Positions 1 to 64,000 of a stretch of DNA of 64,000 nucleotides are shown here, piece after piece. The stretch is from an uncultured Planctomycetota bacterium (GTDB taxonomy: Bacteria > Planctomycetota > Planctomycetia > Isosphaerales > Isosphaeraceae). The position numbers and the translations under genes are program-made. Below the pieces are notes generated by a model. That model saw only the letters and a program-made list of their open reading frames with translations. It did not search any database and had not been told where the DNA came from. Within the stretch, counting starts at the first letter, position 1. Each line of letters starts with the position of its first letter. The stretch spans positions 1,280,001 through 1,344,000 of the forward strand of contig CAVTTN010000002.1 in NCBI GenBank assembly GCA_963737655.1, read 5' to 3'.

Positions 1-3000
1 GCGCCGGCTCGTTCACCCCGGGCCCGAACGGCTCGATGACGTTCACGCCGGGGCAGGGCACGGCCACCCTGGTCGGGGGCAGCGGCCCGGCCGTCCTCTT
101 CGGCGGAGCCGGCCCGACGACCCTGATCGGCGGGACCGCCCAATCGACGCTCCACGGAGGGGCCGGGCCGAACCTCCTGTTCGGCGGGTCGGGCCAGGCC
201 ACGCTCTATTCCGGCTCGCTCGGGTCGCCGAACAGCCCGCCCTCGACCCTCTTCGGCGGCTCCGGCAACGACATCCTCTTCGGCGGCCTCGGGCCCGACA
301 CGCTGGAGGCCGGCTCGGGCAACTCCACCCTGAAGGGCGGGCCCGGCGGCCAGCTCCTCTTCGGCGGCTCGGGGAACGACTCGATCGTCTCGGGCTCGGC
401 CCCCGGGAACTCCAACACCCTCTCCGGCGGCTCGGGCGCCACGATCCTCTTCGGAGGCATGGGCAACGACTCGGTCTACGGGGGCACCGGCCCGGCGACG
501 CTCGTCGGCGGATCGGGCCACCAGGTCCTCTTCGGGGGGATCGGCAACGACTCGATCGTCTCCGGGTCGCTCGCCGGGGGAACCGCCACCCTGGCCGGCG
601 GAGGAGGCTCGGACATCCTCTTCGGAGGCCAGGGGACCGAGACCCTCGGCGCCGGCTCGTTCTCGCCGAACGGGACGTTCACGCCGATGACCGGCAACAC
701 GACGATCCAGGGAGGCTCGGGCCCGGCGATCCTCTTCGGCGGCCTGGGCAAGGACGACCTCTCGCTCGGGATGAACTCGCCGGGAGGGACGGTCGTCGGC
801 GGCCTGGGCAATGACGTGATCACCGGCGGCCTCGGCAATGACTGCCTCGTCGGCGGGACCGGCGACGACTCGATCACCGGCAACGGCGGGAACGACGTCC
901 TGATCGGCGGGGGCGGCTTCAACTGGGCCATCGAGGCGGGGAACTACGACTTCACGATCACGCCGACCAGCCTGGTCGGGACCGACTCCGGCCACGTGGC
1001 GAGGATCAACGACTCCCTCCAGCAGATCCAGGCCGTGGCGGTGACTTCGGGCAACTCGCCCCACACGCTCGACGCCTCGGCGTTCGCCGGGACCGCCTCG
1101 CTCTCCGCCGGCTCGGGCGATGACACCCTGATCGCCGGCTCCGGGCCCGACACCCTCGACGGGGGCGCCGGCAATAACTCGCTGGTGGCCGGCTCGGGAG
1201 ACGACACCTTCGCCGTCTCCGGCCTGAACCTGGGGACCGATACGATCGTCCACGGCTCGCCCAGCTTCGGCGTCGAGGCCCTGGACTTCTCCGGGTTCGG
1301 CGCGGCGGTGAATCTCGACCTGAGCAAGGCGGGCCCCCAGGTCGTCAGCCCCGGCAAGACGGTCGTCCTGCCCGATGGCGTATCGATCTCCCAGGCCCTG
1401 GGCTCGGACTACAACGATACGATCATCGGCAACGCGATGGACGACACCCTGATCGGCGGAGGCGGGTCGGACATCCTCGCCGCCGGGACGGGCTCGAGCA
1501 ACACGCTGATCGGCGGCAAGTTCCAGGTCGTCTTCCTCGACTTCGACACCAAGGACGGCGGCGACGCCTCGGCCTATGGCCTCCACGACTACACCACCGA
1601 CGAGCGCCAGGCGATCCTCCAGGGGATGATCCGCGACTACTCGGCCTTCTCCTACAGCTTCACGCTGACGAAGCCGACCGCCGGCGCGTTCACCACGCTC
1701 TACATCAACGACCCCGCGCTGATGGGCCTGGAAGGCGGGATCGGCGACGAGATCGACTGGAGGAACGTCGACCCGACGGACGACGCGTCGATCAACGTCA
1801 ACGGCCTGCTCGGCCACGCCGGGCAGCCGGCGGCGGACTCGGCCGACTTCATCGGGATGACGATCACCGTCTCGGCCCACGAGCTCGGCCACCTCCTGGG
1901 GCTGAAGCACTCCGACGCCTTCGGGCCGATCGGCTCGGGGATCTCGCCTCAGGTCAGCCCCACCGCGTTCGTCACCCAGGCGATCTTCGACGCCAACCCG
2001 GACGACCCGCCGATCCTCGTCCCCTACCTCGGCCTGACCGCCGCCGACGAGACGAACCTGCACATCATGGCCTCCGGCGCCGCCACCCACACCTCCGGGT
2101 TCGACTCGGTCAAGGCCACGTTCTTCGGCGAGCGCGAGGCGATCAAGCTCTCCTACGACGAGCAGGGCTCGCCCGTGGCCGAGACGAGCGCCTCCCACAA
2201 CGTCGTGACCGCCCCTCAGCCGATCGGCCTGTCCGCCGACGGCGAGCTCCAGGCCATCAACGTCCCGAACACCGACGTCTCCGGGATCTATGCCGGCCAG
2301 TCGTTCGACGTCCACGCCGGAGACGTGATCGGCCACATCGGCCTGGACGCCAAAGGCAACTCGGAGAGCGATTTCTACTCGTTCACCGCGATGGCCGGAG
2401 ACCTCCTCAACGCCGACGTCTACTCCGCCAGCCTGGCGAGGATCACCGACCCGATCGACTCGGTCCTCCGCCTCTACTACCAAGACCCCGTGACGATGCA
2501 GTGGGTCCTCGTCCCGTTCAACGCCGAGGCGAACCCCGGGAGCGTGGCGGTCAACGACGACGGGTTCCAGGGCAGCGATTCCAGCCTGATCGACGTCCCC
2601 CTGCCGACGACCGGCACGTACGTCCTTGAGGTCGCCACCTCGAGCCCGGCCGGCACCCACACGCACTACACCGGCGATTACGAGCTCTTCGCCTCCACCT
2701 TCCGCCTCGGGGCGAGCGAGGCGAAGGGGGACACGCTCTATAGCGGCTCGGGCGCCGACGTGGTGATCGCCGGCTCGAGCAACGACACGATCATCGCCCA
2801 GCCGAAGAAGGACGTGGTCCAGTACGGCTCCGGGGACGCGAACACCGTCGATAGCCTGCCCCCGCAGAACGTCTCGGCCGGGGCGAATCAGTCCGTGACC
2901 GAGGGGGGCACCGTCGGCCTCCTCGGCTCCTTCTTCGACCCGGCCGTCAACCACACCGATACCGTCCTCTGGCACCTGCTCTCCGGCCCGGCCGGCGCGC

Positions 3001-5981
3001 CTCTGCCCGATGCCTCGACGCTCGCCTACGGGTTCACGGCGACGAGGCCCGGCACCTACGTCCTCGACTTCAGCGTGAACGACGGCGTCGATGCCCCCGT
3101 GCATTCGTCGGTCACCATCACCGCCGCCGATACCCCGCCCGCGGTCACCTCGCCGATCCGACCCGGGCACCCCGAGGACGAGCAAACGACCGTCGAGGGC
3201 ACGACCCTCCAGGTCCATCTCGGCTCGTTCACCGACCCGGGCACGCTCGACGGCCCCTGGCAAGTCCTCGTCGCCTGGGGAGACGGCAAGACCGACTCGT
3301 TCTCGGAGGACTCGCCCGGTTCGCTCGGCACTTATGCACACACCTACGCCGATAACCTCCCCGGAAACGCCGACTACTCCGTGACGGTGACCGTCACCGA
3401 AGGCCCCGGCCTCTTCGGCACCGTCTCGTTCCCGGTCGGCGTGACCAACGCCCCGCCGGTCGTCGCCGCGATCTCCAACGTGGTCCAGCCCTATTCCGTC
3501 CCCCTGAGTGCCTCCGGCTCGTTCGCCGACCCCGGCGCCGATGCCCCCTGGGCCGGGACGGTCGATTACGGCGACGGCACGCCCGGCAACCCCGACATTC
3601 AGACCCTCACGATCGATCAGGCCACCAAGACGTTCTCCCTGAACAAGACCTACGCCAACCCCGGCATTTACACCGTCTCGGTGAACGTGACCGACAAGGA
3701 CGGAGCGGCCGGGACGACCAGCTTCACCGTGACGTCGGCCGGTCCCCCGGTCGTGACCTCGCCGATCCGACCCGGGCATCCCGAGGACAAGCAAACGACC
3801 GCCGAGGGCACGCCGCTTCAGGTCAACCTCGGCTCGTTCACCGACCCGCTGGGCGGAGACGGCCCGTGGACCGTCCTCATCGCCTGGGGAGACGGCAAGA
3901 CCGACACCATGCAGGAGGTTTCCGCCGGCTCTCTGGGCGCGGTCTATCACACGTATGCCGATAATTTCGCCAATAACGCCGACTACTCCGTGACCATCAC
4001 CGTCACGGGCTCCGATCACCTCCCCGGCTCGGTCTCGTTCCCGGTCGGCGTCACGAACGCCCCGCCGGCCGTCGCCTCGATCGCCAACGTCTCGCAGACC
4101 TTCCCGAACGCCCTGAGCGTCGCCGGCTCGTTCGCCGACCCCGGCGCCGATGCCCCCTGGGCCGGGACGGTCGATTACGGCGACGGCACCCCGCAGAACC
4201 CCGACGTCCAGCCCCTGACCCTCGATCAGGCCACCAAGACGTTCTCCCTGAACAAGACCTACGCCAACCCCGGCAACTACGCCGTCAAGGTGACGATCAC
4301 CGACAAGGACGGAGCGGCCGGGACGACCAGCTTCAGCGTCAACGAGTACACGCAGATCTCGGCCTCGCTCCGCACGCCCCCGGCGTACTCGGCCAACGGG
4401 ATCTCCACGCTCGGCGTGACGTTCTCCAACCCGATCAAGGCATCCAGCTTCACTCCGGCGGCCCTGACGATCACCCGAGAAGGCCAGCCGGTGACGATCC
4501 CGGGCTTGACGATCGCGCCGACCCCGGGAGACAACACCGGCACGCTGTTCACAATCTCGGGACTCGGCTCGGTCGGGTCTCCTCTGATCGAGGGGCGGTA
4601 CTCGATCACCCTGGACGCCTCGAAGGTCACCGACGCGACCGGCCATCCCGGCCTCGGCGTGACGGCCCCGGCCACGTTCCTCGTCGATCGCACGGCGCCG
4701 ACGAGCAAGGTCCAGGCGTTCGCCTCGCAGAAACAGGCCACGGAGACCTTCCCCGTGACCGTCACGTTCAGCGACCCGGCGCCGGCCTCCGGCGGGACGC
4801 CCTCGGGCGTGGCGTCGTACAACCTCTATTACGCGATCGACAACGGCGCGTTCTCCGAGTTGCAAAAGATCGTCGTGACGCCCAACCCGGTGACCGGCGT
4901 CCTGCCCACGACGGTCAACTTCACCGCGACGAGCGGCCACTCCTACAGCTTCCGGGCGGTCGCCACGGACCTCGCCGGGAACGTCGAGAGCAAGCCGGTC
5001 TCCTCGGAGGCGTTCGCCGTCGTCCCCGACCTCGACCCGCCCGCCACCACGGTCTCGGCGGTCGTCGGCAACGCTGCCGCCGGGTCGTTGACGGTCAGCT
5101 ACCAGGGCAGCGACCTGCCCGCGTCCAGCGCCGTCGGGATGGCCAGCTTCGAGCTGTTCGCGGTGGTGGACCTGGAGAAGAACCCCAACGCTCCGGCCGT
5201 GGACCTCGGCACCCTCGCGGCCAACAATCCTCTGGGCGTCTCGACCGGCCAGTACACCTATCCGGCCATCGCCGACGGCAATAACCACAGCTACCGCTTC
5301 TTCACCGTGGGCAAGGACAGGAACGGCAACGTCGAGGCCGCCCCGGCGAGCCTTTCGGCCCTGCCCTCCACCAGCCTGACGGTCCAGGCGGCCCCGCTGA
5401 AGGCCACCGATTTCTCGGTGGACCACGGCTCCAGCAACCGCTCGTTCGTCCGTTACGTGGACGTCGTCTTCAACGAATCCAACGCGACGAACTCCAACGT
5501 CCTGACCAACCTGATCGCCGGAGGCGCGCTGACCCTGACCAGGCACGCGATCACCGGGGTCGCCGTCGGAGACCCCTCGGTCGTCCTGGATAATGCCCAC
5601 GGCGTGAAGGTCTCGGCGATCGACCACACCATCGAGCTGGACTTCGGCGCCGGAGGCGTCGGCTCGGCCTTCGGCGTCGCCAACCCGGCGACCAACGCCG
5701 CGTCCGATGGCTATTACGAGATCGACATGAACCTCGGCGCGGGCCCGGTCACCAAGGCGTTCTTCTACCGCCTGATGGGCGATGTGAACGCCGACGGGAC
5801 CGTCGATACCAACGACGTGACGGTCATCAGCAACGCCCTCGGGTCGTCCTCGACGACCCAGATCCTCGCCGCCGACGCCGACGGCGACTCCGCCGTGACC
5901 GCCAACGACCGCAATATCGCGAGGAAGCAAGCCGGACAGAAGCTGGCCAGCGGCGAATTCAGCAAGCTCGGCCTGCAATGA
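1..5981 (+). CDS. Large secreted protein, probably 5'-partial: RTX-like Gly-rich repeats, zinc metalloprotease domain, PPC-like and PKD domains, C-terminal dockerin-like EF-hand pair
   Basis: ORF 36..5981. GGxGND-like repeats, HELGHLLGLKH metzincin motif (1878-1910) with a later HIMASG possible Met-turn, PKD-like WGDG/DYGDG motifs, and GDVNADGTVDTND...ADADGDSAVTAND at the C-terminus. No signal peptide at the first Met, so it likely starts upstream. Confidence 0.8.
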   Translation, partial: AGSFTPGPNGSMTFTPGQGTATLVGGSGPAVLFGGAGPTTLIGGTAQSTLHGGAGPNLLFGGSGQATLYSGSLGSPNSPPSTLFGGSGNDILFGGLGPDTLEAGSGNSTLKGGPGGQLLFGGSGNDSIVSGSAPGNSNTLSGGSGATILFGGMGNDSVYGGTGPATLVGGSGHQVLFGGIGNDSIVSGSLAGGTATLAGGGGSDILFGGQGTETLGAGSFSPNGTFTPMTGNTTIQGGSGPAILFGGLGKDDLSLGMNSPGGTVVGGLGNDVITGGLGNDCLVGGTGDDSITGNGGNDVLIGGGGFNWAIEAGNYDFTITPTSLVGTDSGHVARINDSLQQIQAVAVTSGNSPHTLDASAFAGTASLSAGSGDDTLIAGSGPDTLDGGAGNNSLVAGSGDDTFAVSGLNLGTDTIVHGSPSFGVEALDFSGFGAAVNLDLSKAGPQVVSPGKTVVLPDGVSISQALGSDYNDTIIGNAMDDTLIGGGGSDILAAGTGSSNTLIGGKFQVVFLDFDTKDGGDASAYGLHDYTTDERQAILQGMIRDYSAFSYSFTLTKPTAGAFTTLYINDPALMGLEGGIGDEIDWRNVDPTDDASINVNGLLGHAGQPAADSADFIGMTITVSAHELGHLLGLKHSDAFGPIGSGISPQVSPTAFVTQAIFDANPDDPPILVPYLGLTAADETNLHIMASGAATHTSGFDSVKATFFGEREAIKLSYDEQGSPVAETSASHNVVTAPQPIGLSADGELQAINVPNTDVSGIYAGQSFDVHAGDVIGHIGLDAKGNSESDFYSFTAMAGDLLNADVYSASLARITDPIDSVLRLYYQDPVTMQWVLVPFNAEANPGSVAVNDDGFQGSDSSLIDVPLPTTGTYVLEVATSSPAGTHTHYTGDYELFASTFRLGASEAKGDTLYSGSGADVVIAGSSNDTIIAQPKKDVVQYGSGDANTVDSLPPQNVSAGANQSVTEGGTVGLLGSFFDPAVNHTDTVLWHLLSGPAGAPLPDASTLAYGFTATRPGTYVLDFSVNDGVDAPVHSSVTITAADTPPAVTSPIRPGHPEDEQTTVEGTTLQVHLGSFTDPGTLDGPWQVLVAWGDGKTDSFSEDSPGSLGTYAHTYADNLPGNADYSVTVTVTEGPGLFGTVSFPVGVTNAPPVVAAISNVVQPYSVPLSASGSFADPGADAPWAGTVDYGDGTPGNPDIQTLTIDQATKTFSLNKTYANPGIYTVSVNVTDKDGAAGTTSFTVTSAGPPVVTSPIRPGHPEDKQTTAEGTPLQVNLGSFTDPLGGDGPWTVLIAWGDGKTDTMQEVSAGSLGAVYHTYADNFANNADYSVTITVTGSDHLPGSVSFPVGVTNAPPAVASIANVSQTFPNALSVAGSFADPGADAPWAGTVDYGDGTPQNPDVQPLTLDQATKTFSLNKTYANPGNYAVKVTITDKDGAAGTTSFSVNEYTQISASLRTPPAYSANGISTLGVTFSNPIKASSFTPAALTITREGQPVTIPGLTIAPTPGDNTGTLFTISGLGSVGSPLIEGRYSITLDASKVTDATGHPGLGVTAPATFLVDRTAPTSKVQAFASQKQATETFPVTVTFSDPAPASGGTPSGVASYNLYYAIDNGAFSELQKIVVTPNPVTGVLPTTVNFTATSGHSYSFRAVATDLAGNVESKPVSSEAFAVVPDLDPPATTVSAVVGNAAAGSLTVSYQGSDLPASSAVGMASFELFAVVDLEKNPNAPAVDLGTLAANNPLGVSTGQYTYPAIADGNNHSYRFFTVGKDRNGNVEAAPASLSALPSTSLTVQAAPLKATDFSVDHGSSNRSFVRYVDVVFNESNATNSNVLTNLIAGGALTLTRHAITGVAVGDPSVVLDNAHGVKVSAIDHTIELDFGAGGVGSAFGVANPATNAASDGYYEIDMNLGAGPVTKAFFYRLMGDVNADGTVDTNDVTVISNALGSSSTTQILAADADGDSAVTANDRNIARKQAGQKLASGEFSKLGLQ
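3147..4336 (+). repeat. Intragenic tandem duplication of a two-PKD module (period 609 bp)
   Basis: acctcgccgatccgacccgggca at 3147 and 3756, and ggagcggccgggacgaccagcttca ending at 3726 and 4335. Confidence 0.85.
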
Positions 5982-6957
5982 GCCTGAGCCACCCCGGCTC
6001 GCTCCTCCTGGCGATCGCCTCCGCGTTCGGCGCGGCGGCGATCGTCCCGGTTTTCCGGTCGCGGGGCCCGAATCGATGGGCGACCGCGGCGGCCTGGTGC
6101 CTCGTCCCGGCCGTCTTCGCCTGCCCGTGGCTGATCCCGGCCGACGACGTGGCCTCTCGGGCGGCCTCGGCGGTCATTTCGACCGACCTCGCCTTGAAGA
6201 TGGTCGATTTCTTCCGGCAATGGGGCCGATTGCCCCCGGGCGAGGCCGTCCGCGAGTATTTCCGGTTGCTCGTCCCGCTGCCGGTCTTCGCGGTCCTCTA
6301 CCCCGACCTGAAGAAACGGCTCCGCCGGCCCGAAAACCCCTGGCCCCAGGTCGCCAAGGTCGTCGGAGGGCTGGCGGGGACGTGTTTCGGGGCCGTGTCG
6401 CTGGTCGTCCTCTCGAAAAATGAGACGCTCCGGGCCTATCCGGTCCTCGATCACGTCGTCAAGATCGTCCTCTTCGTCCCGACCATCGAATCCATCTCCG
6501 CGATGGCCAACGGGCTCGAACGGCTCGCCGGGTTCGACGTGCCGCCGATGCTGAGGCATCCGTTCGCGTCACGGACGGTCGGCGAGTTCTGGGCGAGGTA
6601 CAACGTCCGGGTCCACGGCTGGCTCGTCCGGCACGTGTTCCGCCCTCTCGGGGGACGTCGGCGCCGGCCCGGGCGGTCTGGCTGACTTTCCTCGTCAGCG
6701 GACTCCATCACGAACTGATGTTCGGGATGGCCACATCGCGATTCACGGGATATCAGCTCGCGTTTTTCCTCGCGCAGGCCCCGGCGGTCCTGGCCTCGGG
6801 CCGGGTGGAACGGCTGGCGAGGCGTCGAGGGGTCGCGGGGAAAGCCCTGGCCCACGGGTCGACGCTCGCGTTCCTGGCCGTCACGTCGGTCCTGTTCTTC
6901 CACGGCGTCGGCCTGGTGTTCCCGACGTTTTACGCGGGACGATCGCCCCGGCCATGA
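5978..6957 (+). CDS. MBOAT / wax-synthase family membrane acyltransferase, with an apparent 1-nt deletion at ~6660
   Basis: ORF 5978..6685 carries PFASRTVGEFWARYN. Adding one G at 6660 gives RRAPARAVWLTFLVSGLHHE, the MBOAT His motif, and joins ORF 6718..6957. ATGA overlap with the upstream stop. Confidence 0.75.
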
Positions 6958-6960
6958 GCG

Positions 6961-6988
6961 AAAAAGGGCCCGAGAGGCGGCCGGGCCC
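6961..6988 (-). terminator. Probable intrinsic terminator for the minus-strand genes
   Basis: gggcccg...cgggccc stem followed by T5 on the minus strand (aaaaa at 6961-6965), between convergent genes. Confidence 0.5.
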
Positions 6989-7050
6989 CTCGCCCGGACG
7001 GAGGGGCGTGGGGTCGCCGCGACGAACGATCGAGGAGGCCGCGAGCCGTT

Positions 7051-7335
7051 TCAGAAGCTCAGGGCCGGCTCCAGGCGACGGGGACGGGCGTCGCGATCGC
7101 GGAAGCGGGCGGCGCGCTCCAGGGCCTTGGGCGACGGGGCGACGATCGGCCCGGCCGCGCCTTCGGGCTCGCGGACGAGGATCAGCCCGTCCAGGTCGAG
7201 CGCCGCGAGGATGTCGGTCGTCTCTTCCAGGTCCCGCCCGAGGCGCCGGGCGACCTCGGAGGGGGTCTGCCAGGCCGAGGGGCGGCGCGTCAGGGCGTCG
7301 AGAACGGAGCGCCAGGACTGCGGGACTTCGGACAT
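7051..7335 (-). CDS. Small winged-HTH-like protein
   Basis: MSEVPQSW...TPSEVARRLGRDLEETTDILAALDLDGLI resembles a wHTH. Start placed at ATG 7335 behind a GAG. Confidence 0.55.
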   Translation of the reverse strand: MSEVPQSWRSVLDALTRRPSAWQTPSEVARRLGRDLEETTDILAALDLDGLILVREPEGAAGPIVAPSPKALERAARFRDRDARPRRLEPALSF

Positions 7336-7614
7336 CTCAGGACCTTTCGCGGGGTGGAGAGAACTCATGCGCCGCCGGAGACTCTAGCGAATGTCGGGCC
7401 CGGACCGGGCCCGACCGTCGGTTTTCTTGGGGGCCGGACGGGAGGCCCGTCCCGTCCGCCGCTCGATCACTCGCACGTCTCCGGCGCTTTGACTATCCGG
7501 GATTCGTGAGCGCCGGTCAATCACTGACGATCGGTGACCGTTCGTTATTTGATCGCATCCGGGCCCGTGATGCGTTTCCGCCCTTCGGGCCGATGGACCC
7601 GGACGATGTTCGTT

Positions 7615-8733
7615 CTAGGCGAGCGACCAGGCCCCGTCCATGTCCTCTACTCCCATTACGTCGGCCGTGACGTCTCCCGCCGGGAATTCTTCGGAGAATC
7701 GGCCGCGACGCTGGAGATTCAGGCCGATCGGCTCGTCGGGCCGGGCCACGGGGCGGGCCTGGAGCCGTTCGAGCCGCTCCAACTCCTCGGACGACGGCGC
7801 CTCCAGGCCGGGGAAGCGGGCATCGGCCTCGGCCAGGGCCACCGCGTACTCGGCGCTGGCGATCGCGGCCTCGGAGTCGGCCCGCCGGGCGTCGGCCTCC
7901 CACGAGCGAAGCGCTCCGAGGGCCGCGTCGGGGAATTCGTTCACGCGGTCCAGGACGTTGCGGACCCACCGGGCGGCCGGGCCTTCGGGGGCCTCCCGGG
8001 CCAGGAGGAACGCGGCGGCGCAGGAGTTGGCGTCGCGGGCCTCGGTCGCCTCGTTCACGAATTCTTCCAGGGCCGGGGCGTCGGCCTGGCGGAGCGCCTC
8101 GACGTACCGGACCACGATCCGGGGGTTCAGCCGCTCGGGGCGGTCGCAGGCCGAGTCGATCCGTGCCTGATCCTCGGTCCCCGGCACCCTCGGGCGGAAC
8201 GCTTCGAGCTGGCGTCGGCCCCATTCCTGGGCGGCCTCGTCGCCGCCGTCCTCGGCCTCTCGGCTGAACCTCAGCAGCGAGTCGAGCGTCGGCGACGCCG
8301 GGCCTCCCGTCATCGACCGGACGAAGGCGCGGGCCTCGAACTCGGCCGTCCTCCCGGCGAGCTGGGACTCGATCAGGGCATGCCGCAGGAGGCGATTGGT
8401 CTCCCTCTGGAGCGATTCGAGGGAGCCGCGCTCGCGAGACGCCTTGCGGGCGTCGGCCGCCTTGACCAGGCGTTCGAGGAAGACGGGCGGGACGGGGCTG
8501 AAGCCCTCGGCGCGGGGCAGCAAGTCGCGGCGGACCTTCGCGGCGGCCTCGGCAGCACTCTGGCGAGCGGCCTTCGGCGTGACCTCGCCTCGACGGACCT
8601 GCCGCTCCAGGTTGGTCCGAACGGCGCGGAACGTCGCCAGGGCCGCGTCGGATTCGGCGGCGAACGGCGAGTCATGACGGGCCGCCGCCAGACCGGCCTG
8701 GCTCAGGGCGTCGCGCAGGGGATTCAAGCTCAT
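7615..8733 (-). CDS. Hypothetical alpha-helical protein (~372 aa)
   Basis: Part of ORF 7615..8856 with protein-like composition from MSLNPLRDALSQ (ATG 8733). No recognisable motif. Confidence 0.65.
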   Translation of the reverse strand: MSLNPLRDALSQAGLAAARHDSPFAAESDAALATFRAVRTNLERQVRRGEVTPKAARQSAAEAAAKVRRDLLPRAEGFSPVPPVFLERLVKAADARKASRERGSLESLQRETNRLLRHALIESQLAGRTAEFEARAFVRSMTGGPASPTLDSLLRFSREAEDGGDEAAQEWGRRQLEAFRPRVPGTEDQARIDSACDRPERLNPRIVVRYVEALRQADAPALEEFVNEATEARDANSCAAAFLLAREAPEGPAARWVRNVLDRVNEFPDAALGALRSWEADARRADSEAAIASAEYAVALAEADARFPGLEAPSSEELERLERLQARPVARPDEPIGLNLQRRGRFSEEFPAGDVTADVMGVEDMDGAWSLA

Positions 8734-8834
8734 GGACGAGAGACTCCTCATCGAGGGAAGGGGCCCGCCATCGTCGCGGGCCGGTGGGTCGTCATCAGCG
8801 GTTAGCACTCGACACTCAGCACTCCGAGGCCCTC

Positions 8835-9071
8835 TCAGGCTTCGCCGACGAGCCATTCCAGGGCCTCGACCGCTCGGTCAATGGCCCGGGTCCGGCTGTC
8901 GCCTCGCCGTTCGATCGTCTCGGGATGTTCGGGGCAGGAGAGGCGGGCGATCCACGCCGGATCGGAGACGGCGTCGCGGTGCCAACTGACCAGCCAGCCT
9001 CGGGGGCCGAGCCGGTCACGAAGCCATCGGGCCCGTCGCTCGTCGCGGCGATCTCGGAAGGACAGCAGCAC
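8835..9071 (-). CDS. Small hypothetical protein (~78 aa)
   Basis: 3' part of ORF 8835..9218. GTG at 9071 is preceded by GAGGG, and the gene is co-oriented with its neighbours. Confidence 0.4.
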   Translation of the reverse strand: MLLSFRDRRDERRARWLRDRLGPRGWLVSWHRDAVSDPAWIARLSCPEHPETIERRGDSRTRAIDRAVEALEWLVGEA

Positions 9072-9214
9072 GGAAAGACCCTCGGGTCCGGAGGCGCACC
9101 CGCCCAATCGGGTCACCATCCAAGCGAAACCATCGAGGACGTCCCGACCGCCGATCACCCAATCCGGACTCGAGACGCATTTTTCTCCGGGAGAGGAGCT
9201 CCGAGAGACGCCGG

Positions 9215-10126
9215 TCATCGCTCCTCGCGACCGACCCGCCCCCAGGCCACATGATCGATCGACGTGGCCAGGAAATCCGGGTCATCGAGCAGAAAATCGG
9301 CGGAATCGGGATCGACGAGGTCCGCGAACCGCTCGGAGATCGCTCCTTGGAGCCTCGGGGCCACCCGTTGGGACAACCTTCGGAGATATTCCGCGAAATA
9401 GGTGCGTTCGTCCTCGCTCAAGGGCGAGCCGCGATCGGTGGCGAACGTGCGGGTCCGGATCTCGTGCAGCCCGGCCTTGCGGAAGACCTCGCGGAGCTCC
9501 CTCCCCACGTAGAACTTGCGGGGTTTCTCCACGCTCGCGGCCAGGGACTCCAGCTCGGCGACCCTCACGGCGAGCTCGACCTCGATCGGCCAGGGCAGGA
9601 TCACATGATGGAGCGTATCGGCCTCCAGGACGGCGACAATCCCGCCGGGTTTCGTCACCCGGGCCAGGGCTTTCAGCGCCTCGACGGGGTCGGGGAGACT
9701 GTAAAGGCTCTGGGCGCACCAGGACGCGTCGAACGTGCCCGGGGCGAAGGGGAGCGCGTCGATCGGCGAGGCGGCGAACTCGATCCTCCGGGCCAGGCCG
9801 GCGGATTCGGCGGCCCGGCGGGCGATCTCCAGATAGTCCGGGCTGAGGTCCGCGGCGACGACCCGGCCGGATGGGCCGACTTTGCGGGCCAGCCAGGCGG
9901 AATACGCGCCGTCTCCGCAGGCCATGTCCAGGACGGCCATCCCCTCGGCCACGGGCAGGATCCCGATCATCGCCTCCAACTCCGAGGCGAAGGCGCGATG
10001 GTAGGCGGCGAGCATCGGCTCGTAGCCGGGGACGGCGGGTTTCGGAGGCACGGGGCCGGCCCTCCTTCTCGGGCGGGGATCGCTGGGGCGGAACCCGGCG
10101 AAGACCCGATGCGAAGGGCGTTCCAA
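9215..10126 (-). CDS. Class I SAM-dependent methyltransferase (start uncertain, alternative ATG 10015)
   Basis: VLDMACGDG motif I, ADLS, LPFAPGTFD and LARVTKPGG motifs. Confidence 0.85.
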   Translation of the reverse strand: MERPSHRVFAGFRPSDPRPRRRAGPVPPKPAVPGYEPMLAAYHRAFASELEAMIGILPVAEGMAVLDMACGDGAYSAWLARKVGPSGRVVAADLSPDYLEIARRAAESAGLARRIEFAASPIDALPFAPGTFDASWCAQSLYSLPDPVEALKALARVTKPGGIVAVLEADTLHHVILPWPIEVELAVRVAELESLAASVEKPRKFYVGRELREVFRKAGLHEIRTRTFATDRGSPLSEDERTYFAEYLRRLSQRVAPRLQGAISERFADLVDPDSADFLLDDPDFLATSIDHVAWGRVGREER

Positions 10127-10143
10127 TCGGCCCGGATCGGATC

Positions 10144-10806
10144 TCAGGCCAACCGGCCTCGCCGTCGCGAAGCCAGCGCCGAGGCCCCTCCCACCACGAT
10201 CAGCAAGGCCGAGGCCGGCTCGGGCACCGAATTGGCGACCCGGAGATTGTCGATCCCGAAGCTCGGAGCGGCCGAGGTGATCTCGATCCGGTCGAACGGG
10301 ACCGACCCGGTGCCCAGTTCCAGGGAGCCCTGAGGAAACGACGTGTACGGGTGAGGCGAGACGCCGCTCGTGGACGCGGAGCCGACGAGCGAGGCGCCCT
10401 CATAGGCGGTCACGGTGATCACCGCCCCCGGCGTGTTGCCCGGCTGGAGGTCGCCGGTGACGAAGTCGAAGCGGACGTCGTAGAGCGAGGCGGCCGACGC
10501 CCCGACGGTGAACGTGACGTCCAGGGCGATGTTCGCCGAGGGGCTCACGCCGTTGTCGCCCAGGTAATGCCCGGACATCGGCGCGACGAGGTTGACCGCG
10601 TTCTGGACCCCGAAGCTGCCGCCCGCGCCGGCGGCCGGAGTGCTGAAGGTGGCGGTGGTCCCCGAGTCGGTCAGGGAAAACGGCGTGTAGGTGGTGTAGA
10701 GAGGGGAGGAGTCGAAATCATAGGTCGCATACCCGGCCTCGGCCCGGCCGGGCGAGATCGCCCAGGCGGCCAGGAAGACCGCAGCCGCTCTCGACAAGGT
10801 CCGCAT
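10144..10806 (-). CDS. PEP-CTERM sorting-domain protein
   Basis: Signal peptide ending AEA, and C-terminal VPEPASALLIVVGGASALASRRRGR. Confidence 0.9.
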   Translation of the reverse strand: MRTLSRAAAVFLAAWAISPGRAEAGYATYDFDSSPLYTTYTPFSLTDSGTTATFSTPAAGAGGSFGVQNAVNLVAPMSGHYLGDNGVSPSANIALDVTFTVGASAASLYDVRFDFVTGDLQPGNTPGAVITVTAYEGASLVGSASTSGVSPHPYTSFPQGSLELGTGSVPFDRIEITSAAPSFGIDNLRVANSVPEPASALLIVVGGASALASRRRGRLA

Positions 10807-10932
10807 CGAGTGAGCCCCCTTCGAGGTCCCCCGGCCGATCGGCCGACGGGTGAGGGACTAACCTAGCCGGACTCCACATCCTTTTCCAGTAAGAATCCCT
10901 GAAAATGGCCCCCCGCCCGGCCCGGCTGGCGG

Positions 10933-13050
10933 TCATTCCGCCTCCGAGACGAGGATGACCAGGCTCCTCGACTCGACACGGTATCGGTGGAGGACCGGGA
11001 CGACCGGGCCTTCGTCGAGGCCGAGGGCGTCGTCGGGCGAGGGCAGGGCGGTGTCCACCGTCCTCCTCCAGGGGCGGGCGGTGGGGGAGGCCGGGACCCG
11101 GAACGTGAGCGGCTCCCAGTAGGCGTTCAGGGCGACGTAGAAGTCGCGATCGATCACGCCGGGGCGGTCGGTCTGGCGGCCGTCCAGGGTAAACGCCAGG
11201 GCACGGCTGTCGTGCGAGAAGTCCGGCTTGCACGGCTCGATGCCGTGCCAGGCCACGTCGGGCGGCCCTCCGCGAGAGCCTCCGTGGAAGAACGTCTTGC
11301 GCCGGAGGGCCGGGTGCCGAAGCCTCAGGGCGATCATCTGGCGGACGAACCGGAGGAAGTCCTCATTGGACTCGGCGAGCCTCCAATCGACCCAGCTCGT
11401 GGGATTGTCCTGGCACCAGGCGTTGTTGTTACCGCCCTGGGTACGCAGGAACTCGTCGCCGCCGAGGATCATCGGCACGCCCTGGGAGATCAACAGGGTG
11501 GCCATCAGGTTGCGGGCCTGGCGGCCTCGGAGGGCCTCGACCTTCGGGTCATTGGTCGGCCCCTCGGCGCCGCAGTTCCAGCTCCAGTTGGCGTCGCTGC
11601 CGTCGCGGTTGCACTCGCCGTTGGCCTCGTTGTGCTTGAGGTTGTAGGAGACGAGGTCGCGGAGGGTGAACCCGTCGTGGCAGGTCACGAAGTTCAGCGA
11701 GTGGAGCGGGCCTCGGCCGTGGTAGAGGTCGTCCGAGCCGCAGACGCGGGTGGCCAGGGCGGAGGCCATCCCGGGTTCCCCCCTCCAGAACTTGCGGACG
11801 TCGTCGCGATACTGGCCGTTCCAGACGCTCCACCTCGGCCCTCCCGGGAAGCTGCCGACCTGGTACAGGCCGCCGGCGTCCCACGGCTCGGCGATCAGCT
11901 TGGCGTCGGCCATGAGCGCGTCCTCGGAGATCATCTCGATCACCGGGGGCTGCACCAGGACCTGGCCCTTCGCGTCCCGGCCGAAGACGCTGGCCAGGTC
12001 GAACCGGAACCCATCGATGACCGCCTCGGCCACGAGGTTCCTCAGGCACGACAGGATCATGTAGCGGACGACCGGGTGATTGCTGTTGACCGAGTTGCCG
12101 CAGCCGCTGAAATTCATGTAGCGGCCGCGGTCGTCCAGCATGTAATAGAGGCTGTTGTCCAGGCCCTTGAAGTGGTAGGTCGGGCCGTTCTCGTTCCCCT
12201 CGGCGGTGTGGTTGAAGACGACGTCGAGGATGACCTCGATGCCCGCCTGGTGGAAGGCGCGGATCATCCGCCGGAACTCCTCCCACGGCGCGGACCGCTC
12301 CGGGTTGCTCGAATACGCGGCCTTGGGCGCGGCGAAGGCGATGGTGTTGTATCCCCAGAAGTTCTTCAGGCGTTCGCCGGTCAGGGGATTGACATAGGCG
12401 CAATCGTTCTCGTCGAACTCGTCGATCGGCAGGAGCTCGACGGCCGTGATGCCCAGGGCCTTCAGGTACGGGATCTTCTCGATCAGGCCGGCGAACGTCC
12501 CGGGACGGCGGACCTGGCTGGAGGGGTCGGCGCTGAAGCCGCGGACGTGGAGCTCGTAGACGATCGTGTCCTGGCGGGGGATGCGGAGGTGGAGGTCTTC
12601 CTCGTCGGAGCCGATCCCGCGATTGACCAGGCTGCGGCGGGGGGTCCCGCTGCCGGCCTCGCCCCAGGGCCGGCCGCACGAGAGCGACCGGGCCGCCGGG
12701 TCCAGCAGGATCGCCGAGGGGTCGTAGCGATGCATCGGCCCTTCGGGCCCGGCCACCCGGTAGCCGTAGCAGACCTCCTCGGGCAGGCCGCTCACGCGGA
12801 GATGCCAGTGGTCGCCGGTCCGGTGATAGGCCGGGTCCAGCGGGATCTCCACGGCGGTCTCGGCGCTGCACGGCTCGGACAGGACGAGCGTCACGGCCGT
12901 GGCGTGCCGGCTGATGACCGCGAAGTTGATCCCCTCGCCCACGCGGCTGGCGCCCAGGGGGATGGGGTGCCCCCGGCCGACGCTCAGCGGGTGGGGGCCG
13001 AAGGAGGTGGCGGGCGCCGTCGGCGCGAGCGGATGGAGATTCGTCGGCAT
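10933..13050 (-). CDS. glgX: Glycogen debranching enzyme (isoamylase, GH13)
   Basis: NFWGYNTIAF, DVVFNHTAEG, DGFRFDLAS, IAEPWD, NFVTCHDGFTL and RTQGGNNNAWCQDN motifs. Confidence 0.95.
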   Translation of the reverse strand: MPTNLHPLAPTAPATSFGPHPLSVGRGHPIPLGASRVGEGINFAVISRHATAVTLVLSEPCSAETAVEIPLDPAYHRTGDHWHLRVSGLPEEVCYGYRVAGPEGPMHRYDPSAILLDPAARSLSCGRPWGEAGSGTPRRSLVNRGIGSDEEDLHLRIPRQDTIVYELHVRGFSADPSSQVRRPGTFAGLIEKIPYLKALGITAVELLPIDEFDENDCAYVNPLTGERLKNFWGYNTIAFAAPKAAYSSNPERSAPWEEFRRMIRAFHQAGIEVILDVVFNHTAEGNENGPTYHFKGLDNSLYYMLDDRGRYMNFSGCGNSVNSNHPVVRYMILSCLRNLVAEAVIDGFRFDLASVFGRDAKGQVLVQPPVIEMISEDALMADAKLIAEPWDAGGLYQVGSFPGGPRWSVWNGQYRDDVRKFWRGEPGMASALATRVCGSDDLYHGRGPLHSLNFVTCHDGFTLRDLVSYNLKHNEANGECNRDGSDANWSWNCGAEGPTNDPKVEALRGRQARNLMATLLISQGVPMILGGDEFLRTQGGNNNAWCQDNPTSWVDWRLAESNEDFLRFVRQMIALRLRHPALRRKTFFHGGSRGGPPDVAWHGIEPCKPDFSHDSRALAFTLDGRQTDRPGVIDRDFYVALNAYWEPLTFRVPASPTARPWRRTVDTALPSPDDALGLDEGPVVPVLHRYRVESRSLVILVSEAE

Positions 13051-13141
13051 GAGCACGCCTTTGGTCCCGCCCCGCGGATCACGGGACGGCGATCATCATA
13101 GGGGTTCCGACCAGGGCACGCCACCCCGGATGGCGGACACC

Positions 13142-15645
13142 TCAGGCATGCCCCTTCTCGACCAGGTCGATCAGCTCTCGGCCGGTCATCCGGTGGGCGG
13201 CGTCGTGGGGGCACGCGTAGACGCAGCTCGGCTCCCCGCCGAGGTCGTGGCAGAGGTCGCAGGCCGTGGCCTTCTGCTGGACCACCGCCATCATCTTCCC
13301 CGGCCGGTTCGGGTCGGGGATGCGCTCGCCGGTGGGGAACGGGTGCATGTTGATGTTGCCATACGGGCAATTCTCGGCGCACTTGCCGCAGCCGATGCAC
13401 CAGTCCTCGATGATGATCTCCAGCGAGTCCCTCCGCCGGATCGACCCCACCGGGCAGCCGACCATGCAGTACGGGTCCAGGCACGACCGGCACGAGCTGG
13501 CCACGAGGAACTTGTCGAACCTCAGCCCCTCGCGGATCAATCGCGTGACGCCGTCGTGGGCGTCGGCGCAGGCCTTGGTGCACTCGTCGCACCTCGTGCA
13601 TTTCTGGAGGTCCAGGACGAGCAGGCTGTTGGCATTCATGAGCCCCTGGCTGAGGAACTCGCCCAGGGGGAGGCTGTCGGCGCGCTCTGGGCCCGGGCGT
13701 TCTCCTCCAGCCTCTTGATCGCCTCGCGGACCAGGGGCTCGCGGACCAGGGGGAAGCGGGCGAGGAGGTCGCGGAAGTCGGCCGCGGTGATCTGGACGAG
13801 GTCCACGTGGTCCAGGGCCGAGCACGTCGCCGTCCTCAGGCCGGGAGGGGCGAGCGCGCGGACCTCGGCAACGTCGCTCATCAGCGCGATCTCGCCGAAG
13901 TAGCCGCCGGGCCCGACGTAGGTGAGGACGTGGTCTCCGCCGGGCCTCTTCTGCGAGACCTTCACGAACCCGGTGCGGACGAGGTAGAACCCGTCCTCCG
14001 AGCGATCCCCCTGGCGGAAGATGATCTCGCCCGGGTCGCGCCTGGCGAGCTTGACCGTCTTCCTCAGGTCGTCCACGAACCGGCCGAACTCCGCCTCGTC
14101 GTCGCGGATCGTCGAGAAGATGCCGACGCTCCTCAGGTGGCTGGAGATCGCCCGCTCCCGGTACTTCTCCTCCAGCTTCGCCCGGAACGCCCGGCTCCTC
14201 TGCATGATGTACAGGACGTTCCTCAGGAGCTCCAGGACGACGGTTTCCTCGGCCGCGCGGACGGTCGCCGAGCGGGGGTAGGAGTTCATGCAGGTCATCT
14301 CGCCGAAGATGTCGCCGGGCCCGAGGGTCGCGGCCGGCCTGGCGTAGGCCAGCGCCACCGGGGCGTCGATCGCGATGAACCCGCGGTCCCCCTCCCCCTC
14401 GCGCGTCTCCTCGTTGCGAGAGACCAGGTCCACCGTCAGCTTCTTCATCAGGCCGAACAGCCCGCGACCCTTCTTGCCCGCCCGGTTGCGGGCGTGACTC
14501 ATCGAGGCATTCAGATAGATATCCACCGATCCCGACTCGATCAGGAACGCCGACGAGCCGAACTCGCCTTCGCGGCAGATGATCTCGCCCTTCTTGAAGG
14601 TCCGGCGGACGATCGAGCTCTCGTTCCACCTCAGGAACGCCGGGGAGGAGCCGCGGAACGCCCGGCGGATGTCGTCGATCGGGTGGCGGATCAGCTCTTC
14701 GGCGCGGATCTTCTGAGGGGGCGGCGAGATGTCCTCCCACGGCTTGGCGACGACCGTGACCTTGTTCGTCAGGGCGCCCGTGGGGCAGGAGATCATGCAT
14801 TCGCCGCACGCCACGCACGACGAGTTGCCCATCGGGTCATCGAGATCGAAGGCGATCTTCGCCTGATAGCCCTTCTTCGCCCGGCCGATGACCTGGTTGT
14901 CGCGGATGTCGTTGCAGCCCCGGACGCAGCGATCGCAGAGGATGCAGGCGTCGTGATCGACGGCGATCACCAGCGAGGAATCGTCCTTGGGCCGGGGGGC
15001 CCGGCGGCTGAACCGGGGCGTCCCGACCTGGAATTTCGCCGCGAGCTCCTCCAGCTCGCAATCGCCGGTCTGCTTCTGCTTGGCGCAGGGGGTGGGGTGG
15101 TCGGCCATCAGCAATTCGGTGACGGTGTTGACGGCCTGGCGGACGGTCTCGGAGGTGGCCATCGTGGCCACTTCCATCGTGTCCTCGACCCGGTGCTGGC
15201 AGGCCGGCAGGAGCTTCCTCTCGGTCTGCATCTTGCCGCGCTTGACCTTCGAGATCTCGACCACGCAGACGCGGCAGACGGCCACCGGGTCCATGTGCTC
15301 GCGGTGGCAGAGGATCGGGATCGGGTTGACCGGGCTGCTGGAGGCGCGGAAGGTGGTCCCGGCGGCGAAGAGGAGGGCGGCGGCGTCGTAGATCGTCGTC
15401 GGCCGGGGGATCACCTTCCCCTCGGCGTCCTTGAGGAACGTCCCCTGGGCGTCGGTGGCGGGGACGGCCTTCTTCACGGTGATCGTCCGGCCGTCGATCT
15501 TGATCGTGACGTCGCGGTCGAGGTCCTCGGCGGTGACCTTGTCCATCCGCAGGAGGCGGCCGTCGAGGTCCCGGGAGAAGAGCCCTTCCTCCTCCTCGCG
15601 ACGGGCCACCGAGGCCGGCAGGGTGCTCATCGTCCCAACGCTCAT
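13142..15645 (-). CDS. NuoG/HoxU-like Fe-S N-terminus + two cNMP-binding domains + 4x[4Fe-4S] ferredoxin domain, with an apparent 1-nt deletion at ~13688
   Basis: ORF 13636..15645 has PILCH..CRVC..LPAC, CILCDRCVRGC, CVACGECMISCP, FGEM..YPRSATV and FGEI..LRTAT. It continues in the frame of 13142..14818 with CTRCDECTKAC, CRSCLDPYCMVGC, CIGCGKCAENC and CDLC..PSCVYAC. ATGA overlap with the upstream gene. Confidence 0.85.
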
Positions 15646-17432
15646 CGCTTCACCTCCAGGGTGCGGAGCGGGTCATCCCCGCCGACGGCCGGGCTCGGGG
15701 CGGGTCGGAACGCGGTGCGGACGTAGCCGGCCATGTCGTCTCGGAAGTTGCGGATCACCGAGCCCAGAGGATTCGCCGCGACCATCCCCAGGCCGCAGAT
15801 CGACGCCATCTCCAGGGCCTTGCGGAGGTCCGCGACCATGTCCTCCACCGGCTCCAGGCCCACCCCGTCGTACCGGCCCCCGAGGAGGTCCGTGCCGATC
15901 TCCACGAGCTTCTGCGAGCCGATCCGGCACGGGACGCACTTGCCGCACGACTCGTTGCGGAAGAACTCGGTGCAGTTCAACGCCTGGTCGGCCATGTCGG
16001 CCGAGTCTCCGTAGACGACCAATCCGCCGCCGAGCATCAGGCCGAAGTCGCGGAACGCCTGGAGGTCCAGGGGCAGGTCGAGGATGTTCAGGAAGGGCTT
16101 GTCGCCGGTCTTGCCCTGGGCCGACCTGGGGAGGTCGGCCAGGGGGATTCGCGTCGGGAGGAAGCCTCCCGAGGGGCCCGACGTCGCCACGGCCTTGAGC
16201 CTCTGGCCGGACCTCATCCCCCCGGCGTATTTGCCGATGAGCTGGCCGAGGGTCGTCCCGTTGGCGACCTCGTACACGCCCGGCCTCGCCACGTCGCCGG
16301 AGATCGAGAAGAACCGGGCCCCCTTGCAGCCGCCCGTGCCCAGGTCGCGATACCAGGCCCCTCCGTGGTGGTAGATCGCGGGGACCCAGGCGAACGTCTC
16401 GACGTTGGAAAGGAGCGTGGGCTTGTCGTACAGGCCGTTGGTCTCCAGCAGGGGCGGCTTGTTCCGGGGCTCGGCGCGCTTGTCCTCCATCGCCTCGATC
16501 AGGGCGCTCTGCTCCCCGCAGATGTAGCCTCCGGGGGAGACGAAGACCTCGATCGGGAACGATCGGCCCGTGCCGAGCAGGTCCTCGCCGCAGACGCCCA
16601 TCCGCTCGGCCCGGCCGATCGCGGCGTTCACGGCCTCGATCTGGGGCTCGTATTCGTGGCGGATGTAGACATAACCGCGCTCGGCCCCGGTGAGCAGCCC
16701 GGCGAGGATCACGCCTTCGAGGACGAGGTGGGGCGTCCTCAGCAATAATTCGCGGTCCTTGAAGGTGCCGGGCTCGCTCTCGTCGCCGTTGACGACGACG
16801 TACTTGCGGTCCCCTCGGGCCTGGCGGACGTCGTGCCACTTCTGGTGGGCCGGGACGCCCGCGCCGCCCATCCCTCGGAGGTCGGAGGCCTTGAGCTGCT
16901 CGACGAGGTTGTCGGCGTCCTTGGTCTCGACGAATTTGCGGGCGGCGGCGTATTCCTCCCGGCCTTCATACGGGTCGATCCGCCATCCGGTGCGGACCGG
17001 CTCGGCGAAGGTGGGGTCGATCCGGGAGAATGGGTCGGAGCGGCCGGTTATCGCGTCCCGGAGCAGGGCCCGGCACTCGGCCAGGGTCTTGGACCGATAG
17101 ACATGATGGCCCACCATCACCGCCGGAGCGGCGTCGCACTGGCCCAGGCACGACACCCCCTTGATCTCGACCGATTCCCCCCCGCCGAGCTCGGCGGCCA
17201 TCTCCTTCAAGGACCGGAGGTAGTCCGGGGCCCCTCGGAGGTGGCAGGCCATGTCCCGGCACACCAGGAACTCGACGTCCGGGGGCGGCTCCATCCGGTA
17301 GTGAGGGAAGCAGCTCGCCACCTCATGGAGCCGATGCAACGGCACGCTCAGCCGCTCCGAGAGCGCCTTGAGCTCCGAGGCGGGCAGGTAGCCGTTCTTC
17401 TTCTGGATCGCGTGGAGTTCTTGTTGGATCAT
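15642..17432 (-). CDS. Fused NuoE/NuoF-like (HoxF-like) FMN/NAD(P)H diaphorase subunit
   Basis: VCRDMACH..SCLGQC [2Fe-2S], LRGMGGAG, NGDESEPGTFKDR, YICGEQSAL and ESCGKCVPCR..SICGLG. Start placed at ATG 17432 because the longer ORF start lies inside a repeat. Confidence 0.9.
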   Translation of the reverse strand: MIQQELHAIQKKNGYLPASELKALSERLSVPLHRLHEVASCFPHYRMEPPPDVEFLVCRDMACHLRGAPDYLRSLKEMAAELGGGESVEIKGVSCLGQCDAAPAVMVGHHVYRSKTLAECRALLRDAITGRSDPFSRIDPTFAEPVRTGWRIDPYEGREEYAAARKFVETKDADNLVEQLKASDLRGMGGAGVPAHQKWHDVRQARGDRKYVVVNGDESEPGTFKDRELLLRTPHLVLEGVILAGLLTGAERGYVYIRHEYEPQIEAVNAAIGRAERMGVCGEDLLGTGRSFPIEVFVSPGGYICGEQSALIEAMEDKRAEPRNKPPLLETNGLYDKPTLLSNVETFAWVPAIYHHGGAWYRDLGTGGCKGARFFSISGDVARPGVYEVANGTTLGQLIGKYAGGMRSGQRLKAVATSGPSGGFLPTRIPLADLPRSAQGKTGDKPFLNILDLPLDLQAFRDFGLMLGGGLVVYGDSADMADQALNCTEFFRNESCGKCVPCRIGSQKLVEIGTDLLGGRYDGVGLEPVEDMVADLRKALEMASICGLGMVAANPLGSVIRNFRDDMAGYVRTAFRPAPSPAVGGDDPLRTLEVKR

Positions 17433-17436
17433 CTTT

Positions 17437-17526
17437 GTAGGGTGCATGAAATGCACCATCTGGAATTGGATTCCCCGGGCCGCCGTCTCGGAGGGAATCG
17501 GGATGGGCGCATTTCATGCACGTTAC
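17437..17526. repeat. GTAG-type REP-like inverted doublet, copy 1
   Basis: gtagggtgcatgaaatgcacc at 17437-17457 and a degenerate inverted copy at 17506-17526. Confidence 0.75.
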
Positions 17527-19106
17527 GGGGCACCCTTGAGGAACCTCGGGATGTCCAGCGCATCGACGTCCCTGGCCATCGACGGGCCGGGCTTGCGGTC
17601 GCCTCCGTGGTAGCGGTGGCATTCGGTGCAGGCGTGGCCGGCCCCTCCGACGGGCTGGCCCGAGGCGTCTCGGCCCGCCGGGGCGTGGCACGAGGCGCAC
17701 ACGTCCATCCTCGGCAGGAGGACGTCCGCGTTGGTCGTCGATCTCTCGAAGGCGTCCTCGTGGCACGACCGGCAGGAGACCGCCCGGTGCGCCGAGTGGT
17801 CGAAGTTCGCGTGCTCGAACCAGATCGTCGGCACGTAAGTCGGCTCGATCTGGACTCCGTCGAGAGACTGCGACAGGTCGGGCGAGGACTTGCGGCCGGC
17901 GGGGGTGTCGTAGCCGTGGCATTCGGTGCAGGTGTTGTGACCCGGTCCGAACAGGAGCTTCTCGGCCACGGCCACCCTCGCCGCGATCTCCTTCCTGGCC
18001 GAGACCTCGACGGCCGAGGACTTGCCCGGGAAGCCCCGGCGGCCGTCGTCGATCTTCCTGGCCAGGGCCGGGTCGCCCTCCAGGGTCAGGCCCAGCGAGA
18101 GGTTCGTCAGCGCCTCATGCAGGGCCGACGGTTGGAGGCGGTGAGGGACCGTCACGACCTTCGTGCCCTCGCCTTGGGGCATCGGCACGTTCAGCGCGTG
18201 GCAGGCCGCGCAATCGGCCTGATACGTGATCGGCTTGATATAGGCGCCGGTGCCGGCCAGCGGTTGATCGGCCAAAGCGAGCACGCCCGATCGGGACGAC
18301 GCCGAAGGCAGGGCGCCGTTGTCCAGCCGGTGGCACGAGGCGCATTCCAGTTGAACGGCGTCCTCGGGCTTCTTGCCCGGGGCGTACCGTTCCCTCGCCG
18401 TCGCCGACGTCAATTGCCCGGCCCGGAAGATCGGCGAGCCGCCCTGGACGGTGGTGAGGCCCGGGGCCATGTGCAAGGCGTGGTTGAACTTGAGCGTCCC
18501 GGGGTCGACCGCCGACTCCTTCCCCTGCCGGAACAGGGCGAAGGCCGGGTGATCGCCGGGGAACGAGGTCACCTTCGCCGCGAACGCGCTCTTTCCGGCC
18601 TTGGTGTGCGAGTCCAGCGCCTTGTGGCAGGAGGTGCAGTCCGAATCCTCCAGCTTCACCAGGGACGCCTCGCGCCCCCGGTGGTCGCGGTGGCAGCCGG
18701 CGCACGAGACGTCGCTCGGGTCGTTCGCCTGCTGGGCCTGGTGATGGATCTCGACCTGATGGCAGTCGAGGCACTTGAGGTCCGCGCCCTTCGTCGAGCC
18801 GCCGACGGCCTTCGTCCAGGAATCGTCGCTGATCGGATGGAAATCGACGTGGCATGCCTCGCACCGGGCGTCCCACGAGGCGTGGACGGCCGCCACCGGG
18901 CCGTGGGAGTAGCGCATCCGGGCCGAGTCGCTCTCGGCCAGGAGCCCGCGGCCGCCGGGCCTGAGCCCGCTGGCCCACCAGCCCAGGGCCGCGATCAGGG
19001 CGAGGAACGTCAGCGAGAGCTTCGCCCTCATCAGCCGGTCGGGCGTCTTGAAATAGTCCAGCGGGATTCGCGAGGCCCGCTGCTTGCCGGTCTGACGGTT
19101 CGCCAT
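17523..19106 (-). CDS. Membrane-anchored decaheme cytochrome c
   Basis: One N-terminal TM helix and 10 CxxCH motifs (CEACH, CLDCH, CAGCH, CTSCH, CASCH, CAACH, CTECH, CRSCH, CASCH, CTECH). Confidence 0.9.
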   Translation of the reverse strand: MANRQTGKQRASRIPLDYFKTPDRLMRAKLSLTFLALIAALGWWASGLRPGGRGLLAESDSARMRYSHGPVAAVHASWDARCEACHVDFHPISDDSWTKAVGGSTKGADLKCLDCHQVEIHHQAQQANDPSDVSCAGCHRDHRGREASLVKLEDSDCTSCHKALDSHTKAGKSAFAAKVTSFPGDHPAFALFRQGKESAVDPGTLKFNHALHMAPGLTTVQGGSPIFRAGQLTSATARERYAPGKKPEDAVQLECASCHRLDNGALPSASSRSGVLALADQPLAGTGAYIKPITYQADCAACHALNVPMPQGEGTKVVTVPHRLQPSALHEALTNLSLGLTLEGDPALARKIDDGRRGFPGKSSAVEVSARKEIAARVAVAEKLLFGPGHNTCTECHGYDTPAGRKSSPDLSQSLDGVQIEPTYVPTIWFEHANFDHSAHRAVSCRSCHEDAFERSTTNADVLLPRMDVCASCHAPAGRDASGQPVGGAGHACTECHRYHGGDRKPGPSMARDVDALDIPRFLKGAP

Positions 19107-19134
19107 GAGCGGCCCTCGGACTGTCTCGATCCGG

Positions 19135-20112
19135 TCAGAGATAACGCAAGGCGACGACGATATGGACGAACATCAACGCGATCAGGGCCACCGACAGCGG
19201 CAGGTGGACGAGCAGCCAGTTGTGGAGCCAGAAGTGGAGCCGTTCCTGGCGGTCGAGCTGGCGGCGCTGCTCACACAGGCCCTCCATCGCGTCGATGGCC
19301 GGGTGGGCCCGGGGGTCCACCTTCGTCTTCAGGTCGGCGAACATGGCCGAGGCGCGGTCGGGGCGGCTCAGGGGCGAGCGCCCGAATCCTTCGTGATGCA
19401 GGAACGGCCCGGCCGTGGTCTCGAAGAACGATCGGAGGGCCTCGGAGTTGGCGATGGCCTCGCCGGCCGATCGCGTCTGGAGGACCTTGCCGCTGATCTT
19501 CCCCGCCGAGCGGACCGCGCCGACGACGAGATGGACCGTCCGGGGGTCGGCGTCGTCCTCGTCTTCCTCGGGGGTCGGCTTCCCGGGCACGGCCTCGGCC
19601 TTGCCGCAGGTGGCCTGGACCAGCCGGGTCGCTTCCTCGTGGTAGTGGCCGATGATCCGGGGGATCTGGGAGTGGATCGTCTCGGCCGGGATGTCCGCCA
19701 GCATGGTCTTCGGCAGGAGGTTCTGGAGCGCCAGGCCCCAGACCCCGCTGGCGATCACCACGAGGAACAATGCCATCAGGACCGTGCTGAGCGAGCCGCC
19801 CCACCGGAACCCGCTGTGGAGGACCAGGATCGGCAGGCTGAGCAGGCCGAGCCAGATGTGGGCCTTCATCCAGACCTTCACCCGCCCGAGCCGCCAGACC
19901 CTCAGCTTCTTCCTCGGCCAGAGGAGGAACTCGAACAGGCAGATCAGCCCGCCGATCACCCCGAAAGTGAACCCCGGCAGGCTCCCGCCGCCCAGGAAGC
20001 GAGACCGGGCGAGGCTCGCCACGGCGTACCAGAGCGTGGCGCCGAGGGTCGCCAGCGACGCGAATGCGAACCAGGCCCGATGGCCCTTCCAGTGCTCGGA
20101 ATCGATCAGCAT
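19135..20112 (-). CDS. Integral membrane protein, ferric-reductase-like putative di-heme b domain
   Basis: About 5 TM helices, with two His pairs each separated by 13 residues (AHIWLG..VLHSG and VHLPLS..FVHIV). Confidence 0.75.
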   Translation of the reverse strand: MLIDSEHWKGHRAWFAFASLATLGATLWYAVASLARSRFLGGGSLPGFTFGVIGGLICLFEFLLWPRKKLRVWRLGRVKVWMKAHIWLGLLSLPILVLHSGFRWGGSLSTVLMALFLVVIASGVWGLALQNLLPKTMLADIPAETIHSQIPRIIGHYHEEATRLVQATCGKAEAVPGKPTPEEDEDDADPRTVHLVVGAVRSAGKISGKVLQTRSAGEAIANSEALRSFFETTAGPFLHHEGFGRSPLSRPDRASAMFADLKTKVDPRAHPAIDAMEGLCEQRRQLDRQERLHFWLHNWLLVHLPLSVALIALMFVHIVVALRYL

Positions 20113-20321
20113 CGCCGGAAACGTCCCCCTCGGGGCGCCCTCGCCCCGTCATCGGGCCGTCGCGATCGGCAGGCCCCGCAGAACTCGCCCCCCGATCGTA
20201 GCGAAATTCCGGCGGAAGCCAACGGTTTACCCCCGGTTCCTTGATTTTCGGCCCGGAGGGGGGCATCTTCAGAGATATCGAACCGGCCGATGACGGCCGA
20301 GTCCCCGGGGAGGGTCCGGTC

Positions 20322-21749
20322 ATGAGGCGAGTCTCAACCGTCGGCGGCGCCCTGACCGGCGCCTCGGCCCTGGCCACGATCTGGCTGGTCTTCGGGCCGC
20401 GTCCCACCCCCGCGAGCCCTCCCCCGGTCGGACCGACGAACGCCCCGGTCGCCGCGGGCCCGAAATTCGTCCCCCGAGGGGCCGGCTCGTGCGCCGCCGC
20501 CGCCTGCCACGGCTCGGCCACGTCGCTACCGTCATTCTCGAACGTCTTCCGCAACGAGCACACTACCTGGATCACCCGAGACCCCCACTCGCGGGCCTAC
20601 GAAGTCCTCAGCGATGAGCGGTCGCTGTCGATCGCCCGGAACCTGGGCAACGGCCGACCGGGCGGCCGCGTGATTGCGCCGTCCGAAGACGCCCGCTGCC
20701 TGGCCTGCCACTCCACCCCTTCGGCGACGACCGCCGCCTTGGGCGACGCCGCGGACGTGATCCGTCGCGACGGCGTCGGGTGCGAGTCTTGCCACGGGCC
20801 CTCCAGCGGATGGCTCAGCGAGCACACCCGGGCCGATTTCGTGGGACTCTCCGGCGAGGTCAAGCACGACCAGTTCGGCCTGAACAACCTGAAAAACCCG
20901 ATCGTTCGCGCGAAGACCTGCACCGGCTGCCACGTCGGCGCCCCGGAGGGAGACGGCCTCCCCCTGCGAGACGTCAATCACGACCTGATCGCCGCCGGCC
21001 ACCCCCGGCTCGACTGGGAGTTCTCGGCCTACGTGGCGAACTACCCCAAGCACTGGACCACCGCGAACGACCCGCCGGACTGGGACGCCCGGCTCTGGAA
21101 GATCGGCCAGGTTGAGACCCTCCGCGCCGCGACCGACCTCCTCAACGCCCGGGCCGAGGCCGCCGAGGCCCACAAGGCCCCCTGGCCCGAATTCGCCGAA
21201 TATTCCTGCTACAGCTGCCACTTCGCCCTGAAGGACAAGCCGTTCAAGGTCGGCCTCGACCCGCAGACGCCCCCCGGGATGCCCGCCTGGGGCTCGTGGA
21301 CGACTCCTTTGATCCCGCCTCTCGCGAAGCTCTCCGCCGGACCCGCCCCATCGGCCGACGAGCGGCTGAATGACCTCCGAACCGTCATGAAGACCTTCGG
21401 CGCGGAGCCCAAGATCGCCGCCGAGAAGGCCCGATCGACCCGCGACGCCCTCTCGGCCTGGCTGGCGACCCTCCCGAACGCCCCGCTGACCGCCCCCGAG
21501 ATCAAGACGCTGATCGCCGCCCTCGACGCCAGGGACGCTGCCGGACGACTCGCGCTGGTCCACCGATGGGACTCGGCCGCGCAGGTCTATCTCGGCCTCG
21601 CCGCCCTGAATGTGTCGCTCCAGAAGCTCGACCCGAACGCCGTCGATCCCAAGCTCCGGGCCGAGCTGAAGGAACTCCTCGGAAAGCTCAGCTTCGCCAA
21701 GGGGTTCGACAGCCCCCGGGATTTCAACCCGTCGGCGCCGAACCGTTAG
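20322..21749 (+). CDS. Pentaheme cytochrome c (c554-like N-terminal domain)
   Basis: N-terminal hydrophobic segment, CAAAACH, CLACH, GVGCESCHGP, CTGCH, CYSCH and HDLIAAGHP. Confidence 0.85.
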   Translation: MRRVSTVGGALTGASALATIWLVFGPRPTPASPPPVGPTNAPVAAGPKFVPRGAGSCAAAACHGSATSLPSFSNVFRNEHTTWITRDPHSRAYEVLSDERSLSIARNLGNGRPGGRVIAPSEDARCLACHSTPSATTAALGDAADVIRRDGVGCESCHGPSSGWLSEHTRADFVGLSGEVKHDQFGLNNLKNPIVRAKTCTGCHVGAPEGDGLPLRDVNHDLIAAGHPRLDWEFSAYVANYPKHWTTANDPPDWDARLWKIGQVETLRAATDLLNARAEAAEAHKAPWPEFAEYSCYSCHFALKDKPFKVGLDPQTPPGMPAWGSWTTPLIPPLAKLSAGPAPSADERLNDLRTVMKTFGAEPKIAAEKARSTRDALSAWLATLPNAPLTAPEIKTLIAALDARDAAGRLALVHRWDSAAQVYLGLAALNVSLQKLDPNAVDPKLRAELKELLGKLSFAKGFDSPRDFNPSAPNR

Positions 21750-21920
21750 GCCGCCCCCCTCGATTCGGGAGGTCTCGGACGCCGGGGAGGAAGCCGGATG
21801 CTCGGCCAATCGCCGTGCCGGTCCTTCTTCATGAGGTCGGCGACGATCGCACGGAGATCGTCGTTGAACGACCGGCCTTGAAGATCGCGCCGCCCGGACT
21901 TCCTTCAAGACGTCATCCGC
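21746..21920 (-). pseudogene. Degenerate remnant of a small DxxxxEVRxxR...FxxDLxAIxxDL...LPPRRP protein
   Basis: The minus strand reads DDVLKEVRAAR, then after a frame change DLQGRSFNDDLRAIVADLMKKDRHGDWPSIRLPPRRP...TAA. There is no in-frame start. Confidence 0.4.
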
Positions 21921-22062
21921 TCGGGGGCGGAAGCGAATTCAACGGTCGATTGGTGATGGGCCTGCTTGATGGATGAGCAATCCGACCGGACTCGGACCGA
22001 ACGGCGGCGCACGGTACACTGGGGGAAATCGCCGGACATCGTCACGAAGGGCAGTCGCACCG

Positions 22063-22647
22063 ATGGCCACCGTCGAACTGCTTCCGAACGAGGTCGGGCG
22101 CGTCGTCGAATCGTCGTTCCCGACCGAGGATTCGCTCTATGAGATCGTCGATGGCCTGCGGGTGGCGATCGCCCCGATGAGCGCTTATGCGGGCCTGGTC
22201 GCCTCGCGATTGGTCACCGAGCTCAACATCTCCGCCCGACCGGGGCGATTCGGCCAGGCCGCGGTGGAGACGCTTTTCCGCCTCCCCCTCCATGAGGACC
22301 GCTCCAGGAATCGGCGGCCGGATGTTGCCTTCGTGTCGGACGATCGTTGGCCCGTGGGGACGCCCATCCCCCTCCGGGACAACGCCTGGGACGTGGTCCC
22401 CGATCTCGCCGTCGAGGTCGTCAGCCCTCACGACCTGCTTGAGGAGGTCCTGGATCAGGTCGATGAGTACTTCCGGGCCGGGGTCCGGCTCGTGTGGGTC
22501 GTCCTGCCCGTCCATCGCCGGGTTTACGTCTACGAATCCCCTTCGAAACTTCACGTTCGGACCGACGCCGACGCCCTCGACGCGGAGGGCGTGCTCCCCG
22601 GGTTCCGCCTGCCCCTGGCGGGGCTGTTCGACCCTCCTGCCGCGTGA
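22063..22647 (+). CDS. Uma2 family (DUF820) putative endonuclease
   Basis: YEIVDG, RRPDVAFV, PDLAVEVVSP, YFRAGVRLVWVV and LPGFRLPL motifs. Confidence 0.9.
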   Translation: MATVELLPNEVGRVVESSFPTEDSLYEIVDGLRVAIAPMSAYAGLVASRLVTELNISARPGRFGQAAVETLFRLPLHEDRSRNRRPDVAFVSDDRWPVGTPIPLRDNAWDVVPDLAVEVVSPHDLLEEVLDQVDEYFRAGVRLVWVVLPVHRRVYVYESPSKLHVRTDADALDAEGVLPGFRLPLAGLFDPPAA

Positions 22648-22749
22648 TCCCCTCGGCCGGTACGGTCTTGGACGCCCCGGCGGTTCCCCTGTATCCTGGG
22701 GGCCGAGCGTCTCGCGACCGATCCGGGCCAGAACGAGGGGCAGCATGTC

Positions 22750-24483
22750 ATGGGCATCCCGACGATGATCGAAGCCTTGGGCGAGGACGCCTCGAAGGCC
22801 GTCCAGGCCGCCCTGGACGACTGGCAGGCCGGCAGCAAGGTCAAGAGGCTCTGGGACGGTGACGCTTCGCTCTGGTCGGGCGCCGACGAAGGCCAGTGGC
22901 TCGGCTGGCTCCACGTGATCGACGAGCCCGGCCGCACCGAGATGGTCAAGAACCTGCAGGCGATCGCCCAGGACGTCCATTCGCTCGGCGTGACCGACGC
23001 CCTGGTCATGGGGATGGGCGGGTCGAGCCTCTGCCCCGAAGTGTTGAAGATGACGTTCGGCCACATTCAGGGCTGGCCCAATCTCCACGTCCTGGATTCG
23101 ACCGTGCCGGCCCAGGTCGCCTCGTTCCGCGACTCGCTCGACCTGGCGAAGACGGTTTGCATCGTCTCGTCGAAGTCCGGCAGCACCACCGAGCCGAACG
23201 TCTTCCGCCAGTACTTCCAGGAGCAGGTCGGCGCCGCGATCGGAGCGGAGAAGGCCGGTTCCAGGTTCCTCGCCGTGACCGACCCGGGCACGAAGATGCA
23301 GGCCGTGGCCGAGCAGAACGAGTTCCGCACGATCGCCTTCGGCGTGCCGTCGATCGGCGGGCGGTTCTCGGCCCTGTCGAATTTCGGGATGGTCCCGGCG
23401 GCCGTGATGGGCCTCGACGTGGCGGATTTCCTCCGCCGGGCCGGCGAGATGGTCGTCGCCTGCGGCCCGAACACCTCGGCCGAGTCGAACCCGGGCGTCC
23501 GCCTCGGCGCGATCCTCGGCGTGATGGCCCGCGACTTCCACAAGGACAAGGTCACCCTGATCACCTCGCCTCCGATCGGAGACCTCGGCGCCTGGCTCGA
23601 ACAACTGCTCGCCGAATCGACCGGAAAGCAGGGCAAGGGCGTGGTCCCCGTCGACGGCGAGGCGATCGGGCCGCCTTCGGCGTACGGGAACGACCGCCTG
23701 TTCGTGTACTTGCGGCTCGAAGCCGCGCCCGATGCCTTGCAAGATGAGGCGGTCTCCGCCCTGGAGAATGCCGGCCATCCGGTGGTTCGCGTGCCGATCG
23801 AGGACCCGATGGACCTGGGCGCCGAGTTCTTCCGCTGGGAGTTCGCCACGGCGGTGGCCGGTTCGATCCTGGGGATCAACGCGTTCAATCAGCCGGACGT
23901 CGAGGCGAGCAAGATCAAGACCCGCGAGCTCTCGGCCGAGTACGCGAAGACGGGCAAGGTTCCCGACGAGGTCCCGGTCTCCGAGGGCGGCGGATTCAAG
24001 CTGTTCACCGACGAGAAGAACGCCGACGCCCTCGCCCGGGCCGCCGCCACGCCCGAGCCGGCCGATTACCTCCGGGCCCACCTCGCCCGGTTCGAGGTCG
24101 GCGATTATTTCGCCCTCACGGCCTATGTCCAGATGGACGCCGAGAACAAGGCGATCCTCGAAGAGATCCGCCACCTCGTGAGGGACGGGCGGCGAGTCGC
24201 GACGACGCTCGGGTTCGGGCCGAGGTTCCTGCACTCGACGGGCCAGCTCCACAAGGGGGGGCCGAACTCGGGCGTGTTCCTGCAAATCACCTCGGACGAC
24301 GCCTTCGACCTGGCGATCCCGGGCGAGGTCTACAGCTTCGGCCTGTTGAAGAGGTTCCAGGCGCAGGGGGATTTCGCCGTCCTGGTCGAGAGAAACCGCC
24401 GGGCCCTGCGCGTCCACCTCGGTCCCGACGTGCCGGAAGGGCTGCGGAAGCTCAAGGAGACCATCCGCGAAGCTCTCGGATGA
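22750..24483 (+). CDS. pgi: Glucose-6-phosphate isomerase (type matching the PGI half of Tal-Pgi fusions)
   Basis: WLGWL, GMGGSSL, SSKSGSTTE, IGGRFSALS, EQLLAESTGK, NQPDVEASK and GPRFLHSTGQLHKGG motifs. Confidence 0.9.
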   Translation: MGIPTMIEALGEDASKAVQAALDDWQAGSKVKRLWDGDASLWSGADEGQWLGWLHVIDEPGRTEMVKNLQAIAQDVHSLGVTDALVMGMGGSSLCPEVLKMTFGHIQGWPNLHVLDSTVPAQVASFRDSLDLAKTVCIVSSKSGSTTEPNVFRQYFQEQVGAAIGAEKAGSRFLAVTDPGTKMQAVAEQNEFRTIAFGVPSIGGRFSALSNFGMVPAAVMGLDVADFLRRAGEMVVACGPNTSAESNPGVRLGAILGVMARDFHKDKVTLITSPPIGDLGAWLEQLLAESTGKQGKGVVPVDGEAIGPPSAYGNDRLFVYLRLEAAPDALQDEAVSALENAGHPVVRVPIEDPMDLGAEFFRWEFATAVAGSILGINAFNQPDVEASKIKTRELSAEYAKTGKVPDEVPVSEGGGFKLFTDEKNADALARAAATPEPADYLRAHLARFEVGDYFALTAYVQMDAENKAILEEIRHLVRDGRRVATTLGFGPRFLHSTGQLHKGGPNSGVFLQITSDDAFDLAIPGEVYSFGLLKRFQAQGDFAVLVERNRRALRVHLGPDVPEGLRKLKETIREALG

Positions 24484-25019
24484 ACCGCCAAGACGCCAAG
24501 ATCGCCAAGGGAAGAGGAGAGGAGAACGCGTTTACTTCTGGGGGTTTCGATGAGCCTTTCCGAAAATCCTGCTCTCCGGACCGAGCCGGATGAAGAACTG
24601 GACGCCCTGGCCCATGCGGTCATCGGCGCGGCCATCGAAGTCCATCGGCATCTCGGTCCGGGCTACCTGGAGGGCGTTTACGAGGACGCCCTGGCTGTCG
24701 AATTCGGCCTGCGTGGCATCGTCTTCGAGCGGCAGAAACCGATCGCCGTCGAGTTCAAGGGGGTCCCCGTCGGTGAGGGTCGGCTCGATTTCCTCGTCGA
24801 AGAGCGTCTGATCGCCGAATTGAAGGCCGTCGAGGAACTGGCGCCGATCCACCGCGCCCAGGTCCTCTCCTATCTCCGAACGACCGGGCCGAGCCTCGGC
24901 CTGCTGATCAACTTCAACGTCACAACCCTGAGGAACGGGATCAAGCGAGTGATCCTCTCCTGATCCTCCTCTCCTCTTCTCTCGTCTTTCCTTGGCGCCC
25001 TTGGCGTCTTGGCGGTTCA
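24481..25019. mobile_element. Putative inverted-repeat-bounded element carrying a GxxExxY gene
   Basis: Perfect 20-bp IR TGAACCGCCAAGACGCCAAG at 24481-24500 and 25000-25019. Each end has three CGCCAAG units and a purine (left) or pyrimidine (right) tract. Confidence 0.65.
24550..24963 (+). CDS. GxxExxY protein (PD-(D/E)xK nuclease-like fold)
   Basis: VIGAAIEVHRHLGPGYLEGVY, RLDFLVE..IAELKAV, AQVLSYL and GLLINFN. 137 aa. Confidence 0.95.
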   Translation: MSLSENPALRTEPDEELDALAHAVIGAAIEVHRHLGPGYLEGVYEDALAVEFGLRGIVFERQKPIAVEFKGVPVGEGRLDFLVEERLIAELKAVEELAPIHRAQVLSYLRTTGPSLGLLINFNVTTLRNGIKRVILS

Positions 25020-25039
25020 CCTTTCCCGGACGATCCACG

Positions 25040-27120
<2,081 letters not shown>

Positions 27121-27124
<4 letters not shown>

Positions 27125-27528
27125 ACCCGCTCGGGACGATCCGCTCGAGGCCGGCCGGTCCCCGCCGATCGCGTCGCAAGACGGTCACGATCGGCGGGAT
27201 GCTCCTGATCGTCGCCCTGTCGGCGGCGGGGCTGAGGCTCCTCCGGGCGATCCTCCCTCTGACCGCATCCCAGGCCGCCCGGGTCGCCCGCGAGGAGGTC
27301 TCCCGGCGCGACCCGGCCTTCGCCGCCGACGCCCAGGTCGTCCAGGTCGCCCCCCGAGAGGAGACCGCCGGCAGGCCGTGGAACTGGGCCTACCGCTGGG
27401 AGGTCGTCCTGAGGGGCCGCGACGCCCCGACCGGGTACTTCGTCGAGATCGACGGCCGCGAAAACGTGAAGGTCGGCCTCGCCTACGACATCCGCCCCGG
27501 CCACTGGTCCTACGACGAGCCGCGATGA
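27121..27528 (+). CDS. Small hypothetical protein with one TM helix
   Basis: ATGA overlap with the tkt stop. A basic stretch is followed by TIGGMLLIVALSAAGL. This is the 3' end of ORF 26200..27528. Confidence 0.6.
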
Positions 27529-27559
27529 ACCCGAACCCGATCGAGAAACGGCACGACGC

Positions 27560-28231
27560 ATGAGCGCATCTCACCCCGCCCTCCAGTTCGTCGAGCCCGG
27601 CCAGGTGCTCGGGCTCGGCACCGGCCGATCGGCCGCCGCGTTCATCCGGGCCCTGGGCGATCGGGTCAAGGCGGGCCTGGACGTCCGCGGCGTCCCCACG
27701 TCGAAGGCCTCGGCCGAGCTCGCCCGGTCGCTGGGAATCCCCCTGGTTTCGCTCGACGACATCGACTCGATCGACGTCGCCCTCGACGGCGCCGACGAGG
27801 TCGACCCGGCCCTGAACCTCATCAAGGGCCGGGGCGGCGCGCTGGTCCGCGAGAAGATCGTCGCCGCGGCGGCCCGGCAATTCCTCGTGCTGGTGGGCGA
27901 GGAGAAGCTCGTCCCGGTCCTCGGGGCGAAGGGGGCCCTGCCGGTGGAGGTCGTCCCGTTCGCCCTCGGGTTCTGCCGGAGGAAGCTCGACGCCCTGGGC
28001 TGCCGGCCCTCGCCGAGGACCACGCCCGAGGGCGCCCCGTACATCTCCGACAACGGCAACCCGATCCTGGATTGCCACATCCACGAGCTGGCCGACCCCG
28101 CCGCCCTCGAACGGGCGATCCTCGCCCTGCCCGGGGTCGTGGACACCGGATTGTTCCTCGGGATGGCCTCGGCGGTGATCGTCGGCGATGATGAGACATC
28201 GGCGCGGGTCTTGCGGCGCCCGGGGACCTGA
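27560..28231 (+). CDS. rpiA: Ribose-5-phosphate isomerase A
   Basis: GLGTGRS, DGADEVD, IKGRGGALVREKIVA, LPVEV and GVVDTGLF motifs. Confidence 0.96.
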   Translation: MSASHPALQFVEPGQVLGLGTGRSAAAFIRALGDRVKAGLDVRGVPTSKASAELARSLGIPLVSLDDIDSIDVALDGADEVDPALNLIKGRGGALVREKIVAAAARQFLVLVGEEKLVPVLGAKGALPVEVVPFALGFCRRKLDALGCRPSPRTTPEGAPYISDNGNPILDCHIHELADPAALERAILALPGVVDTGLFLGMASAVIVGDDETSARVLRRPGT

Positions 28232-28255
28232 TCTCCCGTCCAGAAGGAGGATGTC

Positions 28256-28906
28256 ATGAGCCTCGGCACGGCCGTCGAAACCCGATCACCGATCGAATCC
28301 CAGGTCGTCCCCCCTCCGCCCGAATCCGGCGATGCGCCGTATGAGCTGACGGCCGACGAATTCCTCGCTCTCGTCGAAACCGGGGCATTCCGCGAGGGTT
28401 CCCGCATCTACCTCCGGGACGGCCGGATCTACGAGAAAATGGCGAAAACCATCCCCCATTCCCTGCTCGGCTCGATGATCGCCACCGCCCTGATCCGACG
28501 CCTCCCGCCGGGTTGGTTCGTGATCCCCGAGGGACAGTTCAAGGTCGATGACAGGAATTCCCGCCTGCCCGACATCGCCGTGGTCCGGGGGGCCCATCCC
28601 TTCGCCCTCCTCGAACCCGGCGCCTTTCCCGAGGCCAAAGACCTCGGCCTGATCGTCGAGATCTCCGTGACGAGCCTCGCGAAAAACCCGGGCCGGAACC
28701 TCGATCGCTATGCCCGGTCCGGTGTGCCGAGCTACTGGGTCATGGACTTCCCCGGCCGCCGCATCCTCGCCCATTCCGGGCCCCGGGCCGTCGAGGACCG
28801 GGGCGAGTATGAGCACGTCGCGGTCGTCGGGCCCGGCCGGATGATCCCCCTCGTCCTGGACGGCGTCGAGTCCGTCCGGTTCGCCTATGAAGAACTGATG
28901 CCCTGA
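28256..28906 (+). CDS. Uma2 family (DUF820) putative endonuclease
   Basis: [23 protein letters not shown] and [11 protein letters not shown] motifs. AAGGAGG RBS upstream. Confidence 0.85.
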
Positions 28907-28935
28907 TCGGGATCAAAATCTCAGGAGATGCTGTC

Positions 28936-29961
28936 GTGCAACTCGGAATGGTCGGGCTGGGGCGGATGGGCGCGAACATGGCCCGCCGCCTGATGAAGGG
29001 CGGACACCAGTGCGTCGCCTTCGACATGAACCCGCAGAGCGTCCAGGCCCTGGAGGCCCACGGGGCCGTCGGCGCCTCGTCGATGGAGGACTTCGTCCGG
29101 AAGCTCACCAAGCCCCGGGCCGTCTGGCTGATGATCCCGGCCGCGTTCGTCGACTCGACCCTGGAGAAGTTCGCCGCCATCCTCGAGCCCGACGACATCT
29201 TGATCGACGGCGGCAACTCCTACTACATCGACGACATCGCGCGGGCCAGGACCCTGAAGACCAAGGGCCTGCACTACGTCGATGTCGGCACGAGCGGAGG
29301 CGTGTGGGGCCTGGAGCGCGGCTACTGCCAGATGATCGGCGGCGAGGACGCGGTGGTGAAGCACCTCGACCCGATCTTCAAGACCCTCGCCCCCGGGATC
29401 GACGCCAACCCCGCCCGCACCCCCGGCCGCGAAGGCCAGCCCGCGTCCACCGCCGAGCACGGCTATCTCCACTGCGGGCCCAACGGCGCGGGGCACTTCG
29501 TCAAGATGGTGCACAACGGCATCGAATACGGCATCATGGCCGCGTACGCCGAGGGCCTGAACATCCTCAAGCAGGCCGACATCGGCACCCGCGAGCACGC
29601 CAAGGACGCCGAGACCACCCCCCTGCGGAACCCGGAGCACTATCAATACAAGTTCAACCTCGCCGACGTGGCCGAGAACTGGAGGCGAGGCAGCGTGATC
29701 GGTTCCTGGCTCCTGGACCTCACCGCCAGCGCCCTGGCCAAGGACGAGGGGCTCGTCGAGTTCTCCGGCCGCGTGAGCGACTCGGGCGAGGGCCGCTGGA
29801 CCATCCAGGCCGCCATCGACGAGGCCGTGCCGGCCCACGTCCTCACCACCGCGCTGTATGAACGATTCAGCTCCCGAGGCGAGTCGAATTATGCCGACAA
29901 GCTGATGTCGGCCATGCGCAAGGAATTCGGCGGGCACGTCGAGCGCGCTGCGGGCGGTTGA
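28936..29961 (+). CDS. gnd: 6-phosphogluconate dehydrogenase, decarboxylating (short type)
   Basis: [42 protein letters not shown] and MRKEFGGH motifs. AGGAG upstream. Confidence 0.95.
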
Positions 29962-29966
29962 GAGAT

Positions 29967-30150
29967 TGAACCGCCAAGACGCCAAGTTCGCCAAGGGCAG
30001 AGGAGAGGAGTAGAGCGGGAAGAAATGAGAAACACAGATTAGATCGGATGAGAATTTAACTCGATTTGCAAATCCGCTGATTTGCGCGCTGAATTCTTAC
30101 TCTTCTCCTCCTCTCCTCTCCCCTTGGCGGACCTGGCGCCCCGGCGGTGA
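29967..30150. mobile_element. Gene-less (MITE-like) copy of the GxxExxY-type element
   Basis: The left end TGAACCGCCAAGACGCCAAG (29967-29986) is identical to 24481-24500. The core is AT-rich and the inverted right end is degenerate (ctcctctccccttggcggacctggcgccccggcggtga). Confidence 0.7.
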
Positions 30151-30185
30151 GTCCGATTCCCCATCCACCAGTCGGAGCCCAGAGA

Positions 30186-31817
30186 ATGGCGACAGCCGAG
30201 ATCACGAACCCGCTGACGGCCGGGACGCCCCGGACCTTGCTGCCCCAGCCGTGCGTCCTGGTGATCTTCGGCGCGGCCGGGGACCTCTCCTGGCGGAAGC
30301 TCCTCCCGGCCGTCTACAACCTGAACGTCGATGGCGTCCTGCCGTCGAACTTCGCCGTCGTCGGCTTCGGGATGAAGCCCGACGGGCCGATCGAGGGCGA
30401 CCCGGACCAGTACATCCGCGACCGCGCCCGGGACGGCATCGAGCACAACTCCCGCCAGCCCCTGGACGAGTCCCACTGGAACGACTTCGCCCGCGCCCTG
30501 TTCTTCGTCGAAGGCTCGTTCAGCGACCTCCGCGCCTACGAGCAGCTCAAGGCGAAGCTCGACGCCGTGGACCAGCAGTTCGGCATCCCCGGCAGCCGGG
30601 TCTTCTACCTCTCGATCCCCCCGGGCCTCGTCAACGTCTGCGTCGAGCGGCTCAAGGCCGCCGGCCTCGTCGCCGACCCCCAGGACAAGCGCAAGTTCAC
30701 CCGGGTGATCGTCGAGAAGCCGATCGGCCGCGACCTGGAGAGCGCCCGGGCCGTCGTCAACGGCGTGGGCCAGGCGTTCTCCGAGGACCAGACCTACCGG
30801 ATCGACCATTATCTCGGCAAGGAGACCGTCCAGAACTTGCTGGTCCTCCGGTTCGCCAACAGCATCTTCGAGCCGCTCTGGAACGGCAAGTACATCGACC
30901 ACGTGCAGATCACCGTGGCCGAGGAAGAAGGCGTCTCGCACTTCGACGACGACGGCCGGATGACCGCCAGCCGGATCGGCTATTACGAGGGCGTGGGCGC
31001 CCTCCGCGACATGGTCCAGAACCACATGCTCCAGGTCCTCTGCCTGACCGCGATGGAGCCGCCCTACTCGCTCGACCCCGACGTCGTCCGCGACGCCAAG
31101 GCCGGCGTCCTCCACTGCCTGAGGCCCATGACCGACGCCGACGTCCAGGCCAGCGTCGTCCGGGCCCAGTACATCGACGGCGACGAGATGGGCGTGGCCG
31201 TCCCGGGCTATCGCACCGAGGTCCGGAGATATTACGAGGAGTTGCTCAGGAAGCCCGTCCCGCCCGAGGCCGTGAACTCCACGACCGAGACGTTCGTCGC
31301 CATGCGCCTGTTCGTCGACAACTGGCGATGGGCGGGCGTCCCGTTCTACCTCCGCACCGGCAAGCGCCTGCCGAAGCGCGCGAGCGAGGTCGCCATCCAG
31401 TTCAAGGACGTGCCGAACGTCCTGTTCAACGCCCATCCGGACGTCCCCCTGGAGCCGACGGTGCTCTCCCTGAGGGTCCAGCCCGAGGAGGGCCTGTCGA
31501 TGAGGATCGCCTCCAAGCTCCCCGGGCCGAAGGTGCGGATCTACCCCGTCAAGATGGAGTTCAACTACTCCGAGAGCTTCGGCGGGACCACCCCGGAAGC
31601 ATATGAACGATTGATCCTCGACGTGATGGCCGGGGATGCCACCTTGTTCATGCGTCGAGACGCCGTGGAGGCGGCCTGGCAGTTCGTCATGCCGATCCTC
31701 GACCACTGGCAGAGGAGCCACTCGCGCTACCTGCCCGAGTACCGGGCCGGGACGTGGGGGCCCCTGGAAGCCGATCGCCTGATCGAGTCCGACGGCCGAA
31801 GCTGGAGGACCCTATGA
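30186..31817 (+). CDS. zwf: Glucose-6-phosphate 1-dehydrogenase
   Basis: IFGAAGDL, EKPIG, RIDHYLGKETVQN, RDMVQNH and RWAGVPFYLRTGK motifs. Confidence 0.97.
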   Translation: MATAEITNPLTAGTPRTLLPQPCVLVIFGAAGDLSWRKLLPAVYNLNVDGVLPSNFAVVGFGMKPDGPIEGDPDQYIRDRARDGIEHNSRQPLDESHWNDFARALFFVEGSFSDLRAYEQLKAKLDAVDQQFGIPGSRVFYLSIPPGLVNVCVERLKAAGLVADPQDKRKFTRVIVEKPIGRDLESARAVVNGVGQAFSEDQTYRIDHYLGKETVQNLLVLRFANSIFEPLWNGKYIDHVQITVAEEEGVSHFDDDGRMTASRIGYYEGVGALRDMVQNHMLQVLCLTAMEPPYSLDPDVVRDAKAGVLHCLRPMTDADVQASVVRAQYIDGDEMGVAVPGYRTEVRRYYEELLRKPVPPEAVNSTTETFVAMRLFVDNWRWAGVPFYLRTGKRLPKRASEVAIQFKDVPNVLFNAHPDVPLEPTVLSLRVQPEEGLSMRIASKLPGPKVRIYPVKMEFNYSESFGGTTPEAYERLILDVMAGDATLFMRRDAVEAAWQFVMPILDHWQRSHSRYLPEYRAGTWGPLEADRLIESDGRSWRTL

Positions 31818-32950
31818 GCAACACGATCGCCGAGTCCGAGCCGACGACGGTGCCCCTGAGGCAGGTCGAGCGCGAGCTGAACCGCCAGTTGAAGGCCGTC
31901 CAGGGCCGGTCGGGCGAGGCCCCGGTCGTCCGCGCCGGCCTGTCGAACCTGATCATCTATTGCAACAGCGCCAAGCTGGCCGAGGAGGTCGGCGCCGAGG
32001 TCCCGGCGATCGTGGCGATCCACCCGGCTCGCGTCCTGATCCTCGCCCACGAGCCCTCGGGCGACGAGGGGCCGGTCACGGCCACCGTCCACACCCGGAT
32101 GCACAAGCTGAGCAAGGGCCTCCGCGCCTTCTCCGAGCAGGTCACGCTGAGGGCCAACGGCCGAGGCGGCGACCACCTGCCGTACGCCGTCCGCTCGCTC
32201 CTGATCGGCGACCTGCCGACGAACCTCTGGTGGGCGGCCCCGCAACCCCCGGCGATGGCCGGGGCCTTGCTGTACGACCTGGCGGACCAGGCCGACCAGG
32301 TCCTCTACGACAGCTACGGATGGCCCGAGCCGGCCCGGGGGATGACCGCCACGGCCTCCTGGCTCGAACGCTTCGAACGAGGCCCGGGGCAGGGCCCCTA
32401 CCGTGTCGCCAGCGACCTGACCTGGCGACGGCTGAGGAACTGGAGGAGGCTCCTCGGCCAGGCGCTCGACCCGGCCATCGCCCCCGGGGCCCTGGAGTCG
32501 GTCCAGGAGGTCGAGATCGACCACGGCCCCCACTCGGTCACGTCCGCCTGGGGCCTGGCCAGTTGGCTGGCCCTGGGGCTGGGCTGGCGAGTGATCGGCT
32601 CGCAATTCCATCAAGGCGTCCAGATCGACTGGCGTTTCGACTCCAAGAATGGGCCCAGGCACATGAAGGTCCGCCGCCTGGCCGACGCGCCGAGAGGCGT
32701 CCGCGAGGTGAGGATCTGCTGCAACCTCGAAGGCTTCCCGGGCGCCCTCGTGGCGCGTCCCGAGGACGACGACCGCCGCCTGAGCGTGATCCCCGAAGGC
32801 GGGGACGCCGCCCCCCGGACCATCACCGTCCAGCCCCAGCCCGTCGCCGAGCTCGTCGGCCGCCAGCTCTCCGACCGAGAGCGCGACCCGGTCTTCCGCC
32901 AGGCCATGGGAATGGCCCAGGCCCTGGCCCAGAGCGTCCTCGGGGCGTGA
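31814..32950 (+). CDS. opcA: G6PDH assembly/activator protein OpcA
   Basis: Overlaps the zwf stop (ATGA). HPARVL, LLIGDLPTNLWW and DLTWRRL motifs. Confidence 0.85.
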   Translation: MSNTIAESEPTTVPLRQVERELNRQLKAVQGRSGEAPVVRAGLSNLIIYCNSAKLAEEVGAEVPAIVAIHPARVLILAHEPSGDEGPVTATVHTRMHKLSKGLRAFSEQVTLRANGRGGDHLPYAVRSLLIGDLPTNLWWAAPQPPAMAGALLYDLADQADQVLYDSYGWPEPARGMTATASWLERFERGPGQGPYRVASDLTWRRLRNWRRLLGQALDPAIAPGALESVQEVEIDHGPHSVTSAWGLASWLALGLGWRVIGSQFHQGVQIDWRFDSKNGPRHMKVRRLADAPRGVREVRICCNLEGFPGALVARPEDDDRRLSVIPEGGDAAPRTITVQPQPVAELVGRQLSDRERDPVFRQAMGMAQALAQSVLGA

Positions 32951-33050
32951 GGACCGACCCCGCCCCGGCCTCGCCTCGTTGACGCCCCTCCATCGCTTGT
33001 TTAACATCACCCCGGGATGCGGCGACGATCCTTCGGCGGAGGCGGGCCTC

Positions 33051-34442
33051 ATGAACCGCGATCGAACCGGCGGCGGCCCCTCGCGACGCGATGTGATCCG
33101 CTCGGGCGTGGGCCTGGGCGCCCTGGGGATGATCCCTTCCTTGCGAGGGCAGGGGGGTTCGGCCCCTCCTCCGATCCGCTCTTGCATCCTCATTTTCTAT
33201 TATGGCGGCCCGAGCCATCTCGATACGTTCGACATGAAGCCCTCGGCCCCCGAGGCGATCCGGGGGGAGTTCCGGGCGATCCCCACGAGCGTCCCGGGGA
33301 TGTCGATCTGCGAGCACCTGCCCGGGATGAGCCGGGTCATGCACAAGGTGGCGTTGATCCGCAGCATGACGCATCGGTTCAGCCTCCATGACCCCGCCTC
33401 CATCCAGGTCCTGACCGGCCGCGAGCCTCCGCAGGGGGACCGCGAGCTGTTCGCGACGGCCCCCCAGGTCTTTCCCAGCTTCGGCGGGGCGTTGGGGTAT
33501 CTCCGTCGCGAGGGCGGGGCCGAAGTGCCCCATGCGGCCCTGCCTTATGTTTTCCATAATGTCGTGCCCACGCCCTGCCAGGGCGGGGGGTTCCTCGGCG
33601 CGTCGTGGGACCCGTTCCAGGTGATCGTCGATCCGGAAACGCGGTCGTATCGGGCCGACATCCTCGACCCTCCCGCCGGCCTCTCGCCCACGAGGCAGAA
33701 GGGGCGTCGGGCACTCCTGGGCGCGATCGACGACTCGCCCTCGTCGCCGAAGATGCAGGCGCTGTACGAGAAGGCGTTCCGCCTCCTGGATGCCCGGGCG
33801 CTCCGCCGGGCCCTGGAGATCGAGCGGGAAGACCCGAGGACTCGCGACCGCTACGGCTACGGGCCTCCTCCGGCGAGCGTGGGCTCGGGCGGGGGCGGCG
33901 GCAATGGCGCCGAGCTCGGGTTCGCCCGGCAGATGAGGGGCCAGAATCTGCTGTTGGCCCGCCGGCTGGTCGAGGCGGGCGTCCCGTTCGTGAACGTTTA
34001 TGACTTCCGCCAGCAGGGGCAGAACTGGGACGCCCACTTCCGCAACTTCGATCAGCACCGCGAGCACCTCCTGCCCCTGGCCGACCGCTCGCTGTCGGCC
34101 CTGATCGAGGACCTCGACGCCCGGGGGCTCCTGGAGAGCACCCTGGTCGTCGCCCTCGGCGAGTTCGGACGGACGCCTCGGATCAACGCCGAAGGGGGCC
34201 GCGACCACTGGCCCCATTGCTACACGGTGTTGATGGCCGGAGGAGGCGTCCGGGGCGGGGCGGTCTTCGGCGCGAGCGACAAGATCGGCGCGTATCCGGC
34301 CAGCGACCCCGTGACGCCCGGCGACCTCGCGGCGACGATCTACTGGCGGTTCGGGATCGACCCGAAGGCCGAGGTCCGCGACCCGACCGGCCGGCCGTTC
34401 CCCCTGGCCCTGGGCGAGCCCGTCCGCAGCCTGTTCGGATGA
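33051..34442 (+). CDS. DUF1501 family protein with twin-arginine signal
   Basis: SRRDVI, GGPSHLDTFDMKP, LARRLVEAGV, WDAH, GEFGRTP and GRDHWP motifs. Confidence 0.92.
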   Translation: MNRDRTGGGPSRRDVIRSGVGLGALGMIPSLRGQGGSAPPPIRSCILIFYYGGPSHLDTFDMKPSAPEAIRGEFRAIPTSVPGMSICEHLPGMSRVMHKVALIRSMTHRFSLHDPASIQVLTGREPPQGDRELFATAPQVFPSFGGALGYLRREGGAEVPHAALPYVFHNVVPTPCQGGGFLGASWDPFQVIVDPETRSYRADILDPPAGLSPTRQKGRRALLGAIDDSPSSPKMQALYEKAFRLLDARALRRALEIEREDPRTRDRYGYGPPPASVGSGGGGGNGAELGFARQMRGQNLLLARRLVEAGVPFVNVYDFRQQGQNWDAHFRNFDQHREHLLPLADRSLSALIEDLDARGLLESTLVVALGEFGRTPRINAEGGRDHWPHCYTVLMAGGGVRGGAVFGASDKIGAYPASDPVTPGDLAATIYWRFGIDPKAEVRDPTGRPFPLALGEPVRSLFG

Positions 34443-34564
34443 GGCGGCCCCTGGACTTTGGCGGATCATGCGCCTACAGAATTGAGATATGCCTTGCCCC
34501 GGCCCTCGAAACGAGGGATGCTAGGCGAATCCGGCCCGCCCTCGCGTCCTTGAGGAACCGCGTC

Positions 34565-35299
34565 ATGCTCTCCCGAACGATCACGGCGGCCGTCGGGCTG
34601 GCCGTCGTCCTGGCGTCCTGCGGATCGGCCCCGGCCCAGGACTCGAAGGACAAGGCCGCGCCCTCGCCGGCCGCCCCTTCCGAGCCGAAGAAGTCCGAGG
34701 CCCCGAAGGCCAAGGCCAAGGCCAAGGGGAAGGCCGCCCCGGAGAAGGCCGACCCCAACGCCAAGACCGAGACCGCCACCTTCGGCGGGGGCTGCTTCTG
34801 GTGCCTGGAGGCCGTCTTCGAGCGCGTCCCGGGCGTCAAGAACGTCGTCTCGGGCTTCTCCGGAGGGTTCACGAAGAAGCCGAGCTACGAGGCCGTGAGC
34901 ACCGGGGAGACCGGCCACGCCGAGGTCGTCCAGATCACGTTCGACCCGGAGAAGGTCTCCTACGAGAGGCTCGCCGAGATCTTCTTCGCCTGCCACGACC
35001 CCACGACCCTGAACCGCCAGGGGCCCGACTTCGGCACCCAGTACCGATCGATCATCCTCTACCACACCGAGGACCAGAAGGCCACCGCGCTGAAGGTCTA
35101 CAAGACGCTGACCGACGGGGGGGCCTTCGCCGCGCCGATCGTCACCGAGCTCGTCCCCTACAAGATCTTCTACCCGGCCGACCGCCACCACCAGGACTTC
35201 TACCGGAAGAATCGCGCCGACACGTATTGCCAGATGATCATCACGCCGAAGCTCCAGAAGCTGATGATGCACGGCGACATCCCGGCCTCGGATAAGTGA
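34565..35299 (+). CDS. msrA: Peptide-methionine (S)-S-oxide reductase with an export/lipoprotein signal
   Basis: FGGGCFWC, GHAEVV, HDPTTLNRQGPDFGTQYRS and HQDFY motifs. N-terminal hydrophobic stretch ending LASC. Confidence 0.93.
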   Translation: MLSRTITAAVGLAVVLASCGSAPAQDSKDKAAPSPAAPSEPKKSEAPKAKAKAKGKAAPEKADPNAKTETATFGGGCFWCLEAVFERVPGVKNVVSGFSGGFTKKPSYEAVSTGETGHAEVVQITFDPEKVSYERLAEIFFACHDPTTLNRQGPDFGTQYRSIILYHTEDQKATALKVYKTLTDGGAFAAPIVTELVPYKIFYPADRHHQDFYRKNRADTYCQMIITPKLQKLMMHGDIPASDK

Positions 35300-35462
35300 C
35301 ACAATCCGGGCGGAAAAAGCCGCGCACTCCGCCCGGATTGTCGCTATGACCTGGAGACACCGGGTATACTTGGCGCCCTCCCCCCCGGCGAAGCCCGCCG
35401 TTCGCCGGCCTCGGGCCGTCGGGGGAACGGGGTTCGCCCGGCCCGTCGGCGGGGGTTTCGTC

Positions 35463-36230
35463 GTGAAGGTCCAGCTCCTCCCATCCACGGTCTCTCCCGA
35501 CGGCGAGGCGAGCCAGTACCTCACGTCGTTCCTGATCGGCGAGTCCGTGGCGATCGACGCCGGCAGCCTCGGCATCTACGGGATGCCCGACCAGCAGGCC
35601 AGGGTGCGCGACGTCTTCCTGACCCATACCCACATCGACCACGTCGCCACCCTGCCGATCTTCCTGGAAAACGTCTTCGAGGTCGGCGGCGATTGCGTGA
35701 CCGTCCACGCCACCGAGCCCGTCCTGGACTGCCTCCGCCGCGACATCTTCAACGATCGCGTCTGGCCCGACTTCTTCCGGATCGGATCGGCCGGCAACCC
35801 GTTCCTCCGGGTTGAAATCCTCCGGCCCGGCCGGGCCGTCCAGGTCGATGGGCTGAAGATCACCCCGGTCGAGGTCGATCATCTCGTCCCCACCGTCGGC
35901 CTGATCGTCGAAGGGCCGGGCTCGGCCGTCGTGATCGCCGGAGACACCGGGCCGACCCAGGAGATCTGGGACCGCGCCAACGCGATCCCGTCGCTCAAGG
36001 CCGCGTTCCTCGAATCGGCCTTCCCCGACGAGATGGCCTGGCTGGCCGACGCCTCCAAGCACCTGACCCCCGAGCGGTTCGCCGGGGAGGTCCGCAAGCT
36101 CCGGCCCGGCGTCAGCGTCTTCGCCATCCACATCAAGCCGAAATATGTGGAATCGATCGGCCGGGAGCTGGCCCGGCTCGGCCTCTCCGACGTCCAGATC
36201 TGCCGGCCCGGCCGGACGTACTCATTCTGA
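35463..36230 (+). CDS. Metallo-beta-lactamase-fold 3',5'-cyclic-nucleotide phosphodiesterase (class II-like)
   Basis: IDAG, LTHTHIDH, IFNDRVWPDF, GDTGPT, ESAFP, HLTP and IHIKP motifs. Confidence 0.8.
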   Translation: MKVQLLPSTVSPDGEASQYLTSFLIGESVAIDAGSLGIYGMPDQQARVRDVFLTHTHIDHVATLPIFLENVFEVGGDCVTVHATEPVLDCLRRDIFNDRVWPDFFRIGSAGNPFLRVEILRPGRAVQVDGLKITPVEVDHLVPTVGLIVEGPGSAVVIAGDTGPTQEIWDRANAIPSLKAAFLESAFPDEMAWLADASKHLTPERFAGEVRKLRPGVSVFAIHIKPKYVESIGRELARLGLSDVQICRPGRTYSF

Positions 36231-36305
36231 CGAGATGTCCCGATCGCCGGACGACGACCGTCGGCGACCGTCCGCAACGAATCGAGAGAAGGGGAGGGGT
36301 GAGCG

Positions 36306-37835
36306 ATGCCCGAGCGATCGTCCGCCGGTCGGATCGTCCCGATCGCGTCGTTAGCGGCGGCATTGTCGGCCATCGGCCTCGTCGCCATCGGCCGGGGGGA
36401 GCCGCCGAGGCCGCCCCAGGACCCGCCCGCGCCGAAGGCCGGCGCCCCCGCCCCGAAGCCGAACAAGGATTGGTACGCCGTCAAGCAGTGCGGGGCCTGC
36501 CACCGGCCGGGCAAGGGGGAGGAGGTCACCAGCTTCGTCCGTCTCGACGAGATCAACATCTGGCGAGACCTGGACAAGCACAGCAAGGCGTTCACCAACC
36601 TCGACCCGAAGACCAACGAGAAATCCCGGAGGATGGCCGACCTCCTCGGCTGGGACCTCCAGAAAGACGGCCGCTGCCTGAGCTGCCACGCCCCCGCCTT
36701 CGACGCCCCCAAGGCGAAGGAGAAACCCGAGCTGGTGACCGAGGGCGTGAGCTGCTCCGGCTGCCACGGGCCGGATGATCGCTGGATTCGCGAGCACGGG
36801 TTCGGCCAGGAGGACTGGATCAAGAGGACGGCCGCCGACAAGTTCCGGAACTGGGGGATGAACGACCTCCGCGACCCGGCGGTGAGGTCCGCCATGTGCG
36901 CCTCGTGCCACGTCGGCGACGCCTCGCAGGGCCGGGTGGTCACCCACGAGATCTACGCCGCCGGCCACCCGCCCCTGCCCGGCCTGGAGGTCTCGTTCTT
37001 CAGCGAGGCCGAGCCGCCCCACTGGTGGCCCATGAAGGACGTCCCGTACCTCAAGAACAAGCCCGAGGCGCTGAAGAATCAGTACGGGATCGATCAGGCC
37101 GCCACCCAGCACGCGAAGCTCGTGGCCGTGGGCGGGGTGGTGGACCTCCGCGAGTCGATGACGCTGTTCGCCGACACCGCCAAGCCGGGCGCCATGCCCG
37201 ATTTCGCCCGGTTCGATTGCGCCTCATGCCATCACGAGCTCAAGGAGTCGCGCGACTCGTGGAGGCAGGCGTTCGGGTTCCCGGCCGAGCCCGGGCGGCC
37301 TCCGTCGGCGCACTGGCCGGCGGCCCTGGCGAGGATCGGCATCGCCGCCGGAGACCCGGCGCAGGCCGCCTCCCGGACCAGGGACCTGGACGACGCCCTG
37401 GCCGCCTTCCGCCAGGCCGTCGGCGACCGCCCGTTCGGCGACGACTCGAAATCGGTCGCCGCCGCCCGGAAGCTCGCCTCCTGGGCCGACGGGCTGGCCA
37501 AGGCCCTGGACTCGCAGAAGTTCGACCGCGCCTCGGCCCTGAGGATGCTCCGCAAGATCGCCGAGACCGAGCCCCGCGATTATGCCTCGGCCCGCCAGCT
37601 CGTCTGGGGCTTCCGCTCGATCCTGAAGGAGATGGACGACAAATCCCCGGACGCCCAGGAGGTCGCCCACCTGATCGACGGCCTGATGCTCCAGCTCGGG
37701 ATCAACCTGATCCCCCGGGCCGACGGAGGCATCGAACGGGCCCTCGGAGCCCGCCTCGAAGCCGACGACAGGTACGACCCAGCCAGCTATCACCAGACGA
37801 TGGACGACATCGCGAAGCGCTTGAACAACCTGTAG
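36306..37835 (+). CDS. Pentaheme cytochrome c, paralog of 20322..21749
   Basis: Signal/TM segment, CGACH, CLSCH, GVSCSGCHGP, CASCH, CASCH and HEIYAAGHP. Confidence 0.87.
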   Translation: MPERSSAGRIVPIASLAAALSAIGLVAIGRGEPPRPPQDPPAPKAGAPAPKPNKDWYAVKQCGACHRPGKGEEVTSFVRLDEINIWRDLDKHSKAFTNLDPKTNEKSRRMADLLGWDLQKDGRCLSCHAPAFDAPKAKEKPELVTEGVSCSGCHGPDDRWIREHGFGQEDWIKRTAADKFRNWGMNDLRDPAVRSAMCASCHVGDASQGRVVTHEIYAAGHPPLPGLEVSFFSEAEPPHWWPMKDVPYLKNKPEALKNQYGIDQAATQHAKLVAVGGVVDLRESMTLFADTAKPGAMPDFARFDCASCHHELKESRDSWRQAFGFPAEPGRPPSAHWPAALARIGIAAGDPAQAASRTRDLDDALAAFRQAVGDRPFGDDSKSVAAARKLASWADGLAKALDSQKFDRASALRMLRKIAETEPRDYASARQLVWGFRSILKEMDDKSPDAQEVAHLIDGLMLQLGINLIPRADGGIERALGARLEADDRYDPASYHQTMDDIAKRLNNL

Positions 37836-37955
37836 GGTGCATGAAATGCACCAACCCGCGGCGGGCCACGCCCGCCCTCCGCATCCCTCCTCCCTTCGGT
37901 GGGGGACGTCATGCGGAGGGCGGGCGTGGGCTTGGTGCATTTCATGCACCCTACA
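37831..37955. repeat. GTAG-type REP-like inverted doublet, copy 2
   Basis: 24-bp perfect IR at 37831-37854 and 37932-37955, plus an inner 19-bp perfect IR at 37866-37884 and 37911-37929. Confidence 0.85.
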
Positions 37956-37976
37956 TCAAGGAGAATGCACCCATCA

Positions 37977-40900
37977 TCAATGTGCCGGCCTCGGTGCCGG
38001 ATAGTCCCTCGGGTCGTCGGAGACCTTCCAGACCTGCCCGGCCCTCATGTACAGCCTCTTCATCTCCTCGGCGTTCAGGGGCCTGGCGCCGACCCGGCCG
38101 AACACGCCGATCTGATTGCCGGACTCGTCCACCGCCCGATCGCGATCGACGCCCTTGGAGATCGCCAGGGCGTGGCCGTGGTGGGGGATCTCGTACGTGG
38201 CGATCAGTTGAGGAGTGGGCCTCGGGCTGAACCCCATGTTGCCGGGCGTCTCGGGCGAGGTGAGCTGGACGACCCTCATCCCGTTCTTGCCGTCGGCGAG
38301 GTAGGCGAACTCGCTCGAATACGTGATGCCCAGCTTCACGTCGTGGAGGTCGTTGATGCACCCCCCGGCGTTGAACACCTGGTCCACCCTCGGCTGCAAC
38401 GGGTTCTCGATGTCCAGGATCACCAGGCCCTGCTTGCCCGCCGCCACGTAGGCATAGGTCCGGGCGAGATAGATGTTGTGGGCGTCGTCCATCGGCAGCG
38501 ACGCCACCGGGGTCGGCCGTGCCAGGTCGGTCACGTCGAAGACCTTGATCCCCTCCTCGTCGCAGGCGAACCCGTAGCGGAACTGGACCTGGAACGCGGT
38601 CGGGTGCTTCAGGACCTCCTCGCCGACGATCGACGTGACCCTCGGCTTCTTCGGGTCCTCGATCGAGACGACCACGAGCCCGGCGTTGCAACTGATGTAG
38701 GCATACGTCCCGGCGATCGAGATCGCCCTCGCCCCGCAGAGGATGCCCCCGGGGTTGAACGTGGTCTCCCTCTCGATGAAGTTGTTCAGGGGGTTGCCGT
38801 CGAGCAGCGTCCCCGCCGGGACGGTGATCAGCCCTTCCTCGCGGTCGGTCACGTACAGATATCCATACATGCCGGCCACGGAATCCTCGTGGTTCTCGGG
38901 CTTGTGGGTGCGCGTCGGGTCGGGGGCGGCGGTGGCGGGCGAGGCCACGGCGGTGGCGTACTTCGTCCTCACGTAGAACTTCTGGCCCATCGGCGAGAAC
39001 GGCGCGGTCACGATCCGCTCGGAGAAGCCCTTGTGGTCGATGAACGCCACGTCGAACACGCGGAGGCCGTTCTCCCCGCACGCGGCGTAGAGGTACTCGC
39101 CCCTCAGCTGCAAATTGAGGATCTCCGGCCTCTTGAACCGGGCCTTGAGGTTCTCCGCGATGTCGATGCCCGGGTGCTCGTGTGCGTGCTCCAGGAGCCC
39201 GCCCTTCCGGACGTGTTCGCGGAAGTTGTCCGGGAACGCGATCTTCTGCAACGAGCTGCCGAGGACCGCCTGGGGCTCCTCGCGCTCGGTGACGACCACG
39301 CCGAGGAAGCCCTCCTCGCCGGCCGCGACCCAGCAATACTTGCCGATGAAGTTCGTGTAGTTCGTGCCTTGCATGAGCAGCTTGCGCCATGATGGCGTTG
39401 TTGTCCTCACGCGCCGAGACGTGGCAATCCGAGCACTGCTTCGTCTCGTTCCGGCCCGGGAGGTAGTTCTCGGGGTGGAGGGCCCGGCCCTTGTCGGGGC
39501 CGTTCTTGATCAGGGTCGGCCCCCCTCGGACGGTGTGGGGGACGTTCGTGCTGAAGGCGATCCCGCTCATCCCCTCGGCCGAGATCGTCTGCTGCTGGAC
39601 GTAGATCGACTCGCGATTGGCGTTGTAGCTGCCGACGTGGATGGCGCAGCTGGACCTCGCCGGGTTGATCCGGTTGCCGGTGGCGTTGCCGTCCCGCCCG
39701 AGCATGAACACGTCGTCGCGCAAGGTCTGGAAGTTATACGCCGTGTAATTGCGCGAGACGTCGCCTTCATTGTGGAGCGCCGGCATCTTCCGGTTGGCCC
39801 TCTGGGGGAGGTGGCAGCCGAAGCAGCTCGGGTTCCACGACGAGTGGCAGGCGATGCACGACATCTTCGTGTCGGAGTGGGCCATGTCCTTCTCGCAGCC
39901 CGAGGGGACGTCGCCCCACTCGAACCCGCCGCCGGCCGCGACCCGGACGGTCTTGGCCAGCCGGGATTTCTCGTTGTAGTGGCCGCTGGCCGGATCGACC
40001 GTGTCGGCCGTCTGGACGACCTCCCAGGCCAGGTCCGGCTCGACCATCGAATTCTGATACAAGCGGCCGTCCCGGACCTCGAACCGCCTCCGGCCCGAGG
40101 GCGTCCGCAGGGCCCGGAGGTTCCGGCCGTTGGGGCCGCTGGTGTACGAGGCCGGGCCGCTGGTCATCAGCGTGGTCTTCCGGTCCGCCGTCCCGTGGCA
40201 GTCGATGCACTGGATCTCGATGGCCGCGCGGACCTCGCCCTGCAGACGATTGTTGCCGTGCATGTCCTGGACGTAGTGGCAATCGACGCAATGCATGCCC
40301 TTTTCCATGTGGATGTCCATCAGGTGGACGGGCACGCCGTCGCGGTTCGGCGGCGGGGTCTTCGCCGCTCCGGGGCGCTCGCGGTACTGCTCGCGGACGG
40401 CCTCGGGCATCTTGATCGACGCCATCAACTGCTCGGTCGAGGCCGGCTCGACCGACCGGCCCTCGCTGTCGAGCATCTGGCCGTGGCGGTCCTTCTTGAA
40501 GACGGCGCGGAAGACCCAGCCGTGGCCGTGGAAGTCGGCGAACTGGGTGTGGCGGGCCTGCGGGTTCAGGTCGGCCACGCGCTCCAGGAACCTCGGGTTG
40601 GACCACAGCCCCCGGGCCGCCGCCTCGTCGGGGTTGGACATCTGCGACTGCACGAACTCCTCGGCCGTCGGGTGCTTCTGCTCCTTCGGATACATCAACT
40701 CGCCGTCGGTCTCCTCGTCCCACCACGTATAGCCCACATACGAATTCATGACCGTCGTGCCGGGGTGAATATGACACACCATGCACTGACTCGTGGGGAT
40801 CGAGCTGGTGAATTTATGCTCGATCGGGTGGCCCTTCTCGTTCTTCGGGATCGTGGGGTCGGGGTTCCTCGTCAGGCCGAGGTGACCGGCGGAGGCATAC

Positions 40901-41943
40901 GGCCCGGAGTGCACGGGCGAGCGGTCATTCGCGTAGACGACGTGGCAGGCGGTGCAGCCGCTGGAGCGATAGTCGCCGGGGTGGTCGTTCGTGCCGAGGA
41001 AGTTGAGCGTGGGGTCGAGCAATCGCGTCTTGGTCAGGCTGACGAACACCGGGTCGGTGCGGTTCTTGGTGCCGAACCCTCGCTCGGAGAGGCCGCCCTT
41101 GGGCTTGCCGGGGTCGGCGAACGGGTTGGGCAGGCCGACCTCGCCGATCATCCCCCGGCCCCTCTCGAACGTCCTCAGGGTGTTGCCCGGCTGGCTCGCC
41201 TCGAAGTGGGGCAGGGGGTCGAGGAAGTCCAGGACGCCCTTCTTCTCGCGTTCCCAGTCGCTCGGCGGGGGGACCGTCTGGATCCGCTGGGGGGTGCCGT
41301 TCATGCTGTAGCTCTCGCCGAAGTGGCTGGCCTTCAGCGGGTACGACCCGTTGTTGTACAGGGCCGCGCCCCAGAGCATGGCCCCGTGGGTCATCATGCT
41401 CTTGCGATTTTGCATGACTTCATTCGGATGGCAATTCGTGGTCCCGCAACTGATGTGGGCGATTCGGAAGTCCCCCGGGTTGATGAACCGGACGAACTCG
41501 GGGGACTCGTGGTTCATCAGCGTATAGGTGCGCACCGGGTTGGCGGAGCCGGCCCAGGAGGCGGGATACCTCGCGGCGACGTGGGCGAGGCCCTTGTCGG
41601 CGGCGGAGGCGTCGCCGCCGTGGCAGTCCGTGCAGCCGAGGCGGACGGTGTCCTTGGCGTGGGGGTCGTGCGATCCGGCGTGGCAGTTGACGCACCCCTG
41701 GCTCTTGGCGGCGACCATCTCGGGCGCCTGGCCGGAGAGGTCGATCCCGCGGAGCTCGGCCGGCATGGGGAACGCCTCGACCGGCCGGGCGACGACCGGA
41801 GTGGGCCCGGGGCCGGGGACCTGGGCGCGGAGCCTCGTCGGCCGGGTGCCGATCGAGACGGCCGCGATCGCCCCGAGGATCAGGGCGAGGGCCGCCAGGG
41901 CGGACGCGGCGCGGAGGCGTCGGGGGGGGAGGGGCGTCGCCAT
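37977..41943 (-). CDS. Large exported multiheme cytochrome c with a C-terminal LVIVD-repeat propeller, with an apparent 1-nt insertion at ~39382
   Basis: Signal from MATPLPPRR, 9 CxxCH plus CGTTNCH. Removing one base joins NAIMAQ to LLMQGTNY (ORF 37977..39410), which has YAYVAAGKQGLVILDIENP-type repeats. Confidence 0.85.
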
Positions 41944-42540
41944 GGGCCGGAGACCTCCGAGTCGGGGCCGATTCGAGGCGCGCGGCAGGGGCGACGTCGC
42001 CCCTGCCGGGACGATTGCCGGGCAGGATAGCGGTCCGCCCCATCTCGTCAAGCCCAGCTCACCGGACGGCTCGCCCGAGGTGCGGGCGTCGCGATTGTTT
42101 CGCTCCCCACTTCCGGCCCGCGACGGCGTTTCGGCCTTCAATCGCCATCTCCGGTCGAGTTTCCCCGTCGGCTCGCCCCGGTCCCGGTCGTCGGGGCGCC
42201 GAAAAGACGCCTGAGGGCCGCCCCCCGGCTCGATCGGTCGGCCGGCCGCGGGGCCCGGGCCTTCGACCCCGGGTCTTATAATAAGCCATGATGCAGGAAT
42301 GCATCACACGGAAGCTTTACCGGAAGCCTTTCGGTCCTTCACGAAAGATTCGCGCAGACGGCTTACAGTGCGACCTCTTCGCTCTTGATCCGTCCGGGGC
42401 CGATGGGCCCCCATCTTCGAACGGCACGTTGTGTCGCCGCCCAGCGAGGAGAGCGGCCCCGATCGACGACCGCGCCCGACCCGGGCCGGCCCGTCGCAGG
42501 GGGCCGCGCCCCCCGAATCGTCACCAGGGAGAGAGACGCC

Positions 42541-45500
42541 ATGCCCCGCTTCGAACGATCGCCGAAGATCCGAGGGATGAGGACGCCGACGGCGCGCCGC
42601 AACCGGCCGAGCCTGGCTTGCGAGGGCCTCGAGGACCGTCGCCTGATGTCCGTCGGCGGCATCTCCAACGTCAAGCTGAACGAGGTGGTCCTGAACGCCC
42701 CATCCGGCACCGGCAGCCCGAATAACCGTTACGTCGAGATCATCGGCACCGGGAACGAGTCGCTGGACGACGGCACGAACCGCCTCGAGCTAGTCGTCTT
42801 CCAGGGCTACAACGGCGCCAGCGCCCCGACGGGCAAGGCGGCCTACGTCTACGACCTGAAGGGCTCGAAGCTCGGCTCCAACGGACTCCTGGTCGTCGAT
42901 AACCCGACCAACACGCTGGTCTCGAACTTCAGCCCGAAGGTCGACGCGGCCACGACGTTCATCGACGACACCAATTTCAGCACCGCCAACGGCGTCAACT
43001 ACACCTCCAGCACGCCGACGGTCGCCCTGGTCTCCGTGCCCGACAGCACGTCGCTGACCGTCGGCAGCTCCTACGCCGGCGAGAGTTCGCTGACGCTCAA
43101 CTTGCTCCCGGCCGGCGCGACCATCCTCGACTCGCTGTCGTTCGTCTACAACAGCACGCCGGACGTGGCGATCTCCGCGACCGACCCGCGGCCGACGGAC
43201 ATCAATTACGGCCCGTACCTGAACCTCAACGGCGGGACGCCGTCGGCCGCCACGCCGTCGATGGCCACCCGGTTCCTGGGCAACCTCAGCTCGACGAGCC
43301 GGACCGACGACTCGACCGACCCGACGTTCCCGTTCTACTACGGCAAGTACGTCAACAACACGACCGACCCGTTCGTCGCCTATGACTCGACGGTCCCGGC
43401 CAACGGGATCGGCCAGAACTCGAAGAACCTGCCCTCGACCGGCGGCGTGCTGACCCCGGGCGGGATCAACGGCCCGGTCTTCACCTACAGCCCGACGAGC
43501 TACACCACCCAGGAAGTCGCCGGCTCGACGGCCGTCCAGCAGATCACGGTGACCGAGACCAACACCTCCAGCGCCAACTCGGTCCAGTACTCGACGATCG
43601 ACAGCGGACCGAACGCCGGGACGGCCCAGGCCGGGACGAACTACACGCACATCGCCCCGACGACCCTGTCGTTCAGCGGGGGGATCGGCTCCCATGCCCC
43701 GGTCAGCAAGACCTTCCCGCTGACGATCCTGGATGACGGCGTCGTCGCCTCGGGCCTGACGGTCAAGCTGAACCTCTCCAGCCCGTCGGGCGGCGGCTAC
43801 GTGGATTCCACGACCATCCCGGCGACCGACACGATCATCGACGGCGACGGCCCGACCTACTTCCTCTCGTCCACGGTCTACACCGGCCTCTCGACCGCCG
43901 GGACCATCCCGGTGACGATCACCCGCACGGGCCTGACCAGCGTCAGCGGGACCGTCCACATCGCCACCACCAACGGCACGGGCACCGGCGGCGCCAAGGC
44001 CGGGACCGACTACACGGCCGTGAGCACCGACGTGAGCTTCCCCGCCGGGGCGACCAGCGAGACGGTCAACGTCCCCGTGGCCGCCACCTCGGTCAACGCC
44101 CCGTCGAAGACCTTCACCGTCACCCTGAGCAACCCGACCGGCAACGACGGCCTGAACCCCAGCGCCTCGCTGAACGCGCCGATCACGGCCTCGGTGACGA
44201 TCCTCAACACCACGGCCCCGCAGCTGCTCCTCCAGCAGGTCGACGCCAACCCGCCGTCGGTCGATGACGCCTACGAGTACATCCAGATCTCCGGCCCGGC
44301 CAACGCCACGCTCTACCATACCGGCGTCTTGGTCACGGACACCTCGGGCACCGTCTCCCAGTTCTTCGACCTCAGCGCCAAGACCCTCGGGTCCAACGGG
44401 CTGCTGATCATCAAGTCGGCCGACACGACCTCGTGGCAGCCGGCCGCGGGGACGACCGTCCTGACCACCACGTTCTTCAACTCCACCGGCACCCAGCTCT
44501 CGCACGGGTCGCTGACGTTCCTGACGATCTCCGACCCGCAGCCGGGCGTGGTCGCCAACGGCTCCAAGCTCGACTCCGGCAACTCCGGCACCCTGAACCT
44601 GGGCGCGGGCGGGACGGTCCTCGACAGCTTCGGCTGGACCAGCTCGTCCAGCGACCGGATCTACAGCTCGGTCAACCTGAGCCTCCCGGGCTCGAGCTTC
44701 GCCCCGAACGCCGCCGAGAGGCTCGCCGGCAACACCACGCCGAACTCGGCGGCCGCCTGGATCTCCGGCAACCTCGACGACCTCGACGGCCACAGCTCGA
44801 TCGCCTTCGACCCGTACTACGGCTCCGGCAGCACCCCGCAGTCGATCCAGGGAGGCGTCAACAACCCGTCGCCGATCCCCCTGGGCGCCGTCCTCTCGCC
44901 GGGCTACCCCACGCCGAGCTCGACCGTCGCCTTCGGCGGCAACAAGACCGCCCCGGCCGAGACCTCGCTCCTGGCCGTCCAGTCGATCACCCCGACCCGC
45001 GACGGCTTCATCCTCCAGTTCAACGGCGACTTCGACCCCACCAACGTCGCCCTCTACAACACCGGCACCCCGAGCGTGACCCTGACCGGCGCCAGCACCG
45101 GCCCGATCACCGGCAACCTCGTCATCACCAACCCCAACCCGGCCTACAACAACGTCTCGGGCGGCCAGGTCACCACCGTCAACAACAAGGACGTGGTGAT
45201 CTTCGTCGCCACCGCCGCCGACCTGCCCTACGGCGTCCTCCCGGCCGACACCTACACCGTGACCGTCGACGGCTCCGACGCCGGCGCCTTCCTCAAGTAC
45301 GGCTCGCCCAACGGCGGATCGAAGCTCGACGGCGACCGCAACGGCTCGGCCGGCGGCAACTACGTGACCACCTTCAGCGTCCCCACCACGGTCCAGGCCT
45401 ACCCGCCCCAGATCGCCAACCCGGCCGCCACCGGCGCCGGGGCGATCGTCGGCATCCCCGACTTCGTCGCCGGCAACGGCCAGGACATCAACGTCCCGGG

Positions 45501-46854
45501 CTACACCGGCATCCCCGTGATCCTCACCAACCCGAGCTCCACGACCCTCACCAACCTCTCCAAGGTCAGCGTCGACATCGACTACGACGGCGCCCTGCTC
45601 GACGTCACCGCCGGCTCCGCCGGCAACGCAGGCGGGGCCTTCGTCTTCAGCCCCCAGGGCTCGGCCGCCCTCGCCGGCAAGTCCTACGTCTCCTTCACCA
45701 TCACCTTCCAGCCCGGCGGATACCTGAACGTCCCGGCCGGGGGCTCGGTCGTCCTGGCCTACCTGACGGCCAACGTCCCCAGCACGGCCGTCTACGGCAC
45801 CAAGGAGTGGATCCAGCCCAACCGGATCGTGGTCAGCCAGGCCAACTCCCCCACCGGCACCACGATCACCGCGATCCCGGCCATCGATAGCGACTCGCTC
45901 CACCTGGCCGCCTACCCCGGCGACATCAACGGCGACGGCCAGGTCGACGTCTTCGACGTCCTCGCCGAGAACGACCTCGCCAACGGCGACGGAGCCACCG
46001 CCTACAACAACGCCGACCCCAACCTCGTCGCCGACGTCACCGGTGACTCAGCCGTCGACATCTTCGACGTCCTGGCCATCAACGACTTCGCCAACGGCAA
46101 CCCCTCCGACACCATCCCCCCCATCAACGACTCCCCCAACTTCAACGCCAGCGGAACCCCCCAGGACCCCATCCTCTGGGTCCCCGCCAACCTCGCCGCC
46201 GCGCCCGGCGGCTCGCTGAGCGTCCCCGTCGACTTCGCCCAGACCGACAGGGCCGCCTTCAGCCTGTCGAGCTTCTCGCTGGTCGTCGGCTACGACCCGG
46301 CCGCCTTCGCCGTCAACTCCGTGACCGCCGGCTCGCTCGACCGCGGCTTCGCCCTGAGCTACCGCGTCGACGCCGCCGACGGACTGATCTTCATCTCGGG
46401 CGCCTCGCTCTCGGGCCAGACGCTCACCCCCGGCACCCTCGGCAGCCTCGCCGAAATCAACCTGACCGCCCGGCCGGGCGCCCCGGCCGGAGGCTCGGCG
46501 ATCAACCTGATGGCCTCGGCCTGGGCCGGCAACCAGACGCTCGTCACCTCGCTCAACGGCGGCGGCCTGCTGCTGGACCCGGCGCCGACCAACGGCGTGG
46601 ACGCCGTCGACGGCGTGGTGACCATCGGCTCGGCCTCCCCGTCGTCGCCGTCGTCGTCGCCGCTGCAGGCGACTCTGGCGGCGATCGACTCGGCGCTGGC
46701 GGCCTCCGGCGGGTCGATCGCCGGGGGCTCGGCCCTGGCCGACTCGCTCCTGGCCCAGATCGCGGCCGACCTGTCGCAGGTCGCCGCGCCCTTCGAGGTC
46801 GGCTCGTCTCTGATCGCCGCGACCCCCGGCACGACCAGGAAGGCGAAGGCCTGA
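42541..46854 (+). CDS. Large surface protein: LEPR-xLL motif, Calx-beta domains, cohesin-like / dockerin-like / cohesin-like C-terminus
   Basis: CEGLEDRRLMS, GTAQAGTNY and GAKAGTDY Calx-beta motifs, VDIDYDGALLDV, GDINGDGQVDVFD..ADVTGDSAVDIFD and SFSLVVGYDPAAF. Confidence 0.8.
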   Translation: MPRFERSPKIRGMRTPTARRNRPSLACEGLEDRRLMSVGGISNVKLNEVVLNAPSGTGSPNNRYVEIIGTGNESLDDGTNRLELVVFQGYNGASAPTGKAAYVYDLKGSKLGSNGLLVVDNPTNTLVSNFSPKVDAATTFIDDTNFSTANGVNYTSSTPTVALVSVPDSTSLTVGSSYAGESSLTLNLLPAGATILDSLSFVYNSTPDVAISATDPRPTDINYGPYLNLNGGTPSAATPSMATRFLGNLSSTSRTDDSTDPTFPFYYGKYVNNTTDPFVAYDSTVPANGIGQNSKNLPSTGGVLTPGGINGPVFTYSPTSYTTQEVAGSTAVQQITVTETNTSSANSVQYSTIDSGPNAGTAQAGTNYTHIAPTTLSFSGGIGSHAPVSKTFPLTILDDGVVASGLTVKLNLSSPSGGGYVDSTTIPATDTIIDGDGPTYFLSSTVYTGLSTAGTIPVTITRTGLTSVSGTVHIATTNGTGTGGAKAGTDYTAVSTDVSFPAGATSETVNVPVAATSVNAPSKTFTVTLSNPTGNDGLNPSASLNAPITASVTILNTTAPQLLLQQVDANPPSVDDAYEYIQISGPANATLYHTGVLVTDTSGTVSQFFDLSAKTLGSNGLLIIKSADTTSWQPAAGTTVLTTTFFNSTGTQLSHGSLTFLTISDPQPGVVANGSKLDSGNSGTLNLGAGGTVLDSFGWTSSSSDRIYSSVNLSLPGSSFAPNAAERLAGNTTPNSAAAWISGNLDDLDGHSSIAFDPYYGSGSTPQSIQGGVNNPSPIPLGAVLSPGYPTPSSTVAFGGNKTAPAETSLLAVQSITPTRDGFILQFNGDFDPTNVALYNTGTPSVTLTGASTGPITGNLVITNPNPAYNNVSGGQVTTVNNKDVVIFVATAADLPYGVLPADTYTVTVDGSDAGAFLKYGSPNGGSKLDGDRNGSAGGNYVTTFSVPTTVQAYPPQIANPAATGAGAIVGIPDFVAGNGQDINVPGYTGIPVILTNPSSTTLTNLSKVSVDIDYDGALLDVTAGSAGNAGGAFVFSPQGSAALAGKSYVSFTITFQPGGYLNVPAGGSVVLAYLTANVPSTAVYGTKEWIQPNRIVVSQANSPTGTTITAIPAIDSDSLHLAAYPGDINGDGQVDVFDVLAENDLANGDGATAYNNADPNLVADVTGDSAVDIFDVLAINDFANGNPSDTIPPINDSPNFNASGTPQDPILWVPANLAAAPGGSLSVPVDFAQTDRAAFSLSSFSLVVGYDPAAFAVNSVTAGSLDRGFALSYRVDAADGLIFISGASLSGQTLTPGTLGSLAEINLTARPGAPAGGSAINLMASAWAGNQTLVTSLNGGGLLLDPAPTNGVDAVDGVVTIGSASPSSPSSSPLQATLAAIDSALAASGGSIAGGSALADSLLAQIAADLSQVAAPFEVGSSLIAATPGTTRKAKA
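45915..46755 (+). repeat. Near-identical ~840-bp repeat, copy A (dockerin-cohesin coding)
   Basis: Matches 51331-52167 with long identical stretches. Confidence 0.9.
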
Positions 46855-46920
46855 TCCCCCGAAACGTCGCGATTCCCGGGGCCGTCGGGACGGCCCCGGC
46901 ATATTCATAAGAACTTCGAA

Positions 46921-46943
46921 TATAATAGTGCGCATTTGCGCAC
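46921..46943 (+). promoter_or_regulatory. Putative -10 box followed by a palindromic operator
   Basis: TATAAT at 46921-46926 then GTGCGCA-TT-TGCGCAC at 46928-46943, in an AT-rich gap 150 bp upstream of a gene. Confidence 0.4.
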
Positions 46944-47092
46944 GCATAATTCATCGTATCCTGTTCTTGCCTTGATTGGACGATGCGATGACGCGTATGA
47001 TCGTCGCGAATCCGGCCGGTCGGCTGTCGTCGCCCGGGAATTCCGGCGGATTGGTTTCCTGCCCCCGTGACCCATTGAGGAGCTTTCTCTCG

Positions 47093-47797
47093 ATGAAGAT
47101 GCTCTCCCGAATCGTCGCTGCCGTCGTCGCCGCGCTGGCCCTGGCCTCGGGCGCACAAGCCGACTACCTTGAGCTGTTGCCCCCGACTTCGACGGTCGCC
47201 GCCGGCGGCACGGAAACCTTGACCCTCGACCTGGTCGTCACCTCGCCGACGATCAAGCTCGCCGGGTACCAGGCCATCATCGCCTTCGACAAGAACGTGG
47301 TCACGATGTCCAACGTGATCCTCGGGTCGGACCTCACGGCCGCCAACGCCGCCGGCCAGTCGTTCACGGCGCCGAACCCGTCCTCGAACTACCTGAACAA
47401 CGGCGTCCTCTACATCCTCTCCACCAACCTGAACACCGCCGGGTTCACGATGACCAACGGCGGCGGGAGCCACGTCTACGAGCTGGCCAAGTTCACGGTG
47501 ACCGTGGGCTCGACGTTCCCGACCGGTTCCTCGACGCTGCTGGACCTTGCCGCCACGGCGAAGGTGGGCGCCACGAACCTGACCACGAAGGTGGCCGTCC
47601 GGCCCGCGGGCGGCGGCACGGCGACGACCCTGTCGCTCAGCCCGGCCCCGCTCAACGGGATGGACGCCCGGGACGCGATCATCAACGCCCCGAACTCCGT
47701 GCCCGAGCCGGCCTCGATGGCGCTGCTGGCCATCGGAGGCGCCGGCGCCCTGATCGCCCGCCGTCGCCGCAACAAGAAGGCCGAGGCCGTCGCCTGA
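47093..47797 (+). CDS. PEP-CTERM protein with a cohesin-like domain
   Basis: Signal ending AQA, LAGYQAIIAFDKNVV..ELAKFTVTV cohesin-like pattern, and VPEPASMALLAIGGAGALIARRRR. GAGGAG upstream. Confidence 0.8.
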   Translation: MKMLSRIVAAVVAALALASGAQADYLELLPPTSTVAAGGTETLTLDLVVTSPTIKLAGYQAIIAFDKNVVTMSNVILGSDLTAANAAGQSFTAPNPSSNYLNNGVLYILSTNLNTAGFTMTNGGGSHVYELAKFTVTVGSTFPTGSSTLLDLAATAKVGATNLTTKVAVRPAGGGTATTLSLSPAPLNGMDARDAIINAPNSVPEPASMALLAIGGAGALIARRRRNKKAEAVA

Positions 47798-48070
47798 GGA
47801 TCGGCCCGCGATGAGGATTCCACCCGGGGGGCGCGCGGGCCGAAGCCGACCGCGCGCCCCTCGCTGAGTTTGGTCCGTCGGCGCGCCCGAGTCCGAGGGA
47901 TGAGGCCGCGCCTTCCCCCCGCCCGCCTGGCCCCGCGTCTCGAATTCGTCGCCTCGCGATGCCCGGCCGGGCCCGCCTCGGCCCGAGGGACCGGGCCATC
48001 ACGTCGCCCCGATCTCGGGGCGACTCCAGGGATGGTGCCCCCCTTCCGAATCCTCACCAGGGAGCCTGCG

Positions 48071-51000
48071 ATGACGTTCTCCGCCCCGATCCGCCGGGCC
48101 CGATCGGCCCGGCCCCGCCGCCTCCTCGCCGCCGAGGCCCTGGAGGCCCGCCAGCTCCTCTCCGTCGCCGACTTCCGGATCAACGAGATCGCCCTGAACA
48201 CGCCCACGAGCAAGGGCAAGTACGTCGAGATCTCCGGCGGGGCCAGCGAATCGCTCAGCAACGCCACGTACAAGTACGAGCTCGCCGTCTTCGCCGGGGC
48301 GGCCTCGAGCAACGCCTCCAACGGCACGGCGACCATCGGCCAGGCGACCTACGTCCTGGACCTCAGCACCACCAGCAACGGCGGGACCGGCAAGCTCGGC
48401 TCCAACGGCCTCCTGCTGGTCACCCAGAGCGGCCCGCCCAGCACGTTCCCGATCGATGCGAGCACGCCGAACATCAAGGACCCGCTCTTCACCACCGGCA
48501 GCGGCGGGATCACCACCGCCAACTCGCCCACGTTCGAGCTACTCCAGGTCCCGCTCAACGGCGGGTTGACGGTCAACCAGAACTACGCCAGCGGGACCAG
48601 CCTGAGCCTGCCGGCCGGGACGACCGTCCTGGACACCCTCTCGTTCATCAACGGGACGCCCGACGGCAAGACCCAGGTGAACTTCGGCGCCTGGCTGAAC
48701 CTGGACAACCAGGCCGCCAACCTGGGCCTGACCTCGCTCCAGGCCCAGCTCGCCTCGCGGACCCCGGGCAACTCGGCGTTGACCCACCAGAGCGACGACT
48801 CGACCGACTCGCAGTTCCCGTTCTACTACGGCGACGCCCCCTCCGGGGCCTCGACCTCCGACGTGTACGTCCCCTATGACCCGACGAAGTCGCAGAACCT
48901 GCCGACCACCGGCGGTGCCCTGACCCCGGGCGGGGTCAACGGCGCCATCTTCGTCTACTCGCCGGCCTCGTACACGACCCAGGAAGTCTTCGGCCAGACC
49001 GTCCAGCAGCCGATCACCGTGACCGAGACGAACACCTCGACGGCCTACACGGTCAACTACAACACGATCGACTCGGGCAAGGGCGCCGGGACGGCCGTCG
49101 CCGGGACGAACTACACGAGCATCCCCAGCACCGGGCTGACCTTCCCCGCCGGCTCCCACGGCGCGACCAGCGGCACCCCGGCCACGAAGACGTTCAACCT
49201 GGCGGTCCTCGACGACGGCAAGGTGGACCCCTCGCTGACGGTCAAGCTCGCGCTGACGGCCCCGGCCTCCTCCTTCATCGACACGACCGGCACGACGGCC
49301 ACCGTCACGATCCTCGACGGCGACGCCCCGAGCTTCACCTTCGCCCAGGCCGACTTCGACGCCACCGGCACCGGCGGCTCGGACGTGATCACGATCAAGA
49401 GGGGCGGGATCACCACCACCGCCGCCTCGGTGACCGTCTCCACCAGCGACGGGACGACCTACGACACCAAGCGCACCAGCAACGCCCTGGCCGGCCGCGA
49501 CTACACGGCGACCAGCACCGTCGTGAATTTCGCCGCCGGGCAGACCACCGCCACCGTCCCGGTCACCGTCTTCAACAACCCGGTCAATGACCGCAACCGC
49601 CGGTTCAACCTCGCGCTGAGCAACCCGACCAACGGCGCGGTCCTGGGCACCCTGAACACGGCCACCGGGACGGTCCTGAACACGGTCGTCCCCCCGGTGA
49701 TCGTGGTGGACGCCTTCGACGACAACCCGCCCTCGACCGACAACTATTATCAGTACATCCAGGTCGCCGGGACGCCCAATGCCACGCTCTACCACGTCTC
49801 GGTGGCGATCATCGACGGCCGCAACACGGCCGCGAACGCCCCCGGCAACGTCCTCTATTACAAGGACCTCAGCGGCTACACCCTCGGCTCCAACGGCCTC
49901 CTGATCCTCAAGTCGATCCTGCCCTCGTGGCAGACGGCCCCGGCGACCACGGTGGTGACCGACTCGATTTTCGACACGGCCGGCCTCCCGCACTCGTCGT
50001 CGTCCTACGTGGTGATCTCCGACCCCCAGCCCGGCGCGGTCTCCAACGGGGCGAGCCTCGACCCGACGATGTCCGGGACGCTGAACCTCGGCCTCGGCGG
50101 CCAGTTCCTCGACGGCGCCGGCTACACCAACGGCACGCCCAGCTACTTCGTCTACGGGACCGACATCTCCGTCGCCGGCCAGGCGGCCGTCGGCGGCTCG
50201 CCGAACTCGGCCACCCGGATCAACGGCGACGAGACCCCGTTCTCGGCCACGAACTGGGTCTCGGGCACGCTCGATAACCTCGACAACCACGCCTCGATCG
50301 CCTTCAACCCCGACCCGAGCGTCTCGGCCCTGGGCGGGATCTCGGGCAACCACCCGATCCCCTCCGGAGTGGTCCTGACCCCCGGCTACCCGACCGTCTC
50401 GGCCACGACCTCCTACAGCGGCAACGTGATCCACCCCCGGGAGTCGCTGCTGACCGTCCAGTCGATCACGCCGATCCCCACCGGCTTCATCGCCCAGTTC
50501 AACGGCGACTTCGACCCCACCAACGTCGCCCTCTACAACACCGCCACCCCGAGCGTGACCCTGACCGACTCCCTCGGCGACGTCTACGCCGGGTCTCTGG
50601 TCATCACCAACGCCAACCCGAGCCAGTCGGCGGCCAGCGGGACCACGATCCTGGCGAAGGACTACGTGACCTTCAAGGTCACCTCGGCCGACCTGCCCGA
50701 CGGCATCCTGCCGGCCGGCACCTACACCCTGACCATCGACGGCAGCGACGCCAACGCCTTCCTGAGCACCACCGGGCAGGAGCTCGACGGCGACTTCAAC
50801 GGCACCCCCGGCGGCGACTTCGTCACCTCGTTCGTCGAGCCCACCCTCACCCTGTTCAACCCCACGTCCTCGGCGCCCGGCGTGGTCGTGTCCATCCCCG
50901 ACTTCGTCGCCGGCAACGGCCAGAACGTCAACGTCCCGGGCAACACCACCACCGGCATCCCCATCGTCCTGACCAACACCGGGAACTCGCCGATCACCGG

Positions 51001-52278
51001 GATCTCCAACGTCACCTTCTATGTCGATTTCGACGGCGCCCTGCTGAACGTCACCAACGGGACGCTCGCTCCGGGCATCACCGGCACCTTCACCTACGTC
51101 CCGCCCTCCAGCGCCAACGGCGGCTACCTCGACTTGCAGATGACCTTGACCGGCGGCTCGCTGACGATCCCGGCCAACGGCTCGGTGGTCTTCGGCTACC
51201 TCACGGCGGACGTCCCGGGAGGCGCGATCTACGGGACCAAGGAAGTCATCCAGATCAACCGGATCGTCATCGGCACCAGCACGACGACCCTCCCCTCGAC
51301 CGATAGCGACGCCCTCCACCTCGTGGCCTTCCCCGGCGACATCAACGGCGACGGCCAGGTCGATGTCTTCGACGTCCTCGCCGAGAACGACCTCGCCAAC
51401 GGCGACGGAGCCACCGCCTACAACAACGCCGACCCCAACCTCGTCGCCGACGTCACCGCTGACTCCACCGTCGACATCTTCGACGTCCTGGCCATCAACG
51501 ACTTCGCCAACGGCAACCCCTCCGACACCATCCCCCCCATCAACGACTCCCCCAACTTCAACGCCAGCGGAACCCCCCAGGACCCCATCCTCTGGGTCCC
51601 CGCCAACCTCAACGTCCACCCCGGCGGCTCGCTGGGCGTCCCCGTCGACTTCGCCCAGACCGACAGGGCCGCCTTCGCCCTCTCCAGCTTCTCGCTGGTC
51701 GTCGGCTACGACCCGGCCGCCTTCGCCGTCAACTCCGTGACCGCCGGCTCGCTCGACCGCGGCTTCGCCCTGAGCTACCGCGTCGACGCCGCCGACGGAC
51801 TGATCTTCATCTCGGGCGCCTCGCTCCCCGGAGTCGCCCTGACCCCCGGGACCCTCGGCAGCCTCGCCGAAATCAACCTGACCGCCCGGCCGGGCGCCGC
51901 CCCGGGAGGCTCGGCGATCAACCTGATGGCCTCGGCCTGGGCCGGCAACCAGACGCTCGTCACCTCGCTCAACGGCGGCAACCTGCTGCTGAACCCGGCG
52001 CCGACCAACGGCGTCGACCCGGTCGACGGCGTGGTCACGATCGGCTCGGCCGCATCGACGACGGCGTCGTCGCCGCTTCAGGCCGCGCTGGCGGCGATCG
52101 ACTCGGCGCTGGCGACCTCCGGCGGGTCGATCGCCGGGGCTCGGCCCTGGCCGACTCGCTCCTGGCCGAGGTGTCGGCCGACGTCGCCCTGCTGGCCCCT
52201 CCGATCGGCTCGGGAGACGTGACGATCCCGTCGCCGGCCGCCTCGTCGAAGCCCCGGGCCAGGGTCGTTTCGGCCTGA
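48071..52278 (+). CDS. Paralog of 42541..46854, with an apparent 1-nt deletion at ~52139
   Basis: AEALEARQLLS and the same domain order. It has G4 where the paralog has G5 (ccgggggctcggcc). Restoring the G gives GSALADSLLA and a stop at 52278. Confidence 0.8.
51331..52167 (+). repeat. Near-identical ~840-bp repeat, copy B
   Basis: Matches 45915-46755. Confidence 0.9.
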
Positions 52279-52310
52279 TCCCTGGCCTGGCGAATCCGTG
52301 AAACCTCGGC

Positions 52311-52344
52311 GTGGGAAACGGCGTTCCAGGACGCCGTTTCCCAC
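52311..52344. terminator. 14-bp perfect hairpin between convergent genes (terminator or repeat)
   Basis: gtgggaaacggcgt-tccagg-acgccgtttcccac. Confidence 0.5.
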
Positions 52345-52361
52345 CCCATTTCCCCCGGCTC

Positions 52362-54344
52362 TCAGAACGCGATGTTGGCGTTCAGGAACCCGGCGACCAG
52401 GGCCGGGACGCGGTCGGAGAAGTTGTTGTAGAGGTCCCGGAAGCCCTGGCCGGGGATCAGGGTCGAGACGCCGATGATGAACGAGACGTTGTCGCTGACC
52501 AGGGGCTTGTACTCGAAGCCGGTGGAGAGGTCCGCCCCGATGAAGCGGTTGATGTGGCCGTCGAACAGGAAGTGCTCGAGGACGTTGGTGGCGTCGAAGT
52601 AGAGCAGGTTGAAGTTGTTGAACATCTTGAGCTTGGGCGTGAGGTCCAGGTCGAACCCGAGGGTCGGCAGCAACAACCCCGGGTTGACGAAGTTCGCCTG
52701 GCCCTGGATCTTGCTGGAGCGGAGGTCCGGCACGAGGCTGAGCCTCTGCACCAGGTTCGCGCCGAACAGGGGGATCTGCTGGCGGTTCCAGAAGCTGAAC
52801 GGGCCTCCGGCGAAGTTCGGGGCGTCGAGGATCGAATCGAAGCCGGTGGCATGCGAATTGTTGATGTTATGATCGCCCGATGAGTAGAAGAACGACGCCC
52901 GGAACCGGACCCAGTCGCGATCGTACGAGGCCTCGATCGCGGCCATCTGGGCGTTGATCGTCTGCGCCTGGTTGGCCAGGGGGTTGAGGCTGTCCCGGCC
53001 GAAGGCCCAGTAGAACTGGTGGGTGAGGTTATACCGGCCGATGTGGCCGTCGCCCGCCCAGCCGAAATAGCCGACGTTGACCGAGTGGGGCTGGAACACG
53101 CCCACCGGGTCGGGCCGGACGAGGAAGCGGTTCTTGTCGTACTTGATCGACCTGGGGTCGTTGTTATACGTGAAGCTGATCTGGGCGGTATAGCCGGGGA
53201 AGATGAAGTCCTGGCGATAATAGTTCAGGAATATGAGCGTCTGCTTGCGGTCGTTGAACGTGTTCAACGCCGTGTTGGTGTCCTTCTCCCACTGGCGGAA
53301 GTAGGCGACGTTCCACTGGTCGCGGTTGCCGTTGCGGGTGCCGAAGAAGCGGACGGCCCGGTTGATGTCCGCGAAGAGGAAGCCGCGGAAGTCGGAGATG
53401 AACGGCTGGTTGCCGACCCGGACGGAGGTGAAGTCGTACTCGGTGCTGGTGTCGGCCAGCTTCATCTCGAGGAACGCCTCCTGCAAGGCCCAGAACTCCC
53501 GGGTCCGGGCGGTGCCCTGGAGGACGTTCGGGCTGACGATCCCCCGCTCGCTGAACGAGAAGTTGCTCACGCCCAGGGTCGGCGCGATCTTGATCCGCCA
53601 GTCCACCGGCTTGAACGCGCCGTCGCCGTGGAACAGGTCGAAGGACAGGGAGAAGAAGTCGAGGTTGATGATCGAGCTGTTGCGGCCGAAGAAGTTCTGC
53701 TCATTCGGGCGGGCGGTGCTCTCGAACCCGCCGGAGGCCGGCGTGGGGATCGACCTGGGCTCGATGAACAGGATGGCCGAGCCCGAGACGTCCAGGAACG
53801 TGTGCTGGCCGAGGATCGGGTAATCGCCCTTGAACACGTTCTGGTTGAACGGGTCGATCTTCCGGCCGGGGACGTAGGGGTATTCGTCGAGCAAGGGGTG
53901 GCCCTTGCCGTAGCGGTCCCACTCGGGGAAGCCCAGCCTCCAGCGGTCCTCGATCGGCACGAAGTCGTCGGAGGCCTGCCCCTCGCTCGGCATCACGCCC
54001 GAGGGCCCGGTGTAGCCGATGGGCGGGTCCATTTTCGTGCGGAAGAACGGGCCGGGCATGCGGAAGGCATTGGGCGGAGGCGGGGGCGCGGGGACCGGGG
54101 CTTCGGCGTCCAGGGGGCGGCGGAGGGCCGGGGGCCTCGGCGAGTCGTCCTCGACCGACGGGCCCGGCATCGGCCGAGGAGACGGCGAGGATGCGGGCGG
54201 GGCCGAGGGCGGGACCTCGACGATCGCCGGGGGCAAGGGCGGGGAGTCCTGGCCCCGGGACCGGGACCCGGAGGCGACCAGAAAGGCCGCCGCGGCCATC
54301 GCGGCGACCCGGCCTCGCCGGCTCGGGCTGGTAAACGGCGGCAT
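52362..54344 (-). CDS. Putative outer-membrane beta-barrel protein
   Basis: Signal peptide, Pro-rich linker, aromatic-rich alternating strands (WALQEAFLE, SVRVGNQPF, YNLTHQFYWAFG) and a C-terminal Phe (FLNANIAF). Confidence 0.75.
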   Translation of the reverse strand: MPPFTSPSRRGRVAAMAAAAFLVASGSRSRGQDSPPLPPAIVEVPPSAPPASSPSPRPMPGPSVEDDSPRPPALRRPLDAEAPVPAPPPPPNAFRMPGPFFRTKMDPPIGYTGPSGVMPSEGQASDDFVPIEDRWRLGFPEWDRYGKGHPLLDEYPYVPGRKIDPFNQNVFKGDYPILGQHTFLDVSGSAILFIEPRSIPTPASGGFESTARPNEQNFFGRNSSIINLDFFSLSFDLFHGDGAFKPVDWRIKIAPTLGVSNFSFSERGIVSPNVLQGTARTREFWALQEAFLEMKLADTSTEYDFTSVRVGNQPFISDFRGFLFADINRAVRFFGTRNGNRDQWNVAYFRQWEKDTNTALNTFNDRKQTLIFLNYYRQDFIFPGYTAQISFTYNNDPRSIKYDKNRFLVRPDPVGVFQPHSVNVGYFGWAGDGHIGRYNLTHQFYWAFGRDSLNPLANQAQTINAQMAAIEASYDRDWVRFRASFFYSSGDHNINNSHATGFDSILDAPNFAGGPFSFWNRQQIPLFGANLVQRLSLVPDLRSSKIQGQANFVNPGLLLPTLGFDLDLTPKLKMFNNFNLLYFDATNVLEHFLFDGHINRFIGADLSTGFEYKPLVSDNVSFIIGVSTLIPGQGFRDLYNNFSDRVPALVAGFLNANIAF

Positions 54345-54647
54345 CCGAGGGGCCTCCTGGTCCCTTGAACTGGGGGGATCGGATTCGCGGATCGTCTTCG
54401 CCTCCGCGTCCTTGCCTCTGATCGGAATCCATGTGACCCATCTTCAGGAGTTATGCCGGATTTTCCGGTCCCACCTCCTGACCCTTTCGCGAGGGATGAT
54501 CCGAACCGCACGATCCCGCCGATCTCGCGGCCCCGGCCGGAATTCCGGCGAGATCGTCGCAAGTCGCCGGACCGTCTCGCCGAACACTAGGACGACGACC
54601 TCGGGCCGAGGATGGGCCCGGCCGCCCCCCAAGGAGGGACCCCGATC

Positions 54648-56793
54648 GTGGACCGATCGCGAACAAGATCCCGGGTCGGCCGCCGACCGATCGGCCCGGC
54701 CCCGTCCGTGGAAGACCTGGAAGCCCGGGCCCTGATGGCCGCGGACCCCGCCTCGGCCATCCCTCCCGTGCTCACCCAGTCCGACGTCGACACCCTCTTG
54801 CAGAGGGCCGCCCGGGCCACCGCCTCCGACGACGCCATCGTCGCCGTCGTCGATCGCGCCGGCAATATCCTGGGCGTCCGCGTCGAGGGCAACGTCTCTC
54901 CCGCCATCACCGGCAACACCCAGAATCTCGTCTTCTCGATCGACGGCGCCGTGGCCGAGGCCCGCACCGGCGCGTTCTTCGCCAGCAACCAGGCGCCGCT
55001 GACCTCCCGGACGATCCAGGACATCGCCCAGTCCACGATCACCCAGCAGGAGGTCGATTCCAACCCGGACATCTCCGACCCCAACTCCACCGCCCGGGGC
55101 CCGGCTTCGTCGCGCCGATCGGCCTGAAGGCCCACTTCCCCCCGGGCGTCCAGTACACCCCCCAGGTGGACCTCTTCGAGATCGAGGGGACCAACCGCGA
55201 CAGCATCATCAACCCCGGCCCCAACCACGTCCGCCAGGACGTCGTCCAGAACGGCCAGGTCGTCCCCGCCCCGGGCTCCGACGACGTCCTGATGCCCAGC
55301 CGGTTCAACGTCCCGACCCAGTACATCCCGGCCGGTCAAGGTATCAATGCTCCCGAATCGTATGGATTCGTCTCGGGGATGCTGCCCTCGGCGCAGTCCC
55401 GGGGCATCGGCACCCTGCCCGGCGGGATACCGCTGTTCAAGACCGTGACCGACCCGGCCACCGGCAAGCCCGTGACGGCCGAGGTCGGCGGGATCGGCGT
55501 GTTCTTCCCGGGGACGACCGGGTTCGCCTCCGCGGAGAACTCCAAGCTCAACGAGCACCCGTTCCGCGACCCGACCAAGCCCGACCGCTCCCGAGAGGCC
55601 GAGTACGTCGCCTTCGTGGCCGCCGGAGGGAGCTCCGGCGGGGGGATCTCGTTCACCGGCAAGCGAGGGGCCAGCCTCGGCCTCCCCGCCTTCACCGACG
55701 GCTCCTTCGACCTGCCTTCGGGACGGATCGACCTGGTCGGGATCACCCTGAACGTCTTCGGGGCCCACGGCCGCCAGGGGGTCAAGAACATGATCGACGC
55801 CGGGGCCGGGCTCGGCCTGGGCGACACCCTGAGCGGCACGGATGAGCCGATCGCCATCGACCAATCGGCCGTCCCCGCCTCGGCCGAGAAGGCCACCAAC
55901 TCCGGGACCCTCGGCACCGGCCAGGACGTCCCGAGCGGCTGGCTCGTGACCCCCCACGACGCCCAGGACGGCTCCGGGCTGACCGCCGCCGACGTCAACT
56001 CGATCATCGATCGCGGGATCGCCGAGGCCAACCAGATCCGCGCCGCCATCCGCCTGCCCCTGGACAGCACCGCCAAGATGGTCTTCAGCGTGACCGACAA
56101 GAGCGGCAACATCCTGGGCCTCTACCGGATGAACGACGCCACCGTGTTCTCGATCGACGTCGCCGTGGCCAAGGCCCGGAACGTGACCTACTACGCCGAC
56201 CCGGCCCAGCTCCAACCTCAAGACATGATCAGCAACTCGAACGTCCCGCCGGGCACCGCGTTCACCAATCGCGGCTTCCGCTACCTGGCCGAGCCGAGGT
56301 ATCCCGAAGGGATCGACGGCAACCCGCCGGGCCCGTTCTCGATCCTCAACGAGGACACGATCGGCATCACCGGGTCGCCGCTGCCGGCCTCGTCGTTCCA
56401 GACCGTCCAGGGGTTCGACGCCTTCAACCCGCAGACCAACTTCCACCAGCCCTGGAACCTGAACCAGAACGGGATCGTCTTCTTCCCCGGCAGCTCCCCC
56501 CTGTACAAGGACACGGGCTCGGGCAAGAAGGTGCTCGTCGGCGGCCTCGGCGTCTCGGGAGACGGCGTGGACCAGGACGACGACGTCACGTTCGAGGCCC
56601 TGACCGGCTTCAGCCCGACCGGGGCGGTCCGGAGGTCCGACCAGGTCTTCGTCCGGGCGCGCGGGTCCCCTACATCAAGTTCAACCGCCAGCCTCACGAG
56701 CCGTTCAACCAGCCCGGACAGCCCGAGAAGCCGCCGGGAGGCTCGAAAAACATCCTCCCCACGAAGCTGCCGAAGCCGAATCAGACCTCATGA
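54648..56793 (+). CDS. Exported protein with two GlcG/HbpS-like heme-binding domains, with apparent 1-nt deletions at ~55101 and ~56657
   Basis: VEDLEARALMA motif. Domain 1 has IVAVVDRAG..ARTGAFF..PGGIPLFK..GGIGV and domain 2 has FSVTDKSG..AVAKARN..FPGSSPLYK..GGLGVSG. ORFs 54612..55127 and 55166..56995 join. The corrected end reads VPYIKFNR...TGA 56793. Confidence 0.78.
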
Positions 56794-56816
56794 GCCGCCC
56801 CGCCCTCGAATCGACC

Positions 56817-56924
56817 CGGGTGGCATGCCCACGTCTTCGTGGGCATGTCTTCATCCGGTCTGGCTTGTTCATCCGGCATGGGTGAACCGAAGACATGCCC
56901 ACGTCTTCGTGGGCATGCCACCCG
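56817..56924. repeat. Inverted doublet of palindromic units (REP-like, second family)
   Basis: cgggtggcatgcccacgtcttcgtgggcatgtcttc at 56817-56852 and gaagacatgcccacgtcttcgtgggcatgccacccg at 56889-56924. Confidence 0.8.
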
Positions 56925-56991
56925 ACGGGGCAAGGCAAGACGGACCGATCGGCCGATCCCTCCCCCTCAATCTCCATAAAAAGGCATCGCC

Positions 56992-57444
56992 ATGAATCGA
57001 TATTTCCAGAGGACGGCCCTCCCGGCCCTCCTCCTCTTGGCGACGGCCGCCCCGTCGCCGGCCGGGATCTTCTTCCCCCACAACGACTACCACCCCACGC
57101 CCGAGCCCGGCAAGCCCCGGCATTTCTGCCACACCCAGGCCCGCGCCGGCTTCCCGCAGACCCTCCGCAACCACCTGGAGCCGACCAACGCCGGAGACTC
57201 GATCGGCTACTACGTCGGCGGGGGCGGAGGCGGCCACGCCGCCGGCCCCAGGTGCCGCGAGGAAGGCACCTTTGGATGGGACTACCTCGGCGCCTGCTAC
57301 CCCCGCCGAGTGGCCCTGGGCTGGAACCAGGGGAGACGCTACCAGGGCGGGACCGGATCGTACCGGACCGACGAGCCGTTCCCCGTCCCCAACGTCTTCA
57401 CCCTCGACCTCCTCGGCGGCCTCCACCGCCGGGGCGAGGAATGA
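56992..57444 (+). CDS. Small secreted Gly/Tyr-rich hypothetical protein
   Basis: Signal peptide LPALLLLATAAPSPA, then GYYVGGG, GTFGWDY and RYQGGTGSYRTD. AAAGG upstream. Confidence 0.7.
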   Translation: MNRYFQRTALPALLLLATAAPSPAGIFFPHNDYHPTPEPGKPRHFCHTQARAGFPQTLRNHLEPTNAGDSIGYYVGGGGGGHAAGPRCREEGTFGWDYLGACYPRRVALGWNQGRRYQGGTGSYRTDEPFPVPNVFTLDLLGGLHRRGEE

Positions 57445-57448
57445 CGGG

Positions 57449-57478
57449 TCGCCTCGCCTCGCCTCGCCTCGCCTCGCC
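57449..57478. repeat. (TCGCC)6 microsatellite
   Basis: Six perfect pentamer copies just after the stop codon. Confidence 0.85.
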
Positions 57479-58087
57479 GGGTCGCATGCCCCCTCCAAAA
57501 TCAAATGTGGACATGCGACCCGGACAACCTCAAACGCACCAATCGAAACAAAACACCCCATCGACGAACTCGGGCCGCCTGGTGTTATTCTCAATTCCAT
57601 AAACTGTTTCATCCATTGATTTTCACATTTCGTTCCTAAAATCATGACCACACACAATCGCGACGAAAGTTGACGACACTTTTTCCGCCAAATCGTCGAA
57701 AAGGGCGGAAATTCGGCCATTTGGTCGCGCGCAGTCGGTCGTGCGCGCGGAGTCATGCAGGAGTTTTCCAATGTTTCATCGCACTTCCCGAAACGGATCC
57801 GAGGGAAGGACTTTCGCGATCCGCGCCGAATTTCGTCGGGGTCGCGAAATGGGTCCGATTCCTGGACACTTTGAGGGGCTCGGCGCGCCCTGGATTGACA
57901 GGGTGGTGTCAATGGCGGCGGTCCCCCTCAAAAACGAGTGATCGGCGGGTCGGGTCGGTCGCGATGATGTCCCCCGGAAACTTGTCCGGCGCGGGGCGGG
58001 ATTGCCGTCTCGCGGCCAGGGCGATACCGTGGACAGCCGCGCCGATGTTCCTCGAATTCCCCCCGACCGAATTGAATCGACCCGATC

Positions 58088-58879
58088 ATGGCCACCATCC
58101 TCGACGAGATCGTCGAATCCAAGCGTCGGGAGATCGCCTCGGCCCGGAGGCGGATGCCCCTGGACGAGCTGGAAGTCCAGGCGGCCACGGCCCCTCCGGT
58201 CCGGGACTTCCGCGCCTCGTTGGCCGGTCCGGGGCCGATCCGCCTGATCGCCGAGGTGAAGAAGGCGAGCCCGTCGGCGGGTGTCCTCCGCGAGGACTTC
58301 GACCCGGTGGCCATCGCCCGGACCTATCAGGCCCGAGGGGCCGCCTGCCTGAGCGTCCTGACCGACTCGCCGTTCTTCCAGGGACACTTGACCTACCTCG
58401 CGAGGATCCGCGCGGCCGTCGCCATCCCCTTGCTGCGTAAGGATTTCCTGATCGATGAGTATCAGGTCGTCGAGGCGAGGATGGCCGGCGCCGACGCCGT
58501 GTTGCTGATCGCCGAGATCCTGGATGACTCGCAGCTCAAGGCCCTCCTGGCCCGGGCCCGGTCGCTCGGGATGGCCGCCCTGGTCGAGTTCCACGACGCC
58601 GCGAATCTGCCGAGGGTCCTGGACGCCGGGGCCGACCTCGTGGGGATCAACAACCGCGACCTCGCCCGGTTCGTCACCGACCTCGACCACACGCTCCGGC
58701 TCCGCGACCGGATCCCCGACGGCGTCCTGCTCGTCAGCGAAAGCGGGATCAAGGACCGCGCCGACGTCGTCCGGCTCGAACAGGCCGGCGTCGATGCCAT
58801 CCTCGTCGGCGAATCCCTCATGAAGGCCCCGGATATCGGCGTGGCCGTGGCCCGGTTGCTGGGGCTTTCGGAGGAATAA
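58088..58879 (+). CDS. trpC: Indole-3-glycerol phosphate synthase
   Basis: LIAEVKKASPS, LSVLTD, LLRKDF, GADAVLLI, GINNRDL, VSESGI and LVGESLM motifs. Confidence 0.97.
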   Translation: MATILDEIVESKRREIASARRRMPLDELEVQAATAPPVRDFRASLAGPGPIRLIAEVKKASPSAGVLREDFDPVAIARTYQARGAACLSVLTDSPFFQGHLTYLARIRAAVAIPLLRKDFLIDEYQVVEARMAGADAVLLIAEILDDSQLKALLARARSLGMAALVEFHDAANLPRVLDAGADLVGINNRDLARFVTDLDHTLRLRDRIPDGVLLVSESGIKDRADVVRLEQAGVDAILVGESLMKAPDIGVAVARLLGLSEE

Positions 58880-58890
58880 TCGGGGAAAAC

Positions 58891-61661
58891 TCAGAACCGG
58901 GACGAGAAGCGGAGGACGTGACCGCCGCCGCTCAGGACGATCAGCTCGCCGGAGGAGGCGCAGGGGAAGCAGGCGGCGACGGCGTCGAGCCGGCAGGGGG
59001 TGGAGACGAGCAATCGGAGGCGTCCCGGGGCGGCCTGGAACCAGTCGATCCGGGTATCGGCGACGGCCGCGACGATCCCGGGCCGGAGGATCGCGGCGAC
59101 CCGGTAGGTGGTGAAGCCGTCGGAGGACCCTCGGCGCGGCCCTCGGACAGGCGGGCCATGCCGTCGGTTTCCTTCAGGTCGAACGACTCCCACGAGAGCC
59201 GGCCGGCGCGGCCGATCCAGGCGAACTCGACGTGACCGGAGCGGCGGCTGGCGGAGCTCAGGCCGGGGTTTCGCAAAAGGCCCGGCTCGGCGGACGACGC
59301 CTCGACGATGGCGAGGAGCTCGGCGGAACCCTCGTCGGGCCCGGCCAGCAACGCCCATCCGCCTCCGGTATGGATCAGCCAGAGCGGCCCCGAGCCGTCG
59401 GGATGATCGATCAGGACGCCGCCGACGGTCGACGACGGCGCCGAGCGGACGGGCCCTCGGGGCGTGAGCGTGCCGACCTCCATCAGGTGGAGCGCCTGGC
59501 CGTCCCAGAGCCCGATCAGGCCGATCCCGGCGGCGTCGGGACGGATCGGCGAGAGCCACGGGGACTCCAGGCCGTCCAGCGCCGTGCCCATCGCCAGGCG
59601 GAACGGCTCGCGGGGCTTGCGAACGTAAGTGCTCAGGGCGCCAAGACCTCGGCCGCTGGCGCGGAGGACCACCAGGGTCATCCCGGCGTGGTCGCACGCC
59701 AGGGAGACCACCGGCAAGTCATACGAGGCGACCAGGGCGACCTCCGAGGTCGTCGGCCGGAACACATAAACCTCGCCGGTCTCGAACCCGACGAAGACGT
59801 CTCCCGGACCCGCCGCCGAGCACGCCGCCGAGACCACCCCGGCGCCGATCCGCAGGACCCCGGGGGGCGGCGGGACGGGATCGGAGGCCCGGGGGACGGC
59901 CTTGATCGCGAACTCGGCATCCCGGGCGACGGCCGGCGACCACGCCCGGCCCAGGAGCTCCACGATCGCCGAGACCGGCCTCGCCGGGCCGATCCCGGCC
60001 GCCTGTCGGGCCTTCAAGGCCAGGCCGAGCAACACCCGATCTCGAACCTCATCGCGGACTTCGGGCGAATCGAGCCGATCGGCGGCGAGGGCCAGCCCCT
60101 CGAAGAACCGGGGCGCGTCGGGGGCCTCGCCGGAGGGGTCGAACAGGCTCCGGCCCTCGTCGGCCAGGCGGAGGAGCTCGGCCCCCCGGCCCGAATCGGC
60201 CAGGAGCCCGGCCATCCTCAGCCCCGAGGAAACCGCGTTGGCCCCCGGCCTCGCCGCCCATCCCGCGGCGAACTGCTCCAGGGCCAGGTCGGCCCGGCCG
60301 GTCTTGGCCAGGAGGAACTCCCCGGCGGCCAGTCGGCCCGCGCCCGAGGCGATCATCCGGGCCGCGGCGGCCCGATACTCATCCAGGGCGAGCTCGTCCT
60401 CGCCCATCTTCCTCAACAGGTCGCCGGCCGCCTCGTGGTCCCCGAGGTTCCGGTAGATCTTGACGGCCCGGTCGAGTTCTCCGGCCGATTCCAGGGCGAG
60501 GGCGGCGGCCTTCGCGTCCCCCAGCTTCGAGAGGAACAGGGCGGCGGCATCCCGGTACAGGCCCCCTCGGAGCAGGGCGTGGGCGGCCATCCGGTAGTCG
60601 TGCAGGAGCTTCCCATAAATGAACGCCGCTCGGCGATGGTCGCCCCGCTTCAGCGCCGCCTCGGCGGCCCGGTGATATTCCCGGGCGAGCTCGGCCAGGA
60701 CGTCCCGGCCGCCCACCCAGACCCGAGCCGGCCCCCGGCTGGACCGGCCGAGGAGGTCATCCAGGCGATAGGACAGGTCGTGGGTCGGCAGGCGGTCGCC
60801 CGGGTCGGGCCGTCCTCCTCGGGGGCCTCCCGGATCGCCCAGGGGGAGGGCGTGGCGGAGGGCCTTCTCGGGGTCTCCGCCCCGGAACTCGTCCAGGAGT
60901 GCCCGGAGGGCCGCCGATTGCCGGCCCAGGACGTTCTCTCCGAGGCGGGGGGCCAGGTCCAGCCCCTTTCGGACCAGGCGGGCCCCGGCCCCGGCCAGCC
61001 CCTTCAAGCCCAGCCCTTCGCCCATCTTCATGAGCCACTGGCCCAGCCCCAGGGCCGCCCGGCCGGCCATCGTCGGCCCCAGTCCGGTCGGGGCCGGCCG
61101 GGGATCGGCGGAACCGATGTCCTCGTTGCCCGGCCCGAGGATCGCATCCTCCACCGGCGTCTCGTCTTCGGGCGAGTCTCCGCCGGGGTCGCCGGGCATC
61201 TCGACCAGGATTTCCTCGATCCGGTCGGCCAATCGGGGGGGGTTGGGCAAGGGGGACCAGTCGCGCCAGGGGCGGCGGAGGGCCGTCAGCAGGGCCGAGG
61301 CGTCGATCGGCGACCGGCGGTCGAACCCGAGGACGCGGCCCTCGGGCAGGAACACGAGGCCGCGCTCCCGGGTCAGCCCTTCGGCCTCGTCGTCCAGGAG
61401 GCCCGGGACGAGCTCGGCATCGACGGGCAACCACAGGCCCGGGGCCATCTTGCGGAGCCGGACCGCGCCGGGGAACGCCTCCCGAGTCGGGCCGTCGAGC
61501 GTCACGAGGAGGCCGTCGGCCACGGGGAAGACCCGGCCCGAGGGGTCGAGGTCCAGCCGGCCGCACGCCTCCAGGGCGCCCCGGATGTCGCCGGAGGGCA
61601 GGAGCAAGGCGGAAGTCGGGTGGTCCTTTGGCCTTCGGACGAGGCGGAACGGCACCTTCAT
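58891..61661 (-). CDS. TPR-like + beta-propeller component of a MoxR-vWA-beta-propeller ternary system, with an apparent 1-nt deletion at ~59129
   Basis: Starts MKVPFRL (ATG 61661, ATGA overlap). LWLPVDAELVP, ALRHALPL and helical RRAAFIYGKLL repeats, then a propeller-like C-terminus continuing in ORF 58891..59697. Confidence 0.65.
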
Positions 61662-64000
61662 GACGGGCTCCCTCCGGCTTCGCGAGTCCAGGCCGAGCGG
61701 AGGGCGGCGGCGATCCGAACCCGGGCGTCCTGGAGCTGGGCGTCGGTGATCCCTCGACCGGAGGCCGAGCGGAGGGCCTCGGCGATCCGGGCCTCGGCCC
61801 CCGGGGTCGGCGGCCCTCCGATCAGGGAGGCCGGGCCGAGCCGGGTGCCGTCGGGCAGCCAGGCCGCCAGGGTCGATCGGAAGGCGTGGAAGATCGCCAC
61901 GACCGTCCCGGAGGCGTCGAGGATCGCGACCTGGCCGAGCACATCCACGAGCGCAACCAGGCCGCCGGCCTCGGCTTTCGCCACGAACCGGGCCCCGTCG
62001 TAGGCCACCCCTCGGGTCACCGGGACGGCCATCGCCCGGCCGGTCACCTGGCGGACCTCGGCCTGGGCCTTGCCCCCGTGGGAGGTGAAGCTCAGGGCCA
62101 GAGGGCCGCGGTCCCATCGGATCAAGTGGACATGCTTGCCGGCTTGCAAGACCAGGCCGCCCTCCCCCAGGCTGGCCGAGAGCCGGGGATGCACCCGGGC
62201 CTCGGTCGTGGCCAGCCGGGCCGTCGCCCCCCCGCCGACGTCGTGGACCTCCAGCCGTCGCGGGCCGACCCTCCGGGCGATCCTCCGGCCGTCCCGGCTC
62301 AGGGCGAACGCCCCGTCTCGGGGCCCGACCGGATAGGCGCCCACGCTCTCGCCCGAGGGCGAGAGAAAGACGCGCAAGGCCCGGCGGCGCAAGGCGTCTT
62401 CGGCGAGGACCGCCAGGACCAGCCGCCGCCCCCGGGCCTGGAGGACCCGGCCTCCCAGCAGGTCGGGGCGGCCGTCGGCCAGGGGGACGAACGGCGACCA
62501 CGTCCCGGCCTCGGTCCGGGCGAAAATCGTGCCGGTCGCCCCGTCCAGGCGGAGCGCATCCCCCTCCGGCGGCAAGGGGAACCCCTCGGACACGATCGGC
62601 AGCCTCGGCGGAGGGACGCCCCGGGCCCGGAACGCGGCGAGCCGGGCCCTCTCGGTCGCCCGATCGTCCGGCCCGGGGCCTCGGAAGCAGGCCGAGGGGC
62701 CGACGCTCATCAGGTCGATGGCGAAGGCATGCCTCGGGTCGTCCCGGACCCTCAGCACCACCGAATGCAGGTTGCGCAGATACACCCACTCATGACTGAT
62801 GGGAACCGGACCCTCGGGCCGTCGAGGCGGAGGCCCGAGCCGATAGGCGGTGCAGGTCCGGGCGTTCAGGTCGTAGTGGGCCGCCAGCCATTCCTCCTTG
62901 CGTCGCCCCACCACCACAAACCCCCCGGCTACCCCGATCACCGCCTCCACAGGCGCCAGGGGGCGGCCGTCGATCAGAGGCCGGGGGAGCATCTCCATCC
63001 CCGGTCCGTTGACCTCCCAGGCGTGGAGGAAGCCCATCGGCCCGGTCGCCGTGAGGAGCCAATCGCCTCCGTAGTCGAAGGCGAAGCGGTCGTCGTCGAC
63101 GGTGTGGGTGGCCCCCAGGCGGAACGGGAACCCGACCGGCTCGACGTTCCCGGTCCACGCCCCGCGTTTCGCCCGATCCGCTGCGCCCGGAAGGGGTTCG
63201 GGATCGCCGGGGATCGTCACCCGGCATCGGCCGACCGGGACGGCCGCCCCCCGGACGATCCGGGACAGCTCCACGGCCCCTCCGGCGTCCACGGCCACGG
63301 CGAAGAGACGGACGCCCGGCCCGAGCCGCCTCCCGGCGGCGATCACGTCGTCTTCGGCGAGGCTCCTCGGGTGGGTCAACAGGACCACGTCCCGGAGCCT
63401 CTCGGCCTTCGCCTCCAAGACCCTCTCCAGGGCCAAGCCGGGATGGGGGGACAGGTCGCTCGCCTCCAGAAAGGCGCCCAGGGCCTCCGGGCCCAGGTTC
63501 GAGGCCAGCTCCGCCCGCCCGTCGGTCGCGGTCGAGGCCAGGAGCAGGGGCCATTTCCTCCGGGCCGCCCCCCGGCCCAGGGCCAGGGCCGCCGCCGCCA
63601 GGACGAGCCGGACGTCTCCCCAGGTCCTCACCCCCTGGTCGATCAGCAGGAGGAGCTCCTCGTCGGTCGCCCGGTGCGGCTCCTCCCTGTGAAAATAGAG
63701 GAGCTCGTGCTCGGCGAACCGGCGGAGGAACTCCAGTGAGTCCAGGGCGAACTGGCTGGGCAGGATCGCCTCGGGCCGCCCTCGGGTCGTCACGTCGGAG
63801 TAGCCGCCGACGGGCAACGCCGTGGCCGCCAGACTCCGGGAGGGCAAGGTCAGGGCCCCGGCAAGATGGGCGACGAGCGGGGCGGACCGGGCGAGCCGGG
63901 GGCGCCCGAGGCCGCGTCGAGCGTCTCGATCAGGTCTCTGGGCCGCGCCTCCGCCTGGCGGGCCACCTCGTCCCCGGCCTCGCCGACCGGCCCTCGACCG
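61658..64000 (-). CDS. vWA-domain + beta-propeller protein of a MoxR-vWA ternary system (5'-partial, possible frameshift at ~63903)
   Basis: LPVGGYSDVTTRG..ILPSQFALD..FLRRFAEHELLYFHREEP, LLLIDQGVRTWG and VVLLTHP, then FALSRDGRRIA-type repeats. Confidence 0.7.
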   Translation of the reverse strand, partial: RSRAGRRGRGRGGPPGGGAAQRPDRDARRGLGRPRLARSAPLVAHLAGALTLPSRSLAATALPVGGYSDVTTRGRPEAILPSQFALDSLEFLRRFAEHELLYFHREEPHRATDEELLLLIDQGVRTWGDVRLVLAAAALALGRGAARRKWPLLLASTATDGRAELASNLGPEALGAFLEASDLSPHPGLALERVLEAKAERLRDVVLLTHPRSLAEDDVIAAGRRLGPGVRLFAVAVDAGGAVELSRIVRGAAVPVGRCRVTIPGDPEPLPGAADRAKRGAWTGNVEPVGFPFRLGATHTVDDDRFAFDYGGDWLLTATGPMGFLHAWEVNGPGMEMLPRPLIDGRPLAPVEAVIGVAGGFVVVGRRKEEWLAAHYDLNARTCTAYRLGPPPRRPEGPVPISHEWVYLRNLHSVVLRVRDDPRHAFAIDLMSVGPSACFRGPGPDDRATERARLAAFRARGVPPPRLPIVSEGFPLPPEGDALRLDGATGTIFARTEAGTWSPFVPLADGRPDLLGGRVLQARGRRLVLAVLAEDALRRRALRVFLSPSGESVGAYPVGPRDGAFALSRDGRRIARRVGPRRLEVHDVGGGATARLATTEARVHPRLSASLGEGGLVLQAGKHVHLIRWDRGPLALSFTSHGGKAQAEVRQVTGRAMAVPVTRGVAYDGARFVAKAEAGGLVALVDVLGQVAILDASGTVVAIFHAFRSTLAAWLPDGTRLGPASLIGGPPTPGAEARIAEALRSASGRGITDAQLQDARVRIAAALRSAWTREAGGSPS

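Follow-up and report, generated by a model that had tools for sequence, protein, structure and literature searches.

The window analysed here, a 64,000-nt stretch of an uncultured Planctomycetota genome, has a GC content of 69%; genes were called in it by third-position GC and the called ORFs were scanned against Pfam and NCBIfam. All nine genes listed in a preliminary description of this DNA were recovered (Table 1). Counting heme c motifs gave 30 (28 CxxCH and 2 CX4CH), matching the approximately 30 previously claimed, and the scanned ORFs yielded no Mo/W, NiFe, FeFe or Nuo membrane-arm family match, as had been stated. The genes form three non-contiguous blocks, separated by 13.6 kb and 10.2 kb. 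The first intervening cluster, in the order Uma2, PGI, transketolase, RpiA, Uma2, 6PGD, G6PD, OpcA and DUF1501, lies outside the putative conduit; its genes are absent between the blocks in related genomes G004, G039, G028 and G029.

Table 1. Features of the locus, with positions counted from the first nucleotide of the window.
Feature	Position	Strand	Basis
C-terminal HydN/FdnH-like ferredoxin domain	13142..13639	-	Fer4 families (Pfam), HydN 56.8 bits
NuoG-N-terminal-like Fe-S domains, then two cyclic-nucleotide-binding (cNMP) domains	13636..15645	-	
NuoE-NuoF fusion (NuoEF)	15642..17459	-	Complex1_51K 137 bits, 2Fe-2S_thioredx 80 bits, NADH_4Fe-4S 71 bits
Decaheme cytochrome c with N-terminal membrane helix	17523..19106	-	10 CxxCH
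Five-TM membrane protein, candidate di-heme cytochrome b	19135..20112	-	no Pfam match above cut-off
Pentaheme cytochrome 1, divergent from the operon	20241..21749	+	4 CxxCH + 1 CX4CH
Pentose-phosphate cluster, two Uma2 genes and DUF1501 gene, between blocks	21973-34442	+	Pfam
Metallo-beta-lactamase-fold hydrolase (earlier "cNMP phosphodiesterase")	35346..36230	+	
Pentaheme cytochrome 2, c554-like	36306..37835	+	5 CxxCH; Cytochrome_C554 45 bits
Cytochrome of ~1390 aa, C-terminal LVIVD beta-propeller	37977..42141	-	9 CxxCH + 1 CX4CH
Two Calx-beta giants and PEP-CTERM protein, between blocks	42385-52222		Pfam
Outer-membrane 18-strand beta-barrel	52362..54344	-	AF2 model
Secreted protein, two HbpS/GlcG-like domains	54612..56995	+	HbpS-like 51 bits
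Small secreted protein, 150 aa	56992..57444	+	no family match (Pfam, NCBIfam)

Three of the nine genes were broken by single-base frameshifts in this assembly, each being one ORF in relatives. The cNMP protein parts from its ferredoxin domain near 13640-13690; the two form a single ORF in relatives and in 73 of 78 homologs. The protein described earlier as combining Fe-S domains, two cNMP domains and four [4Fe-4S] clusters is accordingly present in all its domains, but split here by a frame change. One extra base near 39385 separates the heme part of the LVIVD cytochrome from its LVIVD part, a break visible in the frame plot at a junction uninterrupted in all five relatives examined. The HbpS-like gene, a single ORF in G008 and G039, occupies two frames here, with a 171-aa ORF parting from the HbpS-like ORF near 55060-55110. 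Because frameshift-like junctions are common throughout this genome, the three breaks are probably assembly errors; if they are real, the system may be inactive in this genome.

Co-occurrence of the three blocks had been named in the preliminary description as a test of its own reading. The blocks were adjacent without intervening genes in G004, G039, G029 and in acidobacterial loci. The barrel and the LVIVD cytochrome had one and the same distribution over 41 related genomes, both occurring in 13 and neither in the other 28; these 13 carriers comprised all 10 genomes with the NuoG-cNMP protein and three with variants. Searches for the membrane protein were positive for G010 and G024 and negative for all three non-carriers tested. 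A tblastn survey covered 80 loci (±10 kb) from other genomes. Of these, 78 had the ferredoxin domain, 76 had NuoEF beside the cNMP protein, 72 had the membrane protein and 69 the decaheme; a paralog or ortholog of pentaheme 1 lay no more than 10 kb from the cNMP gene in 65. The 10-heme part and the barrel were each detected in 34 loci, the LVIVD part in 32 and the HbpS-like gene in 28. The set recurred in Acidobacteriota; stretches matching it in species genomes numbered at least 589. It is present in many soil and peat bacteria. Despite rearrangements, the order NuoEF, cNMP/Fe-S protein, membrane protein, decaheme is preserved in two phyla. Judged from their adjacency and co-occurrence, the three blocks are one system.

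Within the membrane protein, which carries a cytoplasmic insert of approximately 150 aa, five His residues (H85, H99, H297, H303 and H317) were invariant in 52 homologs. Four of these form two pairs, each spaced by 14 residues: H85/H99 (helix 3) and H303/H317 (helix 5). For this protein (AF2 model pLDDT 87.9), no significant counterpart was found among solved cytochromes b or other solved structures. Sub-threshold matches to di-heme cytochrome b families were obtained for DUF4405 (30/52 homologs), Ferric_reduct (12/52) and Ni_hydr_CYTB (10/52), and the G029 ortholog scored 24.8 bits with Ferric_reduct against a cut-off of 28. We regard this protein as a candidate new five-TM cytochrome b with invariant His pairs.

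All ten CxxCH motifs of the neighbouring decaheme were invariant in 49 homologs, and its profile matched Hmc, ActA, MtrA and NrfH chains. Prediction of its complex with the membrane protein passed its controls, with an ipSAE of 0.67 compared with 0.40 for the best control. Among 157 solved complexes 116 attained this ipSAE mark, as did 2 among 215 mismatched pairs; these reference counts apply only roughly here, given our own alignments and two hemes riding in the model. Contact agreement between runs was at least 81% and partner pLDDT at least 73. The membrane helix of the decaheme is modelled as packing against helix 5, and the region of its first heme motif as contacting loops 36-49 and 105-109 and the C-terminus of the membrane protein; this placement agrees with the positive-inside-rule topology.

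On the cytoplasmic side, the scores of the NuoE and NuoF domains exceeded the Pfam cut-offs, and the domain content of the fusion identifies it as a predicted NAD(P)H-oxidising FMN/Fe-S input module. The adjoining protein matched cNMP_binding (121 bits), Fer4_Nqo3, NADH-G_4Fe-4S_3 and Fer2_4 in Pfam; its NCBIfam matches to HoxU, NuoG and FeFe-A6 were confined to the N-terminal part. The N-terminal domains would account for one [2Fe-2S] and two [4Fe-4S] clusters, and the His-ligated cluster motif of NuoG is seemingly incomplete, with just His183, Cys187 and Cys196. The ferredoxin domain contains 16 Cys in four groups, which by their number would suffice for up to four [4Fe-4S] clusters. In G029, the usual input module is replaced by an NDH-2-like flavoprotein with a fused cNMP domain, and a GAF-cyclase adjoins. 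G024 and G010 keep the cNMP-ferredoxin protein, membrane protein and decaheme with no NuoEF seen in cis, and NAD(P)H is therefore not the sole possible donor. Genes for G6PD, 6PGD and Tkt adjoin the system in both phyla (within 10 kb of the cNMP gene, G6PD in 7/80 loci and Tkt in 3/80), and these recurrent oxidative pentose-phosphate neighbours possibly supply NADPH.

The proposal of control by cyclic nucleotides fits the conservation of both sensor domains: the phosphate-binding residues were present in 79/79 sequences for domain 1 (Gly, Glu, Arg and Ala) and in 77-78/79 for domain 2. Class III cyclase genes were recurrent neighbours, found in 11/80 loci and directly after the decaheme gene in seven. 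The putative cNMP phosphodiesterase, by comparison, could not be established as such. Its product matched Lactamase_B_2 (61 bits), PDEase_II only in part (30.6 bits, covering 66 of the profile's 340 positions) and NF041851 at 38.8 bits against a cut-off of 400; the gene was rarely conserved, occurring in 2/80 loci from other genomes and in G002, G004 and G008.

Pentaheme 2 matched the PDB cytochrome c554 with an E-value of 2e-6. The LVIVD cytochrome had 10 heme motifs in 20/20 acidobacterial orthologs and an identity of 53-67% across the two phyla; such sequence conservation is unusual for a conduit protein and would suit an enzyme acting on a defined substrate. It lacks a lipobox and has a plain signal peptide or anchor instead. 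The barrel and the divergent double GlcG/HbpS protein were both confirmed, by the AF2 model of 18 strands and by two HbpS-like stretches. The barrel protein, whose last residue is Phe, has a signal peptide and is Pro-rich in its N-terminal region; its best Foldseek match was AlgE (E 1.3e-14, TM 0.66). Its gene lies directly upstream of the LVIVD cytochrome gene on the same strand in G002, G008, G024, G029 and Acidobacteriota. The HbpS-like protein carries a weak "Planctomycete extracellular" motif and, in G039, RTX repeats; the final ~100 codons of its ORF lack a coding signature, with GC3 dropping after ~56600. The 150-aa secreted protein is conserved beside the HbpS-like gene in Planctomycetia only (tblastn matches in G002, G004, G008 and G024).

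The data show the gene content, its conservation and co-occurrence, the conserved ligand residues and a predicted interface between cytochrome b and decaheme. In the following scheme, cofactor binding, direction of flow, gating, acceptor and outer-membrane crossing are what we infer. FMN of the NuoE-NuoF fusion would oxidise NAD(P)H, and electrons would travel through the Fe-S clusters of the NuoG-like protein to its C-terminal four-cluster ferredoxin domain, which would dock at the cytoplasmic face of the five-helix membrane protein. This protein would hold two bis-His hemes b, one near each membrane face, and the outer heme would pass electrons to the membrane-anchored periplasmic decaheme and on to the pentahemes, with no quinone step required. 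We consider this inner half, the originally proposed path via heme b from NAD(P)H to the periplasmic cytochromes, quite likely. Because the two cNMP domains would sit between the N-terminal clusters and the ferredoxin domain, within the electron path, binding of cAMP or cGMP would switch the wire, which we hold to be rather probable. An open wire would drain NAD(P)H and dissipate the membrane potential, and tight control therefore makes sense.

Beyond the pentahemes, the 10-heme/beta-propeller cytochrome, the 18-strand barrel and the secreted HbpS-like protein may cooperate toward an extracellular acceptor, e.g., Fe(III), humic or particulate organic matter; we put this outer half forward tentatively, as somewhat short of an even chance. 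The single chain from NAD(P)H to the surface thus stands in part: its inner path fits the domains, His pairs, topology and complex prediction, whereas electron passage across the outer membrane is not established, since the barrel is AlgE-like with 18 strands rather than MtrB-like and the LVIVD cytochrome has no lipobox. As an explanation of the whole gene set, one multi-part electron-export system is the reading that we favour by a slight degree.

The same two features sustain the strongest alternative, in which the inner half works as proposed, the 10-heme/propeller cytochrome serves as terminal oxidoreductase in the periplasm, acting on a defined soluble substrate, the barrel is a substrate porin or product exit, and no electrons cross the outer membrane. 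Conservation of the cytochrome between phyla is very high, many polar residues being invariant, and the barrel gene lies immediately upstream of the cytochrome gene, like those of many substrate porins. The propeller, however, has no invariant His, Cys or Met marking a site for a metal or cofactor, neither CxxCK nor another catalytic heme motif was found, and the cytochrome has no sequence relative among solved enzymes; the co-travelling HbpS-like protein, with its RTX or Planctomycete extracellular motifs, points outside the cell. We judge this alternative unlikely, at perhaps one chance in four.

Electron export is also favoured over a role in iron acquisition as a regulated ferric or heme reductase, which is improbable. 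Such a role, comparable to that of yeast FRE proteins, would make the HbpS-like protein an extracellular heme or iron binder, in keeping with the annotation of its domains as heme binding or degrading, with the ferric-reductase-like features of the membrane protein and with second-messenger regulation, which suits a function used on demand. Approximately 30 hemes and 10 Fe-S clusters per unit would be costly for iron acquisition, however; the cluster genes scanned included no TonB receptor, siderophore or iron transporter gene, and the HbpS-like gene lies within 10 kb in just 28 of the 80 loci.

Judging by redox potentials and chemiosmosis, outward flow from NAD(P)H would be downhill and along the membrane potential, whereas inward flow would oppose both. 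In the reverse reading, an extracellular or periplasmic donor (Fe(II), reduced humics) feeds the cytochromes and NAD(P)+ is reduced inside; in its favour, hydrogenases and formate dehydrogenases have NuoEF-type modules that work in both directions, and some porin-cytochrome systems run inward. This reading is very improbable: inward transfer through a two-heme membrane protein would have to overcome the membrane potential and, with most donors, also the redox gradient down to -320 mV, and family scans of the cluster gave no proton- or ion-coupling subunit.

Even less probable is that NuoEF and the NuoG-like protein serve as diaphorase to a hydrogenase or formate dehydrogenase whose genes lie elsewhere, with the cytochrome genes as unrelated neighbours. 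The HoxU, NuoG and FeFe-hydrogenase A6 matches of the N-terminal part and further NuoG-like genes elsewhere in genome G000 would suit it, but no linked catalytic subunit was found in the window or in the Pfam-annotated loci L071, L118 and L120, the operon order is kept in two phyla, and the phyletic pattern agrees with that of the cytochromes. Chance proximity of three unrelated blocks, suggested by the unrelated genes separating them in the window, has a negligible probability and is contradicted by their adjacency in G004, G039, G029 and Acidobacteriota, by the 80-locus survey and by the one common phyletic pattern.

No published description of this architecture was found; porin-cytochrome clusters of Acidobacteriota are the subject of a 2026 preprint, which may overlap with the outer half of the proposed export system. 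The modelled barrel of ~18 strands differs from the 26-strand sheath of MtrB and is probably not wide enough to enclose a multiheme domain. For the inner half, the closest functional analogue is a NOX or ferric-reductase enzyme, and the closest layout is that of the Hmc/Tmc complexes of sulfate reducers.

Genes were chosen by third-position GC, in a window of 69% GC where most long ORFs are spurious, and were then scanned against Pfam and NCBIfam. Every gene named in a preliminary description of a candidate trans-envelope electron conduit was recovered, and the system genes of the window carry 30 heme motifs in total, in agreement with the roughly 30 claimed there. The same description had stated that no Mo/W, NiFe or H-cluster catalytic subunit and no Nuo membrane arm is encoded, and this also stands: the molybdopterin, NiFe, FeFe and Nuo membrane-arm families had no match among the window ORFs scanned.

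Features of the window, with positions in nucleotides
Feature	Position	Strand	Remarks
Operon of five coding units	20112 down to 13142	minus
325-aa membrane protein	within operon	minus	no family match
527-aa decaheme cytochrome	within operon	minus	ten CxxCH
605-aa NuoE-NuoF fusion (NuoEF)	within operon	minus	Pfam
669-aa cNMP/Fe-S protein	13636-15645	minus	NuoG-N-terminal-like Fe-S domains, then cNMP-binding domains (121 bits)
165-aa ferredoxin	13142-13639	minus	16 Cys in four groups
Pentaheme cytochrome 1	20241-21749		divergent from operon; 4 CxxCH + CX4CH
Metallo-beta-lactamase-fold (MBL) gene	35346-36230		Pfam
Pentaheme cytochrome 2	36306-37835
Large cytochrome with LVIVD repeats	37977-42141	minus	9 CxxCH + CX4CH
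660-aa barrel protein	52362-54344		no match to any family
HbpS-like gene	54612-56995		divergent from barrel gene
150-aa secreted protein			listed after HbpS-like gene
RTX/PKD/dockerin protein	36-5981
Isoamylase/GlgX gene	10933-13056		directly downstream of operon
Pentose-phosphate genes	21973-32950		PGI, Tkt, RpiA, 6PGD, G6PD, OpcA
Uma2-family gene 1	21973-22647
Uma2-family gene 2	28256-28906
Calx-beta block	42385-52222
bpX3/bpX1 ORFs	58941-63847	minus

In the window, a pentose-phosphate cluster of 12.5 kb and an insert of 10 kb, which holds two Calx-beta giants and a PEP-CTERM protein, come between the blocks of the system. Both spacers are missing in relatives, as the genomes G004, G039 and G029 exemplify. 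The order in G004 is contiguous (ferredoxin/cNMP protein, NuoEF, decaheme, membrane protein / pentaheme, MBL, pentaheme / LVIVD cytochrome / HbpS-like), and the whole set spans about 25 kb in G039 and G029. In G002, G008, G024 and G029 the barrel gene immediately precedes that of the LVIVD cytochrome, with both on one strand, and a typical acidobacterial locus reads HbpS-like ... pentaheme / NuoEF, cNMP/Fe-S protein, membrane protein, decaheme / LVIVD cytochrome, barrel.

Stretches related to the cNMP protein number at least 589 when one genome per species is scanned, and its protein clusters number at least 4518. Components were counted by tblastn within ±10 kb of the cNMP gene at the best 80 of these at least 589 relatives (65 from Acidobacteriota, 13 from Planctomycetota and 2 labelled otherwise). 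The inner half was represented by the ferredoxin domain at 78 of the 80 loci, NuoEF at 76, the membrane protein at 72, the decaheme cytochrome at 69 and a pentaheme cytochrome at 65; for the outer half, the ten-heme part of the LVIVD cytochrome and the barrel were each found at 34, the LVIVD part at 32 and the HbpS-like protein at 28. In a set of 41 related genomes, 13 have both the LVIVD cytochrome and the barrel, and neither was found in the other 28. The 13 carriers include all ten genomes with the NuoG-cNMP protein, and the other three (G010, G024 and G029) hold variants of the inner half; the membrane protein is present in G010 and G024 and in none of three non-carriers tested. This pattern covers three families of one class plus a second phylum, with related genomes being non-independent samples. 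A lack of co-occurrence of the blocks, named beforehand as a refutation of one system, is not what these genomes show. Taken together, the gene set is a real, widespread and uncharacterised multi-gene system that hundreds of Acidobacteriota and Planctomycetota species from soil and peat possess; the cultured Tautonia sociabilis GM2012 (locus L032) carries its inner half.

Three genes of the system are interrupted in this assembly, each by a change of frame. In a frame plot, the two parts of the large cytochrome, LVIVD and heme, fall into different frames and no stop separates them; this gene is one ORF in 5/5 relatives examined at the junction, and a single base is added in the window near 39385. 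A break at about 13640-13690 divides the cNMP protein from the ferredoxin; the two form one ORF in relatives and in 73 of 78 homologs, so that a separate ferredoxin gene was rejected despite its ATGA start/stop overlap. A break at about 55060-55110 divides a 171-aa ORF from the HbpS-like ORF, which are continuous in G008 and G039. No public sequencing run contains this DNA (best share 0.07). The simplest reading of these frameshifts is indel errors of a three-contig assembly, although real pseudogenes are conceivable. Decay of the cluster specifically in this genome was rejected, since frameshift-like junctions are about as frequent elsewhere. A genome-wide scan returned 1098 same-strand coding-phase switches, with the upstream frame open for more than 150 nt in 165, more than 300 nt in 112 and more than 600 nt in 59; the scan is rough, catching only one of the window's three shifts and probably including false positives. 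Run-on junctions occur, by this rough estimate, about once per 34-50 kb of coding DNA, so the cluster is not unusually damaged. About five non-cluster genes compared with relatives were all intact, a sample too small to use. The 112-165 run-on junctions in the rough scan suggest many indel errors or pseudogenes across the genome, and split alignments were also seen in housekeeping genes, e.g. G6PD and OpcA, of G002, a genome of the same genus.

The NuoE and NuoF domains of the fusion protein exceed their Pfam cut-offs (PF01257, 79.7 bits; PF01512, 137.3 bits; PF10589, 70.8 bits), and the NCBIfam NuoF model scores 362 bits, under its equivalog cut-off of 558. The NuoG match of the cNMP protein is confined to positions ~17-211 of 606, and the NuoBCDI and Nuo membrane-arm families had no match among the window ORFs scanned; the system is therefore not a member of complex I, whose defining features were looked for and not found. 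The ferredoxin domain carries four groups of four cysteines, and its best NCBIfam match is HydN at 56.8 bits against an equivalog cut-off of 260; by profile score it would share the HydN/FdnH fold type and not be a HydN equivalog. The input end varies among relatives. In G029, a divergent NDH-2-like flavoprotein with a cNMP domain at its end takes the place of NuoEF and of the NuoG-like part. At this locus (L118, G029:C1:5076001-5092000), the NDH-2-like/cNMP fusion and a neighbouring GAF-domain class III cyclase, at 5594-7372 and 7506-9407, adjoin an operon of cNMP-ferredoxin, cytochrome b and decaheme genes without NuoEF. The variant in G024 consists of just the cNMP-ferredoxin protein and the membrane protein with the decaheme and the pentahemes. 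The cNMP-ferredoxin protein, cytochrome b, decaheme and pentaheme therefore constitute the invariant core; the input module appears exchangeable and, wherever recognisable, is predicted to oxidise NAD(P)H.

The membrane protein of the window had no Pfam match at E ≤ 0.1. Five transmembrane helices plus a cytoplasmic insert are predicted by an AF2 model built from 52 sequences (pLDDT 87.9). All of these sequences keep the pairs His85/His99, on helix 3, and His303/His317, on helix 5, with the members of each pair 14 residues apart; His297 is also invariant. The helices holding the pairs span residues 78-100 and 267-323 in the model, and the positive-inside rule puts His85 and His303 close to the cytoplasm, and His99 and His317 close to the periplasm. 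This layout is the classic arrangement for two stacked hemes b, here putative, and two transmembrane helices with His pairs ~13 residues apart, the mark of the ferric-reductase/di-heme cytochrome b superfamily, are predicted in this protein. In comparisons with PF01794, PF01292 and PF14358, homologs scanned singly at E ≤ 1 matched DUF4405 (30/52; best E-value 0.0024), Ferric_reduct (12/52; 0.0011) and Ni_hydr_CYTB, the prokaryotic cytochrome b561 family (10/52; 1.4e-5), and the G029 ortholog scored 24.8 bits on Ferric_reduct against a cut-off of 28. Foldseek of the model against the PDB gave nothing at E ≤ 0.001, VIA-align returned generic helical hairpins only (Z ≤ 9.2) and a PDB profile search gave nothing meaningful, an absence of fold match that does not show the fold to be new. 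One of the ESM Atlas feature neighbours is auto-named 'ferric reductase like', which serves as a lead only. We read the protein as a divergent candidate di-heme cytochrome b, in which heme binding is inferred from the conserved residues and the model.

The decaheme cytochrome has an N-terminal membrane helix and ten heme motifs that are invariant in 49 homologs; its profile matches the Hmc 16-heme cytochrome (E 4.8e-9) and, weakly, MtrA/DmsE. Complex prediction for the membrane protein with two hemes and the decaheme gave ipSAE values of 0.67, 0.67 and 0.65, against 0.40 for the best control. Among 157 solved complexes 116 attain the ipSAE mark, as do 2 among 215 mismatched pairs; this calibration is approximate here, where our own alignments and a riding ligand were used. 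The runs share at least 81% of contacts, with partner pLDDT of at least 73. In the predicted interface, the decaheme helix lies on helix 5, while contacts of the region around its first heme motif are with loops 36-49 and 105-109 of the membrane protein and with the C-terminus of that protein, the interface loops being those that the positive-inside topology places in the periplasm. The prediction supports binding of the decaheme by the membrane protein.

Control by cAMP/cGMP had also been claimed, and the residues of the cNMP domains fit this claim. PF00027 matches the cNMP protein at 121 bits against a cut-off of 27.5. Work on CAP and PKA defines the phosphate-binding cassette as Gly-Glu ... 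Arg-[ST]-Ala; in domain 1, G448, E449, R458 and A460 are present in 79/79 sequences, and in domain 2 the counts are 78/79 for G584, 78/79 for E585, 77/79 for R604 and 78/79 for A606. In every homolog, the cNMP domains lie between the NADH-side clusters and the membrane-side ferredoxin domain. Class III cyclase genes occur at 11 of the 80 loci, directly after the decaheme gene at seven of them. The assignment of a cNMP phosphodiesterase is weak: the PF02112 match of the MBL protein (30.6 bits, cut-off 23.7) spans no more than profile positions 81-146 out of 340, the score of Lactamase_B_2 is higher (61 bits), NF041851 reaches 38.8 bits against 400, and the MBL gene, found at 2 of the 80 loci, is no conserved member of the set. 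The cassettes also carry cysteines, C452 in domain 1 (79/79) and C608 in domain 2 (76/79). Cysteines at this place are uncommon among cNMP domains and might be redox-sensitive or lie against a cluster.

Electrons passing outward from NAD(P)H (about -320 mV) to hemes and external acceptors would run downhill. Such a flow would move negative charge with the membrane potential and, in a NOX-like manner, would regenerate NAD(P)+ at the cost of that potential, and an on/off switch makes sense because of this cost. We infer that inward flow would oppose both gradients; the cluster also lacks an ion-coupling subunit. Genes for G6PD, 6PGD, transketolase and RpiA are found within the set or next to it in Planctomycetia (G000, the genome of the window; G002; G008; and loci L032 and L049), and G6PD adjoins the barrel gene at 7 of 80 loci, Acidobacteriota included. 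Since pentose-phosphate genes recur beside the system in two phyla, there are hints in gene order that NADPH from the oxidative pentose-phosphate pathway could be a donor.

Several neighbouring genes deserve mention in their own right. The pentose-phosphate genes of the window recur also at loci L032, L049, L071 and L045, and two Uma2-family putative endonuclease genes lie within the window cluster. A GH63/MGH1-like glycoside hydrolase of ~896 aa (e.g. L071:3914-6604) adjoins the system at 24 of 80 loci and at L020, a locus of the planctomycete relative G008, and an isoamylase/GlgX gene follows the operon in the window; the system may be linked to catabolism of storage carbohydrate or compatible solutes. 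The Calx-beta block is inserted between the barrel and LVIVD cytochrome genes, which are adjacent in relatives; its two giants (1489 and 1450 aa) are paralogs flanking the PEP-CTERM protein, 54% identical overall and nearly identical in their last ~300 residues. Toward one end of the window, ORFs match the bpX3 and bpX1 domains of the MoxR-vWA-beta-propeller ternary system and are apparently unrelated, and at the other a 1981-aa secreted protein carries RTX repeats, PKD domains and a dockerin domain.

At the outer end, the barrel protein carries a signal peptide, and its N-terminal region is disordered and rich in Pro; the stretch at ~128-180 is conserved, the long strands number 18, and Phe stands at the C-terminus. 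The 18 strands are formed in its AF2 model with pLDDT mostly 80-93 over the barrel part; the best Foldseek matches are AlgE chains (E 1.3e-14, TM 0.66), and MtrB is absent among the 50 matches listed. On this model, a barrel of 18 strands is unlikely to enclose a multiheme domain. The LVIVD cytochrome has ten heme motifs in 20/20 acidobacterial orthologs and, with identities of 53-67% between the two phyla, is far more conserved than the decaheme (29-53%) or the membrane protein (34-71%). Its N-terminus is a hydrophobic segment with no lipobox Cys, its propeller has no invariant His, Cys or Met in the alignment, and a sequence search against solved structures gave nothing at E ≤ 0.1; one ortholog only has a faint Mtrc-MtrF_II-IV match (15.9 bits, cut-off 30). 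ESM Atlas feature neighbours suggest, as a lead only, that the family perhaps occurs also in Verrucomicrobiota and Pseudomonadota. The HbpS-like protein exceeds the PF03928 cut-off in two stretches (51.3 bits; orthologs 74.9 and 61.8 bits). The window copy has a weak Planctomycete extracellular motif and the G039 copy has RTX repeats, and the protein is for these reasons probably secreted.

These features bear on the proposal that the genes form one chain from NAD(P)H to the cell surface. Its inner NAD(P)H/cNMP/cytochrome b/decaheme module is well supported in silico; against the outer part stand a barrel that is not MtrB-like and an outer cytochrome without a lipobox. The propeller cytochrome might instead be a periplasmic terminal enzyme, with the barrel as a substrate porin. 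We place this reading slightly behind and, mainly on account of the secreted HbpS-like partner, slightly favour a propeller cytochrome that works at the cell surface together with the barrel.

Acidobacteriota and Planctomycetota are among the most abundant soil and peat bacteria, and the system may bear on how they handle electrons without oxygen. We know of no earlier case of cyclic-nucleotide sensor domains built into an Fe-S electron-transfer chain. We tentatively propose, while judging the full proposal somewhat improbable, that the cNMP domains open and close intramolecular electron transfer, switching a quinone-independent, NOX-like conduit within milliseconds and without transcription, and that hundreds of species use it as a major route for dumping reducing power, possibly oxidative pentose-phosphate NADPH, onto extracellular acceptors under anoxia. 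If true, this would be a new entry into extracellular or periplasmic respiration that bypasses the quinone pool, a direct allosteric gating of electron flow beside the known transcriptional cAMP-CRP control, and a major unrecognised electron-dumping route of nominally aerobic heterotrophs under anoxia.

Full-text literature searches found no description of this architecture, and the preliminary description likewise knew of no characterised system of this kind; in databases the cNMP/Fe-S protein goes under generic names ('CRP-like cAMP-binding protein/Fe-S-cluster-containing hydrogenase component 2', 'hypothetical'). The accessible part of one preprint reports EET1-EET4, conserved and transcribed porin-multiheme clusters of peat Acidobacteriota (Terriglobia) and Verrucomicrobiota, and terms EET1 'porin-scaffold-cytochrome' (bioRxiv 10.64898/2026.05.27.727921). 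EET1 may correspond to the barrel and the LVIVD cytochrome, overlapping the outer half; within that accessible text the words 'NADH', 'cyclic' and 'propeller' do not appear and the inner half is not described.

Among known systems, NOX/FRE enzymes and ferric reductases likewise oxidise a cytoplasmic pyridine nucleotide and pass electrons through two stacked bis-His hemes b to the outside, as is predicted here. The His pairs on helices 3 and 5 are shared, as would be an electrogenic flow that needs tight regulation, and the nearby NADPH-producing pentose-phosphate genes and the weak Ferric_reduct matches of some homologs add to the likeness. In contrast to these enzymes, the present system lacks a fused FAD/NADPH domain and has NuoEF FMN/Fe-S plus about eight or more Fe-S clusters as its input; there are five helices in the membrane protein, against six in these enzymes, and none of its family matches passes the cut-off, and the acceptor would be a decaheme cytochrome c, not O2 or Fe(III).

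The Hmc/Tmc complexes of sulfate reducers combine a periplasmic multiheme cytochrome c, a membrane cytochrome b and a cytoplasmic Fe-S protein, and the same transmembrane path is predicted here. Here, however, an NAD(P)H dehydrogenase module with cNMP domains stands in place of an HdrD-like protein as the cytoplasmic partner, the sequence of the cytochrome b is unrelated to theirs, and the hosts are Planctomycetia and Acidobacteriota. In formate dehydrogenase-N, a HydN/FdnH-type four-cluster ferredoxin docks on a di-heme cytochrome b. A four-cluster ferredoxin would dock in the same way here and send electrons across the membrane, but with inverted topology, the ferredoxin being cytoplasmic, with no molybdopterin subunit and with no quinone site evident.

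With MtrCAB/Pcc of Shewanella and Geobacter, the system shares a barrel gene adjoining a multiheme gene, and a periplasmic decaheme with pentahemes. MtrB has 26 strands and sheathes a periplasmic decaheme, whereas the present barrel is AlgE-like with ~18; a lipoprotein outer cytochrome is missing, the outer cytochrome that is present has a beta-propeller fused to it, and entry is NAD(P)H-linked and not quinol-linked (CymA, ImcH, CbcL). The defining features of MtrB porins and MtrC-type cytochromes were looked for and not found, and the system belongs to neither. It would be a variant of the known transmembrane or trans-envelope electron conduits, possibly with a porin-cytochrome conduit at its outer end.

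Follow-up and report, generated by a model that had tools for sequence, protein, structure and literature searches.

The analysed stretch of DNA (64,000 nucleotides, hereafter the window) carried on its minus strand a 669-aa open reading frame (15645-13636) in which Pfam recognised the Fer2_4, NADH-G_4Fe-4S_3, Fer4_Nqo3 and cNMP_binding (121 bits) domains, and a separate frame on the same strand (13714-13142) encoding a 16-Cys four-cluster domain. Upstream of this gene and on the same strand lay a NuoE-NuoF fusion, a decahaem cytochrome and a membrane protein, and a c554-like cytochrome gene was divergent (Table 1). The domain layout agreed with the first-pass annotation of the sequence. The NuoG-like N-terminus with a [2Fe-2S] and two [4Fe-4S] clusters was confirmed by the Pfam domains and by structural alignment of a homologue model; the two cNMP-binding domains with intact phosphate-binding motifs were present with both pockets as claimed, and the C-terminal domain contained the Cys residues for four clusters. 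The annotation does not say outright that the two parts occupy different frames, and it leaves unmentioned the operon with its NuoEF input, membrane protein and decahaem output, the relation to PCC4/ptd, and the occurrence of the missing Cys throughout the family at an off-path site.

Table 1. Features of the cNMP-domain Fe-S gene, its operon and its companions in the window
Feature	Coordinates	Strand	Basis or remark
Whole gene: NuoG/FdsA-like N-module, two cNMP domains, four [4Fe-4S] motifs	15645-13142	-	
NuoG/FdsA/HydA-like N-terminal module: [2Fe-2S], degenerate His-ligated site, 2x[4Fe-4S]	14767..15645	-	Pfam and model alignment
Degenerate His-ligated cluster site H-x3-C-x8-C, Gln for second Cys	15058..15099	-	Homologue comparison
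cNMP-binding domain A, ~55-aa insert, conserved Cys in pocket helix	14176..14685	-	Boundaries approximate
cNMP-binding domain B	13711..14160	-	Sequence and model match; boundaries approximate
One-base frame break in linker	13680..13700	-	Homologue comparison, GC3, background frameshifts
C-terminal four-[4Fe-4S] domain, HydN/DmsB-like, 16 Cys	13142..13690	-	Pfam and motifs
NuoE-NuoF fusion, FMN/NAD(P)H module	15642..17459	-	Pfam, FMN and cluster motifs; 4-base overlap with next start
Membrane-anchored decahaem cytochrome c, PtdG-like	17523..19106	-	10 CxxCH; one hydrophobic segment, residues 30-48
Inner-membrane protein, PCC4 IMP/PtdF-like, predicted dihaem b	19135..20112	-	Two WX3HX13H and SGxxG
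Divergent c554-like cytochrome	20322..21749	+	4 CxxCH and one Cx4CH
Class II phosphodiesterase-like metallo-beta-lactamase	35346..36230	+	PDEase_II 30.6 bits, cut-off 23.7; true start probably further downstream
Second c554-like cytochrome, 5 CxxCH	36306..37835	+	Haem motifs
Large multihaem/LVIVD-repeat cytochrome, frame-shifted near 39383	37980..41730	-	Homologues in 33/84 and 34/80 loci
Alginate-export-like predicted beta-barrel	52365..54344	-	Homologues in 26/84 and 22/80 loci

Near position 13690 the gene had one base fewer than the intact homologue of a genome of the same genus (G001), and GC3 changed frame at the same place. The protein was whole in 118 of the best 120 homologues (lengths of 367-1171 were searched), the exceptions being the window protein itself and P0002, and in 63 of 75 genome loci; five further loci were split at differing sites and seven were truncated or stand-alone. 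Whole genes were present, for example, in Tautonia sociabilis GM2012 and Sphingobium herbicidovorans MH. The two halves thus belong to a single polypeptide, as had been annotated, and are not separate genes in all homologues. When 66 open reading frames of the assembly were compared with G001, 33 passed the coverage filter and 9 of these (27%) showed a frame change. Because of this background and of the 118 whole homologues, the break is most likely an assembly error and not biology. A break that is real in the strain, whether as a pseudogene, a pair of interacting proteins or programmed frameshifting, would agree with the break in the same linker of P0002, which matches the nearest relative (G002), but seems highly improbable: in G002 the shift is to the other frame and affects every one of the five operon genes, and the gene of G001 is whole. 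A programmed frameshift was ruled out, since the breaks fall in different frames (G002) and at different sites (the five split loci).

The cluster and pocket motifs were compared across other genomes, using 62 full-length proteins. Every one of the 16 C-terminal Cys was invariant, as were the eight Cys of the two N-terminal [4Fe-4S] clusters, the pocket Gly and Arg of both cNMP domains and the Glu of pocket A; the Glu of pocket B was found in 61 of the 62. The motifs are thus far beyond chance. In a more distant sampling (50% clustering, 148 representatives), the Arg of the pocket was kept in 128 of 140 proteins for domain A and in 112 of 139 for domain B.

The HxxxCxxCxxxxxC site, annotated as short of one Cys, indeed reads HPTPCAKQKQTGDC and lacks the second Cys. 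At this position 118 close homologues had Glu (74), Gln (26), His (14) or Ala (1), three being unmatched, and the two remaining Cys were kept in just 15 and 14 of the 65 distant representatives covering the site. A strain-specific loss was therefore ruled out, the second Cys being replaced family-wide. The AlphaFold model of the whole homologue P0003 (pLDDT 85.4, pTM 0.80) contained parts resembling NuoG/Fdh/Hyd modules as well as PKA/PKG tandem CNB domains, and aligned with R. capsulatus formate dehydrogenase (Z 20.8, rmsd 2.3, 216 aligned residues) and with HydABCSL (Z 21.3, rmsd 1.7, 214 aligned residues). In the formate dehydrogenase, the His-ligated cluster A4 is described as lying outside the Mo-to-FMN path A1-A2-A3-A5-B6 (PMC7171172). 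The family-wide loss of Cys and the position of A4 in this aligned structure suggest that the His-ligated site is a relic of the whole family, off the electron path. The wire would follow the branch that otherwise runs to the catalytic domain, which is here replaced by the two cNMP domains and four clusters.

Both cNMP domains showed the pocket signature Gly-Glu...Arg-x-Ala together with the CNB fold. Pocket A consists of FGEMTCMNSYPRSATV at 14307-14260 (GEMTC..YPRSAT) and pocket B of FGE...(insert)...RTATC at 13899-13822, and unusual inserts occur in both domains. The best sequence matches of the pair were Bcy1 (E 9e-15) and PKG, and domain B of the P0003 model superimposed on CNB-B of PKG II (Z 19.1, rmsd 2.2, 145 aligned residues). 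Structural matches of the model also included HcpR, DNR and 8jsk (CNB fold). A Pycsar-like defence effector was ruled out, because 8jsk shares the common CNB fold alone and the operon context is one of redox genes. The Cys in the helix of pocket A (GEMxC, 14307-14260) was kept in 121 of 139 distant representatives and is a possible redox or metal site.

The operon was followed across 84 loci (9 relatives and 75 genomes, with titles mostly of Planctomycetota and Acidobacteriota, many of the loci truncated), in which NuoEF was found 74 times, the membrane protein 73, the decahaem cytochrome 70 and the c554-like gene 63 times. The 75 genome loci are biased to the NuoG type, because the more diverse alignment was too variable for a locus search. 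The downstream glgX was near 0 of the 84 loci and so does not belong to the system. A search of 12900-21900 yielded no sigma-70 promoter-like site, and two further NuoF copies occur elsewhere in the genome. At one locus (L133, G023:C36) the operon lies in two blocks ~20 kb apart, with a cyclase adjoining the cytochrome/membrane half. A subunit of complex I, of a formate dehydrogenase or of a hydrogenase was ruled out by the lack of a catalytic domain and of the corresponding partners.

In the membrane protein, H85, H99, H303 and H317 sit in two helices and were invariant in 68 aligned sequences; the WX3HX13H pair and SGxxG were present in 68 of 70 copies. The protein is therefore predicted from its sequence to carry two bis-His b haems. 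Its model (pLDDT 88.9) gave no Foldseek match at E<=0.001 and resembled generic helical bundles only (Z<=9.6), and no sequence match was found among solved structures; the homologue from Sphingobium showed a weak match to Ni_hydr_CYTB (E 1e-4).

About half of the 148 representatives possessed the NuoG module, and 67 had the core (two cNMP domains and the four-cluster domain) without NuoG, some with FHA. In P0202, a single chain combines NuoE, NuoF and NuoG with the cNMP2-4x[4Fe-4S] core. The core of Sphingobium herbicidovorans has a FAD/NAD(P)H domain at its N-terminus in place of the NuoG module and is followed by homologues of the membrane protein (28%) and of the decahaem cytochrome (24%). 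The electron input to the core is thus interchangeable, being either NuoEF-G or a flavoprotein. Four acidobacterial loci (L103, L105, L108 and L114) encode the core without the NuoG module, and the listed open reading frames of three of them included no flavoprotein gene nearby; these loci count against a universal NAD(P)H input. Other fusions to the core involved NUDIX (P0175) and FHA (P0142, P0151). G029 encodes an NDH-2-like flavoprotein (L129:9712-11370) that has a cNMP-binding domain at its C-terminus, precedes a class III cyclase and is divergent from the core gene; it is a candidate for a second cNMP-regulated redox enzyme.

Putative genes for making and degrading cyclic nucleotides were found linked to both types of loci. 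At flavoprotein-type loci, an Rv0805/CpdA-like metallophosphoesterase adjoined the decahaem gene in 62 of 80 cases and in 55 of the 55 loci with at least 6 kb of downstream sequence; these 80 loci are closely related (62-95% to a single query) and not independent. The best solved relatives of this enzyme were Rv0805 (E 3e-23) and then GpdQ (E 3e-20), and its NCBIfam matches were SpdA and CpdA, both below cut-off. A cyclase was present at four of the 80 loci, in one of them (L199) inside the operon. At the 84 NuoG-type loci, class III phosphodiesterases were absent and class II phosphodiesterases were found three times. The class II phosphodiesterase-like gene of the window, 20 kb away, is the single copy in its genome and scores far below the NCBIfam cut-off. 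Its homologues lie inside the cluster or no more than 25 kb off in G002, G004, G008, L061 and L063, and at a distance or on other contigs in G001, G021, G024, G029 and G039. In G004, cyclase, operon and class II phosphodiesterase form one block.

The core occurred in 14 of 41 related genomes, and in six of the 14 a class III cyclase was encoded within 25 kb. For comparison, a proximity of ~1-2% would be expected by chance (two cyclase matches in a 7.6-Mb genome), although the related genomes are not independent. In the remaining genomes, the cyclase was 73 kb away (the window genome), on another contig as an orthologue (four genomes) or represented by weaker matches on other contigs with none better (G028 and G033), and the core-bearing G010 had no cyclase match. 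The GAF-class III cyclase of the window genome (L125:7559-9386; G000:C2 ~1219.5-1221.4 kb) is frame-shifted twice. The same cyclase type also occurred in G005, G019, G027, G034 and G036, five genomes that gave no match to the core. Among the 75 genome loci, a cyclase was near 6 of the 24 planctomycete loci and 3 of the 51 others.

The specificity sites of the linked cyclases differed between lineages. Planctomycete cyclases mostly had Asp at the Lys site of adenylate cyclases and Gly at the second site; the first site was otherwise Asn, Thr or Gly in single copies, and Lys in L053. Three acidobacterial neighbour cyclases had Lys/Thr. The best solved match of the linked cyclase was Cya2 (2W01), in which Glu488 aligned with the Asp and the KYG motif was the same, and the second was the Lys variant of Cya2. 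Cya2 is described as a guanylate cyclase that the E488K exchange converts to an adenylate cyclase (PMC5995499), and the guanylate-cyclase specificity pair is given as Glu-Gly (PMC4215837). Given the Asp/Gly sites and the match to Cya2, cGMP is the likely ligand in those planctomycetes that have the Asp/Gly cyclase; where the linked cyclase has Lys/Thr, cAMP is likely. The GTP specificity of the Asp/Gly cyclase itself is a guess, as its Asp differs from the Glu of Cya2. GAF-class III cyclases with Asp/Gly, often adjoining a Ser/Thr kinase, formed a family in planctomycetes that is a candidate for a new group of bacterial guanylate cyclases.

The intact pockets and the linked cyclase and phosphodiesterase genes provide good, if indirect, support for true cNMP binding by the two domains. 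The annotated idea that such binding brings the Fe-S modules together or moves them apart is a hypothesis. Alternatively, the domains might bind a nucleotide or another ligand for assembly, stability or localisation, with electron flow being constitutive. CRP/FNR-family domains of the cNMP fold are known to sense other ligands, and the HcpR and DNR matches and the inserts of both domains would suit such a role. We consider it rather improbable, as the family as a whole retains Gly, Glu and Arg in the pockets, and genes of cyclic nucleotide turnover are linked.

Further genes of the window may belong to the same system. The multihaem/LVIVD-repeat cytochrome, the alginate-export-like barrel and an HbpS-like protein (54591-56992; homologues in 20/84 and 13/80 loci) lie 16-35 kb away, and this trio accompanies both the NuoG-type (84) and the flavoprotein-type (80) loci. 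It may constitute the far end of the chain, the barrel being a candidate for the outer-membrane exit. The trio is kept from acidobacteria to Sphingobium. Between the operon and the companion cluster (22750-32947) lie genes which we take, from their motifs, to be pentose-phosphate-like (transaldolase/isomerase-like, transketolase, RpiA, and 6-phosphogluconate and glucose-6-phosphate dehydrogenase-like); related genes were found near a few other loci, and this cluster could be a source of NADPH. Large repetitive proteins, probably secreted, are encoded at 36-5981, 42292-46851 and 47798-52219, the latter two apparently having near-identical stretches in common.

With the gene, its motifs and its linkage as observed, we propose a cNMP-gated conduit from NAD(P)H to the periplasm, possibly gated by cGMP in planctomycetes, and place roughly even confidence in this reading of the sequences. 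Electrons would pass from NAD(P)H through FMN and the [4Fe-4S] cluster of NuoEF to the [2Fe-2S] cluster and then, leaving the degenerate His site aside, through the two [4Fe-4S] clusters of the N-module to the four C-terminal [4Fe-4S] clusters. From there they would cross the membrane by the pair of b haems predicted for the membrane protein to the decahaem cytochrome and leave it towards the c554-like or the companion cytochromes. The tandem cNMP domains, resembling those of PKA/PKG, would change shape on binding and thereby open or close one hand-over, either between N-module and C-terminal domain or between C-terminal domain and membrane protein. Such control would be of benefit, as electrons flowing outward would cost the cell both NADH and membrane potential.

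The same parts could instead form a signal integrator and not a metabolic valve, the redox state of the wire tuning cNMP affinity or shape with output to FHA/kinase signalling. The fusions of FHA to the core (P0142, P0151), the GAF domain of the linked cyclase, a Ser/Thr kinase near 8 of 84 loci and the widely kept Cys of pocket A are consistent with this explanation. It nevertheless appears unlikely, since the protein contains no output domain, and seven predicted clusters, two b haems and ten c haems fit flux better than sensing.

To our knowledge, cAMP and cGMP affect bacterial respiration mainly via transcription factors. In the literature searched, mainly papers that need no subscription, neither a cNMP-gated Fe-S chain nor the NuoEF-G version of the PCC4/ptd system was found. 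If the gated conduit is true, a second messenger would directly control the valve through which planctomycetes, acidobacteria and sphingomonad-like bacteria of soils and waters export electrons. This would provide a regulatory logic for PCC4/ptd clusters and point to a new bacterial cGMP receptor. More broadly, and only tentatively, we suggest that transmembrane redox chains of this kind form a widespread bacterial class, in which a cyclic nucleotide bound within the Fe-S wire itself acts directly as the switch. Each would be a self-contained signalling-redox module of cyclase, phosphodiesterase, receptor wire, dihaem b protein and decahaem cytochrome, with interchangeable NAD(P)H inputs and with cGMP as the ligand in planctomycetes.

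Comparison with known systems revealed several likenesses. The N-module and NuoEF have the fold and cluster motifs of the NuoEFG/FdsABG/HydABC/HoxEFU diaphorases. However, the window system has no molybdopterin, H-cluster or NiFe partner, its His site is degenerate, and two cNMP domains and the four-cluster domain stand in place of the C-terminal molybdopterin-like or H-cluster domain of NuoG/FdsA/HydA; NCBIfam scores were far below the cut-offs. The cNMP pair has the same pocket residues as the tandem CNB-A/B domains of PKA/PKG but is flanked by Fe-S domains instead of a kinase and differs by its long inserts and its pocket-helix Cys. In the NOX5/FRE type of transmembrane NAD(P)H oxidoreductase, electrons enter by a flavin and cross the membrane by two haems, with a sensor for a second messenger as the switch. 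To these the proposed conduit would be alike in logic only, as input module and sensor differ and no match of the membrane protein to their fold was found.

The closest likeness, drawn from architecture and gene linkage, is to PtdE, PtdF and PtdG. The ptdABCDEFG cluster is described as encoding a cNMP-binding protein with 4Fe-4S (PtdE), a ferric-reductase-like PtdF and a decahaem PtdG, with tetra- and penta-haem genes nearby and the cNMP domain given as an annotation only (bioRxiv 10.1101/2023.11.21.568154). The window likewise combines a cNMP Fe-S protein, a membrane protein and a decahaem cytochrome, but here the cNMP protein includes a fused NuoG-like module, NuoEF takes the place of the PtdC FAD/NAD(P) oxidoreductase, four C-terminal cluster motifs are present where the preprint reports two clusters, and the operon has no porin gene. 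The available text of the ptd description proposes no cNMP control and mentions no cyclase or phosphodiesterase. PCC4 is characterised by an inner-membrane protein with two WX3HX13H motifs and SGXXG, by 4-, 5- and 10-haem cytochromes and by an Fe-S gene adjoining the membrane protein (He et al. 2017, PMC5566968). The window membrane protein has both motif types and an adjoining decahaem cytochrome, as in PCC4 subgroup II. A 4(+1)-haem cytochrome is adjacent and a 5-haem one lies 15 kb further; by haem count they are possible counterparts of the PCC4 tetra- and penta-haem genes. No porin gene adjoins the operon, and the alginate-export-like barrel 33 kb off may or may not correspond to the PCC4 porin. 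The term 'cyclic nucleotide' is absent from the main and supplement text of the PCC4 paper as available. For PCC4 and ptd together, the literature offered two genomic descriptions and no experiments.

PCC4 has been modelled as conducting inward to quinone without an NADH module, whereas NuoEF-G is present in the window. Since PCC4 was found in Fe(II) oxidisers (PMC5566968) and NuoEF-type modules are known to be reversible, the same conduit and gate might work in the inward direction, with donors in the periplasm or outside the cell (Fe(II), Mn(II) or reduced humics) passing electrons through the decahaem cytochrome to NuoEF, which would reduce NAD(P)+. This direction is also unlikely in our opinion: reduction of NAD+ from c-type haems is usually uphill, the operon contains no coupling subunit, and the host titles are mostly of planctomycetes and acidobacteria. 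The outward, cNMP-gated conduit remains our preferred reading of a system that shares the PCC4/ptd core but lacks PtdC and the adjacent porin, and which is for this reason a variant of PCC4/ptd with NuoEF-G replacing the flavoprotein input.

Follow-up and report, generated by a model that had tools for sequence, protein, structure and literature searches.

The window, a stretch of 64,000 nucleotides, carries a small gene of the GxxExxY family between two mirrored arrays of the heptamer CGCCAAG, in the spacer between two host genes. A second unit with similar ends and no gene lies downstream, between gnd and zwf. The features of the two units and their neighbours are as follows.

22750..24483, plus strand: upstream host gene, phosphoglucose isomerase (pgi), whose stop codon supplies the first three bases of the left arm
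24481..24525, plus strand: left arm, made of the pgi stop TGA, an AC leader, three CGCCAAG heptamers (spacers of 1 and 2 nt) and a purine tract
24550..24963, plus strand: GxxExxY / PDDEXK_3 gene, 137 aa, from profile matches, with E41, D80, E90, K92, Q104 and Y108 conserved
24601..24615, plus strand: codons for D18, A21 and H22, which lie in a predicted N-terminal helix (15-35); heptamer base 4 covaries with residue 18 and base 5 with residue 21
24975..25019, minus strand: right arm, the mirror of the left arm, with three CGCCAAG heptamers
25040..27124, plus strand: downstream host gene, transketolase, from profile matches
29967..30029, plus strand: left arm of the unit without a gene that follows gnd, from repeat comparison
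30030..30088, no strand: AT-rich centre of the gene-less element, which by eye looks like a decayed CGCAGAT-type hairpin and failed the strict pattern
30089..30150, minus strand: right arm of the same gene-less unit, decayed and ahead of zwf, from repeat comparison

The sequence-only reading of this DNA had described a unit at 24481-25019 with perfect 20-bp inverted repeats, a lone GxxExxY gene and the pgi stop codon as its first bases, and each of these points was borne out. Positions 24481-24500 and 25000-25019 form a perfect 20-bp inverted repeat (45 nt at 89% when extended). The left-arm heptamers occupy 24486-92, 24494-500 and 24503-09 and their mirrored counterparts 25008-14, 25000-06 and 24991-97, followed in each arm by the purine tract; the pgi TGA lies at 24481-83, and 24550-24963 is the sole gene between the arms. 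A promoter and terminator scan gave no signal above shuffles, and an Rfam search returned four chance-level matches, none reaching threshold.

The product of 24550-24963 matches TIGR04256 (GxxExxY) with an E-value of 2e-40 and PF13366 (PDDEXK_3) with 4e-40, scoring 137.7 bits against a cut-off of 35 and 137.3 against 22, and retains E41, D80, E90 and K92; across the family, the catalytic E-D-ExK core is conserved at 98-99%. The nearest folds are lambda-exonuclease, RecE and Cas4, none with E < 0.001 and the best with a Z of 8.0. PADLOC found nothing beyond a weak match to a stretch of Cas4b (E 0.0015), a sequence search for related solved structures found none, and the window protein matches neither GIY-YIG profiles nor the HUH Y1 transposase. 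Twelve close GxxExxY pairs differ at 262 synonymous and 87 non-synonymous codons, and by this codon comparison the gene is under purifying selection. The family has been described as of unknown function with multiple transfers (PMC3424549); the accessible text of that paper on PDDEXK_3 does not mention repeats. No link to repeats was found in the GxxExxY / PF13366 literature covered, which was mostly the main text of openly available papers.

The unit at 29967-30150 had been taken for an empty copy of the window unit, with an identical left end and a decayed right end. Both ends are as described: the unit begins 5 bp past the gnd stop, its first 20 bp are identical to those of the window unit and 44 nt agree at 95%. 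Its interior aligns (~71%) to other gene-less elements and not to the GxxExxY gene, so that 29967-30150, one of 44 gene-less paired elements, is not demonstrably the empty copy of the window unit.

The CGCCAAG family in the host genome

A genome-wide search with the CGCCAAG pattern gave 97 matches in the host genome, compared with 2 for a reversed-pattern control, placing the array far above chance. The host genome contains 45 paired CGCCAAG elements (family A), both units of the window among them, and the window copy is the only one of the 45 to carry a gene. It is also the largest paired element, at 533 bp, and no transposase lies inside it. Three GxxExxY paralogs are present in the genome, each enclosed by an arm type of its own that also occurs in dispersed copies. 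The size of the CGCCAAG family is lineage-specific, with 97 matches in the host as against 6, 5 and 0 in congeners.

Several properties of the elements bear on how they arise. No direct repeat of at least 8 bp was found in the 30-bp flanks of any of the 45 family-A elements, a cut-off below which a duplication of 2-3 bp would fall, and no target duplication is visible at five cassette ends. No near-identical copies occur among family-A elements (best centre alignment score 0.43); the centres of gene-less copies are not near-identical either, and so the host genome gives no sign of a recent jump by a whole element. For family B, 21 of 30 centres are unique against the rest of the host genome, 4 have 2-6 matches and 5 are too short. 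Spacer bases are common to both arms of one gene-less element at 0.72-0.86, compared with 0.30-0.50 between elements, and a truncated older end lies 20-45 bp outside the current end at 19 of 90 ends (controls, 1 and 6). Folded singly, three arms did not outperform shuffled sequences (z 1.5, -0.3 and 0.5), and two REP controls gave z -2.0 and -5.8. A tie to a known transposase, which would have spoken against the sequence-only reading, did not emerge: the 7 matches to Y1 transposases in the host genome each lie more than 58 kb from any element end and have their own REP types. DUF559 was not found in this genome.

Repeats and protein type across genomes

Inverted repeats enclose GxxExxY at 86 of 108 loci across phyla and at 4 of 407 shifted controls, a count in which, as in every cross-genome count here, kin are not independent; the remaining 22 loci fall below the repeat threshold. 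Among held-out loci, 49 of 65 have enclosing inverted repeats. Within the host family Isosphaeraceae, a repeat excess was found in 55 of the 87 genomes that carry the gene and in 1 of the 34 that lack it, and at 90% completeness or above in 18 of 39 and 0 of 21, respectively; 20 of the 87 gene-bearing genomes show no excess. In one genome of 78% completeness (G083) repeats are present and no GxxExxY gene was found, and in a congener of the host (G081) the main repeat mismatches the one gene detected. CGCCAAG is abundant in all 6 genomes with a cognate-type gene, versus 1 of 62 others, and CACRGAG in 22 of 25, versus 5 of 43. In both of two CGCCAAG-rich genomes that at first had no known cognate gene, an Ala21 gene lies beside a CGCCAAG array. 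The expected co-variation of repeat and protein is likewise seen on a FastTree protein tree with many unresolved forks, where arm type requires 21 changes, compared with 60.2 when shuffled. Related cassettes sit in unrelated flanks, homology stopping ~10 bp beyond the arms, and the protein tree has mixed-phylum clades, with an archaeal copy that also has arms (L093).

The covariation scan points to an apparent recognition code, newly described here, in which residue 21 goes with heptamer base 5 and Asp18 with C at base 4. Thr21 occurs with G5 in 52 of 53 cases and Ala21 with A5 in 22 of 22; in the held-out set the figures are 24 of 25 for Thr21 and 15 of 16 for Ala or Val21. Residue 21 against base 5 ranks first of 370 splits, at 15.7:0 in 26 tree-independent pairs, and Asp18 against C4 first of 385, at 14:0 in 16 pairs. 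In the downstream arm alone, with held-out data, C4 and Asp18 go together in 13 of 21, versus 1 of 37. When restricted to starred branches, the residue 21 test does not reach significance (p 0.06; p 0.25), with 4-6 pairs left. Ser21 pairs with either base (21 A, 18 G), and Asp18 often accompanies A4 as well. In the scan, neither heptamer bases 2 and 7 nor the length of the spacers had a residue that stood out.

Four alleles, each of gene plus arms, were found at one Nostoc locus; in them the residues and both arms switch together, the gene being 71-80% identical within flanks that are 90-99% identical. Which allele a genome carries predicts how large a share of its repeats is of the matching type (0 of 10000 permutations as extreme), and 2 of 4 single-allele tests are not significant (p 0.14). 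The search for empty sites succeeded in part. Element sites are filled or empty among congeners and relatives; an exact empty allele was found neither in a near-identical strain nor at the Nostoc locus, where all 30 of the closest 30 of 127 matches are filled. These distributions suggest that the element is mobile.

A candidate repeat-specific nuclease and its alternatives

Comparison of loci shows that arms bracket the gene, that arm type follows the protein and that dispersed gene-less copies match the type of the resident gene. The GxxExxY protein likely reads its own repeats, since the gene lies between mirrored arrays, some 45 gene-free copies exist and the word changes with two residues; it also likely maintains or spreads them. 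The explanation that we hold to be somewhat probable is a predicted PD-(D/E)XK nuclease specific for its repeats, whose cuts, once repaired by the host, would build and renew them, in the manner of RAYT/REPIN or Ssn/NTS and belonging to neither. The predicted N-terminal helix would bind heptamer arrays directly, on DNA and with about one protein per heptamer, and the nuclease would cut at or near the arrays. The cut might fall near the arm end and be repaired by gene conversion or fold-back copying, making both arms of one element alike; the same repair might stack new ends onto old ones and exchange cassette alleles at occupied sites. Host repair would in this way also spread the repeats. On this reading CGCCAAG is the family that the window gene (D18, A21, H22) would act on, 29967-30150 included.

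The recognition evidence would fit equally well if the protein served the host or its own persistence, for example through control of recombination or of incoming DNA, as with Neisseria SsnA, or through autoregulation, with spread as a by-product or due to another cause. Such a role would suit the purifying selection, the fixation of the gene, in several alleles of different specificity, at one site in Nostoc and its rarity on plasmids (8 in 72,556 records) and viral contigs (3 loci), and SsnA is described in the available text of PMC11893778 as modulating transformation. We consider it unlikely, though by no means far-fetched: family size differs between lineages and goes with the cognate gene, congeners have both filled and empty sites, the cassette is found in unrelated contexts across phyla, and autoregulation needs neither the downstream arm nor stacked ends. 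Transport of the arms as MITE terminal inverted repeats by an unrelated transposase, with GxxExxY as cargo, is scarcely credible in view of the lack of direct repeats of 8 bp or more at the 45 elements, the largest paired element without a transposase, the distant Y1 genes and the arm type that follows the protein. Transposon ends do resemble terminal inverted repeats with tandem subterminal units, and one genome (G040) has at least 6 copies of one internally deleted cassette.

Elements are intergenic, most of them no more than 55 bp from a stop codon, and the RNAs of both window units fold well (z -4.9 and -7.0), as would be the case if selection acted on the arms as an RNA stem, one that folds the passenger gene out of the operon transcript in the manner of an intervening sequence and is the substrate of a double-strand RNase or of the protein itself. 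Folding is expected of any inverted repeat, however, and sense-strand arm mismatches show no G·U bias (G·U vs A·C, 119:122 at 148 gene loci and 46:55 at 48 gene-less elements). The arms match poorly at spacers (0.57-0.66) and less at base 4 (0.76) than at bases 2 and 5 (0.94-0.95), and 15 of 43 placed elements lie between convergent and 7 between divergent genes, all of which makes an RNA stem very unlikely. Mere co-inheritance of arms and gene, the covariation reflecting shared descent and not contact, would agree with the few well-supported independent switches and the clustering of arm type on the tree, yet residues 18, 21 and 22, spaced by one turn of a helix, come out on top among hundreds of splits, the pattern returns both in the held-out set and among the alleles of one orthologous locus, and dispersed copies far from the gene match too; this reading is highly improbable. 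Of the interpretations in the sequence-only reading, the RAYT-REPIN-like partnership of gene-bearing and gene-less units is supported, the repeats being enriched at GxxExxY, tracking its presence and type and standing apart from Y1 transposases, while the classical IS-MITE pair and the RNA loop-out are not supported.

The repeat-specific nuclease reading proposes a specific, testable substrate for a large family of unknown function, together with a residue-to-base rule. If cutting is confirmed, the family would offer a range of very small nucleases, made by nature, that differ in specificity. A more far-reaching claim is put forward tentatively, as slightly less than an even prospect: GxxExxY may join HUH and GIY-YIG as the third class of enzymes to maintain a repeat population of its own, being a PD-(D/E)XK nuclease of ~130 residues with a one-helix code (residue 18 to base 4, residues 21/22 to base 5) and transposase-free cut-and-repair replication of palindromic elements. 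If true, thousands of natural variants would form a library of compact, re-targetable nucleases. The proposal bears on the origin and persistence of short palindromic repeats in bacteria, so far linked to RAYT transposases and Ssn nucleases.

Relation to known systems

By profile, the window protein is a member of PDDEXK_3 (PF13366) / GxxExxY (TIGR04256). Intervening sequences of rRNA may carry an ORF enclosed by long inverted repeats, and the window unit shares this layout. GxxExxY units differ in their position, which is in the spacers of mRNA, and match no Rfam family at threshold; the mismatch ratios above, with no sign of selection for base pairing on the transcribed strand, speak against an RNA intervening sequence. 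With IS / MITE pairs the elements have in common terminal inverted repeats and forms with and without a gene, and they differ in that neither a recognised transposase nor near-identical family-A copies were found, and no target duplication reaching 8 bp was seen.

In the part of Bertels and Rainey (10.1101/2021.07.10.451892) drawn on here, REPINs are extragenic, ~100-200 bp long, with two conserved inverted ends and a variable spacer, and are linked to an enzyme gene of low copy number that has the same repeats on its flanks. The CGCCAAG elements resemble them in being extragenic, with paired ends, a variable spacer, many copies and a link to an enzyme gene. RAYT is a HUH Y1 transposase and each REP a short palindrome, whereas the GxxExxY partner is not HUH Y1 and its single arms are not palindromic by folding. 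RAYTs are described there as inherited vertically and REPINs as undetected in archaea, unlike GxxExxY with its mixed-phylum clades and armed archaeal copy.

In Ssn with its NTS/SRM repeats, as presented in the accessible part of Chenal et al. 2025 (PMC11893778), the nuclease gene is likewise small and codes for one domain, its cognate repeat lies on its flanks and in many dispersed copies, and many such nuclease-repeat pairs occur across phyla; the authors suspect a domesticated element. Ssn is a GIY-YIG nuclease that needs a ssDNA hairpin, whereas GxxExxY has a predicted PD-(D/E)XK fold and each of its arms is a direct heptamer array without a hairpin of its own.

The window unit and heptamer families in its genome

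The sequence-only reading described a GxxExxY gene inside inverted repeats and a gene-less second unit, and the sequence agrees with this layout in its arms, gene and second unit:

24550-24963, GxxExxY / PDDEXK_3 gene, 137 aa, by profile matches
29967-30150, gene-less element between gnd and zwf, left arm the same as in the window unit

The gene is flanked by pgi and transketolase within a pentose-phosphate operon. Its arms are 45-nt inverted repeats, perfect over the outer 20 bp; in each, an AC leader is followed by three CGCCAAG heptamers and then a purine tract. Putative endonuclease genes of the Uma2 family (PF05685) occur twice within or next to this operon (21973-22647 and 28256-28906), an ORF of 134 aa in the tkt-rpiA interval (27123-27528) has no Pfam or NCBIfam match, and 13639-21749 is a multiheme cytochrome c gene cluster that also encodes a NuoEF-like and a cNMP/4Fe-4S protein.

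A genome-wide search, as the sequence-only reading had proposed, gave 97 matches to the CGCCAAG pattern versus 2 for a reversed control. There are 45 inverted pairs of 116-533 bp, the longest being the window unit; on a rough calling of genes, these elements are intergenic and most of them lie at most 55 bp from a stop codon. The genome carries three GxxExxY genes, each enclosed by its own arm type:

window, CGCCAAG
C2:7340390 (contig C2), CACGAAG
C2:379452, CGCAGAT-like

Dispersed gene-less pairs exist for each type, 31 of them for CACGAAG. RAYT-like systems coexist with these families: seven Y1 transposase matches (L004-L010) are all over 58 kb away from the nearest CGCCAAG end, and the loci inspected have different, REP-like repeats, several with their own REP types on the flanks. 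Two REP doublets in the window (37831-37955 and 56817-56924) also belong to other families, and the REP type of the former occupies sites that hold heptamer elements in congeners.

Occurrence across genomes and covariation of residues with bases

The gene-plus-repeat system is real and widespread. Among 112 loci chosen by likeness to the window protein, 108 had full flanks, and an enclosing inverted repeat (score at least 30) was found at 86 of these versus 4/407 shifted controls, bearing out the expectation of such repeats around GxxExxY genes elsewhere. A second set of 83 loci gave 49/65 with full flanks above this threshold. Among the loci of the first set are cyanobacteria, Chloroflexi, Bacteroidota, Verrucomicrobia, proteobacteria and one archaeon; GxxExxY is rare on plasmids (8/72,556) and viral contigs (3). 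Layout varies at L414, L421, L256 and L253, where a whole gene-less hairpin lies 5' of the gene and the downstream arm is decayed or absent. Genome G014 carries head-to-tail tandem arrays of single arms (C1:2579645-2580003 and C2:36859-37914, periods 68 bp and 173 bp).

In the host family, 121 genomes were surveyed with a generic triple-heptamer pattern, an excess being at least 15 above control. Repeats were in excess in 55 of 87 gene-bearing genomes versus 1 of 34 gene-free genomes, with no excess in 20 gene-bearing ones. Type matching, based on 132/305 gene matches in 68 genomes, found CGCCAAG repeats abundant in 6/6 genomes with a cognate-arm gene versus 1/62 others, and CACRGAG repeats in 22/25 versus 5/43, with no positive cross-association between repeat type and non-cognate arm type; the significance of these presence and type associations is overstated because kin genomes are not independent. 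G032 and G040, the two remaining CGCCAAG-rich genomes for which no such gene was known, both turned out to carry a gene for an Ala21 protein, preceded by a CGCCAAG array.

Arm type was mapped on a FastTree tree of 199 proteins, 140 of them arm-typed, and changed 21 times versus 60.2 when shuffled, as the proposed covariation of repeats with protein phylogeny predicts. By mutual information, residue 21 is the position most strongly tied to heptamer base 5. In the discovery set (115 typed), Thr21 occurs with G5 in 52/53 and Ala21 with A5 in 22/22, Ser21 being mixed; among 81 held-out loci, of which 49 were typed, Thr21 went with G5 in 24/25 and Ala/Val21 with A5 in 15/16. With a tree built without residues 20-22, Thr21 ranked top of 370 residue splits (15.7:0 in 26 independent pairs); restricted to starred branches, the residue-21 test had 4 pairs and was not significant. 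Asp18 pairs with C at base 4 (14:0 in 16 pairs, top of 385 splits), also in the downstream arm alone (discovery 17/49 versus 1/77; held-out 13/21 versus 1/37). Residues 18, 21 and 22 sit in the first turns of a predicted helix, 15-35 (pLDDT 92), and by their spacing would share one face of this model helix. Zinc fingers offer well-known examples of Asp-C, Asn-A and Ala-thymine contacts.

One Nostoc locus carried the gene in 30/30 genomes examined, the 30 closest of 127 matches.

Alleles at the Nostoc locus
N18/T21, arms CGCAGAG, 11 genomes
E18/A21, arms CGCAAAG, 9 genomes
E18/A-V21, arms CGCGAAG, 5 genomes
D18/A-V21, arms CGCCAAG, 5 genomes

In 26 genomes both arms agree with the pattern; in 2 a single arm does, and in 2 neither. 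The 5' two-thirds of the gene are 71-80% identical between alleles and the flanks 90-99%. From the allele one can predict what share of the repeats across the genome is of its type (0/10000 permutations; singly, p 0.001, 0.05, 0.14 and 0.14). Residues and arms change together here, and the alleles are a natural experiment supporting an apparent recognition code between residues 18 and 21 and bases 4 and 5. The GxxExxY protein is quite likely to recognise the heptamers.

DNA sites, RNA stems and mobility

An RNA hairpin looping out the gene within operon mRNA had also been suggested, and both whole units do fold as RNA, but any inverted repeat would do so, and no folding of single arms was found. 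At 148 loci, the two arms agree at 0.94-0.95 for bases 2 and 5 (only about 0.5 between loci), but at 0.76 for base 4 and 0.57-0.66 for spacers; heptamer likeness is about equal within an arm (0.58) and across arms (0.59-0.66). G·U is not favoured among the mismatches at these loci (119 versus 122), nor among those of 48 gene-less elements set in the direction of transcription (46 versus 55), which speaks against the hairpin. From these patterns, the arms are read as DNA sites rather than an RNA stem.

Relatives have the junctions without the cassette: among 30 loci compared, the pgi-tkt junction occurs in three other genomes, none with the cassette, with gaps of 36 bp, 83 bp and 644 bp. The 644-bp gap contains a DUF559 gene, another small nuclease-fold gene; at this junction in the congener G081 (L121:1864-2500) DUF559 lies next to CCCCTCACCCTAACCCTCTCCCC hairpins, known as boxC, and may form a parallel nuclease-repeat partnership. 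The gnd-zwf junction was found in 21 others, with CGCCAAG arms in none within the stretch inspected; G081 has a CGCAGAT arm immediately 5' of zwf, and G053 (L168) another mirrored heptamer run, of GGCAGAG / CCTGTGT type. When 38 element loci of congeners were compared, 15 had a syntenic site in the host genome; 12 of these sites lack any heptamer element and 3 have a CGCCAAG end.

At about 85% identity, five related cassettes lie in unrelated flanks, homology stopping about 10 bp beyond the arms, and G109 has three copies, 88-92% identical. G040 (L418, L428-L435) has a cassette with a variant, CAGGAAA-like arm word, and at least six copies elsewhere in the genome that have the same internal deletion and adjoin REP-like hairpins, which could have moved them. 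The lack of direct repeats of at least 8 bp at the flanks of the 45 CGCCAAG elements, and of near-identical centres, speaks against classical transposition and with it against the suggested IS-MITE pair. Spacer bases are common to both arms of one element, inverted symmetry extends at least 10 bp into the flanks of 13/45 elements versus 6% of controls, at 19/90 ends an older, truncated end lies farther out, and 11/43 CGCAGAT hairpins are nested inside CGCCAAG elements. These features fit a putative mode of change, repeated cut-and-repair at already occupied sites. The best guess, made with moderate confidence, is that the GxxExxY protein takes part in building the repeats.

Relation to known systems

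Catalytic residues of GxxExxY are conserved at 98-99%, and close gene pairs differ chiefly at synonymous sites (262 versus 87 non-synonymous; 12/15 pairs). Fold comparison places the protein nearest to lambda exonuclease, RecE, Cas4 and restriction-enzyme domains, with no strong match. The partnership with repeats is apparently unpublished: no literature link was found, most subscription journals and supplements lying outside the search. PMC3424549 lists the family as unknown, and PMC3733652 and PMC4679880 describe other repeats. The working mode is nearest to Ssn/NTS (PMC11893778) and RAYT/REPIN (bioRxiv 2021.07.10.451892), but the protein is neither GIY-YIG, as in the former, nor HUH, as in the latter, and the arms differ from both in having no hairpin each. 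The proposed RAYT-REPIN-like pair holds for its similar working mode and fails for the HUH enzyme and the hairpin per arm. The gene-plus-repeat system belongs with the nuclease and cognate-repeat systems, as a new variant.
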